From the IMG/VR virus record IMGVR_UViG_3300037312_000757: a stretch of 64,000 bases of DNA; one strand, 5' to 3'. A program made the position numbers and the translations under genes. The notes beneath the pieces are model-generated. The model did not search any database. It had not been told where the DNA came from and saw only the letters and a list, made by a program, of their open reading frames with translations. Below, piece by piece: positions 1 to 64,000 of this stretch. How positions within the stretch are numbered: position 1 is the first letter of the stretch; the number at the start of each line of letters is the position of its first letter. The stretch is from a virus (lineage: Duplodnaviria; Heunggongvirae; Uroviricota; Caudoviricetes).

Positions 1-135
1 TGTTTCTTTTACTGTTGGATGATTGCGTTCAAGCCAGACTGCTAGTTCTGACTTGGGCTTCTCTTCAGCCACCAATAGCTTTGCGTACTTGCTCATCTTG
101 GGAGGGGGCGGAGTGGCTACCACCCCAATTACTTT

Positions 136-735
136 TCAGTCAGCTACTTGCAGACCGAACATCTTAACGAAGTCTTCCAGGCCCTTCTCAAAGCCTTCAC
201 CGACCGTCTTGAACGTCCAGTGACCATCGTTGTTACGCTTGATCTCGGCGAATGCGACCGCCGTTGCACGACCACCGTCTTCTTCGAGGTCAAAGCGGGC
301 GAGCTCTTCGCCACCCTTGTCCATGTCCATCAAGCGAATATAAGCGCCATCAACTTGACCGAACGTTTGCTTGCGTGCCACTGCGTCATAGATCGTGACG
401 ACGAAAGCAATTTCCTTAGCATTCTCAGGCAGTGCCGACAGACTCGGAATAACGATTGTTTCGAGGTCAGTTGCAACAGCACCACCAATCTTCTGGTCGC
501 CGCTATGCTTGATGACACCACCCGGGCAGCTTTGCTGGTGATAGAAGGCAACCCATTCTTCGCCAATCGACATTTCATCCGCGCCCAGCACGAATGCCGT
601 CAAGTCCAGGTCGAAGTCGGCTTGTGTGTCGTACTTCTTACCCTTCCAGCCAATAGCCACTGCAATATTGTTAAGCAGAGAGCCGTCCTCTTTGCGAAGC
701 TTGAGGCCTTCGCCCTTCTTGAGATTCAATGCCAT
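136..735 (-). CDS. terD: TerD-domain stress / tellurite-resistance family protein
   Basis: 199-aa ORF with near full-length TerD / general-stress-protein-16U pattern (MA.SL.KG...GW......D.DLD.S.F..G.......F..Q..FG.V.GAYIRL). ATG at 733-735. Confidence 0.85.
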   Translation of the reverse strand: MALNLKKGEGLKLRKEDGSLLNNIAVAIGWKGKKYDTQADFDLDLTAFVLGADEMSIGEEWVAFYHQQSCPGGVIKHSGDQKIGGAVATDLETIVIPSLSALPENAKEIAFVVTIYDAVARKQTFGQVDGAYIRLMDMDKGGEELARFDLEEDGGRATAVAFAEIKRNNDGHWTFKTVGEGFEKGLEDFVKMFGLQVAD

Positions 736-813
736 TTTATTCTTCTTTTGTTTTTGTTAGGCGGGGAATTACACCCCGCCGTTATTCTACAACTCTACTT
801 GCCAGTTGCAACC

Positions 814-1878
814 TTAGTTGGCAACTTGCTCCGTCTTGGCTTCAGCAATAGCATCAGCCTTGTTCGCACGAATTGAATGATAACCAGCAGCAACGATCAG
901 CACCGCACCGATCAGACCAGTGAACCATTCCGGCACTTCGTACGCAGTATTCACGAACATAATCGCAGCCAGGACACCAATAGCCCAGAACGCACCGTGT
1001 TCGAGATAACGCAACGTGTTCAGCACGCCACCTTCCGTCAAGTAGATTGTGAGGCTTCGTACAAACAGCGCACCAATACCCAGACCAGCAGCGATCACGA
1101 TAAAGTTATTCGACAGTGCAAACGCACCAATCACACCGTCAAAGCTGAACGACGCGTCGACAACTTCAATGTGAACTAGTGCCGCAATACCAGCCGATGC
1201 AGCAACACCAGTCGCAACGCCGCTTGCCATAGCCGCTTCATTTTGACCTTCCATCAGCTTCTTGATACCACCAACGAGTACGTTAGCAATGATACCAACC
1301 ATCGAAGCAATCACGAATTCGAATTTGTGATCGGCCGGAACGATCAGCGAGAACAGAGCAACCACGATCAGCGTAAATGCAACTTGCGCCATTTCGATCT
1401 TGCCGAGTGCAGCCAGCTTCGTTTCGATAAAGCCGACCCAGTGTTCGTCCTTTTCTTCGTCGATGAATTGCTCAGCGAACAGCATCATCAGGAACGCACC
1501 ACCAAATCCTGCGATTGTGATGTGTGCCGATTGTACGTGCGCAGCATATTCAGCTGGCTTTGCGATTGCGAGATGCAATGCTTCCAGCGGCGAGATCCAC
1601 GCAGTGACGCTGACGATCAAGATCGGGAACAGCAAACGCATAAACGCGACAGCGATCACCATACCCCAGACGAGGAACCACTTGCGTTGTTTCTCGTTCA
1701 TGTTTTCCAGCAGCGTTGCGTTGACTACCGCATTGTCAAACGACACACTGATTTCCAGGATGGCAAGAACGGTTGTTGCGACGAGACCACCTTCGATGCC
1801 GTAGAAAAACGCCATCAACGCGATGATGATCGGGGCGAGAAAAAGTTCCGCCTTAAAATACTTCCAAATCGTATTCAT
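814..1878 (-). CDS. TerC-family / DUF475-type integral membrane protein
   Basis: 354 aa with multiple TM helices and paired motifs (EISVSFDNAVVNA ; VDASFSFDGVIGAFAL) typical of TerC/DUF475 proteins. Adjacent to terD. Confidence 0.7.
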   Translation of the reverse strand: MNTIWKYFKAELFLAPIIIALMAFFYGIEGGLVATTVLAILEISVSFDNAVVNATLLENMNEKQRKWFLVWGMVIAVAFMRLLFPILIVSVTAWISPLEALHLAIAKPAEYAAHVQSAHITIAGFGGAFLMMLFAEQFIDEEKDEHWVGFIETKLAALGKIEMAQVAFTLIVVALFSLIVPADHKFEFVIASMVGIIANVLVGGIKKLMEGQNEAAMASGVATGVAASAGIAALVHIEVVDASFSFDGVIGAFALSNNFIVIAAGLGIGALFVRSLTIYLTEGGVLNTLRYLEHGAFWAIGVLAAIMFVNTAYEVPEWFTGLIGAVLIVAAGYHSIRANKADAIAEAKTEQVAN

Positions 1879-1896
1879 GATTTTTGATTTTTGAGA

Positions 1897-2619
1897 TTAG
1901 GCCGAAGCCGGGGCGAACTGCTTGATCCACGTGCAGAACTCTTCGTTCAGCAGCAATGCATAAAGCTGGTCGTCAGTCATGTTGTGAATGTCGGACAAAG
2001 CCGCAAACCCAACATTTGGTTCCGACTCTGCGAGATTCTGCAGGGTTTGGAAACGTTCACTACCAATGCCAAGGAACATCCAGTAAATGTTCTTGTCACG
2101 GGTGCTTGCGATCAGTTGCGCAGTGCGCTCAACGTCGCTATAGTCGTTTTCGCCGTCAGTGTTGAACATGACGAACATAGGCAGATTCGGATCAGTTGCG
2201 GCAACTTCTTTCTTGCCAAACAGTCGGCCAAGCAAACCTGGCTTGCTGCCACCATCCGGGTGATCGTATGCGTTGATCACGGCTTCGATCGCGCGTGAGT
2301 AAACAGTACCGCCACCGTGGAAGTGCGGAATGAGTTCCTTCTGAACATACGTGCCAAATGTGTCTGGCGTTGCATCAGCGAGCTTCTTAGCTGATGTGTT
2401 GAAGATGAACTGCTCGAGGCTTTGGTTGTCGTCGAAACGCACGGCAACAGCCAACGAACGGTCGACGGTTTCTTGCATCACACCGCTTTGATAAAGACCG
2501 CTCATGGAACCTGAGCCATCATTTACCATCACTACGCGTGCGATGAGGTTTTCTGGGACGTTGAACTTCTTGAGGCGGAGACCTACCAGTTCGGTCTTCT
2601 TCTGTAATGAAAGAGCCAC
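1897..2619 (-). CDS. von Willebrand factor A (vWA) domain protein, TerY-like
   Basis: 240 aa with MIDAS motif DGSGSM and later TDGE. GTG start preceded by AAGGA. Third gene of the ter-like cluster. Confidence 0.65.
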   Translation of the reverse strand: MALSLQKKTELVGLRLKKFNVPENLIARVVMVNDGSGSMSGLYQSGVMQETVDRSLAVAVRFDDNQSLEQFIFNTSAKKLADATPDTFGTYVQKELIPHFHGGGTVYSRAIEAVINAYDHPDGGSKPGLLGRLFGKKEVAATDPNLPMFVMFNTDGENDYSDVERTAQLIASTRDKNIYWMFLGIGSERFQTLQNLAESEPNVGFAALSDIHNMTDDQLYALLLNEEFCTWIKQFAPASA

Positions 2620-2695
2620 TTTTGTTTTTCCTTATTGTAGCAGCATGCTACGAGTTAATGCCAAACCGTAGTGTACAACAGTTTGGCAACCTTGC

Positions 2696-2878
2696 TTACG
2701 AAGCTGGTTTGAACTTGATACGAACTGGCTCTTCGTCTACGGAGAGACGATAGATGCGGGGCTCATGCCCTTGATTGACTAGATGATTAGCATATGACTG
2801 CGCATCTTCTTCATTTGCTCGATAACGCATGTTACCGATATTGAGGGCACCGCGATAGATTGACGTAACGAAATACAT
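2696..2878 (-). CDS. hypothetical small protein
   Basis: 60-aa ORF with no clear RBS. Upstream perfect palindrome GCCATATGTTatgAACATATGGC. Confidence 0.35.
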   Translation of the reverse strand: MYFVTSIYRGALNIGNMRYRANEEDAQSYANHLVNQGHEPRIYRLSVDEEPVRIKFKPAS

Positions 2879-2946
2879 TTGAATTGCCAGTTACGAAGAA
2901 AGCCATATGTTATGAACATATGGCAATCTTGTAAATGCAGAACTGG

Positions 2947-3264
2947 CTAAGCTGGTGGAAGCAGATGCTTGAAGTGAACGTAGTTGTCGATCACCCAATC
3001 ACGAGGCGAAACAAATTTGCCGCCTGTTGCGCTGCCGTTACGAACTTGATTGCTGTACGGCGGGATCTTCAGCAACAGATACATGGCCGCACCGTGGACG
3101 TATGGTACACCTGCATCTTCCCAAGCGTCCTTGTACTGTTCGACCTTGTCGCCATCGCAGGAGATTGCGCCCTGCACAGAATACAGATGTGTGGGGATCT
3201 CGAGGTTAGAGAAGAACGTGCCAAGATGTTCGTCCAGCCACTTGTAATGGTTGATATAAGCCAT
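2947..3264 (-). CDS. hypothetical protein
   Basis: 105 aa. RBS GGAAGTGGTG. TAATG overlap with the upstream gene. The plus-strand ORF 2935..3291 is an antisense shadow. Confidence 0.55.
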   Translation of the reverse strand: MAYINHYKWLDEHLGTFFSNLEIPTHLYSVQGAISCDGDKVEQYKDAWEDAGVPYVHGAAMYLLLKIPPYSNQVRNGSATGGKFVSPRDWVIDNYVHFKHLLPPA

Positions 3265-3551
3265 TACACCACTTCCAGTTCGTATGCTTGACCAAACGAG
3301 TGGTGATCATCGAACAGCTCTTCTTCGCAGCTCACGTGCGGACTGTTGAACTCCACGCTCAGCGATTCCCAGTCACGAGCACGCAAACCAACGGAACGCG
3401 TCCAGTTGACCTTGATTGTGGTTGATGTCGCCGGGTTATTGAACCGCATCGTCAGCTCGTCCACCTGCATGTCGTTGACAATCATGCGGATCATGTTGTA
3501 GAACTTCTGCGCTTCTTGCTTGGACAGGATGCGACCAACTTTCGTGTACAT
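3264..3551 (-). CDS. hypothetical protein
   Basis: Track ORF 3264..3593 trimmed to Met15 (MYTKVG) just downstream of AGGAGG. The first 14 codons are the translated promoter/leader repeat. Confidence 0.55.
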   Translation of the reverse strand: MYTKVGRILSKQEAQKFYNMIRMIVNDMQVDELTMRFNNPATSTTIKVNWTRSVGLRARDWESLSVEFNSPHVSCEEELFDDHHSFGQAYELEVV

Positions 3552-3605
3552 ACGCCCTCCTATTTGTTCACCATATAAACATGGTACGTTCATATGGTGA
3601 ACGAG

Positions 3606-4514
3606 TCAAGCGAGGCTGTCTTTATCAAGACAACCGAACATGCGGAGTGAAGCTTGGCGCATACGCTCACCCAGTACACGGTCATTGAACTTGTAAACGT
3701 TTATACGCATACGGCCGTAGGCGAACGGACCATCATCACCCACCAACAAGTCGACTTCACCTGTCTCTAGAGCTGCTACAGCGTCGTCAACGTCCCAGGA
3801 ATACGTGACCGATCGTTCTTGCTGGAACGGTATACTCTGTAGATGGCCGAGGTCAATGAAGAATTGTGCTTCATCCTTCAAACTCAGAAAGAACGTGGGT
3901 TCACCGTTGAAGTATCGATATACGTTGCCACGTTCGACGACTTCGAGCATGTTTTCACGCACGTATGTTGTACCACCTTCAACTTGGCGGTACTTGTTCA
4001 CACATTGTACACGATACGTGGTGATACGGTCGGAGCTGACATCGTCGTATTCAATGCTTTGCACAATGCCATATTCAAATTCACTGCGTCCACGGAAAGT
4101 GAACTTGATGAAGTCTCGTTCCCAAGCACGCGTAACAGGGAGATCAGCGATGAACGTTCGATTCTCGAGACGGTCGTCTACCACGTCGTGCCCTTCCGTG
4201 TTGCGTTCAGCGCGTGCATCGGAGAGTCGCCGATTGTATTCAGCCTTGTCAGTCATCGAGACTTTCCACATGTTGGGACTCGATGTGGTGCCGTCTTCCC
4301 ATTCGACGATAGCACCTCGGTCGATCTCGTAGATCCCAGGCTTTCGGGCCGAATAGCTGCCAATACGTGGTGAATAATGCAGAACGCGGTTCTTGCCGAC
4401 AATCACACCCTTCGTTCGATCCTTTACGGGGTCGCCTTTTTGCGCGTAATAGTCTTCACCACGATTGAAGATGACTTCGTCACCAACACGCATCACATTT
4501 TCAGTAAACGACAT
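3606..4514 (-). CDS. hypothetical protein (302 aa)
   Basis: Long ORF. RBS GGAGGTG before ATG. No recognised domain. Confidence 0.65.
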   Translation of the reverse strand: MSFTENVMRVGDEVIFNRGEDYYAQKGDPVKDRTKGVIVGKNRVLHYSPRIGSYSARKPGIYEIDRGAIVEWEDGTTSSPNMWKVSMTDKAEYNRRLSDARAERNTEGHDVVDDRLENRTFIADLPVTRAWERDFIKFTFRGRSEFEYGIVQSIEYDDVSSDRITTYRVQCVNKYRQVEGGTTYVRENMLEVVERGNVYRYFNGEPTFFLSLKDEAQFFIDLGHLQSIPFQQERSVTYSWDVDDAVAALETGEVDLLVGDDGPFAYGRMRINVYKFNDRVLGERMRQASLRMFGCLDKDSLA

Positions 4515-4515
4515 T

Positions 4516-4707
4516 TCACCTCCTGAAAGATTGACCGGCTTCGCGCAGCTTGACTTGATCGATGATAGCCGAAAGCTTGAAACCTTCTTCCATCACACGT
4601 CGTGTTTGCTCGTCGTCACGCATCAACCAGATTATGGTTGCGAAAGCCCCTCCTATCTCGATGATGCTGGCACCACCGAGAATGACGGGGAAGAGTAGGC
4701 TATTCAT
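4516..4707 (-). CDS. small membrane protein
   Basis: Start moved to MNSLLFPVILGG (hydrophobic helix) to avoid an ~70-nt overlap with the upstream gene. Weak RBS. Confidence 0.4.
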   Translation of the reverse strand: MNSLLFPVILGGASIIEIGGAFATIIWLMRDDEQTRRVMEEGFKLSAIIDQVKLREAGQSFRR

Positions 4708-4987
4708 AGCTGTATTCGGCCGGATCGACGAAACCAGCTGCGGCAACGAATAGATCATCAGCTTTGGCAAGGCTTTCGATGTGATCTTCCATTTCCAACC
4801 ATTCGAGCATACTCACGCCATCATGCTTGTCCATGGCGTCAATAGCGTGGCCACCGTTGAGGCGGGCGTCGATCTCTGCGCACACAACTTCATACATCGG
4901 ATGCATTTCGTTGGCCTCGATCTTGGCCAGCTCCAGGTCAGTCATCTTCTTGACCGACGTCAGTTGCTGGTAATCGAAATCGACCAT
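4700..4987 (-). CDS. hypothetical acidic protein
   Basis: Trimmed to Met17 (MVDFDYQQ) after GGAGAG. Promoter repeat upstream. Confidence 0.55.
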   Translation of the reverse strand: MVDFDYQQLTSVKKMTDLELAKIEANEMHPMYEVVCAEIDARLNGGHAIDAMDKHDGVSMLEWLEMEDHIESLAKADDLFVAAAGFVDPAEYSYE

Positions 4988-5055
4988 TTCTACTCTCCTT
5001 GAATGTTGTTCGCCACACGCAAATGGTAAGTTCATATGAGGGTGGCGTCAAGCGC

Positions 5056-5364
5056 TCACAGTTGAGTCTTCATCTTTCGCATCATCTGCGCAACGGAAAT
5101 GCATCCAGCTTCGCGCCCGCGTTGATCCACAATTGACATTCTGGCACGATCACCGCGCATTCCCGTACCGAATTCACGACCTCGTTCGGTTGCTTGCTTT
5201 GCAAGTTCCTCCAGAAGAAAGCCGGTAAACTTGCGCAGTTCATCCGTAACCATGATACGTTCACGGACACCCTGCGCCTCACCGTTTGCGTCGATGATGC
5301 CATCGGAGACATCGAAACCTGCTTGGCGGGCCAGTGCGAAAATGTCGATCTTCGTTGCCATCAT
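5056..5364 (-). CDS. hypothetical protein
   Basis: 102 aa. RBS GGAGAAC. Promoter repeat at 5370-5415. Confidence 0.55.
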   Translation of the reverse strand: MMATKIDIFALARQAGFDVSDGIIDANGEAQGVRERIMVTDELRKFTGFLLEELAKQATERGREFGTGMRGDRARMSIVDQRGREAGCISVAQMMRKMKTQL

Positions 5365-5415
5365 GTTCTCCTGTTCATTACCATATTCAAATAGTAAGTT
5401 CAGGTGAACATAACG

Positions 5416-6282
5416 TCAAGTGCCTGAAACAGCAGCGTAGAGGATTTCGATGCAGACGTCTTCAGTTTCGAAGTCAACGTCACGCTCTGGGTTGTATTCA
5501 ACCAACTCAAAACCGACTAACTTGGTTTTGTCCATGACTTCGAATGCCGTAACAACTTCCCACGCATCAAGCCCATTTTCTTCTGGAGAACCAACGCCAG
5601 GAGCTTGCTTCGGGTCAATCGAATCAACATCAAACGTGATACCAAATCCGATTGTGTTCTTTGTAACGATTTCTATTGCCTCGCCCAAGCAATAGAGAAA
5701 ACCTTTCTGTTGTACTTCTTCGATACGCATGACGCGAACACCCATGCTGGCAAGCAATTGTTCCTCGCCTGCTTCGCTGCTACGGGCGCCGATCACCACA
5801 ACGTTTTCTGGCTTGAACTTGGGCAGCGCATCAGCAATGCTAGTCAACTTATCATTGCCCTTACCTAGCAAGTGAGCCAAGGGCATACCATGAGGCGCAC
5901 CACTTTCTGATGTTTCAGGTGTATGGCTGTCCAAGTGTGCATCGATCCAAATCAGGCCGATGTCACCACGATCACGGTAGGTTTTCGCTATCGCACTCCA
6001 GGTACCAATAGCACAAGAATGATCGCCGCCGATCACGACAGGGAATACTTCCCGCTTCATCACTGCATCAACTGCTGATGCCAAGCGTGGCATGTAATCT
6101 TCGACAATAGCCATCTTGGATCCGAGCGACGCATCTGACGTGACCGTTTGGCCTAAGGCGATTGTAAGTTTGTGGGATTGAAGATCTTGAAGACGTTGCT
6201 GCAATGCAGCCGGGCCAGCTTTGCACTGGACAATTCGGGCACCTTCGCCAATCTCGGCGAAGACTACTTCGATATGAGACAT
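5416..6282 (-). CDS. arginase/agmatinase/formiminoglutamase-family ureohydrolase
   Basis: Ureohydrolase signature motifs GGDHS, DAHLD and FDVDSIDP present. Start set at MSHIEVV (GGGAG 5 nt upstream). Confidence 0.8.
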   Translation of the reverse strand: MSHIEVVFAEIGEGARIVQCKAGPAALQQRLQDLQSHKLTIALGQTVTSDASLGSKMAIVEDYMPRLASAVDAVMKREVFPVVIGGDHSCAIGTWSAIAKTYRDRGDIGLIWIDAHLDSHTPETSESGAPHGMPLAHLLGKGNDKLTSIADALPKFKPENVVVIGARSSEAGEEQLLASMGVRVMRIEEVQQKGFLYCLGEAIEIVTKNTIGFGITFDVDSIDPKQAPGVGSPEENGLDAWEVVTAFEVMDKTKLVGFELVEYNPERDVDFETEDVCIEILYAAVSGT

Positions 6283-6308
6283 TAGAACTCCCAGACGATG
6301 TATGGCAA

Positions 6309-6350
6309 TTGGCACGGACTCAAGTATAACAGTCCGTGCCAATTTTTTGT
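6309..6350 (+). terminator. hairpin plus T-run oriented on the plus strand in a minus-strand block
   Basis: TTGGCACGGACTcaagtataacAGTCCGTGCCAA plus TTTTTTG. No plus-strand gene upstream. May block antisense read-through or act bidirectionally. Confidence 0.4.
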
Positions 6351-6359
6351 TTGCCTTAT

Positions 6360-6818
6360 TTAGTTCACCTGGGGTTCATGCCCAACATGAAGGAATGTGA
6401 ACGGGACGATAATACTACGCATGCGCTTGTGTCCCCAGTACATGAACAGCATCTTCTTGCCGACTTCGTCAACAACAAAGTCGAACAGTTCGCGTTTGTT
6501 GATCTCGCGCATGTTTTGCGTCGACTCGACGGTGAACAACATGCGTTGATAACCAACTTCGTGGGTGTCTTCGTAGCGGAATGCGTTTACGCGGAACTGA
6601 ATAAAGTATTCGTTGATCAGCTTGCGTGACGACAGGTCGAAGACACGACTGTCATGTAGGCTGAACTCCGTGCCACCCAGCACGTTTTCAGTGTAATGTC
6701 GTAGGCTGGCGGTAGCAGCCCAGAACGCTTTGTATTCAGCGTTGACGTCCCCGGTATACTTCGGATCATTGAGCTTACGGTGAAGCTCTGCCGACGTCCG
6801 GGCGTATTGTTCGAGCAT
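6360..6818 (-). CDS. hypothetical protein
   Basis: 152-aa ORF. No recognised motif (not ThyX: no RHRxxS). Confidence 0.6.
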   Translation of the reverse strand: MLEQYARTSAELHRKLNDPKYTGDVNAEYKAFWAATASLRHYTENVLGGTEFSLHDSRVFDLSSRKLINEYFIQFRVNAFRYEDTHEVGYQRMLFTVESTQNMREINKRELFDFVVDEVGKKMLFMYWGHKRMRSIIVPFTFLHVGHEPQVN

Positions 6819-6827
6819 GCTTTCCCC

Positions 6828-7064
6828 TTACAGTGAAGAGATCACCATCAAAATGTCGTAGCCTGCATCACGACGACCTTGTTTCATAGCACCTTTCTGG
6901 CCCCACGGATCTTGACCCTGGTACCTTGGGTCGCTGTCATCGCGGGTGATGTCGAATGCTTTGCCCAGAAGCAATGTTGAGAAAAGTTTCAATTGTGCTT
7001 CGGCAAGCTCACTGTCTATCACCAAGTTTGCTTGGGCGGCAAGGGCCTTGAGGTCGATTTTCAT
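6828..7064 (-). CDS. hypothetical protein
   Basis: 78 aa. RBS GGAGAA. ATGA overlap with the upstream gene. Confidence 0.55.
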   Translation of the reverse strand: MKIDLKALAAQANLVIDSELAEAQLKLFSTLLLGKAFDITRDDSDPRYQGQDPWGQKGAMKQGRRDAGYDILMVISSL

Positions 7065-7258
7065 CAGTTCTCCTTGACTTTGCGGGTCCGAACTACTGCG
7101 CAGTGAAAGCCGGCCGTTTTTCTGTAACCATGTTGCTGGTTATAGCAATCAGCAAAGGCTTCGGCTTTTGCTTTGTCGTCAAACGTATCGAGAAGGGCAT
7201 AGTCAGGGCCGCCGATACGGTCGCCTTTCACTTTGTGATACACGTAGAACGTGGCCAT
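7064..7258 (-). CDS. hypothetical protein
   Basis: Trimmed to Met10 (MATFYVYH) after CAGGAGAAAG. Promoter repeat upstream. Confidence 0.55.
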   Translation of the reverse strand: MATFYVYHKVKGDRIGGPDYALLDTFDDKAKAEAFADCYNQQHGYRKTAGFHCAVVRTRKVKEN

Positions 7259-7332
7259 TTTTGCTTTCTCCTGTTCATCTACCATGCAAGCATGGTACTT
7301 TCATATGGCAACGAGTCAAGTACCAAATGATG

Positions 7333-7354
7333 AAAAGTCCCAAAGGAGACTTTT
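7333..7354 (-). terminator. intrinsic terminator
   Basis: Minus strand: AAAAGTCtcctttggGACTTTT plus TCATCATTT, after the stop at 7380. Confidence 0.55.
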
Positions 7355-7379
7355 CAATTGTAACGCCTGCTTCGTCAGA

Positions 7380-7733
7380 TTACTTTAAGAGAGCAGCCAC
7401 GATCGAACGAACTGTTGCACTGCTGACGCCATTTGCTTGCGCGATCTCGTAAGCAGTCTTATCGTCTATGGCTAGAACTGCTCGACCCGCTGCAAATGCA
7501 CGCTGAAGGCCAGCGAGGTCGAATGATGCACCGTGAGCCTGTTTCACATTGAGACCATACTCGTCAACTAACCAGCCCTCGAACGTAACCGCATTGGCGC
7601 ATTGAGCTTCTTGTTTGATGCGTCCCGTACCTTCGCAAACGAAACACTCTTGATCGGTACCAATATCAGGATCACGAACCATTCGTCCCGTACCGTTACA
7701 AGCAGAGCACACTTCACCAGTGTTTGCAGTCAT
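7380..7733 (-). CDS. DnaJ-type zinc-finger (2x CxxCxGxG) plus C-terminal HTH protein, putative regulator
   Basis: CSACNGTG and CFVCEGTG repeats. C-terminal helix-turn-helix-like TAYEIAQANGVSSATVRSIV. Start at MTANTG after CAGGAGAAC. Confidence 0.55.
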   Translation of the reverse strand: MTANTGEVCSACNGTGRMVRDPDIGTDQECFVCEGTGRIKQEAQCANAVTFEGWLVDEYGLNVKQAHGASFDLAGLQRAFAAGRAVLAIDDKTAYEIAQANGVSSATVRSIVAALLK

Positions 7734-7814
7734 ATTGTTCTCCTGAATGATTACCATGCCTCGCATTGTATATTCATTTGGCTAGACGTCAAGCTTTTTC
7801 ATGAATGAAAAAGC

Positions 7815-7839
7815 AAGAGCGGCCAAAACGGCCGCTCTT
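7815..7839 (-). terminator. intrinsic terminator
   Basis: GC-rich stem AAGAGCGGCC/GGCCGCTCTT followed by T5 on the minus strand, after the SBP gene. Confidence 0.6.
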
Positions 7840-7861
7840 GGATCACTACGTTCTAAAGGTC

Positions 7862-8791
7862 TTACTTCAGGTCATAGTAGGACCAAAGACCTTTGTTTCC
7901 AGCCTGCACAACTTGCCATTTCGGGTGCGTGCCGGTCGTGTCCTTCAGGTCCGGGAGTGCTTGCGCTTCGCATGCACGCAGACGTTTCAGTTGATCGATC
8001 TTCTGTGCGCTGTTGTACACACGCGACACGAGCAGAGCTTCAGTTGCGACCGTTTCGACACCGCGTTGGCCGAGGTTGCCATAGCTGACACGCGCGGGCT
8101 TGTACACTTTCGACAATGCTGCCGCTTGTTGCGGCGTCACCGTGAGCAGCTTGAAACGATTGTCGAGGCTTGCGACCGTCGAGAGCGGGGCGCCGCCGAC
8201 TGCTACGAACGCGTCGATCTTGCCGGCTTGCAGCGCTTGCGAAGCTTCGTCGTTGCTGTTGAACGTGATGATGTTGTAGTTGATCTTGGCGAGTGCCTTG
8301 ACCACTTCGGCAGTCAGCGCTGAGCCGCCCACCGCGCCAATGTTGCGGCCGTTCAGATCACCGATGTTGTTGAACACGACTTGCTTGCCGCCGATCGAGA
8401 AGCCACCGAGGCTCATGCCGCCTTCATGCACGCCGTCAGCTCGAGCGACGAAGTGAACTTCTTCGGGGAAAAGTGCCACGACAGTTCGCACGTTGTTCAG
8501 GTCGTCTTCGCTGCGTGCGCGCCAGAACAGTGCGTCGGTCTGCACGATGGCAGCGTTCACCTTGTTCTGCTCCAGCATGTCGAGGTTCGCGTTTGAGCCG
8601 TTCGACGGCACTTCTTGCAGTTGCACGCTACCGCAGCGCGATTGCAGTTCCTTGAACATGCGGCTGTAGGTCAGCTTCTGGTCACCCGTTGCAACCACCA
8701 GCGACTGTGCTTGAGCCACACCCGAGATCGCGACGATCATTGCCAGGCCCACCGATACACGCGTGATGAAACGTTTCATATTCATGTTCAC
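7862..8791 (-). CDS. periplasmic solute-binding protein, TAXI-family TRAP receptor-like
   Basis: Signal peptide (MKRFITRVSVGLAMIVAISGVAQA). ATGD..LTY...VQ.DAL pattern like TAXI/NMT1-type solute-binding proteins. GC-rich relative to neighbours. Confidence 0.6.
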   Translation of the reverse strand: MNMNMKRFITRVSVGLAMIVAISGVAQAQSLVVATGDQKLTYSRMFKELQSRCGSVQLQEVPSNGSNANLDMLEQNKVNAAIVQTDALFWRARSEDDLNNVRTVVALFPEEVHFVARADGVHEGGMSLGGFSIGGKQVVFNNIGDLNGRNIGAVGGSALTAEVVKALAKINYNIITFNSNDEASQALQAGKIDAFVAVGGAPLSTVASLDNRFKLLTVTPQQAAALSKVYKPARVSYGNLGQRGVETVATEALLVSRVYNSAQKIDQLKRLRACEAQALPDLKDTTGTHPKWQVVQAGNKGLWSYYDLK

Positions 8792-8811
8792 TACCTCCTG
8801 TAGTTGTTGAA

Positions 8812-9012
8812 TCAGTTGCGATTGTTGATCGAGAACCCGCTCATGCCGTTGTCATTCGACGGTTGCGGCGCAGGAGCCGACTGTTGCGTTGCTTGCGGTT
8901 GCGACTGCTGAACGGCCTCGCTGCTGCCGCTTTCCGTGTTGCCTTTCAGCATGTACGCGCCAATTGCCACGATAATGGCGAGCGCTGAGAAAATCAAACG
9001 AAATTTCATCAT
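8812..9012 (-). CDS. small secreted/membrane protein, Gln/Pro-rich
   Basis: 66 aa with N-terminal hydrophobic segment. RBS GGAGG. Co-oriented immediately upstream of the SBP gene. Confidence 0.5.
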   Translation of the reverse strand: MMKFRLIFSALAIIVAIGAYMLKGNTESGSSEAVQQSQPQATQQSAPAPQPSNDNGMSGFSINNRN

Positions 9013-9018
9013 GCCTCC

Positions 9019-9807
9019 TTATCGTTTCACCGCAACGGGGTCGGTGACATTCAGCAGACCTTCCAGTACGTCGCCGGTGTTGTTTTCGATTGCCGCTTGC
9101 GGCTGCACTTGCTTCATCTCGACGTCGATCACATCGTCGCCGACAGTGCTGTAGTCCAGTGCGATTGCGTTGTCGAGATCGGAGATCACGTCGTTCATCG
9201 CACTACGCACAGCATTGAGCGCTGTCTGTTGCTTGATGAACTCGATCGGGTCAGGCTGCTCGAACTTCTGCATGGCACTGTTAGCTGCTGCTGCCGCAAG
9301 GGCCATGTTCCATTCGGCTTCCGTTTCCTCGATCTTGTCGGAAAACTCGTCGAGCTTCTTCTTGCCCTTCTGCAGTCCGCTCAACTGCTTTTGCAAGACG
9401 TAGCGCATCTTCGCCAGCTGCTTCTGATACTGCGGCGCTTTCGCCGGATACTTGGTTGAGAATTCTTCGACCTTGTCGGCATAGTTCTGCGTTTCCGTGT
9501 TGAACGCTTTCACTGCAATCGCACGTTCTTCCAGCGCCTTCTTCTGCGCGATCCACTGATTTTGTAGTGTCTCGATAGGATTCTTGGCCGCTTCATGCTT
9601 GACTGCCTTTAGCCCCAAGTTCTTGAACTTCATCTCCACCCAAGGAGCGAAATTCACGATGGCCAAGCCGCCCACGATTGCAACACCAAGAGCAACCACG
9701 CCCTGAGCGGCGAGGACGATCACCGGCTCCAGAACTGCAATGGCACCGATCGCAAGGCCAAACTTGAGGGCAGTAGCAAGCTTAGTAGGTTTCGGATCTG
9801 CCACCAT
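9019..9807 (-). CDS. membrane-anchored coiled-coil protein
   Basis: Two N-terminal TM helices then a long heptad-like region. RBS GAGGAGG. Confidence 0.6.
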   Translation of the reverse strand: MVADPKPTKLATALKFGLAIGAIAVLEPVIVLAAQGVVALGVAIVGGLAIVNFAPWVEMKFKNLGLKAVKHEAAKNPIETLQNQWIAQKKALEERAIAVKAFNTETQNYADKVEEFSTKYPAKAPQYQKQLAKMRYVLQKQLSGLQKGKKKLDEFSDKIEETEAEWNMALAAAAANSAMQKFEQPDPIEFIKQQTALNAVRSAMNDVISDLDNAIALDYSTVGDDVIDVEMKQVQPQAAIENNTGDVLEGLLNVTDPVAVKR

Positions 9808-9929
9808 TGCCTCCTCTAAAATTGGTTAAACATTCAACAAGCCGCATTGTACACCTAAGTAGCCACTTGCAAAGACTGGCTGTTCATTTGTTGTTGCCAC
9901 GCTACAAATGAATCTTCACTTGACTTATG

Positions 9930-10571
9930 TTATGCCAACAGTGGCAACATTTCCTTGAACGTAGCTTTCACTCGGGAAAGGCTGCCGCTCTTCAGCGCTA
10001 TTGTAAAGCCAAGCTCAGTTTTGGCGTTCGACACCAAGCCATGTTCGCTGAACAGCTCTGCTTTCAGTTTCGCATTCTTTGCATCAAGAGCAGCTTGACG
10101 AACAGCCTTCGCTTGAGCTGCCCGTTCTTCCTTCAAAATAGTCTGTTCGAGATTATGAATAACGCTCTTCTCAAACTTCTCAAACGCATATGTGATGTCG
10201 CCATCGACAGTTGCCTTTGTAACCATAGTATGTGTGTTATAGTGATTGAACGAATAATTGTAGCGTTCGTAATGCTTCTCACCACGATAGCCAACACGCG
10301 TCGATTGCAGCATGATTTGATTGTTATTTGATTCCGTAATCTCCATCACCACATTGATCGTCTTGTCGTTGTGCTTAATGATGAATCGGAACGAACATTC
10401 CGCATGATTAGCCCATTTAGAATCTGGTTGAGAAAGTCTGAATGAACCATTAGGACGGATCACCGCTAACTTGCTGGCAAACGTCTTCTGATTGTCGCTG
10501 AGCGGTTTTTCTGTATTAGCCAGAATAGCCTGAAGCAGGCTCTGTTCTGCTGAGGTCGAGTTTGTTGTCAT
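9930..10571 (-). CDS. hypothetical protein, paralog family D
   Basis: 213 aa. N-terminus (MTTNSTSAEQSLLQAILAN) and C-terminus (..MLPLLA) resemble genes at 11343 and 12070. AT-rich module. Confidence 0.6.
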   Translation of the reverse strand: MTTNSTSAEQSLLQAILANTEKPLSDNQKTFASKLAVIRPNGSFRLSQPDSKWANHAECSFRFIIKHNDKTINVVMEITESNNNQIMLQSTRVGYRGEKHYERYNYSFNHYNTHTMVTKATVDGDITYAFEKFEKSVIHNLEQTILKEERAAQAKAVRQAALDAKNAKLKAELFSEHGLVSNAKTELGFTIALKSGSLSRVKATFKEMLPLLA

Positions 10572-11329
10572 TGTTGTTCTCGTTTTGCGTATGGATCACC
10601 TTTCAGGAACACTGCCAACTTTGCAAAGTCTCGTTCGATTTCACGACGTGACTTATTGTTCCAGTAGCTATCCGACTCCTTGGCCATCTCGTATGCTTTT
10701 TCTGTCACATCATTGATTTCAAAACCATGATTGTTAATGATTTCCTGCATTGTTTTGATCTCACGCAGCTTTTTTCGTTCTTCGCTCTTGCGCTCTGATT
10801 CTTCTAGGCGCTCAGTGCGAATGATTTCTGCGGCCGTCTGCTGAGCACATTGCTTTAGCATCACTTCGGGGTTAAGATCAGAGGCATTGTCATATCGCAC
10901 AGCCACCATGGCGTTACCGTGATAGAAATGATCAGATGTGGAATTGAAGTGAATCTTACCACCCTTGAACCCCGCACGAATACAGCTAATGTTGAGCTCC
11001 TTAACGATCGTTATCACTGAACCACGTCCCCAATTTTCGTCATCTTCGTCATCATCCCAGTAATCGTCATACAGACATGTTTTGATGTCGATCAGAACGG
11101 TCGCGTTGATGATTTTGGTTTCTTTGGTTTTCTTGTCGTAGTATTCAAGCTTGGTAATGAATTCCGCCTGCATGAGTTCATCAGTATCGTAATCAGGCAC
11201 ATCATTGATACGAATTGTACCTTCTCGTTTCTCTGCGATTTGCTGCAGAACACGCTTCAGGTCGCCATTAACCGGGTGTTGAGCCGTTAGAACAGCGGTG
11301 AGCAACTCACCTTCAAGTTTCTTTCCCAT
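10568..11329 (-). CDS. hypothetical protein (acidic DDYWDDDEDDE tract)
   Basis: 253-aa ORF overlapping its neighbours by 4 nt. AT-rich module. Confidence 0.6.
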   Translation of the reverse strand: MGKKLEGELLTAVLTAQHPVNGDLKRVLQQIAEKREGTIRINDVPDYDTDELMQAEFITKLEYYDKKTKETKIINATVLIDIKTCLYDDYWDDDEDDENWGRGSVITIVKELNISCIRAGFKGGKIHFNSTSDHFYHGNAMVAVRYDNASDLNPEVMLKQCAQQTAAEIIRTERLEESERKSEERKKLREIKTMQEIINNHGFEINDVTEKAYEMAKESDSYWNNKSRREIERDFAKLAVFLKGDPYAKREQQ

Positions 11330-11342
11330 TTTCTTCTTGTTA

Positions 11343-12002
11343 TTATTTGATTAAGTCAATCAACCTGCAGAACAGTTCGCGTTGATCATCAACGGTACCG
11401 TCATGTTCGTAATCCGAAACTATTTGGAGAATGTTTCGCGTCTTCTCGGTGTCTTCGAGATTGAAATGCTTCAACCACGCTTTGTAGCGACGTTGCATGA
11501 TCTTCAAATACTCAATCTCACGTTCAGCTGCTTGATGTTCTTGGAACTTGATTTTGTTGTATAGATCGAAGACTTCTTTCTCGAACATCTCAAACATTTC
11601 TTGGATATCAGCTTTATCAAGGTGATCAATACAATCAATATAACTGGAGATTTCTTCGTGAATATATCGCCCGTTACTTTTTGGATTGTACTTCTTCGAA
11701 CCAATTTTGATATAGTCGAGTTCTATGCCTATATCAGCTTCGACAGTTCCGTCGCTGTTGGGATATTGCCACACATTAAGAACCGCATGAATAGCCATGC
11801 TAATTCCGTTGTGCTTGGCGAGATATCTCACATTGACGTTTTCGTATGAACCGTCCCAGTCAGGGTCGTCGATTGAAATAAGCTCAAACGTCGCATTGCG
11901 AAGTTTTATGACTCGATTGAGTGTGGGGTAAAGGTAAACGTTGCCTGGCTCTGGATTCGACAGAATCAGAGCCAGCAGAGCTGTTTCATACTTGGTTGCC
12001 AT
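11343..12002 (-). CDS. hypothetical protein, paralog family D
   Basis: 219 aa. MATKYETALLALILSNPEPGN N-terminus is family-like. Confidence 0.6.
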   Translation of the reverse strand: MATKYETALLALILSNPEPGNVYLYPTLNRVIKLRNATFELISIDDPDWDGSYENVNVRYLAKHNGISMAIHAVLNVWQYPNSDGTVEADIGIELDYIKIGSKKYNPKSNGRYIHEEISSYIDCIDHLDKADIQEMFEMFEKEVFDLYNKIKFQEHQAAEREIEYLKIMQRRYKAWLKHFNLEDTEKTRNILQIVSDYEHDGTVDDQRELFCRLIDLIK

Positions 12003-12069
12003 TTCTAGTTGTTATTAATAGGCGTTGTGACTAAAATTCTAGCACAACGGTGGCAACTAAGTGTGAACG

Positions 12070-12738
12070 TTACTTCAGAAGTGGTAAGAGCTTTTGAATT
12101 GCGGTGCTGATACGCGCCAACGTACCGAGTGGGGCCACTGCTTCGTATAATGCATCAAACGTTGTATTGGGTGCCGTGATGTTGAAAAGCTGGTAGACCT
12201 CGGATTTTACATCGTCGCGCTTTTCTTGCAATTCCGCACGTCGTTCAGCGGTCAGCTTTTCCCGCTCTTCCCTGCGAGTACGCTCTTCTTCTATACGGCT
12301 TGCGACAACCCGCAGTTCGTAGTCACGCAGTTCGACCATCAACAACCTGAGGGCTTCGTCGAATGTTCGTTCACCGTTGACGAAGTAATATTGTGCAAGT
12401 GTACGCCGATCATATGGCGCATAGATCTTCTCAGACACATATCCGTATTTGATGAGTCTGATTTCGAGCCGATCGCCATTTACATATGGAAGGACTTCCA
12501 TTTTAACACGTCGGCCAGCTTCGGTTTCTGCAAAATATGAAAAATGAACGATCGGATACTTGTCATTGTCCGAATCTTTGCCATTGACAATTGGGATGAA
12601 TCGACCGTTTGGATATTCTTCTGCAAACTTGCGATAGACCGCTTTCACGTCACCCCGAGTTCCAACATTCATGGTGTTGAAGAGATCAGGATAAGTGAGA
12701 ATCAGCTTGACGAATGATTGTTCGGCCTTGCTCGTCAT
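12070..12738 (-). CDS. hypothetical protein, paralog family D (coiled-coil C-terminus)
   Basis: 222 aa. MTSKAEQSFVKLILTYPDLFN ... IQKLLPLLK. Confidence 0.6.
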   Translation of the reverse strand: MTSKAEQSFVKLILTYPDLFNTMNVGTRGDVKAVYRKFAEEYPNGRFIPIVNGKDSDNDKYPIVHFSYFAETEAGRRVKMEVLPYVNGDRLEIRLIKYGYVSEKIYAPYDRRTLAQYYFVNGERTFDEALRLLMVELRDYELRVVASRIEEERTRREEREKLTAERRAELQEKRDDVKSEVYQLFNITAPNTTFDALYEAVAPLGTLARISTAIQKLLPLLK

Positions 12739-13406
12739 GCCGCAATTCCTTGTGCGTTGATACTGCGGTAAATTCGCATCTGAGTCGTCAACATGAATTT
12801 GATGTTCTCGTAGACTGGTTCTTGCTCAGGAAAGTTGCGCCGTGCAAGCTTCAGGAATGTGAAGAAGTGTTCTTCCGTTTCGTCGCAGTATTTCACCTGT
12901 TTCTCTAGCGTGAACACACCAGCCATGGTTCGCATGTTGTGGACACGATCACTGCCCTTCACCACAGACACGCGGTAATTATCGGACAGTGGGCCAAAAT
13001 ACGCGTCAGGTGTTTTCTTCTCACCACGGTATTCTTTAGCCAGCAGTCTACAGTCAGTAGCAACGATTTCATCAGTCACTTCACCAATTTCTTCGAAGCT
13101 GATCTGATCGCCGTAGTCTTCACCCAGGTCGTGCAGTAGGGCATCAGCAATGGTGCGAGGAGCGTCTGTCAGCAGCTTCTCCATGGTCAGGAGATACAAC
13201 GCGATTTCAATCTGGTGTTGGAACTCGGGCGTCTTGCCGTCCTTGCGGAAACCTGTGTGATACTTCAGACCGAGATCAAGAGCACGAACAGCAATGAACC
13301 AAGCAGGATCGAGTGATGCACGCCCCATCAGCTGATAACGAAGAGCCATCTTGAGCTTTTCGTAGTGCAGGATTTCGGGGGTTACGATCTTCTGCTCGCT
13401 TGCCAT
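12735..13406 (-). CDS. HD-domain phosphohydrolase, RelA/SpoT-like (p)ppGpp-hydrolase-like
   Basis: HQIEIALYLL ... ALLHDLGEDY matches the H..HD..ED signature of SpoT/Mesh1 hydrolase domains. Start at MASEQK (GGAG 9 nt upstream). Confidence 0.6.
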   Translation of the reverse strand: MASEQKIVTPEILHYEKLKMALRYQLMGRASLDPAWFIAVRALDLGLKYHTGFRKDGKTPEFQHQIEIALYLLTMEKLLTDAPRTIADALLHDLGEDYGDQISFEEIGEVTDEIVATDCRLLAKEYRGEKKTPDAYFGPLSDNYRVSVVKGSDRVHNMRTMAGVFTLEKQVKYCDETEEHFFTFLKLARRNFPEQEPVYENIKFMLTTQMRIYRSINAQGIAA

Positions 13407-13452
13407 AGCAGGCTCCAAGGTTAGATTAGGTATGGCTGATGATAGCTTCGCG

Positions 13453-13481
13453 GTTGCCAGTTTGCAAGCACATCTGGCAAC
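13453..13481. promoter_or_regulatory. GTTGCCAG-N13-CTGGCAAC palindromic operator in divergent promoter region
   Basis: Inverted 8-mers between the minus-strand HD-hydrolase gene and the plus-strand gene at 13509. Confidence 0.45.
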
Positions 13482-13508
13482 GTAAATATTGAACTAAAAG
13501 GAGATAAC

Positions 13509-14030
13509 ATGAAAGACCCGTTGCTTGGCTACCTAGAATATGAAGCCAAAATCAAGCCTGAGATTGCTGCGCTCGTCGCTCGAGTTGATGACATGACAGA
13601 TGAAGAGATTGATGCGGCGCAAACACCACTGCCGTGGTTCAAGATCGCGTTAAAACGTTTGCGCGATACTCGCCGTTACGAGAAGATGCGTGGTGAGATA
13701 CTTGATGGCATGCAAGATGGGTTTTCACCCGACCCGATGGGTTATGCCGCTGAATGGAATGGTGGTGAAGTGTTCGTTAAAACGTCAGCGAACATGCTTA
13801 TAGAAGTCACGGATCGCACCTTGCTGTGGTTCCCTGACGCTGGTGGTATGTGGGTCGAAAGTACATACTGCTCGACCGTGGATGCTCGTATGGCCAGTCT
13901 AAAGTCGATTGGTCGTATGACTAAGAGTGAATATATGGTGAAGTACAAAGAACAGTTGCAGAAGCGACACGGTGTTTACCAATCACCCGAATCACAATCG
14001 TCTTCACCCTTTAGAGTATACCGCCACTAA
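13509..14030 (+). CDS. hypothetical protein (plus-strand insert)
   Basis: 173 aa with strong RBS AAAGGAGATAAC. One of very few plus-strand genes in the minus block. Next to the GIY-YIG gene. Confidence 0.6.
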   Translation: MKDPLLGYLEYEAKIKPEIAALVARVDDMTDEEIDAAQTPLPWFKIALKRLRDTRRYEKMRGEILDGMQDGFSPDPMGYAAEWNGGEVFVKTSANMLIEVTDRTLLWFPDAGGMWVESTYCSTVDARMASLKSIGRMTKSEYMVKYKEQLQKRHGVYQSPESQSSSPFRVYRH

Positions 14031-14186
14031 TTCAGATAAAACCTTACGGTATTGGTTAATGCGTATTTGAACCACTTCAATACTCAGTATTTGTTCTGAT
14101 GTGAGCTGAGGAAATGCTGCTTTAGCATGGCTGATAATGTGTTTAATACGCATGCCGTTAATTTCTAAACGTTCTTCTGGTGTCAT
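14004..14186 (-). CDS. small ORF, possible detached C-terminal fragment of the GIY-YIG endonuclease
   Basis: 60 aa directly downstream of the GIY-YIG ORF. No RBS. Confidence 0.3.
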   Translation of the reverse strand: MTPEERLEINGMRIKHIISHAKAAFPQLTSEQILSIEVVQIRINQYRKVLSELVAVYSKG

Positions 14187-14191
14187 AGTTG

Positions 14192-14545
14192 TTATACTTT
14201 TAATGCATTCTTTTCGTTAAGAAATCGGCTTGACACTACTGCGTTAAACTTGGTAATCCAAAACTGTTCCCGGCGCTTTAGGTCTTCAGCATTAGCAACA
14301 TATTCGAGCACCACACGTTCAAACTGCGTGATACCATAATGTTCAAAGATGCGCTTGAAGAACTTGCCAGAACCTCGGTAATCGTCTGTGGCTTTACCCT
14401 TGTGTGAGCCAATGTAGAACTTGTCTTCTGGAATGCATCGCCACATGTAAACGAAGCCCGCATACTCTGCGGGCGCCGTTACATTCAACGCTTGGATGTC
14501 TTGCAGCAACGGATTTTTATGGGTGGTGGAAACAATGGTCTTCAT
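14192..14545 (-). CDS. GIY-YIG nuclease domain protein (homing-endonuclease-like)
   Basis: GFVYMW...FYIGSHKG...YRGSG...E matches the GIY-YIG catalytic core. Only 117 aa, with no DNA-binding domain in frame. Confidence 0.7.
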   Translation of the reverse strand: MKTIVSTTHKNPLLQDIQALNVTAPAEYAGFVYMWRCIPEDKFYIGSHKGKATDDYRGSGKFFKRIFEHYGITQFERVVLEYVANAEDLKRREQFWITKFNAVVSSRFLNEKNALKV

Positions 14546-14582
14546 TCAACCATGTTATAGTCACCACCTTTGGTCTGTCAAA

Positions 14583-14801
14583 TTACTCCGTTGACGCAAT
14601 ACCGTACACTACTGCCCCAGCGACGTACATCAAAGGCCCTAGCAGAATGCCATAAAAGCACCAGCGTATGTATGTCCACGGTTTACCACGTAATGTGATA
14701 GAGATCGTCATCGGCAACAGGTTGAGCCGAAAGTTGTAATACAGAAAGCTTGTGAGGCCAATCAAGCCCCACACAAGCAGAAAAACAGCAAGAGGATGCA
14801 T
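14583..14801 (-). CDS. small membrane protein
   Basis: 72 aa with two predicted TM helices. Confidence 0.5.
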   Translation of the reverse strand: MHPLAVFLLVWGLIGLTSFLYYNFRLNLLPMTISITLRGKPWTYIRWCFYGILLGPLMYVAGAVVYGIASTE

Positions 14802-14904
14802 CAGAAATTACTCGAATCAGTTTCTTTGTAACCACGGAACCATACCCAGCCACCTAATGCTCCCAATACAATCACAGCTAGGAGCATATAGTCGTTTGTG
14901 GTCA

Positions 14905-15132
14905 TCACTTCCAGCCCCTGAAAAAGGACATCAACATCGCAAAAAATACACCGTAAGCGAATGTCATTGGACCGAACGCAAGCATGAGAATCACCGAGTC
15001 CAAAAACTTGAAAGGGTGTTCTGTAACCATTTGGCCTGTTCCCTTCCAGTTAATACTGGAAATGAAAAGCATGCCAATTGCACCGAGAGCGAGCCAGCAG
15101 ACAACAACCGTAGAGAGAATAGTATGCAGCAC
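14905..15132 (-). CDS. small membrane protein
   Basis: Track ORF trimmed to a GTG (VLHTIL...) 6 nt after GGAG, directly downstream of an intrinsic terminator. Confidence 0.45.
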   Translation of the reverse strand: MLHTILSTVVVCWLALGAIGMLFISSINWKGTGQMVTEHPFKFLDSVILMLAFGPMTFAYGVFFAMLMSFFRGWK

Positions 15133-15153
15133 AATAGGCTCCAATGAAAAATG

Positions 15154-15170
15154 CCAGTCTAACAGACTGG
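15154..15170 (-). terminator. intrinsic terminator
   Basis: CCAGTCTgttAGACTGG plus CATTTTTC on the minus strand. Confidence 0.5.
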
Positions 15171-15197
15171 CAACCTTCTGCAACCTAATGTGGCAAC

Positions 15198-15557
15198 TTA
15201 CTGCCGACCGCTGAGGGGAACAGTTTCCTTGCCCATACGCGCACGGAGTGCATTCTTCTCTTCTGCAATCTCGATCAGCTGGCGCCAGTAATGCATGATT
15301 TTGGAGCGCACTTTCTGCATATGAAAGTCGTCGAGTGTGCCATTGCGCAGGGCCCACTGTGCAGCCATCGTCATGTACTTCGCATCGTTTGCACGGAAAC
15401 CGATCGTGTTGTGATGCTTGGTTTCCCGATTGCGCTGTTCATCTTCCGTTTGGCGCTGGTAAATGCAGATCAAAGCACGCACAACGGCCTTGTCGTTGTT
15501 CAGCAGCAGCGAGTGAATTTCAGCTTTCTTCGCGTTCAGTGCTTGCGTCTTGTTCAT
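15198..15557 (-). CDS. hypothetical protein
   Basis: Trimmed to Met11 (MNKTQAL) after CAGGAGAGC. Promoter repeat upstream. Confidence 0.6.
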   Translation of the reverse strand: MNKTQALNAKKAEIHSLLLNNDKAVVRALICIYQRQTEDEQRNRETKHHNTIGFRANDAKYMTMAAQWALRNGTLDDFHMQKVRSKIMHYWRQLIEIAEEKNALRARMGKETVPLSGRQ

Positions 15558-15633
15558 TGTGCTCTCCTGTGTGTCTACCATGTTCACAGTATGTGTTCAT
15601 TTGAACGCACAGTCAAGCACTAAATGAACATGG

Positions 15634-15906
15634 TTACTTCAACGGAGTGCCGTCACGCATTTTGACGGGTTCATACAGGTCCCAGCCCACGATGTAGATC
15701 GGAACGATGATAGTTTCGCACAGCAGAATACCGACGATAACACTGCCTGCCGACAGTTCGTAGATCACATTGGGGTCGCGTTTTGCTTCTTGGTTGGCAA
15801 GACCAAATGCTTCGTAGGTCGTACCGTTGATGCGTGTGTCCCGCGCACAGCCGCTGAGGAAAGCGGCCATAACTAGGACCATAAAGGCTGCAAGGATCTT
15901 TTTCAT
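15634..15906 (-). CDS. putative lipoprotein
   Basis: Signal peptide with lipobox (AAFLSGC) plus a C-terminal TM helix. No clear RBS. Confidence 0.55.
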   Translation of the reverse strand: MKKILAAFMVLVMAAFLSGCARDTRINGTTYEAFGLANQEAKRDPNVIYELSAGSVIVGILLCETIIVPIYIVGWDLYEPVKMRDGTPLK

Positions 15907-15972
15907 GTTTTGTTCTTATAGTGAATGGCAAGTTGCCAAACACTAAGATACGCCTTGCTGCCTACAAGTCAA

Positions 15973-16485
15973 TTATTTGAGACGAGAGATGGCTGCCCAT
16001 TCTGAGTTGCTGAACTCCACACGAGCGCCGTTGGCGAACTCGATCACGATGTCTTCTGCGTCGCAGCTGATTTGCAGCGAGTCATTGGCATCGTAGACTG
16101 TCAAAGCGCGACGCACAGTGTTGTCATGATCCAACTCTTCCTGATACACGGCAACAGCAATGTCGCCAAACACTTGCTGAACTGCTGGCAAAGAGTCATC
16201 GCGCTTGATAAATGCTTTCTTGAGCTGGCCGTGACGGAAGCCACCAACTTCAGCGATCTTCTTGCTCAGGCGTTCCCGACGAAGGTTGAGATAATATTCG
16301 CGACGCTTGCTGATTTCACCCCAGAGTTCATCATACACTGAGCTGCTGAGACCTTGATAGACAGTTAGTTCGAACAGCCGCTCACTGAGCTCCTGCACTT
16401 GCTTCTCGTTCATGAATTGAATATCGTGCATGACTTCGTCCATGCGCTTACCTTGAAACAGTTGCTGAGCGTAATGCAATTCCAT
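15973..16485 (-). CDS. hypothetical protein
   Basis: Trimmed to Met15 (MELHYAQ) after ATAGGAGAAG. Confidence 0.6.
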   Translation of the reverse strand: MELHYAQQLFQGKRMDEVMHDIQFMNEKQVQELSERLFELTVYQGLSSSVYDELWGEISKRREYYLNLRRERLSKKIAEVGGFRHGQLKKAFIKRDDSLPAVQQVFGDIAVAVYQEELDHDNTVRRALTVYDANDSLQISCDAEDIVIEFANGARVEFSNSEWAAISRLK

Positions 16486-16555
16486 GTGGCTTCTCCTATG
16501 AATTTGCCACATGATATGCTGGTTCAACTATTGAATCAAGCGCCAAATGGCAAAA

Positions 16556-16574
16556 GGCTCCCTTTTCGGGAGCC
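16556..16574 (-). terminator. intrinsic terminator
   Basis: GGCTCCCgaaaaGGGAGCC plus TTTTGCC on the minus strand. Confidence 0.55.
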
Positions 16575-16593
16575 AGACCACTGCAATAATCAA

Positions 16594-17178
16594 TTACTTG
16601 AAAACTGCTACTGATGCCTTTGTGTTCAGACCGACATTATTTTCAGAATGAACCATTTCGTTATCCTTGAACTGCGCAATGTTCAGAACAGTGTACATAC
16701 CTTTTGATGCATGAGTTTGGTCGTGGAATGCTTCATATGTTTCGCCAACTTTAGCACCAACACCACCACCCGCTGACACTACAAAGAGAATGCGATTGCG
16801 ACCATTCTCTTCTTTACCGCAAATATAAACAGTGCCGCTACCCCACTCTGAAATAGCTTCAGGCAACGTTACCACACGCTTGCCATACAGTTCCATAGTA
16901 GCTGGTAGAATGATCCAACCACGTGACATACGGTCCCAGCTTGCTTCATCAAGCTCGTCCATGTCGTCGTCAACTAGATCACTACGTGTGAGGTCAGCTA
17001 CGCTGAAGCTATGATCGCCATCAAACATACGCACGACTGCGAAATACTTCTTTGAGTCGAAACCAACGATCTCACCAACTTCACCTTGGCCAAAGACATT
17101 ACCAGTTACCTTGACTTCGTCACCAATGTTCAACTCGTCTGGGTTGTATGATTCAGAAATGATTTCAAAATATCGCAT
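16594..17178 (-). CDS. hypothetical protein
   Basis: 194 aa. RBS GGAGAT. Terminator hairpin downstream. Confidence 0.6.
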   Translation of the reverse strand: MRYFEIISESYNPDELNIGDEVKVTGNVFGQGEVGEIVGFDSKKYFAVVRMFDGDHSFSVADLTRSDLVDDDMDELDEASWDRMSRGWIILPATMELYGKRVVTLPEAISEWGSGTVYICGKEENGRNRILFVVSAGGGVGAKVGETYEAFHDQTHASKGMYTVLNIAQFKDNEMVHSENNVGLNTKASVAVFK

Positions 17179-17264
17179 AAAGATATCTCCTTGTGCGATT
17201 ATTTATGTTGGGATATAAAGATGGCTCCTACAGGAGCCAATGCGGAATTACTTCGGGAAGAGCA

Positions 17265-17888
17265 CTATTTCGACGTGACGTTGCGCTCTTCGTCACGTGC
17301 TACCATGTCCCACTTATAGTCAAACAGGTAGTTGTGGGCGTTGCCCTTGAGGTTGTAGATCTGATCTGATACGGATATCTTAACAAACGTGCGATACCCC
17401 GCCACAGCTCTTGTGGACGTGCGGTGAACTATTTGGTTATCAAGCCGCAGCAATGACTTAGGCGAATATGTGACGACGTTGCCTTCATCAGCTTGCGCAG
17501 ACATATCAAGCATCGACTGATGCTCGTCTTCGCTTATGTCAAACGTCTGGTTGCAAAACTCGGTGCTATTTTCCGGTGCGCCGTCATACCATATGTAATT
17601 CAGGTCATCAGTACCGAATCCATCGATATGCCATCCCGGACGATTACCCAGGTTTTCAGGAGTGACATAAAGGTGCTTGGCGGTGATGTAGATGTATGGA
17701 TCGAAGATGAACCTGGTCTCCGCAGCATCACACATCGCTCTGTTGATCAAGGGCTTGAAACACAACAGATTGTCTGGTATGCGAATACCCTTACCAGGGA
17801 TCTGAATAGGCAGATACTGCACAAACATCATCTCGGCTTCGTCGCACTCAATAATGCCCATATCCCGAGGAAGTCCACCAACAATCAT
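17265..17888 (-). CDS. hypothetical protein, possible 2OG-Fe(II)-oxygenase-like (HxD...H)
   Basis: 207 aa. WHIDGFGTDD ... IVHRTS could be an HxD/H facial triad. Weak call. Confidence 0.45.
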   Translation of the reverse strand: MIVGGLPRDMGIIECDEAEMMFVQYLPIQIPGKGIRIPDNLLCFKPLINRAMCDAAETRFIFDPYIYITAKHLYVTPENLGNRPGWHIDGFGTDDLNYIWYDGAPENSTEFCNQTFDISEDEHQSMLDMSAQADEGNVVTYSPKSLLRLDNQIVHRTSTRAVAGYRTFVKISVSDQIYNLKGNAHNYLFDYKWDMVARDEERNVTSK

Positions 17889-17952
17889 TTGTTCACCCCT
17901 TATTAGTTGCCATGTTCAAATGGTACAACCACCTGAACATGGTAGCAAGACC

Positions 17953-18159
17953 TCACTGAGGATTTACCTCCTTGCCAACTTCACGGTAAAACTTCTTCAT
18001 GACCTGCTCGACCGTCAGGTGCGAGAAATCCGGATACTCGAACCCAGGAAACATGGCGTTGAGCGCTGATGCAAACTCCGGGTCCTCGTCGTAAATCTCC
18101 GCCACAGTGAGGAACGGCAAGTAATCATCCACCACCTTCCAAGCTTCATGCAGTGTCAT
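17953..18159 (-). CDS. hypothetical protein
   Basis: Start at MTLHEAW after GGGGGAG. Degenerate promoter repeat upstream. Confidence 0.5.
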   Translation of the reverse strand: MTLHEAWKVVDDYLPFLTVAEIYDEDPEFASALNAMFPGFEYPDFSHLTVEQVMKKFYREVGKEVNPQ

Positions 18160-18171
18160 GATCACTCCCCC

Positions 18172-18426
18172 TTAATAAAGATGAACGTTGGAACACAAAA
18201 ATTCATCAACCGCTTCAAAACCATTGTCCTTCTCCGCCTGAGCAATCAACTCCTCAACTTCCTTACCAGGAGCACCCAGAAACATGGACAACCGGTTAGC
18301 ATCCAATACCATCTCGATGGCTTCATCGTTACCATCACACTCGTCTACGTCCGGAGCAATGGCCTGCCATACTTGCTGCATAGGACCACGTACCTTCTTG
18401 AGAAACTCCCCATCAAGCTTGATCAT
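18172..18426 (-). CDS. small acidic protein
   Basis: Trimmed to MIKLDGEF after GGAGAGG. Confidence 0.5.
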   Translation of the reverse strand: MIKLDGEFLKKVRGPMQQVWQAIAPDVDECDGNDEAIEMVLDANRLSMFLGAPGKEVEELIAQAEKDNGFEAVDEFLCSNVHLY

Positions 18427-18632
18427 CTCGTCCTCTCCTATGTCGTCTACCATATCATTATGGTACGTTCATATGAACCATCTATCAAGGCATTCTTCAG
18501 GAATAATTCATGGAGGTTATTAACTTTATCTAAGGAACACCATGATCCTATAGGCAAAGTATATGGAACCCAGGCAGAACTCTGAAAACATGATGGCACC
18601 CAATGGGTGCCATCATGTCATGTTGATACTGC

Positions 18633-18824
18633 TTAGAGATCGCCGCGGAGCCAGCCCTTGAGACGTAGTTCTTCTTCCTGCTCTTCGTTTATCTTCAGGG
18701 CGATATTCGTGTAGTTACCGACCGGGTTTGCTATTGACACGACGGCGTCAGCCAGGTTATGTCCATTGACGAACGCTTGAACGTTGAACCAGTTGCCCGG
18801 TACTGTGATGACGACTAGCTTCAT
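18633..18824 (-). CDS. hypothetical small protein
   Basis: 63-aa ORF overlapping the next by 4 nt. Confidence 0.45.
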   Translation of the reverse strand: MKLVVITVPGNWFNVQAFVNGHNLADAVVSIANPVGNYTNIALKINEEQEEELRLKGWLRGDL

Positions 18825-19018
18825 GCCGGCACCAAATCAACAGCAGCGACTTCGATGATGTCGATGAACGGAACACGACCGATGCGAACTTGGTAAAACT
18901 CCATGCCCTGGCGTTTCATACAGCGCATCTTGATGGAGCCCGTTCGACCTAGCATATTGCCGTAATCCTTCACCGTGTCGGTGGCGATCTTGACGATTGC
19001 ATTTTCCTTGAAGGTCAT
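18821..19018 (-). CDS. hypothetical small protein
   Basis: 65-aa ORF. Confidence 0.45.
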   Translation of the reverse strand: MTFKENAIVKIATDTVKDYGNMLGRTGSIKMRCMKRQGMEFYQVRIGRVPFIDIIEVAAVDLVPA

Positions 19019-19030
19019 CTGTTCTCTCCT

Positions 19031-19213
19031 TTATTCGTCGTTGGGGTCGCGATAGTTCTTCATCGCGTTGTATGTTTCAGAACAGCAGAAAGAACAGCAT
19101 ACAGGAGCGCCGCAAAGCAAGCATCCCATCTCACGATACGAGTACACGGTGTTGTGCCCGCAGTGCTCACACTCTTCGCCCGTGCCCTTCTTCTCTTCCG
19201 TGATCGTTGCCAT
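19031..19213 (-). CDS. Cys-rich zinc-finger-like small protein
   Basis: CEHCGH ... CLLCGAPVCCSFCC. Confidence 0.5.
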   Translation of the reverse strand: MATITEEKKGTGEECEHCGHNTVYSYREMGCLLCGAPVCCSFCCSETYNAMKNYRDPNDE

Positions 19214-19222
19214 GTTTTCTCC

Positions 19223-19399
19223 TTATTGAGTGAACGTGTAGAAGATGCCGAACAAATTCAGCTCTTCAATGTAGGCGCGAGCGTCGAGTGTGAAGAACTT
19301 GCCCTTGCTCATCATGATGTTTTCATGCAGACGAACGTTGTCCGCACACACGTTGAACTTGGACATCTGGGACATATTAATCGACAGTGTACCAGCCAT
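19223..19399 (-). CDS. hypothetical small protein
   Basis: Trimmed to MAGTLSI 6 nt after GGAG. Promoter repeat upstream. Confidence 0.45.
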   Translation of the reverse strand: MAGTLSINMSQMSKFNVCADNVRLHENIMMSKGKFFTLDARAYIEELNLFGIFYTFTQ

Positions 19400-19487
19400 G
19401 TTCATCTCCTGTTCATCTACCATGTTTCATATGGTATGTTCAAATGAACAGAAGAGCAAGCGGTATTTTTGCCAGAATGAAAAAAAG

Positions 19488-19877
19488 AAGGATCATGTGC
19501 AGGAGGACATGATCCTTCAGAGGCCTTGCTGAAGTTACCAGACGGGCATGCCTGGTAGAAACACGATACAGTCACGCAATACGTGGCGCAAGCATAAAAA
19601 GAGGGCCATAGCGTTTATTCTATGGCCCTTGTACCTACGCGTGTGCGGGAGCTACTCCACACGTTACCAGCGTAACGCTATGAAAATGCGAAATCAATAC
19701 AAACCTGTCATAAAAAGGAGACCATGACTTTCATCATGGTCTACGCAAGGGATCTTCGCTGTACGTGTGGAACGTACAAGACAACAATAATATTTTTGCA
19801 ATCAATTGTCAAGGCGACATGAAAATGAACCGTCTAGCGCAAAAAAAGAGGGATCATGTTTACATGATCCCTTTTAG
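19488..19877 (-). ncRNA. array of four tandem intrinsic-terminator units, candidate sRNA genes
   Basis: Four related hairpins at 19488-19517, 19601-19630, 19717-19744 and 19848-19877. Each is preceded on the plus strand by an A-run plus GAGGG, so on the minus strand each reads stem-loop then T5-7. Spacing is 113-131 bp with structured unique segments between them. No ORF in the 480-bp region. Confidence 0.4.
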
Positions 19878-19936
19878 GTTCCGGTTGTTCAGAAACTATC
19901 ACGACTTGTCCCTGGCCGTGACAACTTACTGTACAG

Positions 19937-20416
19937 CTAGTCTTGCTCGAAATCAACGTTGTTTTCTTCAATCACGTCAATTACTTCACTAGTAAAATTC
20001 TCAATCCACAGCGCAATCATTTTGCAAGCTAAAACAATCGAATGCGGCATGTTCCAGCATTCCTTCTTCACTTCATCAAAGTCGCTGTTGAACATTTCAA
20101 TATGGTCGTCAAGCTCATTCTTCCATGATTCTGGTGTTGCCGCGATTGTATTGCCAGGGTAGTTCGCATTCCACTCATGACGCTTTGCTTCAGTGTAATT
20201 GTTCTCTATACGCTGTACAGTTACGTCATACCACGTGTCAAGAACACCATCGACTAGTGAGTGCTCAGATTCATCACCATCCATGTGGCCGTCACTATAT
20301 CGAAACCACACTTCTTGATTTTCAACATAGACAGAGATGCCAGTTGCGTGATATGAACCGCAGCATTCACAGTCTTGCAGAGGTCCTTCGTAGTTCACGA
20401 TTTTGATTGTTGTCAT
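19937..20416 (-). CDS. hypothetical protein (CxxC pair near N-terminus)
   Basis: 159-aa ORF with no SD. A TATAAT sits immediately upstream of the ATG. Confidence 0.55.
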   Translation of the reverse strand: MTTIKIVNYEGPLQDCECCGSYHATGISVYVENQEVWFRYSDGHMDGDESEHSLVDGVLDTWYDVTVQRIENNYTEAKRHEWNANYPGNTIAATPESWKNELDDHIEMFNSDFDEVKKECWNMPHSIVLACKMIALWIENFTSEVIDVIEENNVDFEQD

Positions 20417-20439
20417 TATTATAACCGTGCAAAGAAAAA

Positions 20440-20458
20440 GCCAGTCTACATGACTGGC
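20440..20458. terminator. bidirectional intrinsic terminator
   Basis: GCCAGTCtacatGACTGGC flanked by an A5 run and TTTTATTTTG. Confidence 0.6.
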
Positions 20459-20489
20459 TTTTATTTTGTGTAAATGTGATGCTTACTTA

Positions 20490-20741
20490 TTAGTTGTCTC
20501 CCTCGCCATCTTCATCATCTTCATCATCTTCATCTTCGTCGTTTTCATCGCGGATGAGAGCGTTGAGCACGAGGTCATCAAAAGCGTAACGAGGCTCTTC
20601 AACATCAAAGTCCAGGAGCTTGCCGAAAATACCCGAGTCATCACCAACACCAGATCGACCTAACACTTCTTTGTCGAGCGGATACTTCTTCAGAATTGCC
20701 AAGGCCGCTTCCATCTTTGCAATCAGTTCACCGTTCACCAT
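20490..20741 (-). CDS. small protein with poly-acidic C-terminal tail
   Basis: Start MVNGELIAK after AAGGAGA. DEDEDDEDDEDGE tail. Confidence 0.5.
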   Translation of the reverse strand: MVNGELIAKMEAALAILKKYPLDKEVLGRSGVGDDSGIFGKLLDFDVEEPRYAFDDLVLNALIRDENDEDEDDEDDEDGEGDN

Positions 20742-20802
20742 GTTCATTCTCCTTTGTTTACCGTGTTCTTATGGTAATTTCAAATGAACATGATTACAAG
20801 CG

Positions 20803-21417
20803 TTATTTGAACTTATCAGTTACTTCAACGCGACGACCATCTTCAACCGTGAAGACCTTCAGGTTGTCGAACACGCGAGCGAAGCCGTAATCATAGTCGA
20901 CGGGATACCCCAGAACATGCTTGATAAGCCGTTCGTAATAAGCGCGACCACGCGAGTCTTCGTCCGTGCTTTCGGCTGACGTGAGACCCCACACTTCCTT
21001 GGTATCAGTTGACAGCTTCTCCCAGTGGTCTACGAAAATGTCGTGCATGATTTCTGCGTAGACTTCGAAGTCATGTTCTTCGTTGCCCATGCCTGGGTCT
21101 TCCCGCGAGTTTGTGCTACTGAAGAGGTGGGCAAGTTCGATGTAGAAGTCGAGATCTTCTTCTGTGAGATTGGTGAGCACTTGCGTCTTGTAGTTGTCAG
21201 CATCGTTTTCCCACGTCTCGATACGCAGTTCGTACCCGCCTTTCGCAAGCAGATCGCTCACCGGCGGAACATCCCGGCAGAAGCTCGCATTGCCAGTCAG
21301 ATTGCGAACTTTCTCGATGATCTCTTCAGCGACTGCACCATCCGGATAACAGCTTTCACGACTGGCGACTTCATTCAGAACGGCTTGAATGATACGAAAT
21401 TGCTCTTTGACTTCCAT
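20803..21417 (-). CDS. hypothetical protein
   Basis: 204 aa. RBS GGGGG. Confidence 0.6.
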   Translation of the reverse strand: MEVKEQFRIIQAVLNEVASRESCYPDGAVAEEIIEKVRNLTGNASFCRDVPPVSDLLAKGGYELRIETWENDADNYKTQVLTNLTEEDLDFYIELAHLFSSTNSREDPGMGNEEHDFEVYAEIMHDIFVDHWEKLSTDTKEVWGLTSAESTDEDSRGRAYYERLIKHVLGYPVDYDYGFARVFDNLKVFTVEDGRRVEVTDKFK

Positions 21418-21495
21418 CGTGCCCCCGTAAAAGAAAAAGCCATTCTAACTGAATGGCTTTCATTCTGCGTGCAAAATTGGCTAAATTAGCTTCTT

Positions 21496-21636
21496 TATGC
21501 GCCTTCTCTTTGATCCTCAACCCCTGCGGCGATGAGGTTTAATGCTACTCGCTTGACTGCATCTTCGTATATACCAAGACCAGTTGTAGACCACAAACGA
21601 ATCAATTCAAAAATGTCTTCTGCTGCGTGTGACACT
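21496..21636 (-). CDS. small ORF (46 aa), GTG start
   Basis: Below the ORF-track cutoff. AGGAGA 7 nt upstream of GTG. Followed by a terminator hairpin at 21439-21458. Coordinates ±1. Confidence 0.35.
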
Positions 21637-21950
21637 ACGTTGTCTCCTAGTTACCAATCAACTTATGTATTATGGTATGGAGCTAGATATGCCAACGCAA
21701 GCGCATTCTACTTAGTGTTTTCGCTTACGTGCTAATAGCTACAGTAAGAATTACTTAGATGGCTATGCGATTTATGAGACGTTATGGGCCCGAAACGGTT
21801 GCAGTTGAAATAAACCAACTTAGGTTTCCCGTCGTACATGACTGATGTGCAATATTCTGCACCTTTGGTACTTGACGAATAAAAATCTGCACTCAGAAGC
21901 ACATTCACCATGTTCCCGAAAATTTTCGGTTAGTTCAACTCATCAACATT

Positions 21951-21981
21951 GGAAAAGCCATTCAAATTGAATGGCTTTTCC
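21951..21981 (-). terminator. intrinsic terminator
   Basis: GGAAAAGCCATTCaaattGAATGGCTTTTCC. Confidence 0.55.
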
Positions 21982-22001
21982 ACAACGAATACGATTGCAT
22001 G

Positions 22002-22244
22002 TTACTTACTGTACATGATTTCTGTTGTTCGTTTTCTAGACAGTTGATTGATAATTTGATCCAAGCGCTCTTTAGCTTCGCAGTATTCTTTCCAAGCGGG
22101 AATCAACGTGATGACGTCTGGATCTGGGTGATTGTTGAACATGGTCCAATCAGTGGGTGGTACATACAAAATTTGTACCTGAGCATGTAATTTGAGTAAT
22201 CGTGGGATCGATACCTTTGATGATTCTTTTACATTGATCGCCAT
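22002..22244 (-). CDS. hypothetical protein
   Basis: 80 aa. RBS AGGAGAA. Terminator hairpin downstream at 21951-21981. Confidence 0.55.
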   Translation of the reverse strand: MAINVKESSKVSIPRLLKLHAQVQILYVPPTDWTMFNNHPDPDVITLIPAWKEYCEAKERLDQIINQLSRKRTTEIMYSK

Positions 22245-22348
22245 TGTTGTTTCTCCTTAGACGTTCAAATTGTAAGGTTCACACTTACAGAACATATATG
22301 AATAGTATGTTCATATTACTATATAATGCAAGCGAAGAATCAAAAGAA

Positions 22349-22372
22349 AAGGCCTCAGCGAAAGCTGAGGCC
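22349..22372 (-). terminator. intrinsic terminator downstream of the tRNA cluster
   Basis: AGGCCTCAGCgaaaGCTGAGGCCT followed by TTTTCTTTTG on the minus strand. Confidence 0.6.
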
Positions 22373-22405
22373 TAAATTCATCATGGTAAACGATGAAGGA
22401 GAAAA

Positions 22406-22482
22406 CTGGTCTCGGGTGTGGGATTCGAACTCACGTCACCTGGTCCCAAACCAGGCACACTAACCAGGCTGTGCTAACCCGA
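22406..22482 (-). tRNA. tRNA-Pro (anticodon UGG)
   Basis: Hand-folded cloverleaf: acceptor CTCGGGT/ACCCGAG, D-arm GCAC/GTGT, anticodon stem CCTGG/CCAGG with loop TTTGGGA, T-loop TTCGAAT, encoded CCA. Confidence 0.8.
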
Positions 22483-22611
22483 GATATGTAGTTCCGTGTT
22501 CATGGTTGTATCACAATCGTCTACAGCATACATGAACAGAGTGTCGACCCTCTTGGAACTACGGGGGTGGAAGTTCCGCATCCGCGTAGACTTGGAACTT
22601 CCGATCACTGT

Positions 22612-22623
22612 GGGGGGGGGGGG
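22612..22623. repeat. G12/C12 homopolymer tract inside the tRNA cluster spacer
   Basis: 12 consecutive G on the plus strand between tRNA-Pro and tRNA-Ala, within a highly structured ~165-nt spacer. Confidence 0.7.
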
Positions 22624-22651
22624 CCAGCTTTCGCCAGCGCCCTTAAAATCT

Positions 22652-22727
22652 TGGTGGAGGTAGACGGGATCGAACCGACGACCTTTAGCTTGCAAAGCTA
22701 CTGCTCTCCCAGCTGAGCTATACCCCC
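22652..22727 (-). tRNA. tRNA-Ala (anticodon UGC)
   Basis: GGGGGTATAGCTCAGCTGGGAGAGC... with G3:U70 Ala identity pair, anticodon loop TTTGCAA, T-loop TTCGATC, CCA. Confidence 0.8.
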
Positions 22728-22728
22728 A

Positions 22729-22804
22729 TGGTACATCCTGACGGGATCGAACCGCCGACCTTCGCCTTGTAAGGGCGTTGCTCTACCAGCTGAGCTAAGG
22801 ATGC
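22729..22804 (-). tRNA. tRNA-Val (anticodon UAC)
   Basis: GCATCCTTAGCTCAGCTGGTAGAGC..., anticodon loop CTTACAA, T-loop TTCGATC, CCA. Only 1 nt from tRNA-Ala. Confidence 0.75.
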
Positions 22805-22857
22805 ATTTTCAGAGACGCAACAATGACTGCTTTGCTGCTGTTCCGTAAGTGTTTCAC

Positions 22858-22886
22858 ATTCTATTTAGTTCTGTGCCAGTAGTCAA
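22858..22886 (-). promoter_or_regulatory. sigma70-like promoter for the tRNA cluster (TTGACT-17-TAGAAT)
   Basis: On the minus strand, TTGACT (22881-22886), a 17-nt spacer, then TAGAAT (22858-22863), ~50 nt upstream of tRNA-Val. Confidence 0.55.
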
Positions 22887-22965
22887 CAACTATTTTCAAT
22901 CGTTTCAAAAATATTTACCAACTGGCTTGGTTCGCGCTGCTAACACGTCACATAGTACAGCGCAA

Positions 22966-23790
22966 TCAGAACGACAGCAATTTACCCACAGCGCTTTCCA
23001 GCATGCGATGCAGCTCGAAGCCAATACCACGTTCCAGCTTTGCAATCTCTTCGTTCAGCTTCTCGGGCGTGCAATGTTCTTGCGCCTTCATGAAGAAGTG
23101 TTCGACACAGCCGTACACTTCTTCACGCCACCAAATGCTGTGCTTGGCCTTTTCGCCCAAAGTCGAGTGTAGCATATCGATCCGTTGGCCCCAGTCTTCC
23201 ACACGAAGCAGCTTGATTTTACCGGTGATTACGTACTGTGCAAGCAATTCACCCAAGAAGTCCAGATCATTCTCCAGCATGCCCATCCGTGCAGAGCGCA
23301 TCGTGCAAAGCATTATCAACAAAGCGTTGGGATGCTTGCCGAATCCGTTGATGCGACCACGTTCAAGCTTAGGTTCTTCGCCCGTCATGTGCTTGTAGCC
23401 TTCGCCAATCTCAGAGATTAAGTTGTATTCAGACACTTGACCACCAGCTTGGATTGCATGCGCCATACGGTGAACCATTGTCCACGCATTCATCGGCATA
23501 GCATTAGGGCCAGTAACATTAGTCGTGTGGCACAAATTGACACAGTCGGGACGGATGAGCTCATCGGGGCGGATCACATCACCACGCAAGCGGTCACCTT
23601 CCGCATGCACAAGATACGTGCCCAAGTGAATGTTGATGTTGAACTTGAAGGGCGTTACGTCGAACTGCCGATGAATCTTGGCTAACCCGGCTTCTGAGTG
23701 CAACAGCGCAACATCGGCATTGGACCAGCCTGCGCCTTTGCTTACACAGTTGTTCTTGTCACCATGAACGCCGAGATGTACCAAACTCAT
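22966..23790 (-). CDS. hypothetical protein (274 aa)
   Basis: Long ORF with GGAGAA RBS. No confident domain. Possibly a hydrolase. Confidence 0.65.
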   Translation of the reverse strand: MSLVHLGVHGDKNNCVSKGAGWSNADVALLHSEAGLAKIHRQFDVTPFKFNINIHLGTYLVHAEGDRLRGDVIRPDELIRPDCVNLCHTTNVTGPNAMPMNAWTMVHRMAHAIQAGGQVSEYNLISEIGEGYKHMTGEEPKLERGRINGFGKHPNALLIMLCTMRSARMGMLENDLDFLGELLAQYVITGKIKLLRVEDWGQRIDMLHSTLGEKAKHSIWWREEVYGCVEHFFMKAQEHCTPEKLNEEIAKLERGIGFELHRMLESAVGKLLSF

Positions 23791-23856
23791 CTTGTTCTCC
23801 TGTTAATCACCACAAACCAAGTTTAAGTTCATTTGGCGCAGGAATCAACAGATGAA

Positions 23857-24012
23857 TCAGTCGTTGGAATAAAAGAAAATGCGGTCTTTGCCGACAAACA
23901 TGTGGAGATGGATACCATTACGGTACTTGATACGGTCGTGTGCAATCACACCTAGGATACCAACGATGAGAACAGTACCAACAGCAAGACCGCAGCCAAG
24001 AACGAGCTCCAT
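23857..24012 (-). CDS. small membrane protein (51 aa)
   Basis: MELVLGCGLAVGTVLIVGILGVIAH... GGAG 8 nt upstream. The plus-strand ORF 23879..24073 is its antisense shadow. Confidence 0.4.
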   Translation of the reverse strand: MELVLGCGLAVGTVLIVGILGVIAHDRIKYRNGIHLHMFVGKDRIFFYSND

Positions 24013-24074
24013 GACGTTGCTCCAAAGTTATGACATTCAGATGATACTACCAAGTTTGGCAAGTATCAAGTGAA

Positions 24075-24293
24075 TTACTTTGGCTGCACAGTCAGGGAAA
24101 ACTTGATCATGAGGGCTTGTTGACGAGCGTTTTCAAGCTCAAAGATGTCGGACTTGAAGCAGAAGTCTGGTGAATCTTCCTGCTCACGTGTGAGGAAGGC
24201 AATACATTCATCGACGAATTGGTCGATGTCTTCTATGGTCGCATTGGGATCATATCCCATGTCCTTGATGCGATCAACGATTTTGGTCTGCAT
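24075..24293 (-). CDS. hypothetical small protein
   Basis: 72-aa ORF with weak RBS. Confidence 0.4.
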   Translation of the reverse strand: MQTKIVDRIKDMGYDPNATIEDIDQFVDECIAFLTREQEDSPDFCFKSDIFELENARQQALMIKFSLTVQPK

Positions 24294-24771
24294 GGTTGGT
24301 GTAATTCTTCAGCTTGGTTGCCAGTTTAATTCGTTTGACTTTCAAGCCATAAGCCTGTGCGGACGACGAAAGTTCCCCATATTTATAGCCTGCAAAACGT
24401 GTCAGTAGGGTGAGCATAATGTGCATGAAAATGCCACCATGCTCTTCGCTATCCTTCTCATCAATCATGTTGCAGAGAGTATGGGCCAATTCGTGAAGAA
24501 CAATTATATTGTTGCGAGACCACTTTGGGAGGTGTATCTCAGTATGGAAATTGCGAGCGTAATTACTACCACGACCATCAACCACTTTAGGCGCGGTGCC
24601 CTTCATATTCAGGGCTTTCCAGCATTCTTTTACCAATTCACGGCATTGCTTTAGGGTGATGATTGCTTCATCGCGGAAGGTGAAACGGGACGATTCCCAT
24701 GAATAACAGAGTTGCGTTTGGCCCGCAAAGTCACCCGCGCTTGGGGAATTGGCAGCACGTAGGTTGCTCAT
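24274..24771 (-). CDS. putative zinc metallopeptidase (HExxH)
   Basis: IVLHELAHTL motif. Start at MSNLRAAN, with AGGAG 8 nt upstream. Confidence 0.55.
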   Translation of the reverse strand: MSNLRAANSPSAGDFAGQTQLCYSWESSRFTFRDEAIITLKQCRELVKECWKALNMKGTAPKVVDGRGSNYARNFHTEIHLPKWSRNNIIVLHELAHTLCNMIDEKDSEEHGGIFMHIMLTLLTRFAGYKYGELSSSAQAYGLKVKRIKLATKLKNYTNHADQNR

Positions 24772-24850
24772 AATGCGGGCTCCTGTTATAATTGGCATCG
24801 ACCACGCAAATATTTAGTGGTGAAAAACGCCAATTAACAGCGCACACAAG

Positions 24851-25039
24851 ATGAGCGACAATAAAGATAAAAAGGCTTCATTGTGGGAAGCCACGAACAT
24901 GGGCTTCAACGACCGAGACACCGCCAAGTCACCAGAAGACGTTCTGGCAGCCCTCCAGTTGATTCGAGAGGCCCGGAAGCAGCTTGATGCGGCAGAGGCC
25001 CTATTGCTCGGAATTCAAGCCAAACTACAGGTGAAGTGA
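24851..25039 (+). CDS. hypothetical small protein
   Basis: 62-aa plus-strand ORF overlapping the next by ATGA-type junction. Confidence 0.45.
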   Translation: MSDNKDKKASLWEATNMGFNDRDTAKSPEDVLAALQLIREARKQLDAAEALLLGIQAKLQVK

Positions 25040-25260
25040 TGGACTACAGAATTGAGATCAAGGTCTCAGGGCCAGGTATGACGATCAACACTGAAATGGC
25101 ATTGATCGAAAAAGCGCTGCGTGATGCAGGCATTCCTGTGGATGTGGTGAACGAACACCCGGACTCACCGACCAGCAATCAGCTGAGTGAGAGTCACATC
25201 GAGTATTGCAGGAAGCGAGGTGTGAAGCTGGTGGCTAATCACTGCCCTTGGGGTGGTTGA
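25036..25260 (+). CDS. hypothetical small protein
   Basis: 74 aa. RBS AGGTGA. Followed by a GC hairpin plus T-run at 25270-25299. Confidence 0.5.
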   Translation: MMDYRIEIKVSGPGMTINTEMALIEKALRDAGIPVDVVNEHPDSPTSNQLSESHIEYCRKRGVKLVANHCPWGG

Positions 25261-25269
25261 AACACTGAC

Positions 25270-25288
25270 GGCGTCCCCTGGGGACGCC
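25270..25288. terminator. terminator between convergent genes
   Basis: GGCGTCCCCtggGGACGCC, with T-rich sequence downstream on the plus strand. Confidence 0.5.
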
Positions 25289-25309
25289 GTACTTACTTTT
25301 GGAAAGGAA

Positions 25310-25609
25310 TTACTGGTGTCGGACCATCTCGGGAGCCGGCATCAAGCCGTTGGGAGCACCATCGTTTACAACCCCTCCCATGTACTCCGGGTACAAAACC
25401 TGAAACTCGAGCAGCTTGTCCTTCAACTCGTCGTTTGACATGCGGTCGAACCCCGCACTCTTCGGATCACTCTTGATCTGATCACCCAGCAGCTTCAGCG
25501 CAACCTCCCGCGCGAACACCCACTTGAAACCGGCCGGTACAGTCATCGGCACCAGGTCAGGATAAACGGGATCATTCAGGAACTCTGCTACTTGCTTCTC
25601 TGCATTCAT
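25310..25609 (-). CDS. hypothetical protein, paralog family E (GGVVND motif)
   Basis: 99 aa. RBS AGGTGAG. Shares a VYP..VP...F.FAR.VA...L...GGVVND..NG pattern with the next gene. Confidence 0.55.
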   Translation of the reverse strand: MNAEKQVAEFLNDPVYPDLVPMTVPAGFKWVFAREVALKLLGDQIKSDPKSAGFDRMSNDELKDKLLEFQVLYPEYMGGVVNDGAPNGLMPAPEMVRHQ

Positions 25610-25895
25610 AACTCACCTGTGGTGTTTGAAATGCGTTAATGAAACCGTTCGTAACATCGTCGTTGACAACTCCACCGTATAGGTGGTAAGGAACAGCGCC
25701 CTCAGCTAGAAGGCATTCACCCAATTCCGCGTTGTTCATCGTTGAATACGTGAGTCGCAGATCTTCAGGCATGTCATCTTGCAACATTTCTAATACGAAG
25801 ATAGCAACAGTGCGGGCGAAAACAAAACACCCTTGGTTTGCGTCGCGGATAGGGATGGAGGTCGGATACACTAGATCATGTTCTTCCAAACTCAT
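25572..25895 (-). CDS. hypothetical protein, paralog family E
   Basis: Tandem paralog of 25310..25609. Start uncertain (Met1 or Met6). Confidence 0.5.
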   Translation of the reverse strand: MSLEEHDLVYPTSIPIRDANQGCFVFARTVAIFVLEMLQDDMPEDLRLTYSTMNNAELGECLLAEGAVPYHLYGGVVNDDVTNGFINAFQTPQVSYECREASSRVPE

Positions 25896-25955
25896 CACCT
25901 CATACAACAAAGGCTGACCCGCCGTGGGTCAGCCTTGTGTCAGTAGCAGCATAGC

Positions 25956-26798
25956 TTACGCGCTCTGCGTGCCTTCGTCCTTCTGCTTCTTCGTGCTGGC
26001 CTTCTTGACAGCAGCAGTCGTGCTCTTCGCCGCCGCCTTGGCCGCAGGGGTGTTCGCAGCTTCCGCCGCGGTTTCAGCAGCTTGGGCTTCACCGTTTGCT
26101 TCACCAGCTGCCGTGATCGCTTGTTCTTCAGCGCTCAGACCGAAGTGCTTGGCGAGTTCGTCCGCGCTCGACTGTACCGTCGTGTCGCCTGCCGACGTTT
26201 CCGAGGTTTCGGTCACGTTCGTTTGCGGTTCAGCTTGCGTGTCAGTCGTGGGTGCTGCCGGCGCTTCAGGCTGCGTAGCAGCTTCCGTCTTCTTGCCCTT
26301 CGACTTACCGCCCGTCGCTTTCTTTGCGGCCGGCTTGGCTGCCTTTTCCGTCTTTTCCTTTGCAGCTTTCGCCGGTTTCTCGGCCTTTTCAGCCTTGGCG
26401 GGCTTTTCGGCCGGCTCTTCCTTCGCGTCCGCCTTCACCGCAGTTTTCATCAGCGCGGAGTCGGCGACGATCAGCGTGGGCGTTGCGTCAGTTGCATCGT
26501 CCGGCAGTTCGCGCAGCGTGAACCAGCCGTAGCCTTCGTCGTTGAACAGGAACGACGCGCCGAGATCGGGACGGGTGTACTTGAGCTCTTTCAGGTAGCC
26601 AGCGGGAATTTCGACCAATGTCGCGCCGCTTTCAGCTTTTGCAGTGCGTGCCTGCAGGTTCTTTCCCGACACGCGGTAGCTGGGCCGCAACGCCAGGTAT
26701 TCGACACCACCGCGCTTCTTGATGTTCACACGAAGACGCGTGATGCCTTGCAGCAGTTCAACTGCCGCGCCATTGAATTGCAAAACCAACGAGGTCAT
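25956..26798 (-). CDS. Lys/Ala-rich histone-H1-like (AKP-repeat) DNA-binding-type protein
   Basis: ~110-aa N-terminal domain followed by ~170 aa of KAEKPAKAAKEK.../AAKAAAKSTTAAVKK low-complexity tail. GGAGAA RBS. GC-rich. Confidence 0.65.
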   Translation of the reverse strand: MTSLVLQFNGAAVELLQGITRLRVNIKKRGGVEYLALRPSYRVSGKNLQARTAKAESGATLVEIPAGYLKELKYTRPDLGASFLFNDEGYGWFTLRELPDDATDATPTLIVADSALMKTAVKADAKEEPAEKPAKAEKAEKPAKAAKEKTEKAAKPAAKKATGGKSKGKKTEAATQPEAPAAPTTDTQAEPQTNVTETSETSAGDTTVQSSADELAKHFGLSAEEQAITAAGEANGEAQAAETAAEAANTPAAKAAAKSTTAAVKKASTKKQKDEGTQSA

Positions 26799-26957
26799 GT
26801 GTAATTCTCCTTAAATCTTCATCTGGTCCTGGGGCAAAAAGCTTGCACAAAAATATTTGTGTAAATGAACTTTAACATCATCTGCTCACCTACACAAGCG
26901 CTTTATGAACATTCTTTTAGCAAACGAACAACACTTTCATTTAAAACTGGTAAAAAC

Positions 26958-27635
26958 TTATACAACAGAAAAACGTGAAATTACTTCTTTAATCCCCAAA
27001 ACCTCAATACCAGAGCGGTCCTCCGGGAACACAATCATGCCAAGTACGGAGAACGGATCAGAAACATCTACTTCTGGTTTTAAGCCAGGTTCAAAAAGCA
27101 TTTGCATCGCATTTCGATATTTCGCACCACAAAATTGGTAATTCATTACCGAAATACTTGGATCATAACCAGCCCATACCAATTTGGCATACGTCTTCAT
27201 GTCGACTAAAGCAGCGCGCGTGATGGCTTCAAGCGGAACACTGTCCTGATAGCCACACGTTCCGAGCGCTTTTAAGCTTTGCCGCCAGTCATACATGTGA
27301 GCGCGTTCACGATAGTACATCGTTCGCTCTTCCATGGTTCCTGGCACATCATCTTTGCCGCGATTCGTCTGCTCCACAGCATCTTCATCTGCGCAGAGCA
27401 TGAATTCATTCAGCATGTCGGTGTCGATCTCTAGCACGACTAGACGATCATCATGTTCTTCCTCACAAGCTTGCGCCGAGAAATACAGCGCATATGAGTC
27501 AGTCAGGTAGACCGTTTCATGATTGCTAGGGATACTGTGATCCCAGTTGCTCACCTGTGTTTGGTTCCGCGGGGTGAGCCCGTTCTTCAGGATACTGGGA
27601 AGATGACGGCTTGCTGTGCCGTGATAGAGAATCAT
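26958..27635 (-). CDS. KptA/Tpt1-like NAD-binding (ADP-ribosyltransferase-fold) domain protein
   Basis: N-terminus MILYHGTASRHLPSILKNGL closely matches the conserved LYHGT...IL.EGL segment of Tpt1/KptA. Lacks the Tpt1 N-terminal domain. ATGA-coupled to the upstream Zn-ribbon gene. Confidence 0.5.
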   Translation of the reverse strand: MILYHGTASRHLPSILKNGLTPRNQTQVSNWDHSIPSNHETVYLTDSYALYFSAQACEEEHDDRLVVLEIDTDMLNEFMLCADEDAVEQTNRGKDDVPGTMEERTMYYRERAHMYDWRQSLKALGTCGYQDSVPLEAITRAALVDMKTYAKLVWAGYDPSISVMNYQFCGAKYRNAMQMLFEPGLKPEVDVSDPFSVLGMIVFPEDRSGIEVLGIKEVISRFSVV

Positions 27636-27952
27636 GCTTTCGTCGCGAGCAGTTCGAGAGCTTCGGGGTCGAGAACGCAGAGATCGCCGTCCGGGAAATC
27701 GCGGTTTGCGCGGTTCAGCATATGAGCACAGTCACCGCAGTAGAACGCATATGAACCACGGTTCCACCACACAGCGCCAGGTCTCTGGCACGCGGTACGG
27801 TTGCAGCTACCCGCCTTCTTGCCCTTGTCTGCTTTCTTTTCGGGCTCCGTGTGAGCGATCAGCCCACGTGGGCCTGCGTTGGTGAGGAACATACCACGCA
27901 GGCTGGAATTTCGTGCAGACGGGATACCTTGGCGACGCGCCATTGATTTCAT
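27632..27952 (-). CDS. zinc-ribbon protein
   Basis: CNRTAC...CGDCAH four-Cys ribbon. GGAG at the start. Promoter-repeat variant upstream. Confidence 0.5.
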   Translation of the reverse strand: MKSMARRQGIPSARNSSLRGMFLTNAGPRGLIAHTEPEKKADKGKKAGSCNRTACQRPGAVWWNRGSYAFYCGDCAHMLNRANRDFPDGDLCVLDPEALELLATKA

Positions 27953-28013
27953 CTCCTGTTCGTTTACCGTATTCAGATGATATGTTCGTATGAATATGGT
28001 GTAAAGCGAATTT

Positions 28014-28370
28014 TCAGCTGTTTTGAGCCAGAATGATCGCGTACAATTTATGGCTCACCATTCGCAATTTGTCGGCGTCGACCTTCAAGTGTGCAAGTGC
28101 CCGCGCGATTTCATCAACTTCGAGGGCACGACGAGCCATCCGAACGACCGTGTAATCTTGCAGATCATCACGTTCAACTTCATCAAGCAAGTCCTCATAT
28201 TGCTCGTAGGTGAGCTTGAAGCCTTGCTTCTGCTGGCGATACTGGCAGTAGAACGCATGCTTGTTGATGTCGCCATTGATCTGCGGATCGGAAAGCTTGC
28301 AGTAAACGCACCGATAATACGGATTGCCTCCACCAATCGGTTCGGTGGGATAGTTGTGATCGTATGCCAT
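28014..28370 (-). CDS. hypothetical protein (CxxC...C pair)
   Basis: 118 aa. RBS GGAGAAAAC. Confidence 0.55.
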   Translation of the reverse strand: MAYDHNYPTEPIGGGNPYYRCVYCKLSDPQINGDINKHAFYCQYRQQKQGFKLTYEQYEDLLDEVERDDLQDYTVVRMARRALEVDEIARALAHLKVDADKLRMVSHKLYAIILAQNS

Positions 28371-28418
28371 GTTTTCTCCAAATGGAGAGAGCCCCCTTGG
28401 GAGCCCTTCCGCGCCGAC

Positions 28419-28787
28419 TTACTTTGCCTTGTACGTCTTCACCTTTTTGCGGCGAGCAGCGATACGCGGACGCTTGACCTTCACATCGCGAACGTCGAAC
28501 GACAGCTTGATCTTCGCAGCGTCCGTCTCGTCGGACAAGTACACCTTGTCCACGTAGATGATCTTGTTTTCGAATTCCTTCGGGCGACCCTTGACGCGCG
28601 TCGAATCCTTGTGCGTATAGCACACCACCTTGTAGTAGCCCTTCGCGTTCTCGCGGAGCCATGTCAGCACGTCTTCCGGAGCAAGCTGGCTGTTACCAAA
28701 CCAGAAACGCACCGGGAATGCGTAGTAGTGGCTGATGTCGCCAAAGCGTTCACTGTGGCGGCCGAAGTCTTTGATCGTTGTGGACAT
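28419..28787 (-). CDS. hypothetical protein with basic C-terminal tail
   Basis: Trimmed to MSTTIKD after GAGGAGG. KRPRIAARRKKVKTYKAK tail. Confidence 0.55.
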   Translation of the reverse strand: MSTTIKDFGRHSERFGDISHYYAFPVRFWFGNSQLAPEDVLTWLRENAKGYYKVVCYTHKDSTRVKGRPKEFENKIIYVDKVYLSDETDAAKIKLSFDVRDVKVKRPRIAARRKKVKTYKAK

Positions 28788-28862
28788 TCTGTACCTCCTC
28801 ACGTTGTTTACCATAACCAGATGATAAGTTCACATGAATATGGCGTCAAGCGTTTTGTTCAC

Positions 28863-29099
28863 CTAACTTTGCGGCACCCCGTCTGTGTACCCGAAGGGAC
28901 CATATCCACGAATGCTCACCAGGTACGTATCCCAGCCGCAACGATCGTCGAAGCCCTGAGGCAAGAAGCCAACGTCGTCCGGGCCAAAATGCGTCGCCAT
29001 GCGTTCGTTGATCTCTTTCAGCAAGTCTTCCTTCGTCTCAAAGTTGAAGACCGTGGCCAGTGATTCCGCTAGGTTACCGCGATGTTCACGTGCTCTCAT
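28863..29099 (-). CDS. hypothetical small protein
   Basis: 78 aa. AAGGAAGGG upstream. TAAATG junction. Confidence 0.5.
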   Translation of the reverse strand: MRAREHRGNLAESLATVFNFETKEDLLKEINERMATHFGPDDVGFLPQGFDDRCGWDTYLVSIRGYGPFGYTDGVPQS

Positions 29100-29464
29100 T
29101 TACAAAACCCTTCCTTTTGCGCAATGCGGCGCGTCATCGTCAGCACCGTAGTATCGAGAATGTCTTCGTGGCGATGCATACCGCTGCCTGTATAGGCCAC
29201 CACCTCGAAGTACGTTTGGTCACGACCACCAGTGAAATTACCCTGCTTGTAGTGGTAGTTGATGATCAGTTGCCGTTCGCTGTCGAAGATGAACGCAACT
29301 TGTGCAGTTTGATTGCCTGCACGATGCTGGTCCACTCGATGTACCACCTTCGATGCGCCAATTTCGTTGGCCAAGCTTTTGATGCCTTTAACATCGATCA
29401 AAAAGCAGTCATAGCTGGTTTCTTTCACAGCTTTGCGAACTTCACGCTTGTATTCAACTGTCAT
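29096..29464 (-). CDS. hypothetical protein
   Basis: 122 aa. RBS GGAG. Promoter repeat upstream. Confidence 0.55.
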   Translation of the reverse strand: MTVEYKREVRKAVKETSYDCFLIDVKGIKSLANEIGASKVVHRVDQHRAGNQTAQVAFIFDSERQLIINYHYKQGNFTGGRDQTYFEVVAYTGSGMHRHEDILDTTVLTMTRRIAQKEGFCK

Positions 29465-29469
29465 TTTGA

Positions 29470-29520
29470 TCTCCGCTGTTTACCATGTTCAAATGATACG
29501 TTCAAATGAACACGGTAGCA
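29470..29520 (-). promoter_or_regulatory. conserved promoter/operator/leader repeat copy
   Basis: tttaccatgttcaaatgatacgttcaaatgaacacggtagcaagcg. Confidence 0.55.
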
Positions 29521-29527
29521 AGCGAAT

Positions 29528-29983
29528 TCATTCATCTTGTCCACGACTTTTCATCGCACGTTGCACTTCTCGCTTCACTTCGCGATCCTTGATCGCTTCG
29601 CGCTTGTCGTGCTGCTTCTTGCCCTTAGCAAGCCCGATTTCAACTTTGACCCGCCCACGATGATAGTGCAGGTTCAGTGGCACTACGGTGTAGCCAGCGG
29701 TTGCCACTTTGCCCGAGAGCTTGTCGATCTCGCTCTGATTCAGCAGAAGCTTCCTGGTGCGTACCGGATCAGGCTTGATGTGCGTGGAGGCTTCCGGCAA
29801 CGGGCTGATGTGAGAGCCCAACAGGTAGAACGCACCGTCACGGAAGAACACGTAGGCTTCCTGAAGCGAAGTACGCCCAGCGCGGATGGCTTTCACTTCC
29901 CAGCCCTCCAACACGAGACCAGCTTGAAACTTGGTCTCGATGAAGTAGTCGTGGAAAGCTTTTCGATTTTCAACGATCGACAT
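29528..29983 (-). CDS. smpB: SsrA-binding protein SmpB
   Basis: Full-length match to the SmpB pattern ([26 protein letters not shown]...L.EAY......LLG.HISP.......DP.RTRKLLL...EI.KL......GYT.VPL.L....R.KVE..LAKGKK.HDKRE) including the basic C-terminal tail. Confidence 0.85.
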
Positions 29984-29989
29984 TTACAG

Positions 29990-30205
29990 TCAGAGCCCCG
30001 TATCGAATAGAATGTCAGACCACTTGTGGCCGGTTTCATCATCTTCCCGCGCGTTGAGTGGGGAGACGCTTTTGACCTGGTTGCTGAAGCCGTTGTGCTC
30101 GACCCACACTTCAGTGGGATCACCAATGTTGTCGGTTTCCGGCCAGTCCTTTATGAGCTCCTTCAGCTCCTTGACAGTCAGCCCGTTGGGAAATTGAACG
30201 ATCAT
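29990..30205 (-). CDS. hypothetical small protein
   Basis: Track ORF trimmed to MIVQFPNGLTVKEL (AGGA upstream). The longer N-terminal extension is low-complexity overlap. Confidence 0.45.
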   Translation of the reverse strand: MIVQFPNGLTVKELKELIKDWPETDNIGDPTEVWVEHNGFSNQVKSVSPLNAREDDETGHKWSDILFDTGL

Positions 30206-30206
30206 G

Positions 30207-30455
30207 TTAGTCCTTGACGTTGCGGTTGCGGTAGGCATCGCCACGGTAAGCATTACGGCGACGGGCGGCGTAAGCACGTCCACGGTTGTTGACGACGGGC
30301 TCGATCTTACCGGTGACGCTGTTGATGATCGCGACCGGGATGTCACCGAACGTCTTGATGAATGAGAAACGACGGCGGGCCTTAGCGCCCTTGATAGCAC
30401 GAACATGCACCTGCTTCTCGATAATCGGCACTGCAATGTCTTGCCAGATAACCAT
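30207..30455 (-). CDS. small basic (Arg-rich tail) protein
   Basis: Trimmed to MVIWQDIAVP after AAAGGAGGAAAG. Promoter repeat upstream. Confidence 0.5.
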   Translation of the reverse strand: MVIWQDIAVPIIEKQVHVRAIKGAKARRRFSFIKTFGDIPVAIINSVTGKIEPVVNNRGRAYAARRRNAYRGDAYRNRNVKD

Positions 30456-30516
30456 CTTTCCTCCTTTGTTTACCATTGCCCAGATGATACGTTCACCTGA
30501 GCAAGGCTGCAACTGA

Positions 30517-30831
30517 TTACTGAGCGGCTTGCGCTTTTTTAGCTGCGTTGCGCTGACGGGTGTCGAACGCTTTGAAGCGACGCACAAGCTCCTTTTTGAC
30601 AGCTTGCGAGTTTTCCGAGCGATATGCGCCAGAATTGACTGCCATGTCGAGCGCTTGCATTGCACCCTTGTGTGTGCAGCGGAGTTTGGCGTCTTCCTGC
30701 TCTTCGGACGGTGTCTCGAGCAGAGCAGCGAGGTACTCTTCGCCATACTGGCCGACGTTTGCGCATTCCTTGCGGATGAGTTGGGCAAGTTCGTTCAGCG
30801 TCATCTTCTTCAGCTCGTCTTGCGTCAGCAT
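30517..30831 (-). CDS. hypothetical protein
   Basis: Trimmed to MLTQDELKK. The MVNNTEEQQ prefix is the translated leader. Confidence 0.55.
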   Translation of the reverse strand: MLTQDELKKMTLNELAQLIRKECANVGQYGEEYLAALLETPSEEQEDAKLRCTHKGAMQALDMAVNSGAYRSENSQAVKKELVRRFKAFDTRQRNAAKKAQAAQ

Positions 30832-30905
30832 CTGTTGCTCCTCTGTGTTGTTCACCATGTAAAGATGATAGTTTCATATGAACAAACAGTCAACGTTCAA
30901 ATGAA

Positions 30906-30931
30906 TTTAGGGGCGAAATATTTCGCCCCTA
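30906..30931 (-). terminator. intrinsic terminator
   Basis: TTAGGGGCGAAAtatTTCGCCCCTAA. Confidence 0.5.
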
Positions 30932-30954
30932 ATGTTTACTGCTGAAGCAGCAGC

Positions 30955-31350
30955 TTAGAAGCTGAAGTCGTGATACGTTTCGCGCGAGCCAATGCGAACA
31001 CCACCACACGTCGACTTCTTCCAGCGACCAGTTTCCGGGCTCTTGTACACTCGTTCCCACATTCCGTTTGTGGCAGTGCGGAACGTTTCCGTGCGGCCAT
31101 TCGCGTTCGGCGAGTATTCGTAGTCTTGACACTCGCTCATGCCGTTCTTGTCGATGCGCTTCGAGTGATCTTCTTGAACCGTGATGTACATCTTGCCGCG
31201 GATCGTTTCCACCTTCGTGATCGTACCAGCATGGCGATCCGTGTAGGACAGCAGAGTAGCGCCCATGCCAACTTCCGGGGTCGGTTGTCCCTTCACACCA
31301 CGTGCATAAAGGTGATTGACCAGGCTGCCAGTTTGTTGTGCGTAGCTCAT
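30955..31350 (-). CDS. hypothetical protein
   Basis: 131 aa. RBS AAAGGAGAAACG. Confidence 0.55.
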   Translation of the reverse strand: MSYAQQTGSLVNHLYARGVKGQPTPEVGMGATLLSYTDRHAGTITKVETIRGKMYITVQEDHSKRIDKNGMSECQDYEYSPNANGRTETFRTATNGMWERVYKSPETGRWKKSTCGGVRIGSRETYHDFSF

Positions 31351-31502
31351 TGCGTTTCTCCTTTGCTGTTTACCATGTTCCTATGGTATGTTCATTTGAA
31401 CATGATTACAAGCACCAAATGAATTATTTTTCTGCTTGATGAACATTCATCTGGTATGTTAACCTGAAAGTAGCCAGCTTTTCACCATGATGAGCTCAAA
31501 AG

Positions 31503-31529
31503 AAAACGGGAAGCAATGCTTCCCGTTTT
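31503..31529. terminator. bidirectional intrinsic terminator
   Basis: AAAACGGGAAGCaatGCTTCCCGTTTT. Confidence 0.6.
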
Positions 31530-31546
31530 CACAACGTTCGTTTGAT

Positions 31547-32371
31547 TTACTTCTTGGCTACATCAATTACCTTTGCCACCCCGCCAATGTTATCGGCTTG
31601 TGTTTGGGCCGCGTTGGCGTTGCGCCACGCGATCACTTGTTCGGGCGTGAGATGCGCAGCATCAGCAGCGGCTCGAAGTGCTTCTGCGTCAATTGACGCT
31701 TTCTGCCGAGCAAGTTCCTTGCGTTGTGCAATCAGCGCAAGTTCAGCAGCATTGCTCTCTCGCTCTGCGTTGAACGACGCAACCTTGTTCACCTGTTGCT
31801 GAATAGAATCTGGCAACTTAAAGTGTGTCGTCGTAACGTTCACTGACAAAAACGCATCAGGATAACGTTGATCCAGCAATCGTTTGAATTCAGCTGATGC
31901 TTTCTCGTCATACGCTTGTGTATTTTTGGCAATAGCAACCGGATTGTCAGTTTCAGTTACCGTTTGCATCACACCAGGTGCCCACTGTTTGATGGCCTCA
32001 AGCCCGATCGTTGTATATTCTCGATTGCTACCATCTTTGTATGTGTCAAGTTCATGTGTGGTAGAATAGAACTGTGATACATGCTGTGGATTGAGCGTAT
32101 AAGTGACAATGATATCAAGATCATCCACAGGCACGCCATCAGCATCTTTTGGTGTCAGGTTATTTACCACTACCCTTGTGGGTGTGGTGTCGACTTCGGC
32201 GAGGATCGAATCGAAGAACATCCAGTGAAATCCAGGTGTAGCGACCTCAGGGTCGATCTTGCCACCCCAATGCTTGACGATGCCAATATTACCTGATTCA
32301 ATCCGCGAGCATCCACTCATCGCAAGAATGATGGTTGCAAGCGCAGCAAAAAGTGCTAGAGTGCGTTTCAT
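31547..32371 (-). CDS. SPFH/band-7 (prohibitin/HflKC-like) lipoprotein
   Basis: Start at MKRTLALFAALATIILAMSGC (lipobox) after ACGGAGGT. GIVKHWGGKIDPEVATPGFHW... SPFH-type core plus an Ala/Glu coiled-coil tail. Confidence 0.55.
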   Translation of the reverse strand: MKRTLALFAALATIILAMSGCSRIESGNIGIVKHWGGKIDPEVATPGFHWMFFDSILAEVDTTPTRVVVNNLTPKDADGVPVDDLDIIVTYTLNPQHVSQFYSTTHELDTYKDGSNREYTTIGLEAIKQWAPGVMQTVTETDNPVAIAKNTQAYDEKASAEFKRLLDQRYPDAFLSVNVTTTHFKLPDSIQQQVNKVASFNAERESNAAELALIAQRKELARQKASIDAEALRAAADAAHLTPEQVIAWRNANAAQTQADNIGGVAKVIDVAKK

Positions 32372-32420
32372 TATACCTCCGTAGATTGTTTGGTGCGCCA
32401 TTATATATGAATGGCAAATG

Positions 32421-32447
32421 AAAAGCGGGAGTATTGCTCCCGCTTTT
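32421..32447. terminator. bidirectional intrinsic terminator
   Basis: AAAAGCGGGAGtattgCTCCCGCTTTT. Confidence 0.6.
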
Positions 32448-32459
32448 GCCACTTACCGC

Positions 32460-33116
32460 TTACCAGCCGAAACGATCGCGCAGCTCTTTGCGACGTGCGC
32501 GCGTATCAGCACGTTTCGCACCAGCGTCAGCAGCTTCCGCCTTGTGCGCGTTGTAGCACGCGTCCAGCTCGACGTTGAATCCCTGCTTCTGCTTCATCTT
32601 GATCGTCACACCAGCGTGCTCGTAGCGCACCCAGCCCATGCGCGAGCCGACGCGCGTGTACGACGTGGTAGTGCGGAAGCCCTTCAGCTTGCATTGCTTG
32701 TAGTCGACTTCACACACCTTGAAGTCGTATTCATCATCAGCAGTGATGACCGTTACAATGTCGCCAGGACGCACGTCGTTGCCGGCCAGGTTCTCCTGGT
32801 ACTTTGCTTCGCGCTTCTTGTAGTCAGCTTGCAGCTTGTCGATTACCTTCTTACGCGAGGCGGCCGTTGCCTGTTTCGCGATTTTCATGACCTTTGCCAG
32901 CTTGGCGGCAGTGTCGACACCGTATTCGATGCGCATCTTCCACCAGTACGAGGAGCCGGGATTCTTGCCGCCCAAGCTTTCGAAGTTATACGTGACAAAC
33001 GTGCGCGTGCGTTCGATCGACACGAGACGGGAGCGACCATACTTCACATCGTACTTCGTGTTCGCTTCGTATTCGACTTCAGCGCCAACGACGAACAGTT
33101 CCGAATTCTTGGTCAT
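32460..33116 (-). CDS. hypothetical protein
   Basis: Trimmed to MTKNSELF after the leader. Confidence 0.6.
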   Translation of the reverse strand: MTKNSELFVVGAEVEYEANTKYDVKYGRSRLVSIERTRTFVTYNFESLGGKNPGSSYWWKMRIEYGVDTAAKLAKVMKIAKQATAASRKKVIDKLQADYKKREAKYQENLAGNDVRPGDIVTVITADDEYDFKVCEVDYKQCKLKGFRTTTSYTRVGSRMGWVRYEHAGVTIKMKQKQGFNVELDACYNAHKAEAADAGAKRADTRARRKELRDRFGW

Positions 33117-33223
33117 TTGCTGCTCTCCTGTGTTGTTTACCATGTGTCACATTATGTGTTCATTTGGCTACGTTTGCAAGCACTTGTTGAATTAAATGAA
33201 CAATTATTTTTGTGCATATGAAA

Positions 33224-33248
33224 AAAGAGCCCACACAGTGGGCTCTTT
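33224..33248 (-). terminator. intrinsic terminator
   Basis: AAAGAGCCCACacaGTGGGCTCTTT plus T6 on the minus strand. Confidence 0.6.
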
Positions 33249-33249
33249 C

Positions 33250-33414
33250 TCAATCCTTATCTGGATCGAACCGCTCAGTCTTCTTGCGCGGTAGCTGCTT
33301 GAGATCGTACGTCTTAGAGCGGTCATACGACTCGCGCCAGCGTTTGTACACCCGCTTGATCTTAGCACTATTGCAGCCGCAACCACGCAGGCGTTTCAGT
33401 CCTCGACGTTTCAT
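33250..33414 (-). CDS. small highly basic protein (54 aa, GCGC motif)
   Basis: Below the track cutoff. GAGGAGG 6 nt upstream of ATG. Terminator 33224-33248 downstream. The track ORF 33204..33386 is a different frame. Confidence 0.45.
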   Translation of the reverse strand: MKRRGLKRLRGCGCNSAKIKRVYKRWRESYDRSKTYDLKQLPRKKTERFDPDKD

Positions 33415-33479
33415 GGTTCCTCCTCAGGTTAAATTCACCTAGGGGAAACCGTCCTCTGCTTGTTTCATGTTGCCTCCTT

Positions 33480-33824
33480 TTACGGCTTCAACAGATCGGC
33501 GAGATCGTCGAAGTAGTTGGCGACTTCCGAGTAACCTGAACTATGACCATGTTCCCATGCGATATCGAACGCGCGGTTCGCCTTCGGGTGGGCAGTCACA
33601 CCATGTTCATCGAACAAGTCAGCCTTGAATTCCCGTTCCAGCGCGTTCTGCAGATCGCGGTACTTGCGCGTTTCTGCGTAATAGGCATCCTTGTCGAAGT
33701 CTTCTTCGATGATGCAGCCAGCGTCTCGATATTCCTTCAGTGCATTGGCATCGATCTTGTTCTTTGCTACGCCATTCACGATCGTCTTGCCCTTGCTGTA
33801 GACGAACAGGCTTCGCAGCGTCAC
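33480..33824 (-). CDS. hypothetical protein (GTG start coupled to a 21-codon leader ORF)
   Basis: 114 aa. The only in-frame start is a GTG overlapping the TGA of an upstream 21-codon ORF that carries the promoter-repeat RBS. Confidence 0.5.
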   Translation of the reverse strand: MTLRSLFVYSKGKTIVNGVAKNKIDANALKEYRDAGCIIEEDFDKDAYYAETRKYRDLQNALEREFKADLFDEHGVTAHPKANRAFDIAWEHGHSSGYSEVANYFDDLADLLKP

Positions 33825-33894
33825 CGGTTCGGGTAAGCCATCGGAACAGCATTGTAGTAATCGAAATTCTTGAGACCCATCTTCATTTCTCCTT

Positions 33895-33945
33895 GAGTTT
33901 GTTTACCATGTTCAAATGGTAAATTCACCTGAAGAATGAATCAAG
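33895..33945 (-). promoter_or_regulatory. conserved early-promoter/operator/leader repeat (consensus copy)
   Basis: Plus-strand tgTTTACCATgttcaaATGGTAAAttcacctgaa...tcaagtg. On the coding strand this reads cTTGAyT-N17-TACCAT then TGAACATGGTAAACA, then GGAGA-N5-8-ATG. One of at least 40 copies (listed in the findings). Confidence 0.6.
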
Positions 33946-34204
33946 TGTTTTTCACTACGTTGTCAGAAAATGTCAGCTTGAACTGCATGGCGATCAACTC
34001 ATCGCGGAATGCATAGACGTTGATCAGATGCACAAAGTCATCACTTTGGCATTGTGCAGCCAGCCATGCCTGAGCCTCGTCCTTAACACGCGGCGCAATG
34101 AGTTGATACTGGAATGGATAATGGCGCCGCAGAAGCGTGGCGCTGTTTTCGTTGGGTTTGCGGGGTTGAGCTTTAACAAAGTCAACCCATTCTAATGGAG
34201 TCAT
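33941..34204 (-). CDS. paralog family A small protein (C-terminal F..LTF motif)
   Basis: 87 aa ending ...DELIAMQFKLTFSDNVVKNT. ATGA-coupled. Confidence 0.5.
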   Translation of the reverse strand: MTPLEWVDFVKAQPRKPNENSATLLRRHYPFQYQLIAPRVKDEAQAWLAAQCQSDDFVHLINVYAFRDELIAMQFKLTFSDNVVKNT

Positions 34205-34518
34205 GCGATACCGTAAGTTAATTTAAACATTGCTGCGTCACCAAGTTCCTCGAAACACCAAATAGCACTGATGCCTTTGGGCGTCGATACGATGGCACCG
34301 AATTCACCTGTCGTGTTGTTATCGAGAAATTCGTCCAGGTCAGCGGTCTTGCGACCAGCTTCACGGAAAGCTCGGCGGTGATCATCGGTCAGCACCACAT
34401 AGCCTTCAGGGACAAAACCGAGATCATCAACACCACGGATGATAGCTGGCCAGAAAACGTCACGAATGTTCGCGTCTGCGAGGACCTGTTCTAGCCTCTT
34501 CATCTGCGCTTGGTTCAT
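34201..34518 (-). CDS. paralog family A small protein
   Basis: 105 aa ending ...ELGDAAMFKLTYGIA. RBS GGAGAGAG. Promoter repeat upstream. Confidence 0.55.
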   Translation of the reverse strand: MNQAQMKRLEQVLADANIRDVFWPAIIRGVDDLGFVPEGYVVLTDDHRRAFREAGRKTADLDEFLDNNTTGEFGAIVSTPKGISAIWCFEELGDAAMFKLTYGIA

Positions 34519-34571
34519 ATCTCTCTCCGTGGTTTACCGTAGCCAGATGATACTTTCACTTGAACCAAGAA

Positions 34572-34880
34572 TCAACACCACGTCAGCTTGAATATAGCAG
34601 CTTCGGACAGGTCTTCAAACACCATCACCATAGCGATATCGGTGAATGCCGGTGAGGTTAGTCGGTGAAATTCACCTTTAACGTTATCAGCCATCCAATC
34701 AAAGAAATAGTCAACAGTTAGGTTCGGGAATGTTTCGTTGCTGATGACTACAAATCCCTGTGGTTTGAATGGCAACGCTTTCAAAATCTTCTCGAAGGTT
34801 TCAAGCTCCCAATCACGTTGGCTGAACATGGTGGGCTTGCAACCGTAAAACTCGTTGAGGGTCTCAGTCAGAGTTTTCAT
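34572..34880 (-). CDS. paralog family A small protein
   Basis: 102 aa ending ...DLSEAAIFKLTWC. TGAATGA junction. Confidence 0.55.
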   Translation of the reverse strand: MKTLTETLNEFYGCKPTMFSQRDWELETFEKILKALPFKPQGFVVISNETFPNLTVDYFFDWMADNVKGEFHRLTSPAFTDIAMVMVFEDLSEAAIFKLTWC

Positions 34881-35140
34881 TCAAATGCAAGCTTGCAAGC
34901 AATAGCATCGGCCATCGACTCAAAGTAGATGCCGTTGCAGAACTGGGGATTGAAATACCGACTCGCCAAGCTGTCGAACCATTCCTTGTTATCCCGCACT
35001 AACTTGACTGCGGCCGTATTGTAGCAGCGCAATACACAAGCAGGAGTCCAGCAAATCGTGGTAAGTTTGAGTCTGCGTACTTCTTTCACATTAGGACGTT
35101 CATCAATGAAATCCTCTACTGTCATTATTTTAAGCGCCAT
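34877..35140 (-). CDS. paralog family A small protein
   Basis: 87 aa ending ...MADAIACKLAFE. Confidence 0.5.
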   Translation of the reverse strand: MALKIMTVEDFIDERPNVKEVRRLKLTTICWTPACVLRCYNTAAVKLVRDNKEWFDSLASRYFNPQFCNGIYFESMADAIACKLAFE

Positions 35141-35417
35141 CGACTAGCCATGTAAGTTTGAACATCAGTGCAACATTTTCATCAGTGAAGAACCAATACT
35201 TGTCGCTTTTTCGTTGAGCGTTTCGCCCTGTTCTTTGCACCAGTTGCGCATATTCTTTAATGCCCCACGGGTCCAAATTCCTGACACGTAGAACAATCGT
35301 GACATTGTGTTCCAGCAAGCGTCTGGCGAGTTCTGGACGATGTGCTGGGTTTTGATAGCGCACGTAATCAAGAACAGGAATTACAGCGCTGCCATCGTCG
35401 TTTAATGTGATTGCCAT
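35130..35417 (-). CDS. paralog family A small protein
   Basis: 95 aa ending ...ENVALMFKLTWLVDGA. Begins 10 nt after an intrinsic terminator. Confidence 0.5.
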   Translation of the reverse strand: MAITLNDDGSAVIPVLDYVRYQNPAHRPELARRLLEHNVTIVLRVRNLDPWGIKEYAQLVQRTGRNAQRKSDKYWFFTDENVALMFKLTWLVDGA

Positions 35418-35427
35418 ATGGTGAAAA

Positions 35428-35445
35428 GGGGAACTTTTGTTCCCC
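35428..35445 (-). terminator. intrinsic terminator
   Basis: GGGGAACaaaaGTTCCCC plus TTTT on the minus strand. Immediately precedes the ATG of the gene at 35417. Confidence 0.55.
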
Positions 35446-35460
35446 TAGTGTAGCACAGCA

Positions 35461-35480
35461 CTGGCAACCTTAGTTGCCAG
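35461..35480. promoter_or_regulatory. CTGGCAAC-ctta-GTTGCCAG perfect palindrome
   Basis: Same 8-mer half-sites as at 13453. Near-copy at 802-828 and single half-sites at 9880-9950, 15170-15200, 15920-15940, 36550-36560, 58845-58915 and 59560-59600. Confidence 0.45.
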
Positions 35481-35487
35481 TTGTGGC

Positions 35488-35847
35488 TTAGTGACGCGTG
35501 TTCAGCTTACCCTTCGACATGTCGGAGTAGAAGTGCTTCGTCACGTCGGCCACGAGATTCGGGCACAGCGTCATTTGCATCGCCGGCGAAGCAACCGGGG
35601 TGTACACATCACCACCATCCGTGCGGCCACCGATCTTTTCTGCCCACTTTTCCATCACGGCGCCCAGCTCGCTCAGGAAGCGCGTCTTGAACTTCAGCTT
35701 GCCGTTACGCCGACCCCAGAAGTTGACCAGCTTGCCGTCGATCTTCGCGATGCCCCAGATTTTGTCATTAGAAGCAGCACCGCCTGCGTTGCCACGTGCG
35801 CCTTCGTTGTAGAAGTGACCAAACTTGAGGATTTCGACGTTTGCCAT
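35488..35847 (-). CDS. paralog family B protein (GRRxGKLxFKT core)
   Basis: Start MANVEIL. Shares M.VEI...GH...G.RG..GG.SKD.V.G.A......GRRGG.L.FKT with 39657 and 45470 genes. Conserved 5'-UTR hairpin upstream. Confidence 0.6.
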   Translation of the reverse strand: MANVEILKFGHFYNEGARGNAGGAASNDKIWGIAKIDGKLVNFWGRRNGKLKFKTRFLSELGAVMEKWAEKIGGRTDGGDVYTPVASPAMQMTLCPNLVADVTKHFYSDMSKGKLNTRH

Positions 35848-35880
35848 GTTCATTTCTCCTTAAAGTTGTTGCAGCGTTTT

Positions 35881-35899
35881 GTTTGCTGCGTTGCGTCTA
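35881..35899 (-). promoter_or_regulatory. conserved 5'-UTR hairpin of paralog family B mRNAs
   Basis: GCAGCgttttgtttGCTGC between the promoter repeat and the RBS. Equivalents at 40083-40097 and 46014-46034. Confidence 0.4.
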
Positions 35900-35958
35900 C
35901 CATGTATCACATTCTACATTCATTTGGTAGGCAGTCAACAACTAAATGAACATTTTTG

Positions 35959-36186
35959 TCATTCTTTTTGCGCCAGCTTTACTTGCTGTTTGTAGCGTTC
36001 CTCCCACGCTGCCATCGGCCATGCTACCGACAGCAAGCAAATCAAGCAGAAGCCCTGGAACACACGAACGCCGCTGTCGCCGACGTACCATGAGCCCCCA
36101 ACGCCCCAGATCATTTGGCTGACGCCACACAGCATCGCAATCCACGACGTTGCGATAACAACTCCCAGCAAGATTTTGAGCTTCAT
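35959..36186 (-). CDS. small membrane protein
   Basis: 75 aa with two TM helices. RBS GGGGAA. Confidence 0.5.
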   Translation of the reverse strand: MKLKILLGVVIATSWIAMLCGVSQMIWGVGGSWYVGDSGVRVFQGFCLICLLSVAWPMAAWEERYKQQVKLAQKE

Positions 36187-36214
36187 TCTATTCCCCTATA
36201 CAGTTGTTGTTCGA

Positions 36215-36553
36215 TCACTTTTCCCAAGACCAGTTCGCGTTATGCAAGCGGGCGGCCACAATGCTGGCATCGCTGTAACACACCAAATAATGATGTCCTT
36301 CTTCTTTGACGACTAGTTGAGGATTTGAAGAGCACTGCACGTTCACGGTCGTTGCGCGTTGAAAGTCTTCCAGCGTGCGATGGCGTCGCCGTATGTCAGG
36401 AATCTGCGCATACAACATTTCGGTCACAGTCGGGTAGTAGCGCTCAGCCGCATCAGCTTGGATGCTCTTGCAGGGGGATAGACCGTATGTCATCGAGACT
36501 GAATAGGGATACGTATCCCTATTCAGTGCCGTGGTGGCAATTACCGTAATCAT
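36215..36553 (-). CDS. hypothetical protein (contains 30-bp perfect palindrome)
   Basis: 112-aa ORF with weak RBS. GTTGCCAG motif 15 nt upstream of the ATG. Confidence 0.5.
   Translation of the reverse strand: MITVIATTALNRDTYPYSVSMTYGLSPCKSIQADAAERYYPTVTEMLYAQIPDIRRRHRTLEDFQRATTVNVQCSSNPQLVVKEEGHHYLVCYSDASIVAARLHNANWSWEK
36498..36527. repeat. perfect 30-bp palindrome ACTGAATAGGGATAC|GTATCCCTATTCAGT inside a CDS
   Basis: Read directly from the sequence. Lies within the coding region of the 36215..36553 gene. Confidence 0.7.
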
Positions 36554-36620
36554 GTTGTTTTAGTTGCCAGAGATTTACAAACTTCCGATGCTAACTTCAT
36601 CGCAAGCACGGCGTCAACGT

Positions 36621-36782
36621 TTAAACCCGCGTGGCTATGATGGGATTGCCATGTATGCCGAAGTCGCCTTCGATGCCAAGTGCCTTGAAACCGGCTTCGA
36701 TCAATGCCTCTTGCTCATCTCCTACTTCGACAGTCATCTTGAAACCATCGTCGAATTCGACTTCGTATTCTTGCAAGCTCAT
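36621..36782 (-). CDS. small acidic protein (53 aa)
   Basis: Below the track cutoff. GGAG 7 nt upstream, directly after a promoter repeat. The plus-strand ORFs 36564..36827 and 36631..36903 are shadows. Confidence 0.45.
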   Translation of the reverse strand: MSLQEYEVEFDDGFKMTVEVGDEQEALIEAGFKALGIEGDFGIHGNPIIATRV

Positions 36783-36842
36783 GTCATGCTCCGGTTGTTA
36801 CCATGTTCAAATGGTAACATCAAATGAAATGCCAATCAAGCA

Positions 36843-37049
36843 TCAAATGATTTCGATCTCGTCACGTTTGACAGTACAAGCCGTATTGTTGGCTTCAAAG
36901 TGATACTCGCCGTTGCCCTTATCGATCAGCAGATCGCTCACCGTACCCTTCTTCAGCACGTCGCCGTTATCCAGTTTGATACGCTTCTTGAGCTTGGCTT
37001 TGAGCTTCGTATTGCTGGTGTACGCACGGACCATGTCGCTCAGTTTCAT
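36843..37049 (-). CDS. hypothetical small basic protein
   Basis: 68 aa. RBS AAAGGAGAAC. Confidence 0.5.
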   Translation of the reverse strand: MKLSDMVRAYTSNTKLKAKLKKRIKLDNGDVLKKGTVSDLLIDKGNGEYHFEANNTACTVKRDEIEII

Positions 37050-37079
37050 GTTGTTCTCCTTTAACCAAGAATGCGCCGC

Positions 37080-37364
37080 TTAACGCAGGTGCTCGAGGCC
37101 AGGGTGCTCGAATGCGCGTTCGAAGATCCAGCATTCGCCGTCTTCACGACGGTAGGTGCCAACGTGCTCTTCCGTCGACCCATGCTTGTCTTTCACGTCG
37201 CCAACATAGTAATACAGGAACAAGCCGTGCGTAACCCCGGGTTCGTTGCCTTCCTCGTCGTAAGAGCGCTTGACGATGTTCACGCCAGGGAATGTGTCAG
37301 CAACCAGTTCATCGAATGCTTGCGCCGTCAGTTTACCGCTAAACAACATTCCAATACGGGGCAT
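37080..37364 (-). CDS. hypothetical protein
   Basis: 94 aa. RBS AAGGAGAAC. Promoter repeat upstream. Confidence 0.55.
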   Translation of the reverse strand: MPRIGMLFSGKLTAQAFDELVADTFPGVNIVKRSYDEEGNEPGVTHGLFLYYYVGDVKDKHGSTEEHVGTYRREDGECWIFERAFEHPGLEHLR

Positions 37365-37467
37365 GCTTGTTCTCCTTGTTGTTTATCATGTTCAAAGAAT
37401 ATAGCCAAATGAAACAACAATCAAGCGGAAAAGCCACCGAAGTGGCTTTCTTTGTTTGCGTTTTCGC

Positions 37468-38025
37468 TTATGCTTGCTGCACAACCTTGCGTGCGGCAAG
37501 ATGATATGCGTTGGCGGCGTTAATCATCACCAGCATCGTCAGGCCGCCGAAGCTCAGTGCTTCATGATGTGCAAACACCAACACACCTTCCAGCAGGATC
37601 GTGAAGCCCCAAGCTTTGTAAACGTTGCCACACCACTTTTCTGCCCAGCTTGCAACCGACGGAGCCGAGAACATCAGCGCCGCAGCAACCAGAATCCAGA
37701 GCAGCGGTTGTTGAGCTGCTTCGTGGTGTGCGATCACAAAACTTGCAATCGGGAGAAAACCACTTGCGATCGCAGCAACGAACTGGCCGATCGTGCGCTT
37801 TTGTGCAGCGTTGATCTTGATCGGGGCGGCCGTCGGTTGCTTGCGCGAACCAGTGCGCTTCGACGCTTGCGGTTGTGCAACCTTCGGCTTATCAACTGCC
37901 GGTTTTGCGTCCTTCAGCGCTTGTGCAGCAGCACGACGAGCACGGCTACGAACAGCGCTGGGCGACATCGACAATTGCTTGTCCGACTTTGCTGCCAGTT
38001 CCACCACGTTAGCTGCGTTTGCCAT
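37468..38025 (-). CDS. protein with basic Lys/Ala-rich N-terminal region and C-terminal membrane domain
   Basis: Trimmed to MANAANVV. The C-terminal ~100 aa are hydrophobic. Confidence 0.6.
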   Translation of the reverse strand: MANAANVVELAAKSDKQLSMSPSAVRSRARRAAAQALKDAKPAVDKPKVAQPQASKRTGSRKQPTAAPIKINAAQKRTIGQFVAAIASGFLPIASFVIAHHEAAQQPLLWILVAAALMFSAPSVASWAEKWCGNVYKAWGFTILLEGVLVFAHHEALSFGGLTMLVMINAANAYHLAARKVVQQA

Positions 38026-38093
38026 GTTTGCTTCTCCTTTGTTGTTTACCATGTATCAAATGATATGCTCAGGTGAATGTGGTTGCAAGCGCT

Positions 38094-38396
38094 TTATGGA
38101 ATAAATGTGGCGAGTGGTTTGAGAAAGAACGCGCCTAATACATCAAGCTGCGTGTTGGCGAAACCAACCTGGAACCAATGGTAGCCCAGATAACCATCAA
38201 CGAGAATGTCTACCTCCACGTTGTCGTTTTTGTAGCGGATATTCGTCTCAGTTTTCTCATACCAATCTCGGTCGAGATCAAGATCACAATAAGTCTTGAA
38301 GAACTCGTCTACTGCCACTTTTGTTTGTGGAAGATCGTAAGAAATCAGCATTCGGTTTTCTGGTATCGGTATGTTGGGTACCGGCCCAAAATTCAT
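38094..38396 (-). CDS. hypothetical protein
   Basis: 100 aa. ATGA-coupled to the upstream gene. Confidence 0.5.
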   Translation of the reverse strand: MNFGPVPNIPIPENRMLISYDLPQTKVAVDEFFKTYCDLDLDRDWYEKTETNIRYKNDNVEVDILVDGYLGYHWFQVGFANTQLDVLGAFFLKPLATFIP

Positions 38397-38674
38397 GTTT
38401 TAGTAACCGCGTTGAGGATCATGTCCAGCGCGTGCAGGAATTCATCACTCTGCATGCGTTCAGAACCGCGCAGGAGCCTCACCGTGATGATGGCGTTTTC
38501 AAGATCGCTGTTGGTATAGTCAACCCCATTCCACAGCGCGATGGCGCCGTCTTGCGTTTCGTGGGGTTTGCTTTGATGGCCGCAGAAATGGCATTTCAGA
38601 AAAAACTTGCCAATCTGGTGTACGTGAATGGTCTCTTGATTACCGCACTTGCAGGCTTTGAAGGATGAGGACAT
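38393..38674 (-). CDS. zinc-binding small protein
   Basis: CKCG...CHFCGH. RBS AGGAG. Confidence 0.5.
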   Translation of the reverse strand: MSSSFKACKCGNQETIHVHQIGKFFLKCHFCGHQSKPHETQDGAIALWNGVDYTNSDLENAIITVRLLRGSERMQSDEFLHALDMILNAVTKT

Positions 38675-38739
38675 AGCATACTCCTAAGACAGTTGCCATA
38701 TCCCCATACTATTGCAGAAAAATTATGGCATCAAGAATT

Positions 38740-39216
38740 TTACTTGATGTGTTGCTTGATTGCATTCACCAATGCGACACGCATGGCATTGCGATGCGCT
38801 TCAGCGGCTTCAGCGTCGGTGCGAGCGTCTTCGACCGTCGCATTCTCAAGTGCCGTGATCGCATTCATGATGTCTTCGGGAATGTCGAACTTCTTCGCCA
38901 TATCCACCTTTGCTTTGGTGATCTCGGCTGCGATCTGACGCAGTTCATCCGGCCCACCAACGGTGAAGTTAACAGTCACATCGCTTTCCAGCGAGCCATA
39001 TTGAATGAAGCAGTTAAACACACCTGCCTTGATGATTTGTGCGCCGTAACCACCGTCCGACATGACAGCTTTACATTCGCCCAACATATGCACACCTTCT
39101 GCACTCCAGATACCACCCATTTGTGGGTGGTCGGGTTTGATCAGTTCACCATGTTGCCGAATGTACTGATACAGGGCGTTGAAAACTTGCGCCAGTTGAA
39201 TGTTATGCACTTTCAT
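38740..39216 (-). CDS. hypothetical protein
   Basis: Trimmed to MKVHNIQ after CGAGGAGAAC. Confidence 0.55.
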   Translation of the reverse strand: MKVHNIQLAQVFNALYQYIRQHGELIKPDHPQMGGIWSAEGVHMLGECKAVMSDGGYGAQIIKAGVFNCFIQYGSLESDVTVNFTVGGPDELRQIAAEITKAKVDMAKKFDIPEDIMNAITALENATVEDARTDAEAAEAHRNAMRVALVNAIKQHIK

Positions 39217-39277
39217 CTTGTTCTCCTCGTCGGTTACCATGTTCTTATGGTAACTTCACCTGAACCTGGCTACAAGC

Positions 39278-39538
39278 CTAATGCACGACATAAAGATGGT
39301 TGAACATGCTGTCGTCAAACAGTTCGTCACGTTCTTGGCATTCACGTGCGAAATTGAACCGCACAAGCATACACAGATACAGCACATCATCTGCTGTTAG
39401 CTTGAAGTGAGAACCATCAAATGGCAAGCCAGAAATGCGAAGGAGTCGAAGAAGCTCGTCATCTGTGAGGCGATGATCCCGTTTCACGTTGCGTACTTCA
39501 ATCGACCCCACAAACCGTCCGTCTTCTCGTGTCAGCAT
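39278..39538 (-). CDS. hypothetical protein
   Basis: 86 aa. RBS AGGAAAC. Confidence 0.5.
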   Translation of the reverse strand: MLTREDGRFVGSIEVRNVKRDHRLTDDELLRLLRISGLPFDGSHFKLTADDVLYLCMLVRFNFARECQERDELFDDSMFNHLYVVH

Positions 39539-39611
39539 AACGTTTCCTGATCGTCTTAATGTTCACATTGTTGTTTCATATGAACATTAAGTCAAGCAGG
39601 AAGCCAGTTGG

Positions 39612-39642
39612 CAAAAGGGCCCGGGATTGCTCACGGGCCTTT
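39612..39642. terminator. bidirectional intrinsic terminator
   Basis: AAAAGGGCCCGggattgctcaCGGGCCTTTT. Confidence 0.6.
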
Positions 39643-39656
39643 TGCGCATCACGGAC

Positions 39657-40058
39657 TTATTCCGCTGCGGCAGCCTTCGCCGGCTTCGTCGAACGCGTGT
39701 TCACCTTGCCTTCCTTCTGCGCTGCGGCGAAGCCCTTCGCGACGTCTTCCATGATCGTCGGGCAGGTCTGCTTGATCGCCTTCGCCGACGTGATGTCCAC
39801 GTACTGGATGCCCTTCACGTCCTTGCCTTCGAGCTTCAGCGCGAACAGTTCGAGAGCTGCGTCGAGCTCCGTGCGCTTCTCGGTCTTGAAGCGCAGCTTG
39901 CCACCACGGCGACCGTAGAACTTGACGAGGCGCTGTCCCTTGCCTGCGCCGATGTAAGCCAGACCCCAGACGCTGTCCTTCGACGGCTTGCCGCCCTTCT
40001 CGCCGCGTTCGCCATCGACCAGTGCGTGTCCCAGACGGATGATTTCGACTTGTGCCAT
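39657..40058 (-). CDS. paralog family B protein
   Basis: MAQVEIIRLGHALVDGERG...GRRGGKLRFKT. RBS GGAGAAG. 5'-UTR hairpin GCTGCgttttGCAGC. Confidence 0.6.
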   Translation of the reverse strand: MAQVEIIRLGHALVDGERGEKGGKPSKDSVWGLAYIGAGKGQRLVKFYGRRGGKLRFKTEKRTELDAALELFALKLEGKDVKGIQYVDITSAKAIKQTCPTIMEDVAKGFAAAQKEGKVNTRSTKPAKAAAAE

Positions 40059-40183
40059 TGTTCACTTCTCCTTTAAAAGTTAGCTGCGTTTTGCAGCAGT
40101 ACCTACCATGTGTCAAATGATAGGATCACCTAATTACCACGTCAACACCTTTTTCAGAAAATTTTTGACTTTTTGAACGAGGT

Positions 40184-40240
40184 TACTGGTTTACTAACAA
40201 GGTTCAGAACTGGTAAGGCTTTCCCTGAAATTACTGGTTA
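40184..40240. repeat. three direct (T)TACTGGT(T/A)A iteron-like repeats
   Basis: ttactggttt / aactggtaag / ttactggtta spaced ~23 bp apart in a noncoding gap next to an AT-rich TTTTCAGAAAATTTTTGACTTTTTGAA tract. Confidence 0.4.
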
Positions 40241-40533
40241 CCAAAGGTCAAATAAGCATTCAACGCATCGTTGTATTTTCCATACACTGTTGCAAGAATT
40301 CCACCAAATACAGTCTTGGTTGCCTTGATCTTATTGACGGCCTGCCAATTGTGAAACGCCTTGGTATCAATGGCGGAGCGGTCGAACAACACTATGTACC
40401 TCGAAGCGTCAAATTTCTTATTGGCGTTCGCCATTCTCGAATAAAACTGCCGCACAGCAAGCTCAGCTTTGCTGTGAAGCTGGTCCTCAGGCATCAGGAA
40501 CCAAGTTTCAAACTGACGTATGATTGCAGTCAT
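40231..40533 (-). CDS. small protein, family A-like
   Basis: Trimmed to MTAIIRQ. Ends ...ALNAYLTFGNQ. Confidence 0.45.
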   Translation of the reverse strand: MTAIIRQFETWFLMPEDQLHSKAELAVRQFYSRMANANKKFDASRYIVLFDRSAIDTKAFHNWQAVNKIKATKTVFGGILATVYGKYNDALNAYLTFGNQ

Positions 40534-40534
40534 G

Positions 40535-40864
40535 TCAGCACCAAGTAAAGTGGAACGCGAGTGCGTCGTTGAAGTTCTCGAACAGTGCAACACGATTGAT
40601 AAACCGTAGCGACCATCCGCCAGTGCAGTTCTCTTTCGCCCATCGATAGATGGGACTTGTTCTAGCTTTGTCTGTCTCCAAACGCAACGGTTTTGCCTTG
40701 GTTGCCAAGTCGAACATAACTAGATCACCAACAGCATATGCCGGTGCGAAGTCATGCTGTTTTTGCACCAACTCGAAGAGCTCCTGGCGCATTCTCGAAC
40801 TACCACATTGGATGAGATCTGGGTACGCAATCCAGTCATCTATTTTGAAAAGGCGTGCGGACAT
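40535..40864 (-). CDS. paralog family A small protein
   Basis: 109 aa ending ...FNDALAFHFTWC. Confidence 0.5.
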   Translation of the reverse strand: MSARLFKIDDWIAYPDLIQCGSSRMRQELFELVQKQHDFAPAYAVGDLVMFDLATKAKPLRLETDKARTSPIYRWAKENCTGGWSLRFINRVALFENFNDALAFHFTWC

Positions 40865-40865
40865 A

Positions 40866-41156
40866 TTAGAACCAGGTCATGTAGACAAGCAGAGCGTCAG
40901 TGTACTCTGCAAAGAACATGGCTTCATTGGAAATGTTCAGGAAATGACGACCTGTCATGTTCCCTTCAAACCATTGACGCAATGTTGACCACTGCTCGTA
41001 GATTGGGTCTGGCTCAAAGCCGTATATCATGTACACCGGTACGAAATGTGCGACCTTCCACACGTGGTCGATCACATAATGTCTACCACGAGACCCAACC
41101 ATTTCTGAGTGTGGCTCGGCTACCCAGTCTTCAACCTTGAGTAGCCGTACCGTCAC
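40866..41156 (-). CDS. paralog family A small protein
   Basis: 96 aa ending ...YTDALLVYMTWF. GTGA junction. Confidence 0.5.
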   Translation of the reverse strand: MTVRLLKVEDWVAEPHSEMVGSRGRHYVIDHVWKVAHFVPVYMIYGFEPDPIYEQWSTLRQWFEGNMTGRHFLNISNEAMFFAEYTDALLVYMTWF

Positions 41157-41476
41157 AGTTTGTCACCGTGTGTCATGTAAAACTTGATCGCGTCGATCTC
41201 ACGTTCGAAGAACACTACGAACACGCCCGTACCGTTGCGTGAGCGGGCGATCATCTCCTGACGACCTTCGCACTGGCCATCCAACCATTCAACCAGTTCC
41301 GTCATCGCCCACTTGCGTTTGTGGTTGAATGCGATAACGAGAGCGCAAGCGATCGGGAACGTCATCGACTCAACACCGTTCAGGAACCAGCTGCCAGCAT
41401 GTTCGACATCACCGTACAGGTGATCGAGTTTGCCAAGCTCGTTGAAGACGTGGGGTTTGAAGATTTGTACGTTCAT
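41153..41476 (-). CDS. paralog family A small protein
   Basis: Trimmed to MNVQIF (ATGA junction). Ends ...EIDAIKFYMTHGDKL. Confidence 0.5.
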   Translation of the reverse strand: MNVQIFKPHVFNELGKLDHLYGDVEHAGSWFLNGVESMTFPIACALVIAFNHKRKWAMTELVEWLDGQCEGRQEMIARSRNGTGVFVVFFEREIDAIKFYMTHGDKL

Positions 41477-41673
41477 TCGGCAAGGTATGGACTGAACCAC
41501 AACCCCTCGTGTTGAGCGTTGAACTTACCTGCCTTGTACATTGCACCAGCTTCGTTGTACCCGACGAACGCGTCAGCCGGGTTAGGGCTTAGCCATTGCT
41601 CACCAGCCTTGCCGGTGTAGTACAGTTTTTCGCCAGTTTGCTTGTTTTCTGCCACTACACCATGCGTACTCAT
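41473..41673 (-). CDS. hypothetical small protein
   Basis: Trimmed to MSTHGVV after GGGAGAA. Confidence 0.45.
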   Translation of the reverse strand: MSTHGVVAENKQTGEKLYYTGKAGEQWLSPNPADAFVGYNEAGAMYKAGKFNAQHEGLWFSPYLAE

Positions 41674-41733
41674 TATTATTCTCCCGCACAAAGGTTATTG
41701 GACTTCAGATGATACGTTCATATGAACATACAG

Positions 41734-42006
41734 TCAACCCCAAGTCAGCAACCACAACATTGCTTCATTTTCGTCTTCGAAGTAGATAGCAGGTGGGATA
41801 AAGTCAACACCAGGGTTTGTGCCTACCTGCTTCTTTATTTGTTCGTGCCGCCAATCAGGACATACTGCGTAAAAGTGAAGATGATGGTCGGTCAACAATA
41901 CTGATGATGGCTTGAACAGGACATTGCCCATGTTGCGCGACATCCAATTCTGCACTCGGTTTTCACCATACATCTCGATGAAGTCAGGGAACGAAACCAG
42001 CTTCAT
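41734..42006 (-). CDS. paralog family A small protein
   Basis: 90 aa ending ...ENEAMLWLLTWG. Confidence 0.5.
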   Translation of the reverse strand: MKLVSFPDFIEMYGENRVQNWMSRNMGNVLFKPSSVLLTDHHLHFYAVCPDWRHEQIKKQVGTNPGVDFIPPAIYFEDENEAMLWLLTWG

Positions 42007-42007
42007 G

Positions 42008-42253
42008 TTACTGACCCTTCTTACCCAAGCGAATGGTCATCGTCTCCCGTAATTTTTCAACTTCGAAGGTTTCGCCCTCGAAATAGCTGATGAAATCCTC
42101 CGGAAGCTGTTGCAAGACGAGGTCTGTTTCGTAGACCGAAGTGTACGGCATGAAACCACCACGACCACCCTCTTCGGTGGTGATGACCTGGATGACTGCG
42201 TCTTCAGGAAATTGATCGAGCCACTTTTGCAATTCGAGTCGCGTCACACTCAT
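42008..42253 (-). CDS. hypothetical small protein
   Basis: 81 aa. RBS CAGGAGAAC. Promoter repeat upstream. Confidence 0.5.
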   Translation of the reverse strand: MSVTRLELQKWLDQFPEDAVIQVITTEEGGRGGFMPYTSVYETDLVLQQLPEDFISYFEGETFEVEKLRETMTIRLGKKGQ

Positions 42254-42259
42254 CTCGTT

Positions 42260-42305
42260 CTCCTGTCGTTACCATGTTCATATGGTAAGTTCAAATGAAC
42301 AATCA
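42260..42305 (-). promoter_or_regulatory. conserved promoter/operator/leader repeat copy
   Basis: ttaccatgttcatatggtaagttcaaatgaacaatcagtcaagcgc. Confidence 0.55.
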
Positions 42306-42602
42306 GTCAAGCGCAAGATAGAATTGCATAGCATCAGAATGATTCTGGAAATACGCAAAACCAAGTCCGTCCAATGCATACTGCTGAATGCCTTGGTTCT
42401 TCAGAATTTTTTCGTAAACACTGGGCGCTTCAATAGCAGACGCGACAACGAATTCAATCGTTATCTTGTTTTGGCGCTCCAATCGTCCTATGTCAATGCG
42501 GCGTTTTTTGCGCGTCTCGCGTGATGCACGCTGCTTCAGAAAATTGCCCTTGAAGTCGTACTCGACGCCGACAAAATCTTCAACGGTAAAGAGCTCAGCC
42601 AT
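42303..42602 (-). CDS. paralog family A-like small protein
   Basis: 99 aa ending ...HSDAMQFYLALD. Confidence 0.5.
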   Translation of the reverse strand: MAELFTVEDFVGVEYDFKGNFLKQRASRETRKKRRIDIGRLERQNKITIEFVVASAIEAPSVYEKILKNQGIQQYALDGLGFAYFQNHSDAMQFYLALD

Positions 42603-42662
42603 GACGATCCCCTAGCATAATATCTAGGGGAAGTGTAACTGTAACAGGCAAGCTCGTAAAGC

Positions 42663-43169
42663 TTACGCCTTCTGCTGTAGTGCTTCGAGGACCAGCGGGT
42701 GAATGTACTTTGCGACTTTCACTTCCCAGTTGTCGAAGCCGACAAACCCGCGCACCGCTGATGAACTGATACGAGTTTTGTCTTCGGGCGGGATAACGAA
42801 AACATGGTCGATTTCGCTTTCGATATCCATGTTGAACCCTTGAATGTCTTTCTCGTAATCGAAATCGACACCGTTCCGAATACCGCGCATGATTGTGGTA
42901 ACGCCCAAGCGCTTCGCCACGCTGACGGTGAATTCATTTTCGACAACTACAAACTTCAGCTTTGCGAACAGTTCAGGTGTCAGAGAATCAGCTAGTACAC
43001 GACGAGCCAGGTCTTCACGCTCAACAGCATTGAACATGCCCTTCTTTGCTGGATTGTAGGCGATTGCAAAGTAGACTTCATCGAATGTCTTGCAAGCTCG
43101 TTCGACCATCCACTCATGGCCACGGGTGATGGGGTCGAATGACCCCGTTGTCATACCAATCGTGTACAT
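42663..43169 (-). CDS. coaD: phosphopantetheine adenylyltransferase (CoaD/PPAT)
   Basis: TGSFDPITRGHEWMVERA ... RGIRNGVDFDYE ... ISSSAVRGF aligns along the full length of CoaD (T/HxGH motif and ISSS motif). TAATG-coupled to coaE. Confidence 0.8.
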   Translation of the reverse strand: MYTIGMTTGSFDPITRGHEWMVERACKTFDEVYFAIAYNPAKKGMFNAVEREDLARRVLADSLTPELFAKLKFVVVENEFTVSVAKRLGVTTIMRGIRNGVDFDYEKDIQGFNMDIESEIDHVFVIPPEDKTRISSSAVRGFVGFDNWEVKVAKYIHPLVLEALQQKA

Positions 43170-44404
43170 TAGATCCAACGCCCCCATTTCTTGATGATGT
43201 TGTTTACGTTGCGCTTCGCGTTGTCCTCGAATTGCGAGAAGTGCGGCGAATGGAAAATCCGTTCACGATCAGCAAACGTCTTCATTGCCACGACTCGACC
43301 ACGAGCAAATGTGATGACGTCGTATTGGTCTTTGAATTCTTGATACACCGCTTCGTCGAACGCATTAGCTTCTGCTTCAGTTCCGCCGAGCATCATCAAG
43401 TCCACGTCCAAGAACAGTTCGCAATCAGCTTTCAGTTCAGGATTCGAAAGCAAGTATGGAGACGTGATCGCATGGCCTTTAGTCGCCATGATGAATTCGG
43501 CAACCGTGGCCAGTGTCGGTATACCAGCTTCAATCTCGAAGCCCAGTGCTTCTGGCAGATGCTCCCTGAACTGTTCCATCATGAACTTGACACTCCACGC
43601 TTCGTTGAAGGCGTACAGGTCCTTGTAAGCGCTGTAGACAGCGTCGTGATAGATGATTGCCAGTCCCGCAATGCCCGGATAGTTAAACTTTTCGACGTTG
43701 TTCATGAACCAGCGGTACATCTGGCGTGGATGATCAGCGTTATGCCAGTGCCGACTCGTATCGAAATACTGCTTCATTGCATTGTCGAACAGAACACCAG
43801 CTTCCTTTTCGTGACCGTAGAATGCACCCTGGAAAAACAAACGCAGATCTTGCAGCGAGATACGATCAGCAATGCGCTTCGCCTCGTCCTCCAGATCCTC
43901 GAGAGAAATGTTGGTATCAACCGTGTCGTCGGCCATTGCGATCTTGACACGCGTGCTCAGTTGCGCTGCGCGGATGCGTTCGATCTTCTCCTGCGTGAAG
44001 CCATCTCGCGCCATCACACGCTGCATCTGCACGTCATCTGCGCAGTGACACGTGATGACAAAGTCATACTTGCCGCTCTTGCCCATTTCGTACAGAAGCG
44101 GGAACTCCATCACCAGATGTTTCTTGTAGTCGTAGTTCGCCAGCTTCCAACGCATTGTGTCCTTGGTCAGGTCTTCCAACCACAGACGATCGGCCGAGTT
44201 GTTGAACACGATGTCCGACACCTTCTTGCGGTCGGACGTGCCGAAGCGATTCTCGAGATCAAGCTTGAACGCTTTGTCGTTGTAGAGGTCGCGAACCATG
44301 TCGTCGATGCTTGCGTGCTCGTAGTTTGCCGCCAAGTGTTTCAGCAGCAACTTCGTGAATGTTGTCTTGCCACAGCCGATGTTGCCAGTGATGGCTACTC
44401 GCAT
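43169..44404 (-). CDS. coaE: dephospho-CoA kinase (CoaE) fused to a C-terminal HD-domain phosphohydrolase
   Basis: N-terminal MRVAITGNIGCGKTT P-loop and CoaE-like blocks (IDDMVRDL, FPLLYE, DDTVDTN). C-terminal HWHNADHP...IIYHDAVY HD motif. RBS GGGAGA. Confidence 0.8.
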   Translation of the reverse strand: MRVAITGNIGCGKTTFTKLLLKHLAANYEHASIDDMVRDLYNDKAFKLDLENRFGTSDRKKVSDIVFNNSADRLWLEDLTKDTMRWKLANYDYKKHLVMEFPLLYEMGKSGKYDFVITCHCADDVQMQRVMARDGFTQEKIERIRAAQLSTRVKIAMADDTVDTNISLEDLEDEAKRIADRISLQDLRLFFQGAFYGHEKEAGVLFDNAMKQYFDTSRHWHNADHPRQMYRWFMNNVEKFNYPGIAGLAIIYHDAVYSAYKDLYAFNEAWSVKFMMEQFREHLPEALGFEIEAGIPTLATVAEFIMATKGHAITSPYLLSNPELKADCELFLDVDLMMLGGTEAEANAFDEAVYQEFKDQYDVITFARGRVVAMKTFADRERIFHSPHFSQFEDNAKRNVNNIIKKWGRWI

Positions 44405-44473
44405 GAATGGTCTCCCGTAAATGAGGCCATTCTATATTCGTTTGTGACTACCGTAAAGTCTATCAACAAATTG

Positions 44474-44499
44474 AAAAGGCTCCCAGTTGGGAGCCTTTT
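44474..44499. terminator. bidirectional intrinsic terminator
   Basis: AAAAGGCTCCCagttGGGAGCCTTTT. Confidence 0.6.
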
Positions 44500-44501
44500 C
44501 A

Positions 44502-45071
44502 TTACCACGGAAAATCAGCCTTCTTGATCTTGACTAACCGACCATCAGGGTGCCACCAAACGACACCTTCAATCGGCTTATCACGCAGATATTCCATGAT
44601 GCCATCAAACGTGCGTGGGCAGTCTTCCAAGATATCCTTGCCGTGCGGGACAAGAATGTGCTCGGTCAAGCCTTCCGGATTAGCACCGTGCCGCGTCCCA
44701 ATCTTGGGGCCACAAGCCTCGTAAGTGCCATCAGGAATGCCATCAGCATACTTACCCTTCAAAGCCCATTCAACAGCTTCGCGAATCCACTTCGAATCCG
44801 GACCATCAGTAGGTACCCAGCCTGGCCAGTGACCAGACTTGGGATCCGGGTTAGGTTGGGCAGGGATGAAGTCCACGGGAGGGGTTCTCCCAGCCTTAGC
44901 GTCGTAACGCTTAAAGACTCGACCATCCTTTACCAACACGGCCACGCCATCCCACTTACGAGTGGCGTAACCTTCCCCAGAAACAACCCATTCAGTTCCG
45001 GGCGTAACTTCGTCACGAACCTTACGGTCACCATCGTAGTTACGAACAAACAACGAAACGGTCTTCTTCAT
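44502..45071 (-). CDS. minimal nucleotidyltransferase of the ligase superfamily (KxDG), RNA/DNA-ligase-like
   Basis: Start MKKTVSLF after AAGGAG. Motif I RKWDG, motif IV EGVVWW, motif V LVKIKK. Confidence 0.5.
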   Translation of the reverse strand: MKKTVSLFVRNYDGDRKVRDEVTPGTEWVVSGEGYATRKWDGVAVLVKDGRVFKRYDAKAGRTPPVDFIPAQPNPDPKSGHWPGWVPTDGPDSKWIREAVEWALKGKYADGIPDGTYEACGPKIGTRHGANPEGLTEHILVPHGKDILEDCPRTFDGIMEYLRDKPIEGVVWWHPDGRLVKIKKADFPW

Positions 45072-45193
45072 GTACTGCTCCTTAAAAGTGATGAGATAGT
45101 TTTCGAGTCCCATCAACGCCACCTTTAAGGCTTACTGCAACTTCCTTTACTGCTAAGCCATATTGTATATATGGCTCATACTACAGTCAAGCA

Positions 45194-45409
45194 CTACTCG
45201 CTAGGGCAATCGGCATAAGGTGCCAAATCAATTCGAATCTTGCCGTTTGTTGCCACTACATGTTCGTAGACCTCTCCACTTTGCGTGAATTTCCGCAAGC
45301 GTTCAGGATAGAACTCGGGTATTCTTGCGCATAGCCATTCGGTAGCCGCCACGCAACCCATCCTACGTCTTTTCGACCCCCATTCTTCAATGGCTGCATC
45401 TAAAGTCAT
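45194..45409 (-). CDS. hypothetical small protein
   Basis: 71 aa. RBS GGAG. Confidence 0.45.
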   Translation of the reverse strand: MTLDAAIEEWGSKRRRMGCVAATEWLCARIPEFYPERLRKFTQSGEVYEHVVATNGKIRIDLAPYADCPSE

Positions 45410-45469
45410 GATTACTCCGGAAATGACGATGGCTAGGTTTTACCCTAGCCATCTTGCTATGCCATCAGC

Positions 45470-45976
45470 TTACGCTGCCAGCTTTGCTGCTTGCGCTGCC
45501 GCGATCGAAGCTTGCGTCGGGAACGCGAACACCTTCTTCGGGTCCGGAGCCTTGTACTTCGGAGCCTTCGGGGCCTTTGCTGCCTTTGCTTCGGCGCCCT
45601 TCGCCGTTTCACGCGTGTTCAGCTTCTTGTTCGTCGATGCCTTGTGGAACATCTTGCCAAGCGTGTCTGCGAAGTCTGCACCCAGCACTTCGTCGCGTGC
45701 TGCTGCGTCGAGATCCTTGTACGCGAAGCCCTTGTCCTTGCCCGTCAGCTTCACGTCCGTGTAGAACGCGAGGACCTTGTCCATGTCTGCCTTCTTGTAC
45801 GTCTTGAAGCGCAGCATGCCACCGCGACGACCACCGAACGTTGCCAGCGTCGTCACCACGCCGAAGTTGATCAGCGCAATACCAAACACGCTGTCCTTCG
45901 ACGGTGCGCCACCGTTGTCACCACGCTTGCCAGCAACCAGTGCGTGACCAACACGAACGATTTCGATCTTTGCCAT
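45470..45976 (-). CDS. paralog family B protein with AKAPKAPKYKAPDPKK histone-like tail
   Basis: MAKIEIVRVGHALVAGKRG...GRRGGMLRFKT. 5'-UTR hairpin GCAGCGctttgtcttCGCTGC. Confidence 0.6.
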   Translation of the reverse strand: MAKIEIVRVGHALVAGKRGDNGGAPSKDSVFGIALINFGVVTTLATFGGRRGGMLRFKTYKKADMDKVLAFYTDVKLTGKDKGFAYKDLDAAARDEVLGADFADTLGKMFHKASTNKKLNTRETAKGAEAKAAKAPKAPKYKAPDPKKVFAFPTQASIAAAQAAKLAA

Positions 45977-46142
45977 GTTCATTTCTCCTTAAAGTTGTTT
46001 ACCAGTTTTGTTTGCAGCGCTTTGTCTTCGCTGCGTCGTCTACCATGTCGCTATATTATGTTCATCTGAAACTTGAATCAACAGCTAAATGAACAAATTT
46101 TCAACTTTTTTCATCTGTTGTGGCAACACAACATGGTTCAAA

Positions 46143-46595
46143 TTATCTGCAACCGTAGTCGTATGCTACCAAACGTCCATGACGATTGAATCCTACTTGA
46201 CCTCCGTCAACACTCCAAGTCCAGTCAGACTCGCCAGGAGGCGTACCCAAGTGCTCTTCTACTTCTCGTACTGAAGCATGGCGAACGCATTCCATAAAGA
46301 CTATGGCAATGTCACCAACATAGACAAGACGTGTTCGCGCGTATTGCACATACTGGGGATCACCATAATTCTCACCGTTGGAAACGGATCCTTCCCAGTC
46401 ATTATCAGCAACACCATCCCAGTTCATGGGAATCTTCACGACATAGTTGGTGAAAACGAATACCATACGGTTGCGGCCGCACAAAACATCCGGAGTTCTG
46501 GTTGCATAACGCAACGCCAAGTTTTTCACTGTTTCATTGACTTCCGAATCATGAAATTGAATCCAGTCGTCAAGATTTGAAATATCAGCAGTCAT
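46143..46595 (-). CDS. hypothetical protein
   Basis: 150 aa. RBS GGTGGTGA. Confidence 0.55.
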   Translation of the reverse strand: MTADISNLDDWIQFHDSEVNETVKNLALRYATRTPDVLCGRNRMVFVFTNYVVKIPMNWDGVADNDWEGSVSNGENYGDPQYVQYARTRLVYVGDIAIVFMECVRHASVREVEEHLGTPPGESDWTWSVDGGQVGFNRHGRLVAYDYGCR

Positions 46596-46906
46596 ACATA
46601 TTCACCACCAAAGCGGAAGTAGAACGCAAGTGCATCAGCGTGTTTCAAGAACATGTAGATGCCAATACGGGTGATTGCAGCGTATTCCGTGCGCACCCCG
46701 GGCACGTCAGACACATTGTCCATGCACCAGTCAATCATGTCACACCAGCCGTTAAGCGACGTGGCTTCTTTGCCGGTGATATGCACGACATAGATGGTGT
46801 CAGGACTACGCATGCCACGTATGGCCTTTCGGATCTGTGTCCAATACTCCTTCTCGAAGCCATGCACGAAGGCGTCGATATCCTTGATCTCGGTTACGCT
46901 AGACAA
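46592..46906 (-). CDS. paralog family A small protein (start uncertain, possibly TTG)
   Basis: Ends ...HADALAFYFRFGGEYV. The track N-terminus overlaps the upstream gene. TTG preceded by GGGGGA. Confidence 0.4.
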   Translation of the reverse strand: MSSVTEIKDIDAFVHGFEKEYWTQIRKAIRGMRSPDTIYVVHITGKEATSLNGWCDMIDWCMDNVSDVPGVRTEYAAITRIGIYMFLKHADALAFYFRFGGEYV

Positions 46907-47195
46907 ATCGAGTCCCCCAAGTAAGATAAAAGTGCAAAGCGTCAGTGTATTCTTTGAAAAAGAAGAAACCAAGGTCATCGTCAGTCAAGTATCGGCCATC
47001 CATGTACTCGATAAGCCAATCGGTGATCTCTTCCCTGTTAGATACAACAATGACTGTGTCGACATCGACCAGATACACGGTTGATGGGAAATCACGCAAA
47101 GACTGTTTCATCTTTGCGTAATCTTCCATGAAATAAAACGTGTTGAGCAGCTTGTTCAACTCATACTGGTCAAGCTGCCTTATCTGCGTGCTCAC
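46899..47195 (-). CDS. paralog family A small protein
   Basis: 98 aa ending ...YTDALHFYLTWGTRFV. GTG start, GTGA junction. Confidence 0.5.
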   Translation of the reverse strand: MSTQIRQLDQYELNKLLNTFYFMEDYAKMKQSLRDFPSTVYLVDVDTVIVVSNREEITDWLIEYMDGRYLTDDDLGFFFFKEYTDALHFYLTWGTRFV

Positions 47196-47413
47196 TTGAT
47201 TGCCTTTTGCAGTGCAGCGATCATCATCTGGAGTCGATCTTTCGACTGGTGACGCGCCAGAAGTTGAGCAGCTTGTTCCATGTGAACCTTCGCAGTTTCT
47301 TCGGAGCTGCCGAAGATCTCGAAACCATATTCTTGGAATTCGAGCAAGGCGCGTTGCGTTTCCGTGCGACGTTCTTCTTGAGCTGCTTGATAACGTTGTG
47401 CGCTGTTCATCAT
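47192..47413 (-). CDS. hypothetical small protein
   Basis: Trimmed to MMNSAQRY after GGAGAAC. Confidence 0.5.
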   Translation of the reverse strand: MMNSAQRYQAAQEERRTETQRALLEFQEYGFEIFGSSEETAKVHMEQAAQLLARHQSKDRLQMMIAALQKAIK

Positions 47414-47483
47414 GTTCTCCTGTTCATCTACCATGTTCCTATAGTAGTTTCATATGAAACACGAATCAAGCACAGAATGAACG

Positions 47484-47504
47484 AAGGCCCCATAAAGGGG
47501 CCTT
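47484..47504 (-). terminator. intrinsic terminator
   Basis: AAGGCCCCataaaGGGGCCTT. Confidence 0.5.
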
Positions 47505-47523
47505 GCTATGCTGTTGCTGATGT

Positions 47524-47697
47524 TTACAGCAAACCGCGTTCTCGAATATTCACCACTTCTACAAAGGTCCATTCAGACTTAATGGCTTCGGCGGCGGTCT
47601 GAGCCTGTTCTTCAGTCTCGTGTGTGGATTTGACGTCGCTCAATCCACCCCAAGGGTAATATTGATTCACCCCAATAACCCACCAAATCTTGTCCAT
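47524..47697 (-). CDS. hypothetical small protein
   Basis: Start MDKIWWV 8 nt after AAGGAG. Confidence 0.4.
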   Translation of the reverse strand: MDKIWWVIGVNQYYPWGGLSDVKSTHETEEQAQTAAEAIKSEWTFVEVVNIRERGLL

Positions 47698-47729
47698 TAT
47701 TTGATCTCCTTTCTTGGAACCAAAGTCCA

Positions 47730-48044
47730 CTAACTCATGCGATCCAGGTGGGTTAGATAAAACTGAATCGCGTCGACGTGGTCAGTAAAGAAATAAAGAC
47801 CAACATCAGATTGTGCGAAATACAATTGCGCGGGAACGTTTGATGCTAACCAAGTCAGCATTGATTCTTGCGCATCAGCAATCCAAGCACGCTCATTGCA
47901 ATCGACCACGAACACTTTGTCACCACAGATATCACGCACCGCTTGCAGTACCATAGCGATGTCTTCATCACCAACATTGAACTTCAGAAATAGCCTGAAG
48001 TCCTGGCTGTCGATAACGTATTCCCTGACTTGGTTACTCGCCAT
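47730..48044 (-). CDS. paralog family A small protein
   Basis: Ends ...HVDAIQFYLTHLDRMS. Start set at MASNQV. Confidence 0.5.
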   Translation of the reverse strand: MASNQVREYVIDSQDFRLFLKFNVGDEDIAMVLQAVRDICGDKVFVVDCNERAWIADAQESMLTWLASNVPAQLYFAQSDVGLYFFTDHVDAIQFYLTHLDRMS

Positions 48045-48264
48045 CGCAGGAGCACTCAACATCAGACTTCTTGAAGCCCAATGCCTTGCGGACTTCCTTC
48101 TCCGTTACTTCATCGACCTTGATCGAGAAGCCATATCCGCAGTGCCGACCGTTTTCACCTTCATACACGCGAGCTTGCTTGATCAGTTGCATGAGGTTGT
48201 GAAACTCCCGGGAGTCTTCACACCACACTTCCATCTCCAGCTTGATGCCCTTCACTTGTGCCAT
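48034..48264 (-). CDS. hypothetical small protein (CxC motifs)
   Basis: 76 aa. RBS AAAGGAGCG. Promoter repeat upstream. Confidence 0.5.
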   Translation of the reverse strand: MAQVKGIKLEMEVWCEDSREFHNLMQLIKQARVYEGENGRHCGYGFSIKVDEVTEKEVRKALGFKKSDVECSCDGE

Positions 48265-48327
48265 CTTGCGCTCCTTTGTTTACCGTATTCATATGGTACA
48301 TTCACATGAAGCATGAATCAAGTGTGC

Positions 48328-48693
48328 TTACTTGTCAGCGTGGCGAGTGATGAAATTCACTCGCATGTGCTCAGGTGCAAAATACTTGTTCACCATGTCA
48401 ATCACAGTTTGCGTGTTGTATGACTTGCACGAAAAAACGTCGAAGTAACTTGTTCCGTCAAGTTCCATGAAGTGGCCACAGATGTTTGATGTTGTGATGA
48501 GCTGCATCAAGCTATAACCCTGCTTTGGATCGCCTGGGAGTAGATACTCGATGATAGGCTCGCCGTGCGCTTCCATATCGATAGCGACGACCAACTCTTT
48601 GATGAAGTTGTAGATTGCTTCCTTGCTGGCAATGCCGTTTTCGACCTTGCAACCAGCACAGTCGAGCATAAGGTGGTAACCGAAATATTTCAT
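48328..48693 (-). CDS. S-adenosylmethionine decarboxylase-like (SpeH/pyruvoyl-enzyme fold) protein
   Basis: Start MKYFGYH. G.HL..D..GC ... GYSLMQLITTSNICGHF ... DVFSC parallels the bacterial SpeH layout. Confidence 0.55.
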   Translation of the reverse strand: MKYFGYHLMLDCAGCKVENGIASKEAIYNFIKELVVAIDMEAHGEPIIEYLLPGDPKQGYSLMQLITTSNICGHFMELDGTSYFDVFSCKSYNTQTVIDMVNKYFAPEHMRVNFITRHADK

Positions 48694-48740
48694 AATAACC
48701 CCGTTCAAATTAAGGAACGTTTTAATTCGTTCGGGGTTAT
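48694..48740 (-). promoter_or_regulatory. stem-loop sequestering the RBS of the AdoMetDC-like gene
   Basis: ATAACCCCG...(28-nt loop with inner GAACG/CGTTC stem)...CGGGGTTAT. The 3' arm is the GGGG Shine-Dalgarno located 6 nt before the ATG. Confidence 0.4.
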
Positions 48741-48772
48741 TTATGACTACTCTATGGCTGTTACTTTTTCTT

Positions 48773-49213
48773 CTATTTTGCCATGCATTCGAGGTCTTTC
48801 TGCGTGACCGTCAGCGCAAGCGCTATCTTGAAGTGATCGACTGCACCAGCTAGGAATGCAGTCAGCTTCATCTTTTCGCCAGCAATGTACACATGATTCT
48901 GGCCGCCGCCTGCCGTTCCGCCTTCATACTTCTCCCAGCGGAACAGCGGCTTGCCATTCGGCGCAAGTTCAGCCGTTGTTGCGTTGAACGTGGTAAGACG
49001 AACATGATGATCCGACCAGGAATTGTAAGCAGGCGAACCTTCATACGTGCTACCAACCACACGCGCCAGCTTCAGATCGAATTGCGCGAGAATCGCCTTG
49101 ATCCTCTGATAGTTGTCGGTTTGCTTGTGAAAGTTGTGCGTTTCGGGATCACAATCGAACGAACCGAGCGGAATACCATTATCACGGCTGGGTTTCAGAT
49201 TGAAGCGCGACAT
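48773..49213 (-). CDS. hypothetical protein, paralog family C
   Basis: Start MSRFNLK. ...FRWEKYEGG...HVYIAGEKM...KIALALT shared with 49625..50065. Confidence 0.55.
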   Translation of the reverse strand: MSRFNLKPSRDNGIPLGSFDCDPETHNFHKQTDNYQRIKAILAQFDLKLARVVGSTYEGSPAYNSWSDHHVRLTTFNATTAELAPNGKPLFRWEKYEGGTAGGGQNHVYIAGEKMKLTAFLAGAVDHFKIALALTVTQKDLECMAK

Positions 49214-49286
49214 CGCTTTCTCCTTCAAGTTGTTTACCATGTTCAAATGATAAGGTCAAATGAACATGGTGTCAACTCCTTTTTAC

Positions 49287-49535
49287 CTACAGTGAATGTG
49301 CGAGGCGCATCAGCTTTTTCTTCACGTCGATGCGAACTTCCTTTTGAATCACGGGCACCGTTGTCACTGCCAGAGAGTCGGCAATAGCCTGGAAGTCACT
49401 CACTCGCACCAATTTGGTACGCTTCACGATATCACGCATGATCGTTTCCAAATGTGCTTCACACGTGAAGTGAATGCCCTTGAAATCATCCGAGCGATCA
49501 TTCGGAAAAAGATAAATTTTTACTCGTGTTTTCAT
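49287..49535 (-). CDS. hypothetical small protein
   Basis: Start MKTRVKIY after AGGAGAA. Confidence 0.5.
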   Translation of the reverse strand: MKTRVKIYLFPNDRSDDFKGIHFTCEAHLETIMRDIVKRTKLVRVSDFQAIADSLAVTTVPVIQKEVRIDVKKKLMRLAHSL

Positions 49536-49624
49536 ATTTCTCCTAGCCAATAATGGTGGCATTATTTTTGGCTTCAGCATATTGACCATAATTTTTCATA
49601 TGGTATGTTAGCCTGGCTGGCGAA

Positions 49625-50065
49625 TCAAGATACTTTCTTCTTGCGTTGCTGCCGTTCTTTTTCCGTATCAGTCAGCAGTATTGCCAGCTTGAACGGATCA
49701 CGTTCGGCCAAAGCAATGAATTCCGAAGTACGCAACATCTGGCCCGACACATACACGCGGTTTTGTGCGCCGCGTGGGTTGTTGCCTTCGTATTTCTCCC
49801 AGATGAACTGAGGGTAGTTGACATCCCCTGCGATGACAACAAACCGCATTTGACGCAGTTGTTGATCGTCAGGTTGACGCGGGCACGCGCTCATGAGCGT
49901 GAGCTCGATGCCGTGAAGCCCTAGCACCTCTTTGAGCTTTTGGTAGTTGTTGAGTTGCTGCTTGAAGTTGAAGCGTTCCGGGTGGCCGAAGAAATGGCCC
50001 TTCGGAACCATGATTGAGCGGCGTCCGCCGATAGGCAAACGGTCGGGGAACGTGTTCTCACGCAT
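49625..50065 (-). CDS. hypothetical protein, paralog family C
   Basis: Start MRENTFPD after AAGGAG. ...FIWEKYEGNN...RVYVSGQML...KLAILLT. Confidence 0.55.
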   Translation of the reverse strand: MRENTFPDRLPIGGRRSIMVPKGHFFGHPERFNFKQQLNNYQKLKEVLGLHGIELTLMSACPRQPDDQQLRQMRFVVIAGDVNYPQFIWEKYEGNNPRGAQNRVYVSGQMLRTSEFIALAERDPFKLAILLTDTEKERQQRKKKVS

Positions 50066-50119
50066 GCAAGCTCCTTGTGAAATTATCGCCTTAGATGATA
50101 ATTTCACATGGTGTACAAA

Positions 50120-50899
50120 TCAACTCTTGTACGTGAGGTTTGTGTAGATGTCAGCGTCGCACAGTTCTTGCCCAACGCTTTTGAATACATGCACCATACG
50201 ACCAGCAGCACGAAGTTGATCTGCGATTTCATCAACTCTTTCGTGTACGATAGCACCGTTAGAAGTGAGTAGAGGGTTGAGTGTGATGGACCACTTACGA
50301 TCGCCCCATGCAGCTAAACCTGCTATGTCATCTTCACTGTCGTTCAGACCAGCTTGAAGCACATAGTTGATACGGATATTGCAGAATTTTTCTTCACACA
50401 GTGAAACATAGGTCGCCAAGTATAATGCATGCGGTGTATCACACATGATGTTTGCACGCTTCTCTAAGTCGGCCGCGTGTAGAGATATCTGCAATTCTGT
50501 GAGGTACTGATGTGTCGGAAGCTCTTTGATACGCCAGGGTGCAAGCCCGCTAGTTGAGAAGCGTAGGCCCCCTATAGGCAAGCCAGAACGCGATAATTGT
50601 TCAACTACCTTAGTCACATTGGGAATGTTTGCCGTGACTTCACCTTCACCCGTGAACGAAAGCAGAAACGGTTCACCAGGAGCGTGGGCCGTTACAAGAC
50701 GAACCATTTCATCAGCCGTCAAGTTACGTCCAAATGGTTGCTCTGATGAAACGCAAAACTTACATTTCACCGGGCAACCGATCTGGGTGGGAATACTAAG
50801 AATCCGCTGTCCCGTCGTATTGATCGACAATACCGGCACTTCATATGCTTTCTTGTCTATCAATCGCTTGACTGGGATATGGCGAAGGTCAACATTCAC
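50120..50899 (-). CDS. radical SAM methyltransferase of the RlmN/Cfr family (RNA adenine C-methyltransferase-like)
   Basis: CPVKCKFC (CX3CX2C) and successive RlmN/Cfr blocks: FTGEGE (cf. MGMGEP), FSTSG, ELQISLHAADLEKR (cf. ALAISLHAPNDEIR), INYVLQAGLNDSEDDIAGLA. Lacks the RlmN N-terminal extension. GTG start. Confidence 0.75.
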   Translation of the reverse strand: MNVDLRHIPVKRLIDKKAYEVPVLSINTTGQRILSIPTQIGCPVKCKFCVSSEQPFGRNLTADEMVRLVTAHAPGEPFLLSFTGEGEVTANIPNVTKVVEQLSRSGLPIGGLRFSTSGLAPWRIKELPTHQYLTELQISLHAADLEKRANIMCDTPHALYLATYVSLCEEKFCNIRINYVLQAGLNDSEDDIAGLAAWGDRKWSITLNPLLTSNGAIVHERVDEIADQLRAAGRMVHVFKSVGQELCDADIYTNLTYKS

Positions 50900-51078
50900 T
50901 TGGCTGGCCCTGACGAACAGAACAAGGTTACAATGCCGTCCTTTTCACGTGTGACGATCGACTGTGCTGACTTCACCGCCTGCATGCAAACTTCCATGCT
51001 GGGCTCGGGATAGGTACGATCATACGTGCCATAGCCAGGGGAGGTGATCACGTACACCAAGTATGCGGCGGCCAGCAT
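50896..51078 (-). CDS. hypothetical small protein
   Basis: Start MLAAAYL (GGGAAG upstream). TAATG-coupled. Confidence 0.4.
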   Translation of the reverse strand: MLAAAYLVYVITSPGYGTYDRTYPEPSMEVCMQAVKSAQSIVTREKDGIVTLFCSSGPAK

Positions 51079-51251
51079 TACAGCTTCCCGTCGATCTTTG
51101 CGATCGCGTCGTCTTGCGTATGAACGCCGAGATGCTTGTAGATCGCATGCAGGTTGCGATGATTCTTCCCGAACCATTTGTCGCACTTCATGCCAACGAA
51201 AAAACCGACAGCCAGGATTGCGAGCTCACTGAGACCCAGAAACAAAAACAT
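51078..51251 (-). CDS. small membrane protein (57 aa)
   Basis: MFLFLGLSELAILAVGFFVG... with AGAGGAAAT RBS. Replaces the out-of-frame track ORF 50896..51186. Confidence 0.4.
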   Translation of the reverse strand: MFLFLGLSELAILAVGFFVGMKCDKWFGKNHRNLHAIYKHLGVHTQDDAIAKIDGKL

Positions 51252-51272
51252 GATTTCCTCTTGTAGTTGAGA

Positions 51273-51665
51273 TTACTTCTTCTTGTTATTCAGGTCACGA
51301 GCAAGCTCGTCCAACGCTTCAATCTCGAGTCGCGCATTGCGCTCATCTAGATCGAGGTCAAGCATCCGATCAAGCTCCAGCGCTGTTGTGATCGCACCCG
51401 GACCGTAGAACGCATTGATCGCAAGACCACCGTGATCGTTCTCGAGGTAATAACGTACAAGCTGATAACGCTGTGAGTTCTCGAGATGTGGAGTCGTTGC
51501 AGAAATCATCGTTTCAATGTGTTGGTTGTTTTCCAACACCGCTTGTTCAAGTTCAGTAAGCTCACCATCGATTTCTTCTTCTGCTTCGATTCGTCCGTTC
51601 AACTTGCCCCACACATAGCCAAATACGATCCCCGCAATCACAGCCATCAGAATAGCGGCGCACAT
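51273..51665 (-). CDS. membrane-anchored acidic coiled-coil protein
   Basis: Start set at MCAAILMAV (TM helix) downstream of the terminator at 51705-51729. Confidence 0.5.
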   Translation of the reverse strand: MCAAILMAVIAGIVFGYVWGKLNGRIEAEEEIDGELTELEQAVLENNQHIETMISATTPHLENSQRYQLVRYYLENDHGGLAINAFYGPGAITTALELDRMLDLDLDERNARLEIEALDELARDLNNKKK

Positions 51666-51704
51666 CAATGATACATCGTTCACTTTGTTCTTCTTATAAA
51701 ATGA

Positions 51705-51729
51705 AAAGGTGCCATATTGTGGCACCTTT
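51705..51729. terminator. bidirectional intrinsic terminator
   Basis: AAAGGTGCCAtattgTGGCACCTTT. Confidence 0.55.
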
Positions 51730-51759
51730 CCAGTATGGCAACAAGCGCGATTTGCCAGC

Positions 51760-51912
51760 TTATTGCTCAGCCGTTTCCTTTGATTCTGCCTGAAGCTGCT
51801 TTAGCGCGATTTTGCGGAAGAAACCCTCGAGGTCTTGCCGGCGCATTGCTTCGTAATATTGATTGCGCAGCTCTCGGATTCGTTCGTTCACTTCGGTGTA
51901 ATGCAGTGCCAT
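51760..51912 (-). CDS. hypothetical small protein (50 aa)
   Basis: Start MALHYTEV after CAGGAGAAC. Confidence 0.45.
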   Translation of the reverse strand: MALHYTEVNERIRELRNQYYEAMRRQDLEGFFRKIALKQLQAESKETAEQ

Positions 51913-52030
51913 GCCAGTTCTCCTGTAGTGTACCCGGCATGATTCTACACTCATATGAAAGCCTCCTGTGGGGCTGTTGCCATTACGCAACAAACAGGAG
52001 GCTGGCTGCTAACGAGACGTGAAAAACCTG

Positions 52031-52231
52031 TTACACGAGTGACTCGCGGGGCTTGTAATCATCCAGCTTGCAGATCTTGTACTGCTGTTGTTCAGGCAAA
52101 CCCTGTGTTATCTGACGCACCCTGCACTTCACATACATCATGCAAGTAGTCCAACCAGCTTGACCGATTTCATCTACTGCTATGCGATACGCGTTAAGTT
52201 CTAAACGCTCATCATCACTCAGATGTGTCAT
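52031..52231 (-). CDS. hypothetical small protein
   Basis: 66 aa. RBS GAGGGGG. Confidence 0.5.
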   Translation of the reverse strand: MTHLSDDERLELNAYRIAVDEIGQAGWTTCMMYVKCRVRQITQGLPEQQQYKICKLDDYKPRESLV

Positions 52232-52548
52232 TTGTCCCCCTCATTGTTGACCGCTCTCACGGTGTATCAATTGTAAGCAAACAAAATTGCTTTTGTGTTG
52301 CGAGCGCGAAAATATTTTGCGAAATCTAAAGCAATAAGGCATTGACTTTTCCTTCAAGAGTTGGTGCCTAGTATCCACCGCACTGTTAAAGTGTGGTGGG
52401 CCCATATACCCCGACGGGTATTCATTTACTGTTAAACGGTGAAAGTAATACTGATACTACTAGTTGGAAAAATGATGACTTCTGCCTGGGTTTCGAACTA
52501 TCAGGGTGGTAGTAGATAACCTCCATGAATTATTCGTTGAATACTGGC

Positions 52549-52800
52549 TCAGACTTTGGTTACGGGGATAAACAGTTTATCAACGAGTTCTTTCACATAT
52601 GGTGTAAAGGAGGACTCGATTAATACGAGTGGTTTGAACTCAGTACCGTACTCAAGTGTTTTAAGTTGGTGTGTAGACGTGTCTATGGTAAGAAAGTTGC
52701 ATGAATCCCACAGAGCTATAGCCACGTATTCGCCTTCACCGAAGTACCATCCGTTATGGTGCAGTTTTTCTTTCTTGATTGGTTTGCTTTGCGATTTCAT
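52549..52800 (-). CDS. hypothetical small protein (AT-rich module)
   Basis: 83-aa ORF in a low-GC block. Confidence 0.45.
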   Translation of the reverse strand: MKSQSKPIKKEKLHHNGWYFGEGEYVAIALWDSCNFLTIDTSTHQLKTLEYGTEFKPLVLIESSFTPYVKELVDKLFIPVTKV

Positions 52801-53230
52801 TGTCGATCCACAATTTGAATTTCACGATATCCATTTGTGGGTGATCGCCGAATTCGACTCTAAGTGCAGCCAGAACTTGGAGATCGATATAACCGCCGTT
52901 TCGTTTCAGGAAGTGGTTGAGGAGGAATGATAATCGTTCGTGATCTTTTACGCATTCAATTGCAAACCGTTCTTGAGCTGCTTTGGTAGCTTCGTTCAAT
53001 TGAATTCGTTCATTCACTATTGTTTGTTCTTCATTTGCTTTATCCCAGCCGCTATACCACAGTTCCTTAGCTTCTTTTTCGAAGGTTTGTTTAGCTAGTC
53101 TAGTGTAAAACAGGCGTTGTGAAAGTGTGAAGGAGAAGCCTGTTTTGTAGGGATTTTGTTCACGAAGTTGGTTATTTTCACGTGCTTGATGCCCTTGGTT
53201 GAAGAATGTTGCTCGTTGTTCTTGTTTCAT
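52754..53230 (-). CDS. hypothetical protein (AT-rich module)
   Basis: 158 aa. RBS GAGGTGA. ATGA-coupled. Confidence 0.55.
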   Translation of the reverse strand: MKQEQRATFFNQGHQARENNQLREQNPYKTGFSFTLSQRLFYTRLAKQTFEKEAKELWYSGWDKANEEQTIVNERIQLNEATKAAQERFAIECVKDHERLSFLLNHFLKRNGGYIDLQVLAALRVEFGDHPQMDIVKFKLWIDNEIAKQTNQERKTAP

Positions 53231-53541
53231 TCATCACCTCGTGTGTAGCCGCGCGAAATCAACCATTGTTGCACTTCATGTAGATGAAAGATGGGGCCTG
53301 AACGGAGGTCTGCTATGGGCTTGGGGAAGTTGATGTCACGTGCCCTCCAGTTGCTAACAGCTTGACGGGAGGTGTGACACAATTCGGAGATTTCCGCGAT
53401 GCCAACCAGGGTTTGTTCACCGATCTTTTGGTTGAATGCCTCCTCCAGGTCGCGGTAGTCCTGGAACTTTACATACTCACCAATTCTGCTTTCATCCATC
53501 TCATAAGCGCGATACATGGATGGATTGTATCTTTTAACCAT
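53227..53541 (-). CDS. AlpA/excisionase-like (MerR-superfamily) HTH DNA-binding protein
   Basis: VGIAEISELCHTSRQAVSNWRARDINFPKPIADL...VQQWL resembles AlpA-type phage regulators. Start MVKRYNP after AAAGG. Confidence 0.5.
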   Translation of the reverse strand: MVKRYNPSMYRAYEMDESRIGEYVKFQDYRDLEEAFNQKIGEQTLVGIAEISELCHTSRQAVSNWRARDINFPKPIADLRSGPIFHLHEVQQWLISRGYTRGDE

Positions 53542-53869
53542 ATTTGCCTTTGGCGTCATTATAAGACGGCGTGGCGCTTACCATGAGCGACCATACGTTC
53601 CGCGTATATGCCGTGATATGAGACGCTTGAGCGGCCATCTGGCCAGTGGCAACAACAGGCATGAGTTTATAGCCGTTGAAGATTGAACCGTTCATCAAGT
53701 CACGAGCGAAGCTGAGCGACAATGTTGCTTCGAGGTACTTGCATCGTTCCTCTAGTGCTTTATAGTCGCTCAGCTTCACAAATTTGCCGTCACTATCATT
53801 TATCATGACGGCATACGTCATCTTGAATGTGGTTTCGACCCGCAGTGCAGGCGAGTAACGGTGAACCAT
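53534..53869 (-). CDS. hypothetical protein
   Basis: Trimmed to MVHRYSP after GAGGG. Confidence 0.45.
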   Translation of the reverse strand: MVHRYSPALRVETTFKMTYAVMINDSDGKFVKLSDYKALEERCKYLEATLSLSFARDLMNGSIFNGYKLMPVVATGQMAAQASHITAYTRNVWSLMVSATPSYNDAKGKYG

Positions 53870-53880
53870 GCAACCCTCGG

Positions 53881-54519
53881 TTAGATTTTCCGAGCAGCCG
53901 CTCCTATCGTAAGGGCACGCATAACCAAATCGACGACACACTGTTTGTCGCTTTCGTACATGCTGACATTGCCACAGACTGCCCCAACAACGAACGGCGC
54001 TTTGACGATTACCTGCTCACGAGGAACTTTGTCCCCACAGCCTTCTATGGTAATACCGTTGATGCGGCATACGTTGTCGAGATAGTCGTCATCGACAAAA
54101 AGACGTTCCGGTTCTTCAAGCACGAACGACAGCGGGTCCTTCTTGTCACGCGGCTGCTTCAGCTTTTCCATCCTCAGCTTGAGGCCTGCTTGCACGTTTG
54201 CCTTCAGCTCAGCCAGCCGGCGAGCCCGTTCTTCCGCGGCGAGCTGTGCCTTCATTGCTTCAGCTTGTGCCATCCGTTCCTCGAACGAAAGCTTTGGACC
54301 GGGACGGTTCGCAATCACGTAACGTTTCAGCTCCAGGTAGCCACGGATGAACTTTTCCTTCCACACTTGCGAACTGGCCCAGTGCGGTTTACCTGCCCCA
54401 CGTTTGCTGCTGGTGAGTACTGCCGTACGATACGTCTTCATCGTGCGCTCGGCGAACGAGAATGCGGCTTCTTCGCCTTGCGTTTCCTTCACCGAGTTGA
54501 TGCGGTCGATTTCTGCCAT
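53881..54519 (-). CDS. hypothetical protein (Ala/Glu/Arg coiled-coil centre)
   Basis: 212 aa. RBS GGGGG. Confidence 0.55.
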   Translation of the reverse strand: MAEIDRINSVKETQGEEAAFSFAERTMKTYRTAVLTSSKRGAGKPHWASSQVWKEKFIRGYLELKRYVIANRPGPKLSFEERMAQAEAMKAQLAAEERARRLAELKANVQAGLKLRMEKLKQPRDKKDPLSFVLEEPERLFVDDDYLDNVCRINGITIEGCGDKVPREQVIVKAPFVVGAVCGNVSMYESDKQCVVDLVMRALTIGAAARKI

Positions 54520-54768
54520 TTAACCCCCTGAAACGATTGTGCTGTCGCTGCCTTCGAGGACCGTGCTTTCTTCCCCATAGCCGAACATTCGTTGTTCGCG
54601 ATGAACGAGCTTCACGCTGACGCGGACTTCGTTATCACGTTGCTCAAACGGCGCCCCGTTATCTACCCTTACCTCCAGGCTCATATTGTCCCGGATGAAG
54701 CCGACGAGTCGGTTTTGGAAGCGCTCATCTTCGAAGAGTGCGTCGAGAAATTCGTTGTTGATATCCAC
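54520..54768 (-). CDS. hypothetical small protein (GTG start)
   Basis: GGAG plus 6 nt, then GTG. Confidence 0.45.
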   Translation of the reverse strand: MDINNEFLDALFEDERFQNRLVGFIRDNMSLEVRVDNGAPFEQRDNEVRVSVKLVHREQRMFGYGEESTVLEGSDSTIVSGG

Positions 54769-54818
54769 TTTCTGCTCCTGTTCTGTACCATTGCCGTTAT
54801 GGTACATTCATATGAATA

Positions 54819-55247
54819 TTAGAGCAAGCCGGTCAGCAGATTAAAACCTGTTGATTGACTGAAGGTGGCAGCTATGTACATAGCTGCGCCGCGAATTGGC
54901 TTAACAATGCGTTCTTCACAATGGCCATCCGAATACAGACGATCATCGCCATCTTTCTTGAACATCATCGAGCAGAACGGCAGATATTTCATACCCCATC
55001 CACCATACTTTTCTTTGTAGTCTTCCATGTCAAACACAACGGTCCATCGCGGACCAACTGGTTTGCCATATTTGTTCAACTCACGGAATTGATCACCCTT
55101 TTGCAGGTGCTTGAGCTGGACTCGTTCCGCTCGGTTGACATCTTTCCACCACATCATCTCGCGTGGTGTATAGCGCCAAGGAATGTTTAAGAGCTTGCGC
55201 TCTTTCGAGGACAAGCTCTTGGGTTTGCAACTTTGCTCGAGCAGCAA
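54819..55247 (-). CDS. hypothetical protein (start uncertain, TTG)
   Basis: 142-aa ORF with TAATTG junction to the small upstream ORF. Confidence 0.5.
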   Translation of the reverse strand: MLLEQSCKPKSLSSKERKLLNIPWRYTPREMMWWKDVNRAERVQLKHLQKGDQFRELNKYGKPVGPRWTVVFDMEDYKEKYGGWGMKYLPFCSMMFKKDGDDRLYSDGHCEERIVKPIRGAAMYIAATFSQSTGFNLLTGLL

Positions 55248-55358
55248 TTACAGACCACCTCCGAAGTTGCGGCGTGCCAGCGAGTTCACGTACAGGACGA
55301 TTACTGCTGCGCCGACGGTCGTTGCCATGATCATTGCTGCGTGTGCGATTGCGTGCAT
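55248..55358 (-). CDS. small membrane peptide (36 aa)
   Basis: MHAIAHAAMIMATTVGAAVIVLYVN... GGAG RBS directly after a promoter repeat. Coordinates ±1. Confidence 0.35.
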   Translation of the reverse strand: MHAIAHAAMIMATTVGAAVIVLYVNSLARRNFGGGL

Positions 55359-55374
55359 TTCTGTTACTCCGTTG

Positions 55375-55430
55375 TGTTGTTTACCATGTATCAAATGATA
55401 CGTTCACTTGAACATGGTTGCAAGCACTTT
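55375..55430 (-). promoter_or_regulatory. conserved promoter/operator/leader repeat copy
   Basis: tttaccatgtatcaaatgatacgttcacttgaacatggttgcaagcac. Confidence 0.55.
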
Positions 55431-55435
55431 TTGAT

Positions 55436-55648
55436 TTAATCGTTGGGTTCCATGCGACACAACCGACCAGCAGATTGCTCGCCGAATTCGATTGTCAGTT
55501 CGGCCGGTTTCGGTTCGACGATCGACGTGCTCTTGCACTTTTCGCACTCGACGATGAGTCGAAAGCCATATGGCTGATCTTGATGAAAGATCCTGAAGCT
55601 GCCACTTCCGCAGTTGCCGCATGCCATCGGCTCAACGTTTGTTAGCAC
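55436..55648 (-). CDS. zinc-ribbon small protein
   Basis: CGNCGS...CEKCKS. GTG start 4 nt after AAGGAGAG. Confidence 0.45.
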   Translation of the reverse strand: MLTNVEPMACGNCGSGSFRIFHQDQPYGFRLIVECEKCKSTSIVEPKPAELTIEFGEQSAGRLCRMEPND

Positions 55649-55658
55649 GGTGCTCTCC

Positions 55659-55865
55659 TTACTTGATAACTGCGTATTTCAGGAACAATGTCGAAAAGAC
55701 ACGTTTCTCGTTGCCGTTCTTGTCAAGCATGACAACGTGCGGTTCGTTGTGATCGTCGCCATTTTCCTTAACCATGGTTTCGCGCACGAACTGAACGTGG
55801 CCATAGGGGCCATACGACACTGCGGTGCCTTCCTTCATGTCGCACAGTTGTTCTTTGGTGATCAT
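55659..55865 (-). CDS. hypothetical small protein
   Basis: 68 aa. RBS CAGGAGATGG. Confidence 0.5.
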   Translation of the reverse strand: MITKEQLCDMKEGTAVSYGPYGHVQFVRETMVKENGDDHNEPHVVMLDKNGNEKRVFSTLFLKYAVIK

Positions 55866-55925
55866 GCCATCTCCTGTTGTTTACCATGCTCACATGATAC
55901 GCTCATATGAGCGCAGTATCAAGCA

Positions 55926-56198
55926 TCACTTGTAATGCTTCAGCTTTGCGGCCACAGTCAGCGCAACGACTTGAACTGGCTTCACGTGTCTGTGCTTTAC
56001 GTGCATGAGATCGACGATATTTCCGTTCGGATCGTATGCAGTGCAGACGCCAGGGTTAGTGTCAATGACTGTGTAACGGCCACCAGTAGCTTTGCCGTTG
56101 CGATCGAGCAAGCGGAACTGCTCCCCTTCCTCCATGCACGCCAGGGTGACGTTTTTGGGGATGGTGTTGTCGAGTGTGTGAATGAGACCTACGAACAT
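55926..56198 (-). CDS. hypothetical small protein
   Basis: 90 aa. RBS AAGGAGGATC. Confidence 0.5.
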   Translation of the reverse strand: MFVGLIHTLDNTIPKNVTLACMEEGEQFRLLDRNGKATGGRYTVIDTNPGVCTAYDPNGNIVDLMHVKHRHVKPVQVVALTVAAKLKHYK

Positions 56199-56210
56199 GA
56201 TTGATCCTCC

Positions 56211-56474
56211 TTACTTGAGAACAAGGTAGCGATTTTCATCGTCTTCAACGCCAACGAACTTCGAATCGCCAGTGGTGTCACCCGGGTGACCTACAAACAG
56301 CACAGGCTCGACGTTATCGGCCGGCTTGCCGAGCGCGTAGACCTTTTCAATTTCAATGTTAGGAGGTACATGGTAGGTGCCCCAGTAGGGGCCACCATCC
56401 TTCTCGATAACGACGAGCGGGTTACCTTCGATTGCCTGCAGCATTGCAATCAGATCGTTTTTGCGAATAAGCAT
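56211..56474 (-). CDS. hypothetical small protein
   Basis: 87 aa. RBS AAGGAGGTGG. Confidence 0.5.
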   Translation of the reverse strand: MLIRKNDLIAMLQAIEGNPLVVIEKDGGPYWGTYHVPPNIEIEKVYALGKPADNVEPVLFVGHPGDTTGDSKFVGVEDDENRYLVLK

Positions 56475-56483
56475 ACCACCTCC

Positions 56484-56804
56484 TTACACTTGTTCCTTCC
56501 AGTCGCCATCCAGGTATGCGGTGCGTTTGTTTACATCTGCGCGAACAAACTTACCATCCGGGTACAACCAACCAGCGCAGTCGCGCGTGCTGAGTGCAAC
56601 GGCGAGAACACGCTTACCATCTTTGGTCGCGTAGTAGATCTTACGTGCATGCCAGCCAAACTTGGCCATTTTTTCCAACGAAACCATCTGCGCTTCTGAT
56701 ACGTGGTCGGCGAAGTTGTAAACATAGTTGCTATTGCGCATTGTGTTTTGTACGTGCAACTTGGCGAGAACAGCTTCTACACGATCATACACATCCAGAT
56801 TCAT
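56484..56804 (-). CDS. hypothetical protein
   Basis: Trimmed to MNLDVYD after ACGGAGCG. Confidence 0.5.
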   Translation of the reverse strand: MNLDVYDRVEAVLAKLHVQNTMRNSNYVYNFADHVSEAQMVSLEKMAKFGWHARKIYYATKDGKRVLAVALSTRDCAGWLYPDGKFVRADVNKRTAYLDGDWKEQV

Positions 56805-56896
56805 TTTGCGCTCCGTAACGTTTACCATGTTCATATGGTAAATTCACCTAGTGCCTTTTGCAAGCGCTAGGTGAACATGGTTACAAACTTTGTTGC

Positions 56897-57466
56897 TTAG
56901 TCGGCGTCGAACGACGATACGAACACGCGTTGCCCGACCAAGCGCTCCAGCTCGTAGCTGGCCTTGATATTTTCCGGAAAGCGCTCGCGTCGGAAGCTGA
57001 TGGTGAAGTTGTAACCAGTGCCGAACCCCGACGGGAAGTAGCAGTACGTTTCACCGCGCTTGAGCTTGTCCACCATCGCTTGCTTTGCTTCGTCGGTCAT
57101 GAACAGCGCAACAGGTCCCAGGTCAACGCGTTGGCTCTTCACCAGCACCGCTTGACGTTCCTTCGCGCGTTCAACTTGCTCAGCAAACTGCTCGGGCAGC
57201 TTTGCAAGCGTTTCGTAATAGAAGCTGTCTTCGACGCCGAGACGATTGAACGTGAACGTGCGACCATGCGCCTTGTAGTTGGTTGTACACATGGGACTGG
57301 TGCTGTCTCCGAAGAACTCGAGCAGGATTTCGACACCGTCGTTCACCGGGAGCTCCATCTTCAGCGTGGTATTCTTGTTACCTTGCGTTCGCGTTACAGT
57401 GCCTTGCAGGATCTTTGCGAACGCTTCCATCTTCTTCTGGATGCTGTCGATGTTTGCCTTTGCCAT
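56897..57466 (-). CDS. hypothetical protein
   Basis: Trimmed to MAKANIDS after the leader. Confidence 0.6.
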   Translation of the reverse strand: MAKANIDSIQKKMEAFAKILQGTVTRTQGNKNTTLKMELPVNDGVEILLEFFGDSTSPMCTTNYKAHGRTFTFNRLGVEDSFYYETLAKLPEQFAEQVERAKERQAVLVKSQRVDLGPVALFMTDEAKQAMVDKLKRGETYCYFPSGFGTGYNFTISFRRERFPENIKASYELERLVGQRVFVSSFDAD

Positions 57467-57553
57467 CTCAACTTCTCCTGTGTTGTTCACCATGTCGTTA
57501 TTCTGCGTTCATATGAACAAACAGTCAAGCACCAAATGAACGAAAAGTTGAAG

Positions 57554-57580
57554 AAAAAGCCCGCATTGTGCGGGCTTTTT
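57554..57580. terminator. bidirectional intrinsic terminator
   Basis: AAAAAGCCCGCattgtGCGGGCTTTTT. Confidence 0.6.
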
Positions 57581-57598
57581 ACTGCGTTGCGTTGCTGC

Positions 57599-57928
57599 TT
57601 ACTTGAACACCCAGATCGGATGTGCCGTGTGCAGACCTTGGTTGTTCTCGTGCGACACGATCTTGCCACCCTGGATGTTGATGACGTTCACGATCTCGAC
57701 ACGCGACATCATTTTGCGCGTTTGGTCGTGAATCGCGTAATGCACTTTGCCGATCACGAAATCGTCGCCCAGAGGGCCACAGCTTGAGAGGAACACCAGC
57801 TTATCGTCGTTTTTGCGCGCGACGTAGACCGTGCAACGATCCCAAATTTCGCTGAAACGGTTAACGCGTACTGCACGCAAGTTGAACAGCGATTGCGTTG
57901 CGGGAAGCAGTGCGAGGTTTTGTCCCAT
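57599..57928 (-). CDS. hypothetical protein
   Basis: Trimmed to MGQNLALL after AAGGAGAG. Confidence 0.55.
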   Translation of the reverse strand: MGQNLALLPATQSLFNLRAVRVNRFSEIWDRCTVYVARKNDDKLVFLSSCGPLGDDFVIGKVHYAIHDQTRKMMSRVEIVNVINIQGGKIVSHENNQGLHTAHPIWVFK

Positions 57929-57993
57929 GTCTAACTCTCCTTGTTGTCTACCATGTTTCAAATGATACATTCATTTGGCAGAAAATCAAGCGA

Positions 57994-58182
57994 TTATTCG
58001 TCGCTCGGGAGAATCAAAGCATCCAGCACCATGCGGCGGCGCGACTGTTCGACCAACGTTTTGATGTCCACACGCGGAAGGCCCCTCACATCAGTCATCG
58101 GAAGAGATTCAGGCAGACGTACTTCAACAACTTCCCAGCCAGCTTGCTGTGCGATTTGCTTCATGATGGCCGACTTAGTCAT
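57994..58182 (-). CDS. hypothetical small protein
   Basis: Start MTKSAIMKQ after ACGGAG. Confidence 0.45.
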   Translation of the reverse strand: MTKSAIMKQIAQQAGWEVVEVRLPESLPMTDVRGLPRVDIKTLVEQSRRRMVLDALILPSDE

Positions 58183-58234
58183 GTTCATCTCCGTTGTTTA
58201 CCCAAGCCAGATGGTACATTCATCTGGCTAGGTA

Positions 58235-58789
58235 TCAAGCTTTTTTCGTTCGCGTTTTCGTGATGACAAACTGGAAGTAGCTTGATTGCTGATCAATCGA
58301 TTTGCCATTTACGATGGGATACTTCGTGTCCCATTCGTACTTCACCTTCTTGGGATTCCGCGCATATGGATCCTGGTACATGTCGAGTCGATGATAGTGA
58401 CCTAGACTGCGCCACGTGCGTACTGCCATTTCACCAATACAGGTGCTGCTGTGGATCTTTTTCAACACGTGAGCGGCGCCGAGATAGAGAACTGTTCCGA
58501 GCCCACGTCCACGGTAGCCGCGCTTCAGATAGACTGCGTACACCCCGTAACCGATCTTGCGCTCTTTTTTCTTGTTGAGCGATATGATACCGACGATCTG
58601 CTTGTCGCGATTACGCTGCAAATAAACGTATTGACTCCAGCGCGTACCTTTGTCCAGGTGAAAGAGCGTCAGTCCGTCTTTTGTGCCGAGATTAGTGGCT
58701 TCGTTGCCGTTTGCTACGGCTTCTTTAATTTCGTCCTTGAGATTGTTGAAGCCCCACAGGTCGTAATTTTCGCCTTTTGTAATGTACAT
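58235..58789 (-). CDS. GNAT-family N-acetyltransferase
   Basis: Motif A ...GVYAVYLKRGYRGRGLGTVL... Start set at MYITKG. The track N-terminus is low-complexity. Confidence 0.55.
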   Translation of the reverse strand: MYITKGENYDLWGFNNLKDEIKEAVANGNEATNLGTKDGLTLFHLDKGTRWSQYVYLQRNRDKQIVGIISLNKKKERKIGYGVYAVYLKRGYRGRGLGTVLYLGAAHVLKKIHSSTCIGEMAVRTWRSLGHYHRLDMYQDPYARNPKKVKYEWDTKYPIVNGKSIDQQSSYFQFVITKTRTKKA

Positions 58790-58943
58790 TGCCAAATCAA
58801 TATTGTTATTGTTATGGGAACTGCTGAGCGCATGATACATATGGCAACTGAAGCGTCAAGGTGCCAAATGACTATTTCACGTCTATTCTGGTTAACTGGC
58901 AACCTGTTGTAGAATGGCAACTATTCATTTACGAGTTAAAACA

Positions 58944-59348
58944 ATGAAAATCAAACTCCTTGCTGTTGTGCTCATCGGCGCAGTCGCCCTGACAGGTTGT
59001 GAAGAAAGTGAACATGCCAAAGCTCTCATGGCCAACCCTGAGATCACGGTTGTTGGCACGTTCGACGGTTGCACGACAAAATATGTCAACCGTGGCTACG
59101 ACAATCTCTCATTCTATCAATCGAAATGCGGTGACACTGTGGCTACGACGTCGAACTTCACCGTGTCACACGGCAAGTCGAGTTCGTTTGAACGTCGTGT
59201 GGCCATCACACAACAAATCGCCAAGCTTCAAGAAGAACAGAAAGCAATCGACGCTGACCTCGCTGTTCGTCATGAAGCGCTCAGCAAACTAAGCCCCGCA
59301 GAACGCTCCGCACTGGGTCTGGCAGCGAGCGACGCGCAAGGTCAATAA
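58944..59348 (+). CDS. lipoprotein
   Basis: MKIKLLAVVLIGAVALTGC lipobox. First gene of the plus-strand block. Confidence 0.55.
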   Translation: MKIKLLAVVLIGAVALTGCEESEHAKALMANPEITVVGTFDGCTTKYVNRGYDNLSFYQSKCGDTVATTSNFTVSHGKSSSFERRVAITQQIAKLQEEQKAIDADLAVRHEALSKLSPAERSALGLAASDAQGQ

Positions 59349-59536
59349 TGAAGAAGCTGCTCGGACTACCCGTTCTGGTATTTGGTTACCTTGGGTTCTG
59401 TTTGGCAACCCTGTTCGTGTTCATAGGGTCATTCTTCTATTGGCTCGGTTGCCCAGCCACCGCTCATGCGTTTGATAGCGTGTTTGACTGGTACCTGATT
59501 CGTTTTCTTCGCACTATGAAATGGTGTATGGAATGA
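59348..59536 (+). CDS. small membrane protein
   Basis: 62 aa with two TM helices. TAATGA junction. Confidence 0.45.
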   Translation: MKKLLGLPVLVFGYLGFCLATLFVFIGSFFYWLGCPATAHAFDSVFDWYLIRFLRTMKWCME

Positions 59537-59635
59537 ACGGATGGTTTGACGGTAACCCGTATGAAATTGCCGTGTTTGCTGTTATAATGGCAATCTATTG
59601 CTGGGCCAAATTCTCAAAACCAAAACAAAAACAAA

Positions 59636-60175
59636 ATGAAAAAACTGATCGCTCTTCTGGCAGCTAGTCTTGCCATTATCACTGCTCCTGCATACGCTGT
59701 TCAAATGGGTGTGCAATGTGCAGCTGACGTTGAATTCAGCCCGAATGGTGGCGGCGAGCAATTGGTCGTTCGTGCGATTCATTCGGCGAAGCACCAAATT
59801 CTCGTACAAGCATACAACTTCACCGACCCCGCAATCCTGCAGGCTTTGTATGATGCAAAGACAAAGGGTGGTGTTGATGTACGACTCATTCTCGACAAGA
59901 GCAATGAGCAAGCGCGTTACGCAAACCTGATCAAGCCGTTCCTGGCTGCCGGTGTTCCAGTGTCGACTGATTATTCAGTGGCAATTGCGCACAACAAAGT
60001 GATGGTGATTGACGGCACCGACGTCATCACCGGAAGCTTCAACTTCACGACAAGTGCGCAGAAGCGTAATGCTGAAAACGTAGTATGGTTCGCTCGTTGT
60101 CCTGCTATGGCGGGCCCGTACACGCAAAACTGGAACAATCGTCTTGCTGTATCTCGCCCGTACCAGGCACAATGA
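59636..60175 (+). CDS. secreted phospholipase-D-family (Nuc-like) endonuclease
   Basis: Signal peptide. HNKVMVIDG...GSFNFT HKD motif. Confidence 0.75.
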   Translation: MKKLIALLAASLAIITAPAYAVQMGVQCAADVEFSPNGGGEQLVVRAIHSAKHQILVQAYNFTDPAILQALYDAKTKGGVDVRLILDKSNEQARYANLIKPFLAAGVPVSTDYSVAIAHNKVMVIDGTDVITGSFNFTTSAQKRNAENVVWFARCPAMAGPYTQNWNNRLAVSRPYQAQ

Positions 60176-60300
60176 TTTCAATCTTTGCTTTCATCATTAT
60201 CGCTGCTGCGGTATATGGCGTAATTCAAGCCATTGCATCAGAGATGATTGATGGTCTTATGGAGTTGGTTAAAACAAAATGTCAACATTTCTCGAAATAA
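60172..60300 (+). CDS. small membrane peptide (42 aa)
   Basis: MISIFAFIIIAAAVYGVIQAIASE... ATGA-coupled to the nuclease gene. Confidence 0.35.
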   Translation: MISIFAFIIIAAAVYGVIQAIASEMIDGLMELVKTKCQHFSK

Positions 60301-60854
60301 TCGCCCCCAATATCAATTTGGAAAGCGACCATGATCACTTCTCAGCACTCGAAGTGAAGTACGATTTGGCCAAAAATGTCAAAGGATTGGAGATCATCCG
60401 ACACACGCCTGCTCTGATCTCAGATCATGGTAAGCACTCGCCGGAAGTCGTGACAGCTGAAGTTCTGAAGCTCATTCGTAGCTTGCCTGCCCGTGAAGCA
60501 ACATATAAGGGTGATGACGAGAACTTTGCTAATTACATGGCCCTGCAGGCGTGCCAGTCAGCTAACCATATCGGCGCAAAGAATCACCGTGGGGCTGGCA
60601 CGTGTGCAATTGTGTCAGTAAACATGTTCTACATGATTCAAACCCACAACGTGGCGATGGACGTCAATATCCGAGCAGATGAGAATCTGCGAGATGACGA
60701 GATGATCGTCACATATCATCGCGATGTAAATGAATCTGTGGTTGACGGTGGCTTGGCTGTTGTCAAGCTCCCCGACGGTGATGCGATGTTGTGTCAGTTA
60801 CCAAACTGGGAGAATTACTACGAATATGTCAATTTCAGCAGATCACGGATCTAA
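60279..60854 (+). CDS. hypothetical protein, paralog family F
   Basis: 191 aa. C-terminal ...LPDGDAMLCQLPNWENYYEYV shared with the next gene. Confidence 0.5.
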   Translation: MSTFLEIIAPNINLESDHDHFSALEVKYDLAKNVKGLEIIRHTPALISDHGKHSPEVVTAEVLKLIRSLPAREATYKGDDENFANYMALQACQSANHIGAKNHRGAGTCAIVSVNMFYMIQTHNVAMDVNIRADENLRDDEMIVTYHRDVNESVVDGGLAVVKLPDGDAMLCQLPNWENYYEYVNFSRSRI

Positions 60855-61464
60855 TCCGAATTACATGATCATTGATACTGAATGCCACTACATCAAGGGT
60901 CTTGCATCACCGTACCCACTTTCTGAAGATGTGGGGACCATCTATCACTTGGAGATGGCACAGCATGGTAGTGGTCGCGTTGGCTTGCAAATCACCAGTA
61001 CCGAGCTTGAATCGGCCGCAGCGTTCAGTGGTAGTGATTATAGCAAGATTGCTGATACTATCCTTTGCATCATCTTGACCAGTGCTAGGAAAGAGTCGAG
61101 GACATACGATGTGAAGCAAGCCATCACAATCGAACAGTTTTTGACTTGCAGTTCAAATTCAGCCCGAACTTTGACTGGACATTATTCGAAACGGTCAGCC
61201 GCAAATAACTTGGTGATGTCTAAGAACCTAGCAAAGTCATTCGCACAACTTGAGCTGTACAATGGTGTCACCATTTACGTCTGTGATCAGATGCCAGATA
61301 ATCAGTTCCTCGCGTGCTATAAGTCTGACAATCAGGTTATTGACAGCGGTATCAAGTTGGCTGAGACGCCTGACGGTATGTATCATGCGTGCTTCATGCC
61401 GGGCTGGGAGAATTACTACCTGCTGATGACGCTTGACTATGAGGGTGATCTTCGCCTAGAATGA
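60826..61464 (+). CDS. hypothetical protein, paralog family F
   Basis: Start MSISADHG. C-terminal ...TPDGMYHACFMPGWENYYLLM. Confidence 0.5.
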   Translation: MSISADHGSNPNYMIIDTECHYIKGLASPYPLSEDVGTIYHLEMAQHGSGRVGLQITSTELESAAAFSGSDYSKIADTILCIILTSARKESRTYDVKQAITIEQFLTCSSNSARTLTGHYSKRSAANNLVMSKNLAKSFAQLELYNGVTIYVCDQMPDNQFLACYKSDNQVIDSGIKLAETPDGMYHACFMPGWENYYLLMTLDYEGDLRLE

Positions 61465-61488
61465 AGTAACTCATTCTGGGAGAGTGCC

Positions 61489-61683
61489 GTGTACACGATG
61501 ATAATCATGGGTGCGGCTGCGTCTTCGCTGGTTGGCAATGGGGTGTCGTTTGAGAACCAATCGCTGTGTGACCGGGCGGCAGATGCAATACTGCACTCGA
61601 TTCCCGTTGAACAAGCCAAGCAAACACAAATCATCTGCGCTCCGCAAGGTAATGTCTATCAACCACCCGCACGTGGAAAGTGA
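61489..61683 (+). CDS. hypothetical small protein
   Basis: 64 aa. Followed by a bidirectional terminator. Confidence 0.4.
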   Translation: MYTMIIMGAAASSLVGNGVSFENQSLCDRAADAILHSIPVEQAKQTQIICAPQGNVYQPPARGK

Positions 61684-61684
61684 A

Positions 61685-61712
61685 AAAGAGGAACGCTAAT
61701 GCGTTCCTCTTT
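61685..61712. terminator. bidirectional intrinsic terminator ending the plus-strand block
   Basis: AAAGAGGAACGCtaatGCGTTCCTCTTT plus TATTTG. Confidence 0.6.
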
Positions 61713-61822
61713 TATTTGTGGACTACGGTAAGCAGAATGTAGCAGTTGATTGTCAGAGCTGCAATGGCTGCTGATGTACGAACCATTTCCATACCGATTC
61801 TGAATTTTGTCATCTTGTCCAT
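61712..61822 (-). CDS. small hydrophobic peptide (36 aa), isolated minus-strand gene
   Basis: MDKMTKFRIGMEMVRTSAAIAALTINCYILLTVVHK. GGAGA 5 nt upstream. Its 3' end abuts the bidirectional terminator. Confidence 0.3.
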   Translation of the reverse strand: MDKMTKFRIGMEMVRTSAAIAALTINCYILLTVVHK

Positions 61823-61896
61823 AACCATCTCCTTTTCTAATATTTATTGGCAAGATGCCATTCGTGTATAATTCCATAAAACTATAACAAGAAATC

Positions 61897-62190
61897 ATGG
61901 AAACGTGCGGTATTTGTGGTAGGGAATTGGGTGACATCAATGTTGATGAACACCACCTTGTCCCTAAAACATTCAAGGGCAGAGAAAAATTCAAAGTACA
62001 TAGAATCTGCCATACCAAAGTTCACAGCGTATTTTCTGAGCGTGAGCTTTTCAACTACTATCATACATTTGAACGCATTCGCGATCACAGTGAAATGCAG
62101 AAGTTCATCAAGTGGGTTGAAAAGAAAGATCCTGGTTTCTACGATAAAAACAAAGAAACGAACGAGAGAAATGGGAAACGTAGGCGTTAG
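61897..62190 (+). CDS. HNH endonuclease
   Basis: CGICG...DEHHLVPK...HRICHTKVH (Cys4 plus HNH). Promoter TTATTG-17-TATAAT upstream. Confidence 0.7.
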   Translation: METCGICGRELGDINVDEHHLVPKTFKGREKFKVHRICHTKVHSVFSERELFNYYHTFERIRDHSEMQKFIKWVEKKDPGFYDKNKETNERNGKRRR

Positions 62191-62413
62191 AGAAGCTGCA
62201 ACTTGGTTGCAAGATCATGCGATGCTCATAATCGTATGTGTTAGTTTTGTGACAGTGTTCACTATAGCATTTGCTGAATTGACTGGTATTGCCGACAAGT
62301 ATGCGTCAAAGACAGCAATTAGAAAAGCATACATTGATCCAACAAATGGCCAATGCTACATGTACCAAGGCACAAAGCTTATTCCTTGCCCTGTGCCAGC
62401 CACATCAAAGTAG
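62171..62413 (+). CDS. small membrane protein
   Basis: MGNVGVREAATWLQDHAMLIIVCVSFVTVF... Internal start within track ORF 61916..62413. Confidence 0.35.
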   Translation: MGNVGVREAATWLQDHAMLIIVCVSFVTVFTIAFAELTGIADKYASKTAIRKAYIDPTNGQCYMYQGTKLIPCPVPATSK

Positions 62414-62472
62414 CATTTGGAATTCAGTTCATTTGCTGTTATCATGCTGATGTTCAAAGTACAGGAGGGATT

Positions 62473-62715
62473 ATGGCAGCAAATGAATTGAAGATGCGGT
62501 GGGTGGCTAAAGACGGCTCCGTGTTTGTAGAAGATACCACGGCGGTAAAGCTGGAGGGCCAGAAAAAGACAATCATGGTGCAAAAAGCGATTGCCTTCAA
62601 CGTGGGTAAGGAAATGGCAGATTACATCGTGAATCTGCATAACGAAAGCCTGCTTCAAAACCATACGAACAGCGGGACGGCACATCAAAAGACAGTAGCG
62701 GCATTACGCCAATAA
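62473..62715 (+). CDS. hypothetical small protein
   Basis: Start MAANELKM after AGGAGGG. Confidence 0.5.
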   Translation: MAANELKMRWVAKDGSVFVEDTTAVKLEGQKKTIMVQKAIAFNVGKEMADYIVNLHNESLLQNHTNSGTAHQKTVAALRQ

Positions 62716-62746
62716 CCCTTTATTGCAGTAAACAAAGGAGAGTTTT

Positions 62747-63292
62747 ATGCTCTCCTTTTCGTACCAATATAAGAATAATAAAATGGATTGGGATCAGTAT
62801 TTTATCAGCATGTGCTACTTCGTAGCCATGAAAAGCAAAGACCCGTCAACAAAAGTTGGCTGCGTTATCGTGGGGGAAGATAACGAAGTAGTCTCAACAG
62901 GCTTCAACAGTTTCCCCCGCTTGCTCAACGACAATATCCCAGAACGCGCCCATAGACCCCTCAAGTACATGTTCATTGAGCATGCCGAGCGGAATGCGAT
63001 CGCAAACGCCGCGCGTATTGGAGCGTCAACCAAAGACTGCAAGATGTATATGCTCTGGTACCCTTGCGTTGAGTGTGCGCGAATGGTTATCCAGAGCGGT
63101 ATCAAGGAAGTGATCATTCACCAAGAGTTTCCCGGCAACGATCAGCATGTCGGCCACTGGCAAGAAAGCATGGTTGTAGGCCAGCAAATGCTGCAAGAAT
63201 GCGGAGTCACGATTCGTTGGTGGTCGGGCGAAGCAATCACGCCAGTCGCAACATATCAGGGAAATTCGTTCCCACTCAACTCCCTCAAGTAA
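62747..63292 (+). CDS. dCMP (deoxycytidylate) deaminase
   Basis: HAERNAI ... PCVECARMV zinc-binding CDA motifs with dCMP-deaminase-type spacing. RBS AAAGGAGAG. Confidence 0.85.
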   Translation: MLSFSYQYKNNKMDWDQYFISMCYFVAMKSKDPSTKVGCVIVGEDNEVVSTGFNSFPRLLNDNIPERAHRPLKYMFIEHAERNAIANAARIGASTKDCKMYMLWYPCVECARMVIQSGIKEVIIHQEFPGNDQHVGHWQESMVVGQQMLQECGVTIRWWSGEAITPVATYQGNSFPLNSLK

Positions 63293-63309
63293 TTAACATA
63301 GCAGTTAAT

Positions 63310-63350
63310 AGCCATTGGCGGACGCTAAATCCACCAATGGCTTTTTGTTT
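63310..63350 (+). terminator. intrinsic terminator after the dCMP deaminase gene
   Basis: AGCCATTGGcggacgctaaatCCACCAATGGCT plus TTTTTGTTT. Confidence 0.55.
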
Positions 63351-63400
63351 ATTGGAAGTGCTAAATAAACATATCATTTAACCCTTTTCCGAGGTATTTC

Positions 63401-64000
63401 ATGGCAAACCCAACAATGCGCAGCTATGTCAAGCTGCTCGAGTCCGCACTGCGCGGCGAAGAAGTTAACGAAGCTGGCGCATTCGGCGCCGAAACAGAAC
63501 GTGACGCAGATGGACGTCTCGTACACCCAGACGTTTCATACGACGTCAAGGGCGGTAAGTCACCAAAGATCACAGCTACTCTTGGTAGCCATACATCAGC
63601 GATGTTCACCAAGATGGCTCAAAACGTTCAGAAGGCCAAGATGATGGCTGAAGAACTGAAGTCATTGGAAGAAGACATCAAGGCAGAAGCACGTGACATG
63701 ATCGGTGATCTGTTTGCTCCTGCTGACGAAGCTATGATGCGCGTAGTTGAAACTGTTTCATTTGCGATCGAACTGAAGAAGGCCGCTAAGGACGTTCCAT
63801 CAACCAAGTATGCATCAGTACTGGAAGAATTTGCAACCCACCTGACACCAGAACTACTGAAGGTTCTTGAGTCACTGAAGGCAAAGTACACATCATACGC
63901 TGACAAGGCAGGCGCACTATCAATCTCAGCAAAGACAGAAAGCGTTGAACTGGACGAAGGTTTGACTGACAAGTTTGCAGCATTCTTCGCAAAGCTGGCA
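63401..64000 (+). CDS. hypothetical protein (3'-truncated by window end)
   Basis: ORF open to the end of the window. RBS GAGGTA. Promoter-like TTATTG-17-TATCAT upstream. Confidence 0.5.
   Translation, partial: MANPTMRSYVKLLESALRGEEVNEAGAFGAETERDADGRLVHPDVSYDVKGGKSPKITATLGSHTSAMFTKMAQNVQKAKMMAEELKSLEEDIKAEARDMIGDLFAPADEAMMRVVETVSFAIELKKAAKDVPSTKYASVLEEFATHLTPELLKVLESLKAKYTSYADKAGALSISAKTESVELDEGLTDKFAAFFAKLA

What the first reader, a model, noticed from the sequence alone, without database searches (positions are those of the whole stretch)
136..2619. Ter-type stress cluster (TerD – TerC/DUF475 – vWA) carried by a phage
Three consecutive co-oriented genes encode a TerD-domain protein (strong match), a DUF475/TerC-type polytopic membrane protein and a vWA/MIDAS protein. 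This is the typical composition of bacterial ter/tellurite-resistance loci, which have also been linked to phage resistance and membrane stress. In a phage it could be superinfection exclusion, envelope-stress management during infection, or counter-defence. The cluster has no promoter repeat and is flanked by the CAACTAAGGTTGC palindrome class, so its regulation may differ from the early genes.
Basis: partly seen in the sequence, partly recalled or inferred. Interest (0 to 1): 0.55.

Follow-up and report, generated by a model that had tools for sequence, protein, structure and literature searches.

The report
Abbreviated Ter stress cassette in jumbo phage
A very large phage carries a five-gene version of the bacterial "tellurite-resistance" (Ter) membrane-stress module; phages are already known to carry such modules, their role in infection has never been tested, and the only new detail here is a hidden fifth gene related to TelA.

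Summary
Three adjacent minus-strand genes encode a vWA-TerF-like protein (1897-2619), a DUF475/TerC-superfamily membrane protein (814-1878) and a TerD protein (136-735), all with strong Pfam matches. The window edge cuts the cluster. An identical overlapping contig shows it continues with a 260-aa helical protein, whose first 32 codons are at window 96-1, and then a canonical TelA. Profile-profile comparison shows the 260-aa protein is a very divergent, shortened TelA homologue. The same five-gene block recurs in two related metagenomic contigs. The core order vWA-DUF475-TerD, usually with TelA, recurs in Rhizobium, Caulobacter and Ralstonia jumbo phages and in 24 of 56 IMG/VR viral contigs that carry DUF475. 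"Abbreviated Ter operons" (TerD, TerC, TerF, TelA) in jumbo phages are already published (Iyer et al. 2021), with function unknown. This is therefore a new member of a known kind. The most likely role is an early-expressed, divalent-cation-dependent inner-membrane protection or superinfection-exclusion module. That role is inferred, not shown. On regulation, the cluster itself has no promoter repeat, but it lies in a roughly 7.8-kb promoter-free unit headed by a standard repeat at 3614-3551.

The parts
1897..2619 (-). vWA-TerF-like gene (240 aa, GTG start, AAGGA Shine-Dalgarno 9 nt upstream). MIDAS motif is intact: D34-x-S36-x-S38, T105, D155.
   Evidence: Pfam PF10138 E 1.1e-37. PHROG 5359 E 5.6e-57. 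MIDAS residues are invariant in 5 phage homologues. No solved-structure relative by sequence.
814..1878 (-). DUF475 / TerC-superfamily polytopic inner-membrane protein (354 aa, about 8-9 hydrophobic segments). It has two internal repeat motifs, E42-x-S-x-S-F-D48-N-A and D241-A-S-F-S-F-D247-G.
   Evidence: Pfam PF04332 E 5.3e-95 and TerC PF03741 E 3.2e-19. NCBIfam PRK14013 models up to 2.9e-115, below their equivalog cut-offs. Hydropathy analysis. Acidic residues invariant in 13 homologues.
136..735 (-). TerD-domain protein (199 aa). The DxD motif is kept. The acidic Ca-binding loop is degenerate: GDQKIGGAVATDLE versus canonical GDNRTGEGDGDDE.
   Evidence: Pfam PF02342 E 4.6e-49. PDB 2KXT E 2.2e-37. 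Loop comparison.
1..96 (-). 5' end (32 codons) of the 260-aa 'X260' gene, a divergent, shortened TelA homologue. The rest of this gene and the canonical TelA gene (373 aa) lie beyond the window start, at L004:4311-5093 and L004:5090-6211.
   Evidence: L004 is identical to the window over 4406 nt. Gene calls. TelA PF05816 E 5.7e-44. X260 versus TelA by hhalign: 97.9% probability, E 5e-13, 198 columns, with a reversed control at 2.3%. AF2 model is all-helical, pLDDT 78. BFVD hits are phage TelA and post-TerD proteins of Caulobacter phages.
760..780 (-). GC-rich hairpin GGCGGGG-N7-CCCCGCC between DUF475 and TerD. No U-tract follows it on the sense strand.
   Evidence: Fold of 736-830 gives dG -29.2 kcal/mol, z -3.5.
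808..820 (-). Exact CAACTAAGGTTGC motif spanning the DUF475 stop codon. It forms part of a small hairpin.
   Evidence: 2 exact copies in the window: 808-820 and 35464-35476.
2659..2688 (-). 10-bp hairpin (GCCAAACUGU...ACGGUUUGGC) in the leader upstream of vWA. It overlaps a -10-like box (TACACT/TACCAT/TATCAT) conserved in the two related contigs.
   Evidence: z -3.6; alignment of the three upstream regions.
2902..2924 (-). Terminator-like hairpin GCCATATGTT-CAT-AACATATGGC followed by UUUCUUCG. It overlaps a weak sigma70-like match at 2935-2907.
   Evidence: fold z -5.7.
3551..3614 (-). Nearest upstream copy of the window-wide promoter repeat (TTGACT-17-TACCAT + palindrome + AGGAGG + ATG at 3551). 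It is the probable start of the unit that contains the Ter genes.
   Evidence: nhmmer E 9.9e-15. No further copy until L004:8657, about 7.8 kb downstream. Same layout in L008 and L009.

Best explanation
This is an abbreviated Ter (tellurite-resistance-type) membrane-stress cassette carried by a jumbo phage. In full it is five co-transcribed genes: vWA(TerF-type), DUF475(TerC superfamily), TerD, a short divergent TelA paralogue, and TelA.

Proposed mechanism (inferred):
- DUF475 is an inner-membrane divalent-cation (Mn2+/Ca2+-type) transporter, like characterised TerC proteins.
- TerD is a soluble cation-binding sensor or adaptor that docks to it.
- The MIDAS-containing vWA protein and the two helical TelA-type proteins assemble a metal-dependent layer under the membrane.

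The cassette lies in a long unit headed by a host-type (sigma70-like) promoter repeat, so early expression is plausible. The module would then stabilise or seal the infected cell's inner membrane against secondary insults. These include DNA injection by superinfecting phages, colicin/tailocin-type pore formers, and oxidant or xenobiotic stress. It would therefore act mainly as a superinfection-exclusion or host-envelope-maintenance device during a long infection cycle.

Shown here: gene identities, intact motifs, and conserved synteny across many phages. Inferred: the transported ion, the protein-protein interactions, the timing, and the phenotype.
For: Identity of the parts:
- Pfam, PHROG and PDB matches.
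- Intact MIDAS motif in the vWA protein.
- Invariant paired acidic motifs in DUF475.

The genes behave as a functional unit:
- The same block vWA-DUF475-TerD-X-TelA occurs in L008 and L009 at 37-75% protein identity, while the upstream small genes are not conserved.
- TelA-vWA-DUF475-TerD occurs in Rhizobium RHph_Y65, Caulobacter CcrBL9 and Ralstonia RsoM2USA.
- 51 of 56 IMG/VR contigs with DUF475 have another Ter gene within 5 kb, and 24 have vWA>DUF475>TerD in that order.

X260 is TelA-like:
- hhalign 97.9% probability, E 5e-13, against 2.3% for a reversed control.
- The position immediately after TerD is shared with X-like ORFs in L040, L067, L044, L045, and the CcrPW and CcrColossus contigs.
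- BFVD fold hits.

Expression:
- A standard promoter repeat lies at 3614-3551, and no further copy follows for about 7.8 kb.

Function, by analogy:
- TerC proteins export or metalate with Mn (PMC10550928).
- Bacterial and plasmid ter loci give phage inhibition and colicin resistance (Whelan 1995, as cited in PMC9796965, and in the bioRxiv preprint 10.1101/2021.03.02.433402).
- Iyer et al. 2021 propose superinfection competition for jumbo-phage Ter operons (PMC7824862).
Against: - No experiment exists for any phage Ter cassette. PMC9796965 states that the functions during infection are unknown.
- PADLOC defence models do not match any of the three proteins.
- DUF475 itself is uncharacterised, and its substrate is guessed from TerC.
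- The TerD Ca-binding loop here has lost about half of its acidic residues: 3 D/E against a median of 5. Ca2+ sensing may therefore be altered.
- The components of complete Ter systems thought to generate the signal (PRTase, HAD, TerB) were not seen nearby.
- A terminator-like hairpin at 2924-2902 lies between the promoter repeat and the cluster, so timing is uncertain.
- No structural phage hallmark gene lies in the window itself.
Confidence: 0.45

Rival explanations
1. Host metal homeostasis (auxiliary metabolic function). DUF475 exports or delivers Mn2+/Ca2+, as TerC/MeeF/MeeY do, to keep host or phage metallo-enzymes and secretion working during a long latent period. TerD, vWA and TelA act only as regulators, and no competitor is excluded.
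For: - TerC-family proteins act in Mn export and metalation (PMC10550928, PMC12096827).
- The paired acidic motifs in DUF475 are intact.
- In bacteria DUF475 often stands alone as a housekeeping-type gene.
- PHROG files the family under 'moron, auxiliary metabolic gene and host takeover'.
Against: - In phages DUF475 is almost never alone: 51 of 56 contigs have TerD, vWA or TelA beside it. This points to a multi-protein membrane device rather than a simple transporter.
- There is no Mn riboswitch or other known RNA element upstream.
Confidence: 0.25
2. Counter-defence. The sub-membrane TelA/vWA layer and TerD neutralise host abortive-infection effectors that depolarise or perforate the membrane, or delay premature lysis, so that the phage completes its cycle.
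For: - TelA-family proteins have been linked to resistance to envelope-acting agents (recalled: Listeria TelA and nisin; not checked here).
- The cassette sits among likely early host-takeover genes behind a host-type promoter.
- Two TelA-type genes are retained.
Against: There is no direct evidence. Bacterial Ter systems are described as acting against phages, not for them. This reading cannot be distinguished from the best explanation by sequence alone.
Confidence: 0.15
3. Lysogenic or pseudolysogenic conversion. The genes give the carrier cell resistance to tellurite or other xenobiotics, which benefits host and phage during persistence.
For: - Iyer et al. mention xenobiotic resistance during pseudolysogeny as an additional possibility.
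- The family names derive from tellurite resistance.
Against: - The set lacks TerB, TerA/Z/E and other components. PMC9796965 judges such partial sets unlikely to give tellurium resistance.
- No integrase or repressor was seen near the cluster.
- Tellurite is environmentally rare.
Confidence: 0.08
4. Not a phage. The window is a bacterial chromosomal or plasmid island with an ordinary bacterial ter locus.
For: - The source contig is 524 kb.
- No capsid, terminase or tail gene lies in the 64-kb window.
- The contig was not found in IMG/VR by close match.
- The best named DUF475 relatives are bacterial (Chitinimonas, about 50% identity).
Against: - About 37 near-identical promoter repeats drive roughly 100 short co-oriented ORFs that mostly lack Pfam families.
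- The window carries 3 tRNAs and several PHROG-only families.
- The best homologues of a 309-aa protein are in Ralstonia and Achromobacter jumbo phages.
- A tail-protein-like PHROG hit lies on the adjoining contig.
- The gene order vWA-DUF475-TerD is the phage-typical one, unlike the Chitinimonas locus, which lacks vWA.
Confidence: 0.05

Closest known systems
Abbreviated Ter operons (TerD, TerC, TerF-vWA, TelA) of jumbo phages, e.g. Caulobacter phages CcrBL9/CcrColossus, Rhizobium RHph_Y65, Ralstonia RsoM2USA (Iyer et al. 2021, PMC7824862)
   Same: - Same four families.
- The DUF475 form of TerC.
- The same consecutive order vWA>DUF475>TerD.
- An X-like helical gene directly after TerD in the Caulobacter phages.

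   Different: - Here TelA lies downstream of TerD and X instead of upstream of vWA. This order is shared with only 4 of 56 IMG/VR contigs plus L008 and L009.
- Protein identities to isolated phages are only 27-45%.
- The TerD acidic loop is degenerate.
Pseudomonas phage phiPsa374-type and Klebsiella phiKp34-type ter gene sets (terC, terD, terF, telA)
   Same: A partial ter set in virulent phages, with function during infection unknown.
   Different: In those phages the genes are interspersed with other ORFs and the TerD genes are more distant (24-26% identity). In FKP3 (Justusliebigvirus) DUF475 is separated from TelA by about 3.6 kb.
Bacterial/plasmid terZABCDEF and telAB/klaABC loci (e.g. 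IncHI2 R478)
   Same: Shares TerD, a TerC-superfamily membrane protein, the TerF-type vWA domain and TelA. The phenotypes reported for these loci (phage inhibition, colicin and tellurite resistance) are the basis of the functional inference.
   Different: - No TerB, TerA/Z/E paralogue array or linked biosynthetic module here.
- The membrane protein is DUF475, not canonical TerC.
- The vWA is a stand-alone protein rather than fused to a TerD domain as in TerF.
Chitinimonas arctica chromosomal locus TelA-TelA-DUF475-TerD-TerD-TerD (CP041730)
   Same: It has the closest named DUF475 (50% identity), tandem TelA paralogues and an adjacent TerD.
   Different: It has no vWA gene and three TerD copies, and it is chromosomal.
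TerC-family Mn exporters/metallochaperones MeeF, MeeY, Alx
   Same: Same superfamily fold signature: paired re-entrant motifs with conserved acidic residues.
   Different: It belongs to a different family (DUF475), has no yybP-ykoY riboswitch, and its substrate is untested.

Membership tests
Ter stress-response system (Anantharaman, Iyer & Aravind 2012 sense) | TerD-domain protein | tested here: met
   PF02342 E 4.6e-49, full-length; 2KXT E 2.2e-37.
Ter stress-response system (Anantharaman, Iyer & Aravind 2012 sense) | TerC-type integral membrane protein adjacent to TerD | tested here: met
   DUF475 PF04332 E 5.3e-95, with TerC PF03741 at 69.8 bits (cut-off 27.8). It lies 79 nt upstream of terD. 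It is the DUF475 branch, not canonical TerC.
Ter stress-response system (Anantharaman, Iyer & Aravind 2012 sense) | TerF/TerY-type vWA domain with MIDAS | tested here: met
   PF10138 E 1.1e-37; DxSxS, T and D are invariant.
Ter stress-response system (Anantharaman, Iyer & Aravind 2012 sense) | TelA | tested here: met
   PF05816 E 5.7e-44 on L004:5090-6211, about 0.9 kb beyond the window start on the same strand.
Complete Ter system (terZABCDEF plus biosynthetic module) | TerB, multiple TerD paralogues (TerA/Z/E), and PRTase/HAD/ATP-grasp genes | tested here: not met
   No such Pfam families appear among the neighbours scanned in the window and in L004, nor in the precomputed Pfam for L004, L008 and L009. 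The rest of the 524-kb genome was not available.
Complete Ter system (terZABCDEF plus biosynthetic module) | Phenotypes: tellurite resistance, phage inhibition, colicin resistance | not testable with these tools
   Requires expression experiments.
Jumbo-phage abbreviated Ter operon (Iyer et al. 2021) | TerD + TerC + TerF-vWA + TelA contiguous and co-oriented | tested here: met
   The same arrangement is seen in L002, L003, L010 and in 24 IMG/VR contigs.
Jumbo-phage abbreviated Ter operon (Iyer et al. 2021) | Located on a (jumbo) phage genome | tested here: inconclusive
   The signature is strongly phage-like: promoter repeats, PHROG-only families, jumbo-phage homologues and a 523,837-bp contig. 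No virion or terminase gene was seen in the DNA available.
Pfam TelA (PF05816), tested for the 260-aa protein X260 | Match to the family HMM above the gathering score | tested here: not met
   No TelA hit even at E<=10 for X260 and its relatives. Remote homology only: hhalign 97.9%, E 5e-13.
Known anti-phage defence systems (PADLOC-DB v2) | Match to any defence-protein model | tested here: not met
   0 families for all three proteins at E<=0.01.
Mn-riboswitch (yybP-ykoY)-controlled TerC genes | Riboswitch in the 5' leader | tested here: not met
   Rfam scan of 1-4000 at E<=1 found only two chance-level matches, neither a riboswitch.

The most novel reading that the evidence does not exclude
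Phage Ter cassettes are a distinct, phage-adapted five-component machine, not a leftover of the bacterial system. The components would be a TerF-type vWA, DUF475, TerD, canonical TelA and a previously unrecognised, fast-evolving short TelA paralogue (the X family) that sits directly after TerD in several unrelated jumbo-phage lineages. The X/TelA pair would form a hetero-oligomeric coat under the membrane, with specificity that differs between phages. This would make the cassette a tunable superinfection-exclusion or anti-abortive-infection system.
Probability: 0.25. Interest if true: 0.55.

Novelty: new member of a known kind. Interest (0 to 1): 0.3.

Why it matters
Ter genes are among the most widespread unexplained stress and defence genes in bacteria, and their mechanism is still unknown decades after their discovery. 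Phages keep a minimal, tightly syntenic subset: vWA, DUF475, TerD, TelA, plus a TelA-like fifth gene. That subset marks out a likely functional core and gives a compact set of five genes to test by expression and deletion. This particular instance adds one more lineage, a roughly 524-kb phage probably infecting a betaproteobacterium. It also adds the observation that the unannotated gene after TerD is a divergent TelA homologue. It does not change the overall picture.

Tried and rejected
- A megablast of window 1-8000 against 50,697 phage records found no match, so the phage is not close to any isolate.
- A single-protein scan of IMG/VR with DUF475 found nothing. An alignment was needed.
- The genome-contig scan with the vWA alignment returned only 2 loci. 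It was too few to judge how common a vWA-containing cassette is in bacteria.
- One exact-protein look-up failed because of start-codon choice. The 524-kb JGI contig itself was never returned as DNA.
- X260 gave no Pfam or PHROG family.
- An exhaustive HMMER search of 1.84 billion representatives found only one new relative.
- Foldseek of the X260 model against PDB gave only generic helical bundles, none at E<=0.001.
- hhalign of the 4-sequence X profile against single Caulobacter and Rhizobium post-TerD proteins was not significant. Deeper alignments were needed.
- The afdb50 fold library was unavailable.
- No Mn riboswitch or other Rfam element was found.
- Attempts to define a Ter-specific promoter upstream of vWA gave only a conserved -10-like box with no consistent -35, so this remains unresolved.
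- The Anantharaman 2012 paper (PMC4104200) is not held. A search for the TerD calcium-site paper gave nothing useful.
Full report
**Observation**

The region holds three adjacent ORFs on the minus strand, transcribed in the order 2619->1897 (240 aa, GTG start), 1878->814 (354 aa) and 735->136 (199 aa). Pfam assigns them as follows:
- vWA-TerF-like: PF10138, E 1.1e-37. Generic VWA scores only 1.8e-4 and falls below its cut-off.
- DUF475: PF04332, E 5.3e-95, with a second significant match to TerC (PF03741, 69.8 bits against a cut-off of 27.8).
- TerD: PF02342, E 4.6e-49, over the full length.

PHROGs has families for all three. TerD matches the solved Klebsiella TerD structure 2KXT at E 2e-37. 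Both conditions it named as refuting were tested, and neither refutes it.

**The cluster is cut by the window edge**

An 11.2-kb public contig (L004) encodes the identical DUF475 protein. It is identical to the window over all 4406 overlapping bases and extends 6.8 kb past the window start. After terD come two further genes:
- a 260-aa gene (X260), whose ATG is at window position 96 on the minus strand;
- overlapping X260 by 4 nt, a 373-aa TelA (PF05816, E 5.7e-44; PHROG 'tellurite resistance', 6e-68).

A DUF4326 gene and a small S24-like peptidase gene follow.

**X260 is a divergent TelA homologue**

X260 has no Pfam or PHROG family. It has almost no relatives even in an exhaustive search of 1.84 billion representatives. 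Its AlphaFold model is an all-helical bundle with pLDDT 78. In the viral structure library its best matches are uncharacterised Caulobacter-phage proteins and phage TelA or 'tellurite resistance' proteins.

Searches with my own HMMs found weak X-like ORFs in two places:
- in the same position, between TerD and TelA, in L040 and L067;
- directly after TerD in L044, L045, and the CcrPW and CcrColossus contigs.

With these added, a profile-profile comparison of 12 X-like sequences against 32 TelA sequences gives 97.9% probability and E 5e-13 over 198 columns. The alignment includes the conserved 'P-x-W' motif. A reversed-TelA control gives 2.3%. X260 is thus a shortened, very divergent TelA homologue. 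It fails the Pfam TelA membership test, so I call it TelA-like and not TelA.

**Is it a phage?**

No virion gene lies in the DNA I could read, but the evidence is strongly phage-like:
- The window is filled with short co-oriented ORFs.
- It has three tRNAs.
- It has about 37 copies of a 65-nt promoter repeat, all on the minus strand. The repeat is a sigma70-like TTGAC-N17-TACCAT with a palindrome over the -10 region, followed by AGGAG and ATG.
- Several proteins match only PHROG families.
- A 309-aa solute-receptor-like protein has its best relatives in jumbo phages of Ralstonia (RP12, RP31, phiRSL1) and Achromobacter.
- The source contig is 523,837 bp.

The closest named DUF475 proteins are from the betaproteobacterium Chitinimonas, at about 50% identity. 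A jumbo or mega-phage of a betaproteobacterium is the likely source.

**Comparative context**

Two related metagenomic contigs (L008, L009) have DUF475 at 75% and 71% identity. Both carry exactly the same block, vWA-DUF475-TerD-X-TelA-DUF4326. The small genes upstream of vWA are not conserved between the three contigs, which marks the block's boundary.

Among isolated phages, TelA-vWA-DUF475-TerD occurs in Rhizobium phage RHph_Y65, Caulobacter phage CcrBL9 and Ralstonia phage RsoM2USA.

A scan of IMG/VR with a DUF475 alignment found 56 viral contigs, many longer than 200 kb. Annotating them with my own HMMs gave:
- 51 have another Ter gene within 5 kb;
- 24 have vWA>DUF475>TerD in that consecutive order;
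- 19 of those have TelA immediately upstream of the trio;
- 4 have TelA downstream of TerD, as here.

In the three bacterial contexts I could look at, DUF475 is either flanked by TelA-TelA and three TerD genes without vWA (Chitinimonas) or stands alone. Three cases are too few to generalise.

**Sequence features bearing on function**

- The vWA protein keeps a complete MIDAS motif (D34-x-S36-x-S38, T105, D155), invariant in five phage homologues.
- DUF475 has about 8-9 hydrophobic segments. It also has two internally repeated motifs with invariant acidic residues (E42, D48 and D241, D247), as expected for a working TerC/LysE-type cation transporter.
- TerD keeps the DxD motif, but its acidic loop is degenerate. 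The canonical GDNRTGEGDGDDE is the Ca2+-binding loop of Klebsiella TerD (recalled from Pan et al. 2011, not re-read). Here it reads GDQKIGGAVATDLE.
- That loop has 3 acidic residues, against a median of 5 and a range of 2-8 in 58 TerDs from the collected loci. It is at the low end but not unique.

**Regulation**

The nearest copy, at 3614-3551, heads a 95-aa gene. On L004 the next copies appear only about 7.8 kb downstream. L008 and L009 show the same layout: a repeat, then two small genes, then the Ter block, and a long stretch with no repeat.

The simplest reading is a long operon driven by a standard repeat. Two observations complicate it:
- A stable hairpin with a U-rich tail at 2924-2902 (z -5.7) lies between the promoter and vWA.
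- The leader upstream of vWA contains a hairpin (2659-2688) and a -10-like box conserved in all three contigs.

A Ter-specific promoter or attenuator therefore cannot be excluded.

The exact CAACTAAGGTTGC motif is inside the cluster at 808-820, over the DUF475 stop codon, with one other exact copy at 35464-35476. A related sequence lies upstream of vWA. A GC-rich hairpin without a U-tract separates DUF475 and terD (760-780). No Rfam family, including Mn riboswitches, matches.

**What is known**

Iyer et al. 2021 (PMC7824862) already report a near-complete Ter system in Acinetobacter phage ME3. [quoted passage not shown] The phiKp34 and phiPsa374 papers describe the same gene set and state that its function during infection is unknown. 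TerC proteins are Mn exporters or metallochaperones (PMC10550928). PADLOC has no model matching these proteins. The finding is therefore a new member of a known kind.

**Mechanism**

I commit to a membrane-protection or superinfection-exclusion module with these parts:
- DUF475 as a cation transporter;
- TerD as a cation-binding adaptor;
- the MIDAS vWA protein and the TelA plus TelA-like pair as a metal-dependent scaffold under the membrane;
- expression possibly early, from a host-type promoter.

Gene identities, motifs and synteny are shown here. Ion specificity, complex formation, timing and phenotype are inferred. My confidence is about 0.95 in the identity of the module and about 0.45 in the mechanism. 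The rivals are pure metal homeostasis (0.25), counter-defence against membrane-acting abortive infection (0.15), xenobiotic resistance during persistence (0.08), and a non-phage origin (0.05).

**Verdict**

The modest additions are three:
- the true extent of the cassette, which is five genes and is cut by the window;
- the recognition that the unannotated gene after TerD is a divergent TelA homologue, conserved in position in several phage lineages;
- a count showing how tightly DUF475 is tied to TerD, vWA and TelA in viral contigs.

Noticed in passing
window 3551-58243 (minus strand), e.g. 3614-3551, 5058-4992, 28858-28794, 42319-42251, 49282-49216: About 37 copies of a 65-nt promoter repeat. 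Its consensus is GCTTGAC-N17-TACCATnTGAACATGGTAAAC, then AGGAG and ATG. It is a sigma70-like promoter with a palindrome over the -10/+1 region, possibly an operator. The same repeat occurs in the related contigs L004, L005, L008 and L009.
   Followed up: partly
window 22407-22804 (minus strand): A cluster of three tRNA genes: Pro-TGG, Ala-TGC and Val-TAC.
   Followed up: no
window 5416-6342 (minus strand): An arginase/agmatinase-family gene (PF00491, E 2.6e-55) in a phage context. It is also present near the Ter block in the related contig L009.
   Followed up: no
window 7862-8791 (minus strand): A TRAP/NMT1-like solute-binding protein. Its best relatives (40-45% identity) are in the Ralstonia jumbo phages RP12, RP31 and phiRSL1 and in Achromobacter phage Motura.
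   Followed up: partly
L004:6261-6823 (just beyond the window start); L008:13834-14483: A DUF4326 gene and a small S24 (LexA/UmuD-like) peptidase-like gene directly follow TelA in this phage and in a relative. They may belong to the same operon.
   Followed up: no
window 31547-32452, 50120-50899, 43169-44404, 12735-13418, 62747-63292: Other accessory genes: an SPFH/Band-7 membrane protein, a radical-SAM protein, a CoaE-like kinase fused to a phosphohydrolase-like region, an HD-domain protein, and a dCMP deaminase on the plus strand.
   Followed up: no
window 15149-15174, 20436-20461, 21435-21460, 21953-21978, 47564-47589: A family of near-identical hairpins (AAAAGCCAnTC-N5-GAnTGGCTTT) that look like a shared intrinsic-terminator type.
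   Followed up: no
window 35677-35976, 39876-40058, 45794-46027: Three copies of repeated segments of about 100-300 nt (61-80% identity), probably paralogous small genes together with their upstream regions.
   Followed up: no
window 35464-35476 (minus strand): The second exact copy of CAACTAAGGTTGC. Here it forms a clean 6-bp hairpin just after a stop codon and is followed by a canonical terminator (GGGGAAC-AAAA-GTTCCCC-TTTT).
   Followed up: partly
window 2696-2878 (minus strand): A 60-aa ORF between the terminator-like hairpin and vWA. It was not called in the public contig. The short ORFs at the same position in L008 and L009 show no convincing similarity to it (14-15% identity), so it may not be a gene.
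   Followed up: partly

Follow-up and report, generated by a model that had tools for sequence, protein, structure and literature searches.

A recurrent sigma70-type promoter cassette with a conserved spacer box in an uncultivated giant phage

Copy number and placement

What is the short sequence that recurs before so many genes on a single strand of this phage DNA, and what would it do for them? In the window (the whole stretch of 64,000 nucleotides that was analysed), an iterated PWM scan with a cut-off of 12 bits, which defines the cassette set, recovered 41 copies, every one of them on the minus strand (Table 1), while first-order Markov simulations gave a mean of 0.05 hits and a maximum of 1. 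This bears out the preliminary description, which had reported at least 40 conserved repeats before minus-strand genes: 40 of the 41 PWM sites are its own, the copy at 23825 is added, and its site at 45130 is a degenerate copy missed by the PWM. The three plus-strand matches are palindromic echoes at the same loci. Moreover, TTTACCAT-N6-ATGGTAAA has 10 matches with up to two mismatches (0 in 100 shuffles), TAYCATNTGAAYAYGGTAAAC has 6 (0 in shuffles), and 22 of the 23 exact occurrences of TTCANNTGAA in the window fall within cassettes.

As had also been proposed, the copies are intergenic and strictly confined to one strand, none of them lying within a called gene of the window. They fill the spaces between genes in a 55-kb block that is coded on one strand and consists largely of orphans, at one cassette per one to three small genes. 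The upstream gene usually ends 15–40 nt before the cassette -10, and the start codon follows the -10 by 32–42 nt in most copies (57–76 nt in four), while terminators between cassette units are few. This block is part of the genome of an uncultivated giant phage; one of its proteins, of 96 aa, is identical to a protein recorded on a 523,837-bp contig. Since related phages retain the element while exchanging the genes between its copies, it is a genuine, though for the most part familiar, type of portable gene switch that carries some conserved parts beyond those required by RNA polymerase. With moderate confidence, we regard each copy as a self-contained ~55-bp expression cassette with a host-type sigma70 promoter, which would serve as a portable linker and whose additional box would dock a putative factor.

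Table 1. Cassette copies in the window, all on the minus strand; z, fold compared with shuffles.
Copy	-10 at	PWM (bits)	Remarks
58810..58865			uncertain degenerate copy (sequence reading); TTGACG 58859-58854, 16-nt spacer, TATCAT 58837-58832; box cut down to CCATATG; no leader motif; upstream of GNAT ORF
58186..58241	58216	25.8	16-nt spacer; compensated arms AGCCAG/CTGGCT; fold -20 kcal/mol, z -5.1
57937..57992	57967	27.9	gene 57599-57928
57475..57530	57505	40.9	terminator-like stem-loop directly upstream
56810..56865	56840	39.2	perfect TTTACCAT-N6-ATGGTAAA; weak fold, z -0.8
55869..55924	55899	47.2	compensated GCTCA/TGAGC arms
55370..55425	55400	46.2	14/14 dyad pairs; fold -16.4 kcal/mol, z -4.8
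54774..54829	54804	37.4	heads operon with AlpA-like ORF 53227-53559
49575..49630	49605	22.1	weak; no spacer box, no leader motif
49222..49277	49252	50.7	fold -17 kcal/mol, z -5.4
48268..48323	48298	49.6
47416..47471	47446	44.7	terminator-like stem-loop upstream
46028..46083	46058	36.2	long leader (76 nt) with GCAGC/GCTGC hairpin; dyad fold absent
45140..45195			degenerate; TTGACT-N17-TACAAT, 45190-45162; from consensus promoter scan, under PWM cut-off
42257..42312	42287	54.1
41684..41739	41714	36.1	no leader motif
40092..40147	40122	25.2	long leader; leader hairpin in common with 46058 and 35916
39542..39597	39572	35.9	outer arms TAAT/ATTA compensated
39222..39277	39252	44.6
38035..38090	38065	35.0
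37371..37426	37401	34.9	terminator-like stem-loop upstream
36786..36841	36816	40.9
35886..35941	35916	12.7	long leader; 16-nt spacer; leader hairpin
34522..34577	34552	43.2
33891..33946	33921	52.4	perfect TTTACCAT-N6-ATGGTAAA; weak fold, z -1.0
33126..33181	33156	32.1
31358..31413	31388	51.6	gene 30955-31350
30840..30895	30870	42.2	terminator 30932-30907 directly upstream
30459..30514	30489	40.2	13/14 dyad pairs, -20.8 kcal/mol
29468..29523	29498	55.9	closest to consensus; fold -17.3 kcal/mol, z -5.7
28796..28851	28826	50.3	gene 28419-28814
27952..28007	27982	47.3	-35 = TTTACA
23795..23850	23825	23.5	weak
20746..20801	20776	47.6
19406..19461	19436	42.8	terminator-like stem-loop and T-run upstream
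18435..18490	18465	43.2
17895..17950	17925	41.4	14/14 dyad pairs; fold -21.5 kcal/mol, z -6.5
15563..15618	15593	42.1
7740..7795	7770	20.3	16-nt spacer; terminator upstream; predicted to drive zinc-finger ORF 7380-7733
7267..7322	7297	22.6	16-nt spacer carrying GTTGCCAT
5366..5421	5396	41.8
4998..5053	5028	36.4
3556..3611	3586	44.1

Anatomy of the cassette

In its ~55 bp, the cassette runs through gc-TTGAyt, a spacer, TAyCAT, nTGAAC-ATGGTAAACAA, GGAG and ATG, and so reads as a bacterial sigma70-type promoter followed by a short leader. Of the spacers, 33 measure 17 nt and five 16 nt, in agreement with the sigma70-like pair at 17-nt spacing described before, and GGAG and ATG follow the -10 at a fixed distance. 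The conserved leader into the ribosome-binding site that had been noted is likewise supported. This leader, of 22–30 nt and A/C-rich (AUGGUAAACAAC...), is followed by GGAG and the start codon; its columns reach 0.5–1.05 bits even though they were left out of the scan. Transcription is predicted to start about 7 nt after the -10, at the A of ATGGTA, and the predicted initially transcribed ATGGTAAAC is conserved. The N-termini MVNN.../MVDEQE had rightly been called spurious, since the ATG of ATGGTA shares the frame of the true start codon in 14 of 34 copies, which is about chance.

A new point is the box tCA-nR-TGAa within the spacer, at about -23 to -15: nearly invariant (1.4–1.8 bits), it is as conserved as TTG at the -35 and TA..AT at the -10 (1.3–1.9 bits). 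TCANRTGAA is depleted outside cassettes (3 occurrences vs 10.2 ± 3.5 expected), and TGAAC is repeated 13 bp downstream of the box. Since the two central bases of the box show strand asymmetry (AA 34 / TT 18, GG 20 / CC 2), TTCAnnTGAA is not the simple symmetric operator that had been suggested. Promoters of similar type also occur without the box (e.g., TTGCAA-N17-TATCAT at 13470), so that it is dispensable for promoter presence.

The other palindrome of the preliminary description, TACCAT-N6-ATGGTA, does not behave as a unit: its paired counts equal the independent-column expectation at every position (Fisher p 0.16–1.0), it is exact, i.e., "perfect", at two sites only (33902 and 56821), both of which fold weakly, and its TACCAT/ATGGTA state is the minority in the pooled family of 163 distinct copies from related uncultivated jumbo-phage contigs, where TATCAT (63%) is commoner than TACCAT (29%). 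In its place, and this is the second novelty, the core is a single dyad of 33–37 nt (CCATGTTCAtaTGA-AcgTA-yCATaTGAACATGG), centred just upstream of the -10, of which the noted palindromes are pieces. Its compensatory covariation is modest: in register i+j=-2, 68.4% of the cells are paired vs 65.0 ± 0.5 in shuffles (0/500), double-sided changes number 121 vs 81.5 ± 6.9 (0/500), and the covariation score is 0.209 vs 0.162, while slid registers are 27–48% paired. The pairs (-13,11) and (-12,10) covary at p ≤ 0.0005, with nothing in neighbouring registers.

Terminators being few between units, read-through transcripts would contain the whole dyad, and the core might act in them as an RNA hairpin (CCAUGUUCAuaUGA-AcgUA-yCAUaUGAACAUGG), either cut by a double-strand RNase or shielding the upstream message at its 3' end. 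The outcome would be monocistronic mRNAs with 5' ends resembling primary transcripts, promoter and hairpin being overlaid to save space. Besides the covariation figures, such a function is favoured by compensated variants across different phages (AGCCAR/YTGGCT, GCTCA/TGAGC, ACTTAG/TTGAGT, AATCAA/TTGATT), by the purine in spacer position -7 (87%), which forms an A-U or G.U pair with the invariant -10 T, by the depletion of A.C mismatches with G.U kept, and by the better folding of the sense than of the antisense strand (-9.1 vs -8.2 kcal/mol, p 3.5e-4). However, a strong fold is limited to about a quarter of the copies: some 10 of the 41 in the window, which resemble a subfamily, fold at -13 to -21.5 kcal/mol (z -4.8 to -6.5 for the five tested against dinucleotide shuffles), whereas about three quarters fold no better than shuffles. 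RNAalifold yields no consensus structure, on average 9.5 of 14 pairs are formed, "pairs with a change on both sides" are not above shuffles, and kinship among copies can inflate covariation scores. Furthermore, copies after terminators are not significantly weaker in fold (p 0.2–0.3), a stem of 14 bp is short as an RNase III substrate, and there is no Rfam match. Finally, conservation of the left inner arm greatly exceeds that of the arm opposite, which argues for sequence rather than pairing as the dominant constraint. Altogether, we hold the hairpin function to be unlikely.

Polymerase and putative trans-acting factor

Host RNA polymerase holoenzyme would use the cassettes immediately after infection. 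The nearest cultured relatives by tail sheath are PaBG (47% aa) and Lu11 (37%), and the annotation of Lu11 lists host-like TTGACA(N15-17)TATAAT sites as early promoters, apart from a distinct middle/late motif (aaaaCTGTAAAT-N5-GTA, no -35). These two phages also encode their own sigma70-family factor (PMC7412058; gp174 in Lu11), and the metagenome that yielded the 87-kb and 113-kb cassette contigs includes a contig with a 48%-identical homologue of that sigma. The cassettes could accordingly be imagined to serve a phage sigma rather than the host housekeeping one, with the spacer box and the TGAAC/ATGGTA region as its extended recognition sequence and the genes being middle instead of early; the -10, consistently TAyCAT and not TATAAT, and the conservation reaching well past both hexamers would fit. 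Yet TTGACx-N17-TAxxAT is a canonical housekeeping architecture, the Lu11 middle/late motif is very different, CTGTAAAT shows no enrichment in the window, and the genes behind the cassettes are small orphans of the kind usual in early regions. Likewise, no sigma domain was found among the window proteins, and a pattern method did not find the homologue on the 424-kb or 290-kb contigs. A phage sigma is therefore improbable in our view.

Under the host-type promoter reading, the box, TGAAC and the initially transcribed ATGGTAAAC may dock one trans-acting phage factor, a proposal that we make with lower confidence. Such a factor would control the entire promoter set simultaneously and, since the sites sit under the polymerase footprint, its simplest form would be a shut-off repressor. 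Two observations speak against it: the asymmetric box centre is atypical of a symmetric dimer site, and part of the extra conservation overlaps the dyad, in which some compensatory change hints at nucleic-acid pairing over protein recognition. The proposed factor is also without a candidate gene, because no DNA-binding domain was detected in the 125 window proteins at E ≤ 1e-3. Both regulators put forward earlier rest on sub-threshold matches, and nothing ties either to the box: 7380-7733 matches a DnaJ zinc finger at E 1.3e-3, below the Pfam cut-off, while 53227-53559 has a PHROG "excisionase/regulator" match (E 3.7e-4), a PDB AlpA-family match (E 1.3), no Pfam hit, and a JGI label "AlpA" on two homologues.

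Cassette shuffling among related phages

Beyond the window, this cassette recurs in IMG/VR contigs (424 kb, 290 kb, 87 kb and 113 kb) and in numerous contigs from metagenomes. A scan of bacterial genomes returned chance-like single matches only, which point to no host. At each locus of the related jumbo-phage contigs there are 2–16 copies, all on the same strand apart from one case in L109. Because the copies are near-identical, they may act as portable linkers, by which related phages would acquire, lose and relocate promoter-plus-gene modules. Among known concepts, the nearest is the PeSL, a "mobile regulatory cassette" of T4-type phages (PMC2839356, PMC4122927), since here too relatives replace or move the ORFans flanking cassettes; the present lineage differs in being nearer PaBG/Lu11 than T4-type phages.

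At face value, such mobility could account for all the identity beyond promoter and ribosome-binding site by hitch-hiking: cassettes recently spread from a master copy by duplication, recombination or gene conversion would carry the dyad and boxes as frozen accidents. Cassettes clearly travel with genes, the copies with strong palindromes resemble a subfamily, and the leader motif is lost or altered in the most diverged lineages (87/113-kb and 424-kb contigs). In contrast, the spacer box is kept at 88–98% in every lineage, including those without the leader motif, although the proteins shared among lineages are 30–75% identical. Its conservation is position-specific, since adjoining spacer positions vary freely in the same copies, and its depletion outside cassettes is a further argument, so that we find pure hitch-hiking improbable.

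The shuffling itself is visible in gene order, which is broadly syntenic across relatives with many replacements and is permuted in L002. With 14 and 11 cassettes, L184 and L160 have two shared genes and one shared gene, respectively. In L151 and L186, the homologue of W57599-57970 lies between those of W39278 and W38740. A homologue of gene 30955-31350, 74% identical, follows a cassette in L184, and in three phages (the window, L002 and L085) a cassette precedes gene 28419-28814.

The promoter-leader cassette and its distribution

A position weight matrix (PWM) seeded with the core of the ~55-bp repeated promoter-leader element (hereafter, the cassette) and iterated to convergence recovers, at a threshold of 12 bits, 41 sites in the window, all on the minus strand, against a mean of 0.05 matches in simulated sequences. 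Three plus-strand matches arise at the same loci from their palindromic sequence, and exact-pattern searches are concordant with the PWM (observed vs. control: 10 vs. 0, 3 vs. 0 and 6 vs. 0). The preliminary description had reported a repeat family upstream of minus-strand genes, and 40 of the 41 PWM sites match its coordinates; site 23825 (copies are named by the first base of their -10) is an additional copy absent from its list, and its site 45130 is a degenerate copy (TTGACT-N17-TACAAT). An equal frequency within genes or on both strands, which that description had named as counter-evidence, was looked for and is not what we observe. All copies are intergenic: the end of the upstream gene typically lies 15-40 nt before the -10, and the next gene starts, behind a GGAG, 32-42 nt after the first base of the -10 in most copies and 57-76 nt after it in four. 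The search for the same element in related phages, also proposed there, was successful, since pattern scans recovered the cassette in four IMG/VR contigs (424,529 bp, 290,322 bp, 87 kb and 113 kb) and in many metagenome contigs, one of which measures 223,660 bp.

On the coding strand, the cassette is composed, in order, of gc-TTGAyt, a 17-nt spacer, TAyCAT, nTGAAC, ATGGTAAACAAC, aGGAGa, 5-8 nt and ATG, the spacer being 17 nt long in 33 window copies and 16 nt long in five. When 163 distinct copies from the window and its relatives are pooled, the TTG of the -35 (found in 93-98% of them and followed by A or C) carries 1.6-1.9 bits, A2 (99%) and T6 (98%) of the TAyCAT -10 carry 1.9 bits and a box within the spacer, tCA-nR-TGAa, carries 1.4-1.8 bits, which puts this spacer box on a par with the hexamers. 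The leader ATGGTAAACAA reaches 0.5-1.05 bits, a conservation that is unbiased because the scanning matrix was built without the leader columns, and a weak A/T bias (TTCATTTA, 0.15-0.34 bits) is observable at -52 to -40. With a TTGACA-like hexamer, a spacer of 17 +/- 1 bp and a -10 containing both A2 and T6, the cassettes have the sequence features of sigma70-type promoters, and the predicted transcription start is the A of ATGGTA, 7 nt past the -10. Readings of the cassette as a sigma32, ECF or MotA-box promoter presumably fail on their spacings, which we take not to fit. As for the ATG of ATGGTA, it was rejected as a real or leaderless start codon, being in frame in 14 of 34 copies, about the proportion expected by chance.

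Homologous genes of the window and its relatives share ~68-76% DNA identity. The relatives have 2-16 copies per locus, always on one strand per locus with the single exception of locus L109. Consensus sequences built per lineage retain the -35, the spacer box and the -10 throughout; in the 87/113-kb and 424-kb lineages, ATGGTAAAC has weakened or disappeared. BLAST searches with the nucleotide sequence of the window and with a consensus gave no match in cultured phages. The tail sheath of the 424-kb relative has PaBG (47%) and Lu11 (37%) as its nearest cultured phages, and the first 50 kb of PaBG (1-50 kb) contain no cassette copy. Scans of bacterial genomes for host identification returned chance matches only. 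Finally, a protein recorded on a contig of 523,837 bp (P0001) is identical over 96 aa to the window ORF at 53227-53559 and has a 71%-identical homologue on a contig of 523,572 bp; this identity points to a source phage of ~0.5 Mb, probably one of more than 500 kb.

Gene replacement around the cassettes

The cassettes are concentrated in an ORFan hyperplastic region, which shows indels, replacements and displacements between relatives that are only ~70% identical. Gene order is broadly colinear between the window and its relatives, with cassette-flanked ORFs replaced wholesale: locus L184, with its 14 cassettes, shares only 2 genes with the window, and L160, with 11 cassettes, shares 1. In both L151 and L186, a homologue of window ORF W57599-57970 lies between homologues of W39278 and W38740, while L002 displays a permuted gene order and W28419-28814 is found behind a cassette in three phages. 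Our preferred reading, which we hold to be rather probable, is that these are host-type promoter-leader cassettes, which drive an early, hyperplastic block of genes and also serve as linkers for recombination. As another account of the extra conservation, the hitch-hiking of a master copy seems to us very unlikely.

T4-type phages carry promoter-early stem-loops (PeSLs), a kind of mobile regulatory cassette (Arbiol et al. 2010, PMC2839356; Comeau et al. 2014, PMC4122927), and recombination between PeSL copies yields mini-circles. Our cassettes resemble them in being a short conserved composite, in which a predicted sigma70-like promoter runs directly into the Shine-Dalgarno (SD) sequence and start codon of the next gene, in occurring in tens of copies between the genes of hyperplastic, ORFan-rich regions and in remaining conserved in relatives while the intervening genes are inserted, deleted, replaced or displaced. 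In contrast, the GC-rich terminator stem-loop upstream of the promoter, which defines PeSLs, occurs at only ~8-10 of the 41 copies, and the mean MFE upstream of the cassettes (-15.6) is close to that of random windows (-14.5). Being present in a minority only, an upstream terminator was rejected as part of the element, and the cassettes fall outside the strict PeSL definition. In its place, the cassettes have an inverted repeat (dyad) across the spacer, -10 and predicted start site, together with an invariant box in the spacer and a transcribed leader that is conserved. Moreover, the cassette phage is not T4-type, its nearest cultured phages being PaBG and Lu11, and the window gave only a sub-threshold Pfam match to gp23.

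Conserved early-promoter families and PeSL-type cassettes are already known, while the lineage (uncultivated jumbo/megaphages), the near-invariant spacer box and the dyad embracing the -10 and start site are new. If our preferred reading of promoters doubling as linkers is correct, genome evolution by 'mobile regulatory cassettes' would operate not only in T4-type phages, so far the sole group described, but also in a distinct lineage of uncultivated giant phages that reach ~0.5 Mb. In practical terms, one 45-nt profile serves as a marker with which the variable early regions of these phages can be retrieved from metagenomic data, and the >160 natural promoter variants form a defined set for probing the spacer box and the promoter-embracing dyad. 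A single factor acting over ~40 promoters would amount to a master switch of the megaphage early programme.

The dyad, the spacer box and candidate factors

The preliminary description had treated the palindrome TACCAT-N6-ATGGTA as a unit, a view that the pooled copies do not bear out: at all six pairs, complementary combinations are as frequent as expected from independent columns (e.g., 131 observed vs. 131.7 expected; Fisher p 0.16-1.0 over the six pairs), and a TACCAT/ATGGTA hairpin was rejected as a unit for this absence of covariation. TATCAT is the commoner -10 across the family, and the two perfect TACCAT-N6-ATGGTA copies fold weakly. Compensated variants are found between the left spacer and the bases just past the -10 (AGCCAG...CTGGCT, GCTCA...TGAGC). 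In the register tested after these variants had been seen, the core forms one dyad, CCATGTTCAtaTGA [AcgTA] yCATaTGAACATGG, in which 14 pairs flank a 5-nt centre located immediately before the -10. Pairs (-13,11) and (-12,10) exceed the permutation expectation (p<=0.0005), while neighbouring registers yield nothing. Compared to shuffles, none of which out of 500 reached the observed values, the dyad has more paired cells (68.4% vs. 65.0 +/- 0.5), more double-sided changes (121 vs. 81.5 +/- 6.9) and a higher covariation score (0.209 vs. 0.162); slid registers are 27-48% paired. The spacer purine at -7 forms A-U or G.U pairs with the invariant final T of the -10, A.C combinations being depleted and G.U retained. 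This dyad largely explains TTCAnnTGAA and the second 'CAtnTGAAC', which lies 13 bp further downstream. A reading as tandem 'CAnnTGAA' operators at 13-bp spacing, although the pattern is real, was rejected because the pattern is largely a by-product of the dyad and of the self-complementary CATATG core.

An RNA hairpin acting in read-through transcripts would account for a covariation score above those of both shuffles and slid registers. Yet RNAalifold returns no consensus structure for the cassettes and only about a quarter of the copies fold well; we judge such a hairpin rather unlikely. On average, 9.5 of the 14 pairs are formed, and strong folding (-13 to -21.5 kcal/mol) is limited to ~10 of the 41 window copies; five strong folders tested by dinucleotide shuffling have z values of -4.8 to -6.5, and the remaining copies show no advantage over shuffles. 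Folding is slightly better for the sense than for the antisense strand, and a trend between hairpin strength and the presence of an upstream terminator is not significant. The inner left arm of the dyad is much more conserved than its partner arm, which indicates that sequence-specific constraint dominates, and support for dyad pairing is only moderate. RNase III intercistronic hairpins, as in T7 early RNA, have about two helical turns of duplex, whereas the cassette stem has at most 14-15 bp. Likewise, the hairpin promoters of the N4 virion RNAP have a 5-7 bp stem, a 3-nt loop and no -35/-10 hexamers, unlike the cassette, with its 14-bp stem, 5-nt loop and canonical hexamers. Rfam searches of the window returned three tRNAs and nothing else.

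The early promoters of the large lytic phages T4 and T5 comprise dozens of strong host-type promoters which, like our cassettes, are conserved beyond the hexamers, their conserved parts including upstream A/T-rich and initially transcribed regions; these families are not known to have a near-invariant palindromic spacer box or a dyad embracing the -10. The invariant spacer box would most simply mark the site of a trans-acting factor under the polymerase footprint. Its half-sites TCA/TGA are symmetric, its right half is better conserved and its centre is strand-biased (GG 20 / CC 2, AG 13 / CT 0). Such an asymmetric centre argues against a plain symmetric repressor, since the operator of a symmetric dimer should show two-fold symmetric conservation around a strand-neutral centre. 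Mycobacteriophage L5 stoperators, P1 C1 operators and phiC31 conserved inverted repeats are genome-wide operator sets, in which a short site occurs in tens of copies in a fixed orientation to transcription, so that one protein could control many units. The cassette site differs from them in always occupying one fixed position within a promoter, in being without a known cognate repressor and in belonging to phages that show no sign of a temperate lifestyle. Among 125 window proteins, Pfam found no DNA-binding family and no HTH or RHH domain, and PDB searches for a regulator gave insignificant matches. The two regulator genes put forward earlier, at 7380-7733 and 53227-53559, received sub-threshold support only, in the form of weak zinc-finger and AlpA/Xis-like hints, respectively.

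That the cassettes are promoters for a phage sigma factor, as encoded by both PaBG and Lu11, appears quite unlikely; the Lu11 motif attributed to middle/late genes is unrelated to the cassette. The likeness of TGAACATGGTA to this motif (CTGTAAAT-N5-GTA) was set aside as superficial, and CTGTAAAT is not enriched in the window.

Loading promoters of the Q/AlpA type, such as lambda PR' and P. aeruginosa PalpB, have a factor-binding element between the -35 and the -10 and, in the first transcribed bases, an nAnnnT '-10-like' pause element, which in PalpB is CACGAT at -1 to +5 (PMC9371919). By its position, the conserved box of the cassettes may be likened to the former element, and CATGGT lies at the same predicted position, -1 to +5, as the latter, in what is a low-information pattern (A 81%, T 64% of 163 copies). 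By this positional analogy, the >40 promoters might double as loading sites for a phage factor riding on or reprogramming the host RNA polymerase. Such a factor would recognise the strand-asymmetric spacer box, sigma would re-bind nAnnnT (CATGGT) at -1 to +5 and only polymerases starting at cassettes would turn processive or terminator-/Rho-resistant, thereby applying the Q/AlpA logic genome-wide. Known systems of this type consist of single promoters followed by a terminator, whereas the cassettes number more than 40 with few terminators, and Pfam detected no Q-like or P. aeruginosa AlpA-like protein among the 125 window proteins; we regard the loading-site reading as highly improbable.

Further motifs and genes of the window

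A second repeated motif, CTGGCAAC/GTTGCCAG, has 11 exact occurrences vs. 2.9 expected (0/100 shuffles), often as inverted or direct pairs. These are located in intergenic regions without the main cassette, including both divergent regions, and the motif is a candidate for a second operator. Some promoters resemble the cassette in flavour but lack its box (13470), and the occurrence of CTGGCAAC in the spacer of this one is a hint that the boxes in spacers could be exchanged for one another as control sites.

Coordinates of additional features of the window
Position	Strand	Feature	Remark
805-830		CTGGCAAC/GTTGCCAG site	
9893-9900		CTGGCAAC/GTTGCCAG site	
13453-13481		CTGGCAAC/GTTGCCAG site	CTGGCAAC at 13453-13460, within the spacer of a TTGCAA-N17-TATCAT promoter
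15167-15197		CTGGCAAC/GTTGCCAG site	
35461-35480		CTGGCAAC/GTTGCCAG site	
51735-51760		CTGGCAAC/GTTGCCAG site	
58896-58921		CTGGCAAC/GTTGCCAG site	
13420-13508		gtgcTTGCAA-N17-TATCAT promoter of cassette flavour	No spacer box or leader motif; heads an operon of larger transport/metabolic genes, 13406 down to 7862
35488-35853		MNMAxxEIxxxGH paralogue	
39657-40058		MNMAxxEIxxxGH paralogue	
45470-45982		MNMAxxEIxxxGH paralogue	
136-2619		Region with unusual cargo (these five and others)	
5416-6342		Region with unusual cargo	
7862-8791		Region with unusual cargo	
42663-44404		Region with unusual cargo	
50120-50899		Region with unusual cargo	
22407-22804	minus	Three tRNA genes (Pro-TGG, Ala-TGC, Val-TAC)	Within the minus-strand block; no cassette directly upstream
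60279-61464	plus	Two overlapping ORFs	

Three paralogous genes (36% identity), named after their N-termini in the table, have an unusually long leader, with a conserved GCAGC-aaaac-GCTGC hairpin between the cassette and the SD, and the same gene/long-leader arrangement is found in L151 and L186. The cargo of the window is unusual for a phage, with TerD, vWA-TerF-like and TerC/DUF475 proteins, an arginase-family enzyme, a TAXI/NMT1-like solute-binding protein, a radical SAM enzyme and a CoaE fusion adjoining a cytidylyltransferase; SmpB, AdoMet decarboxylase, RNA ligase 1 and Lar were matched at the level of the block. Finally, of the two overlapping plus-strand ORFs, one matches the major capsid protein gp23 of T4 below threshold (Pfam E 3e-4, PHROG E 1e-3), and for the other no match was found in cultured phages. 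L154 and L189 keep the same switch from the minus-strand block to these plus-strand genes.
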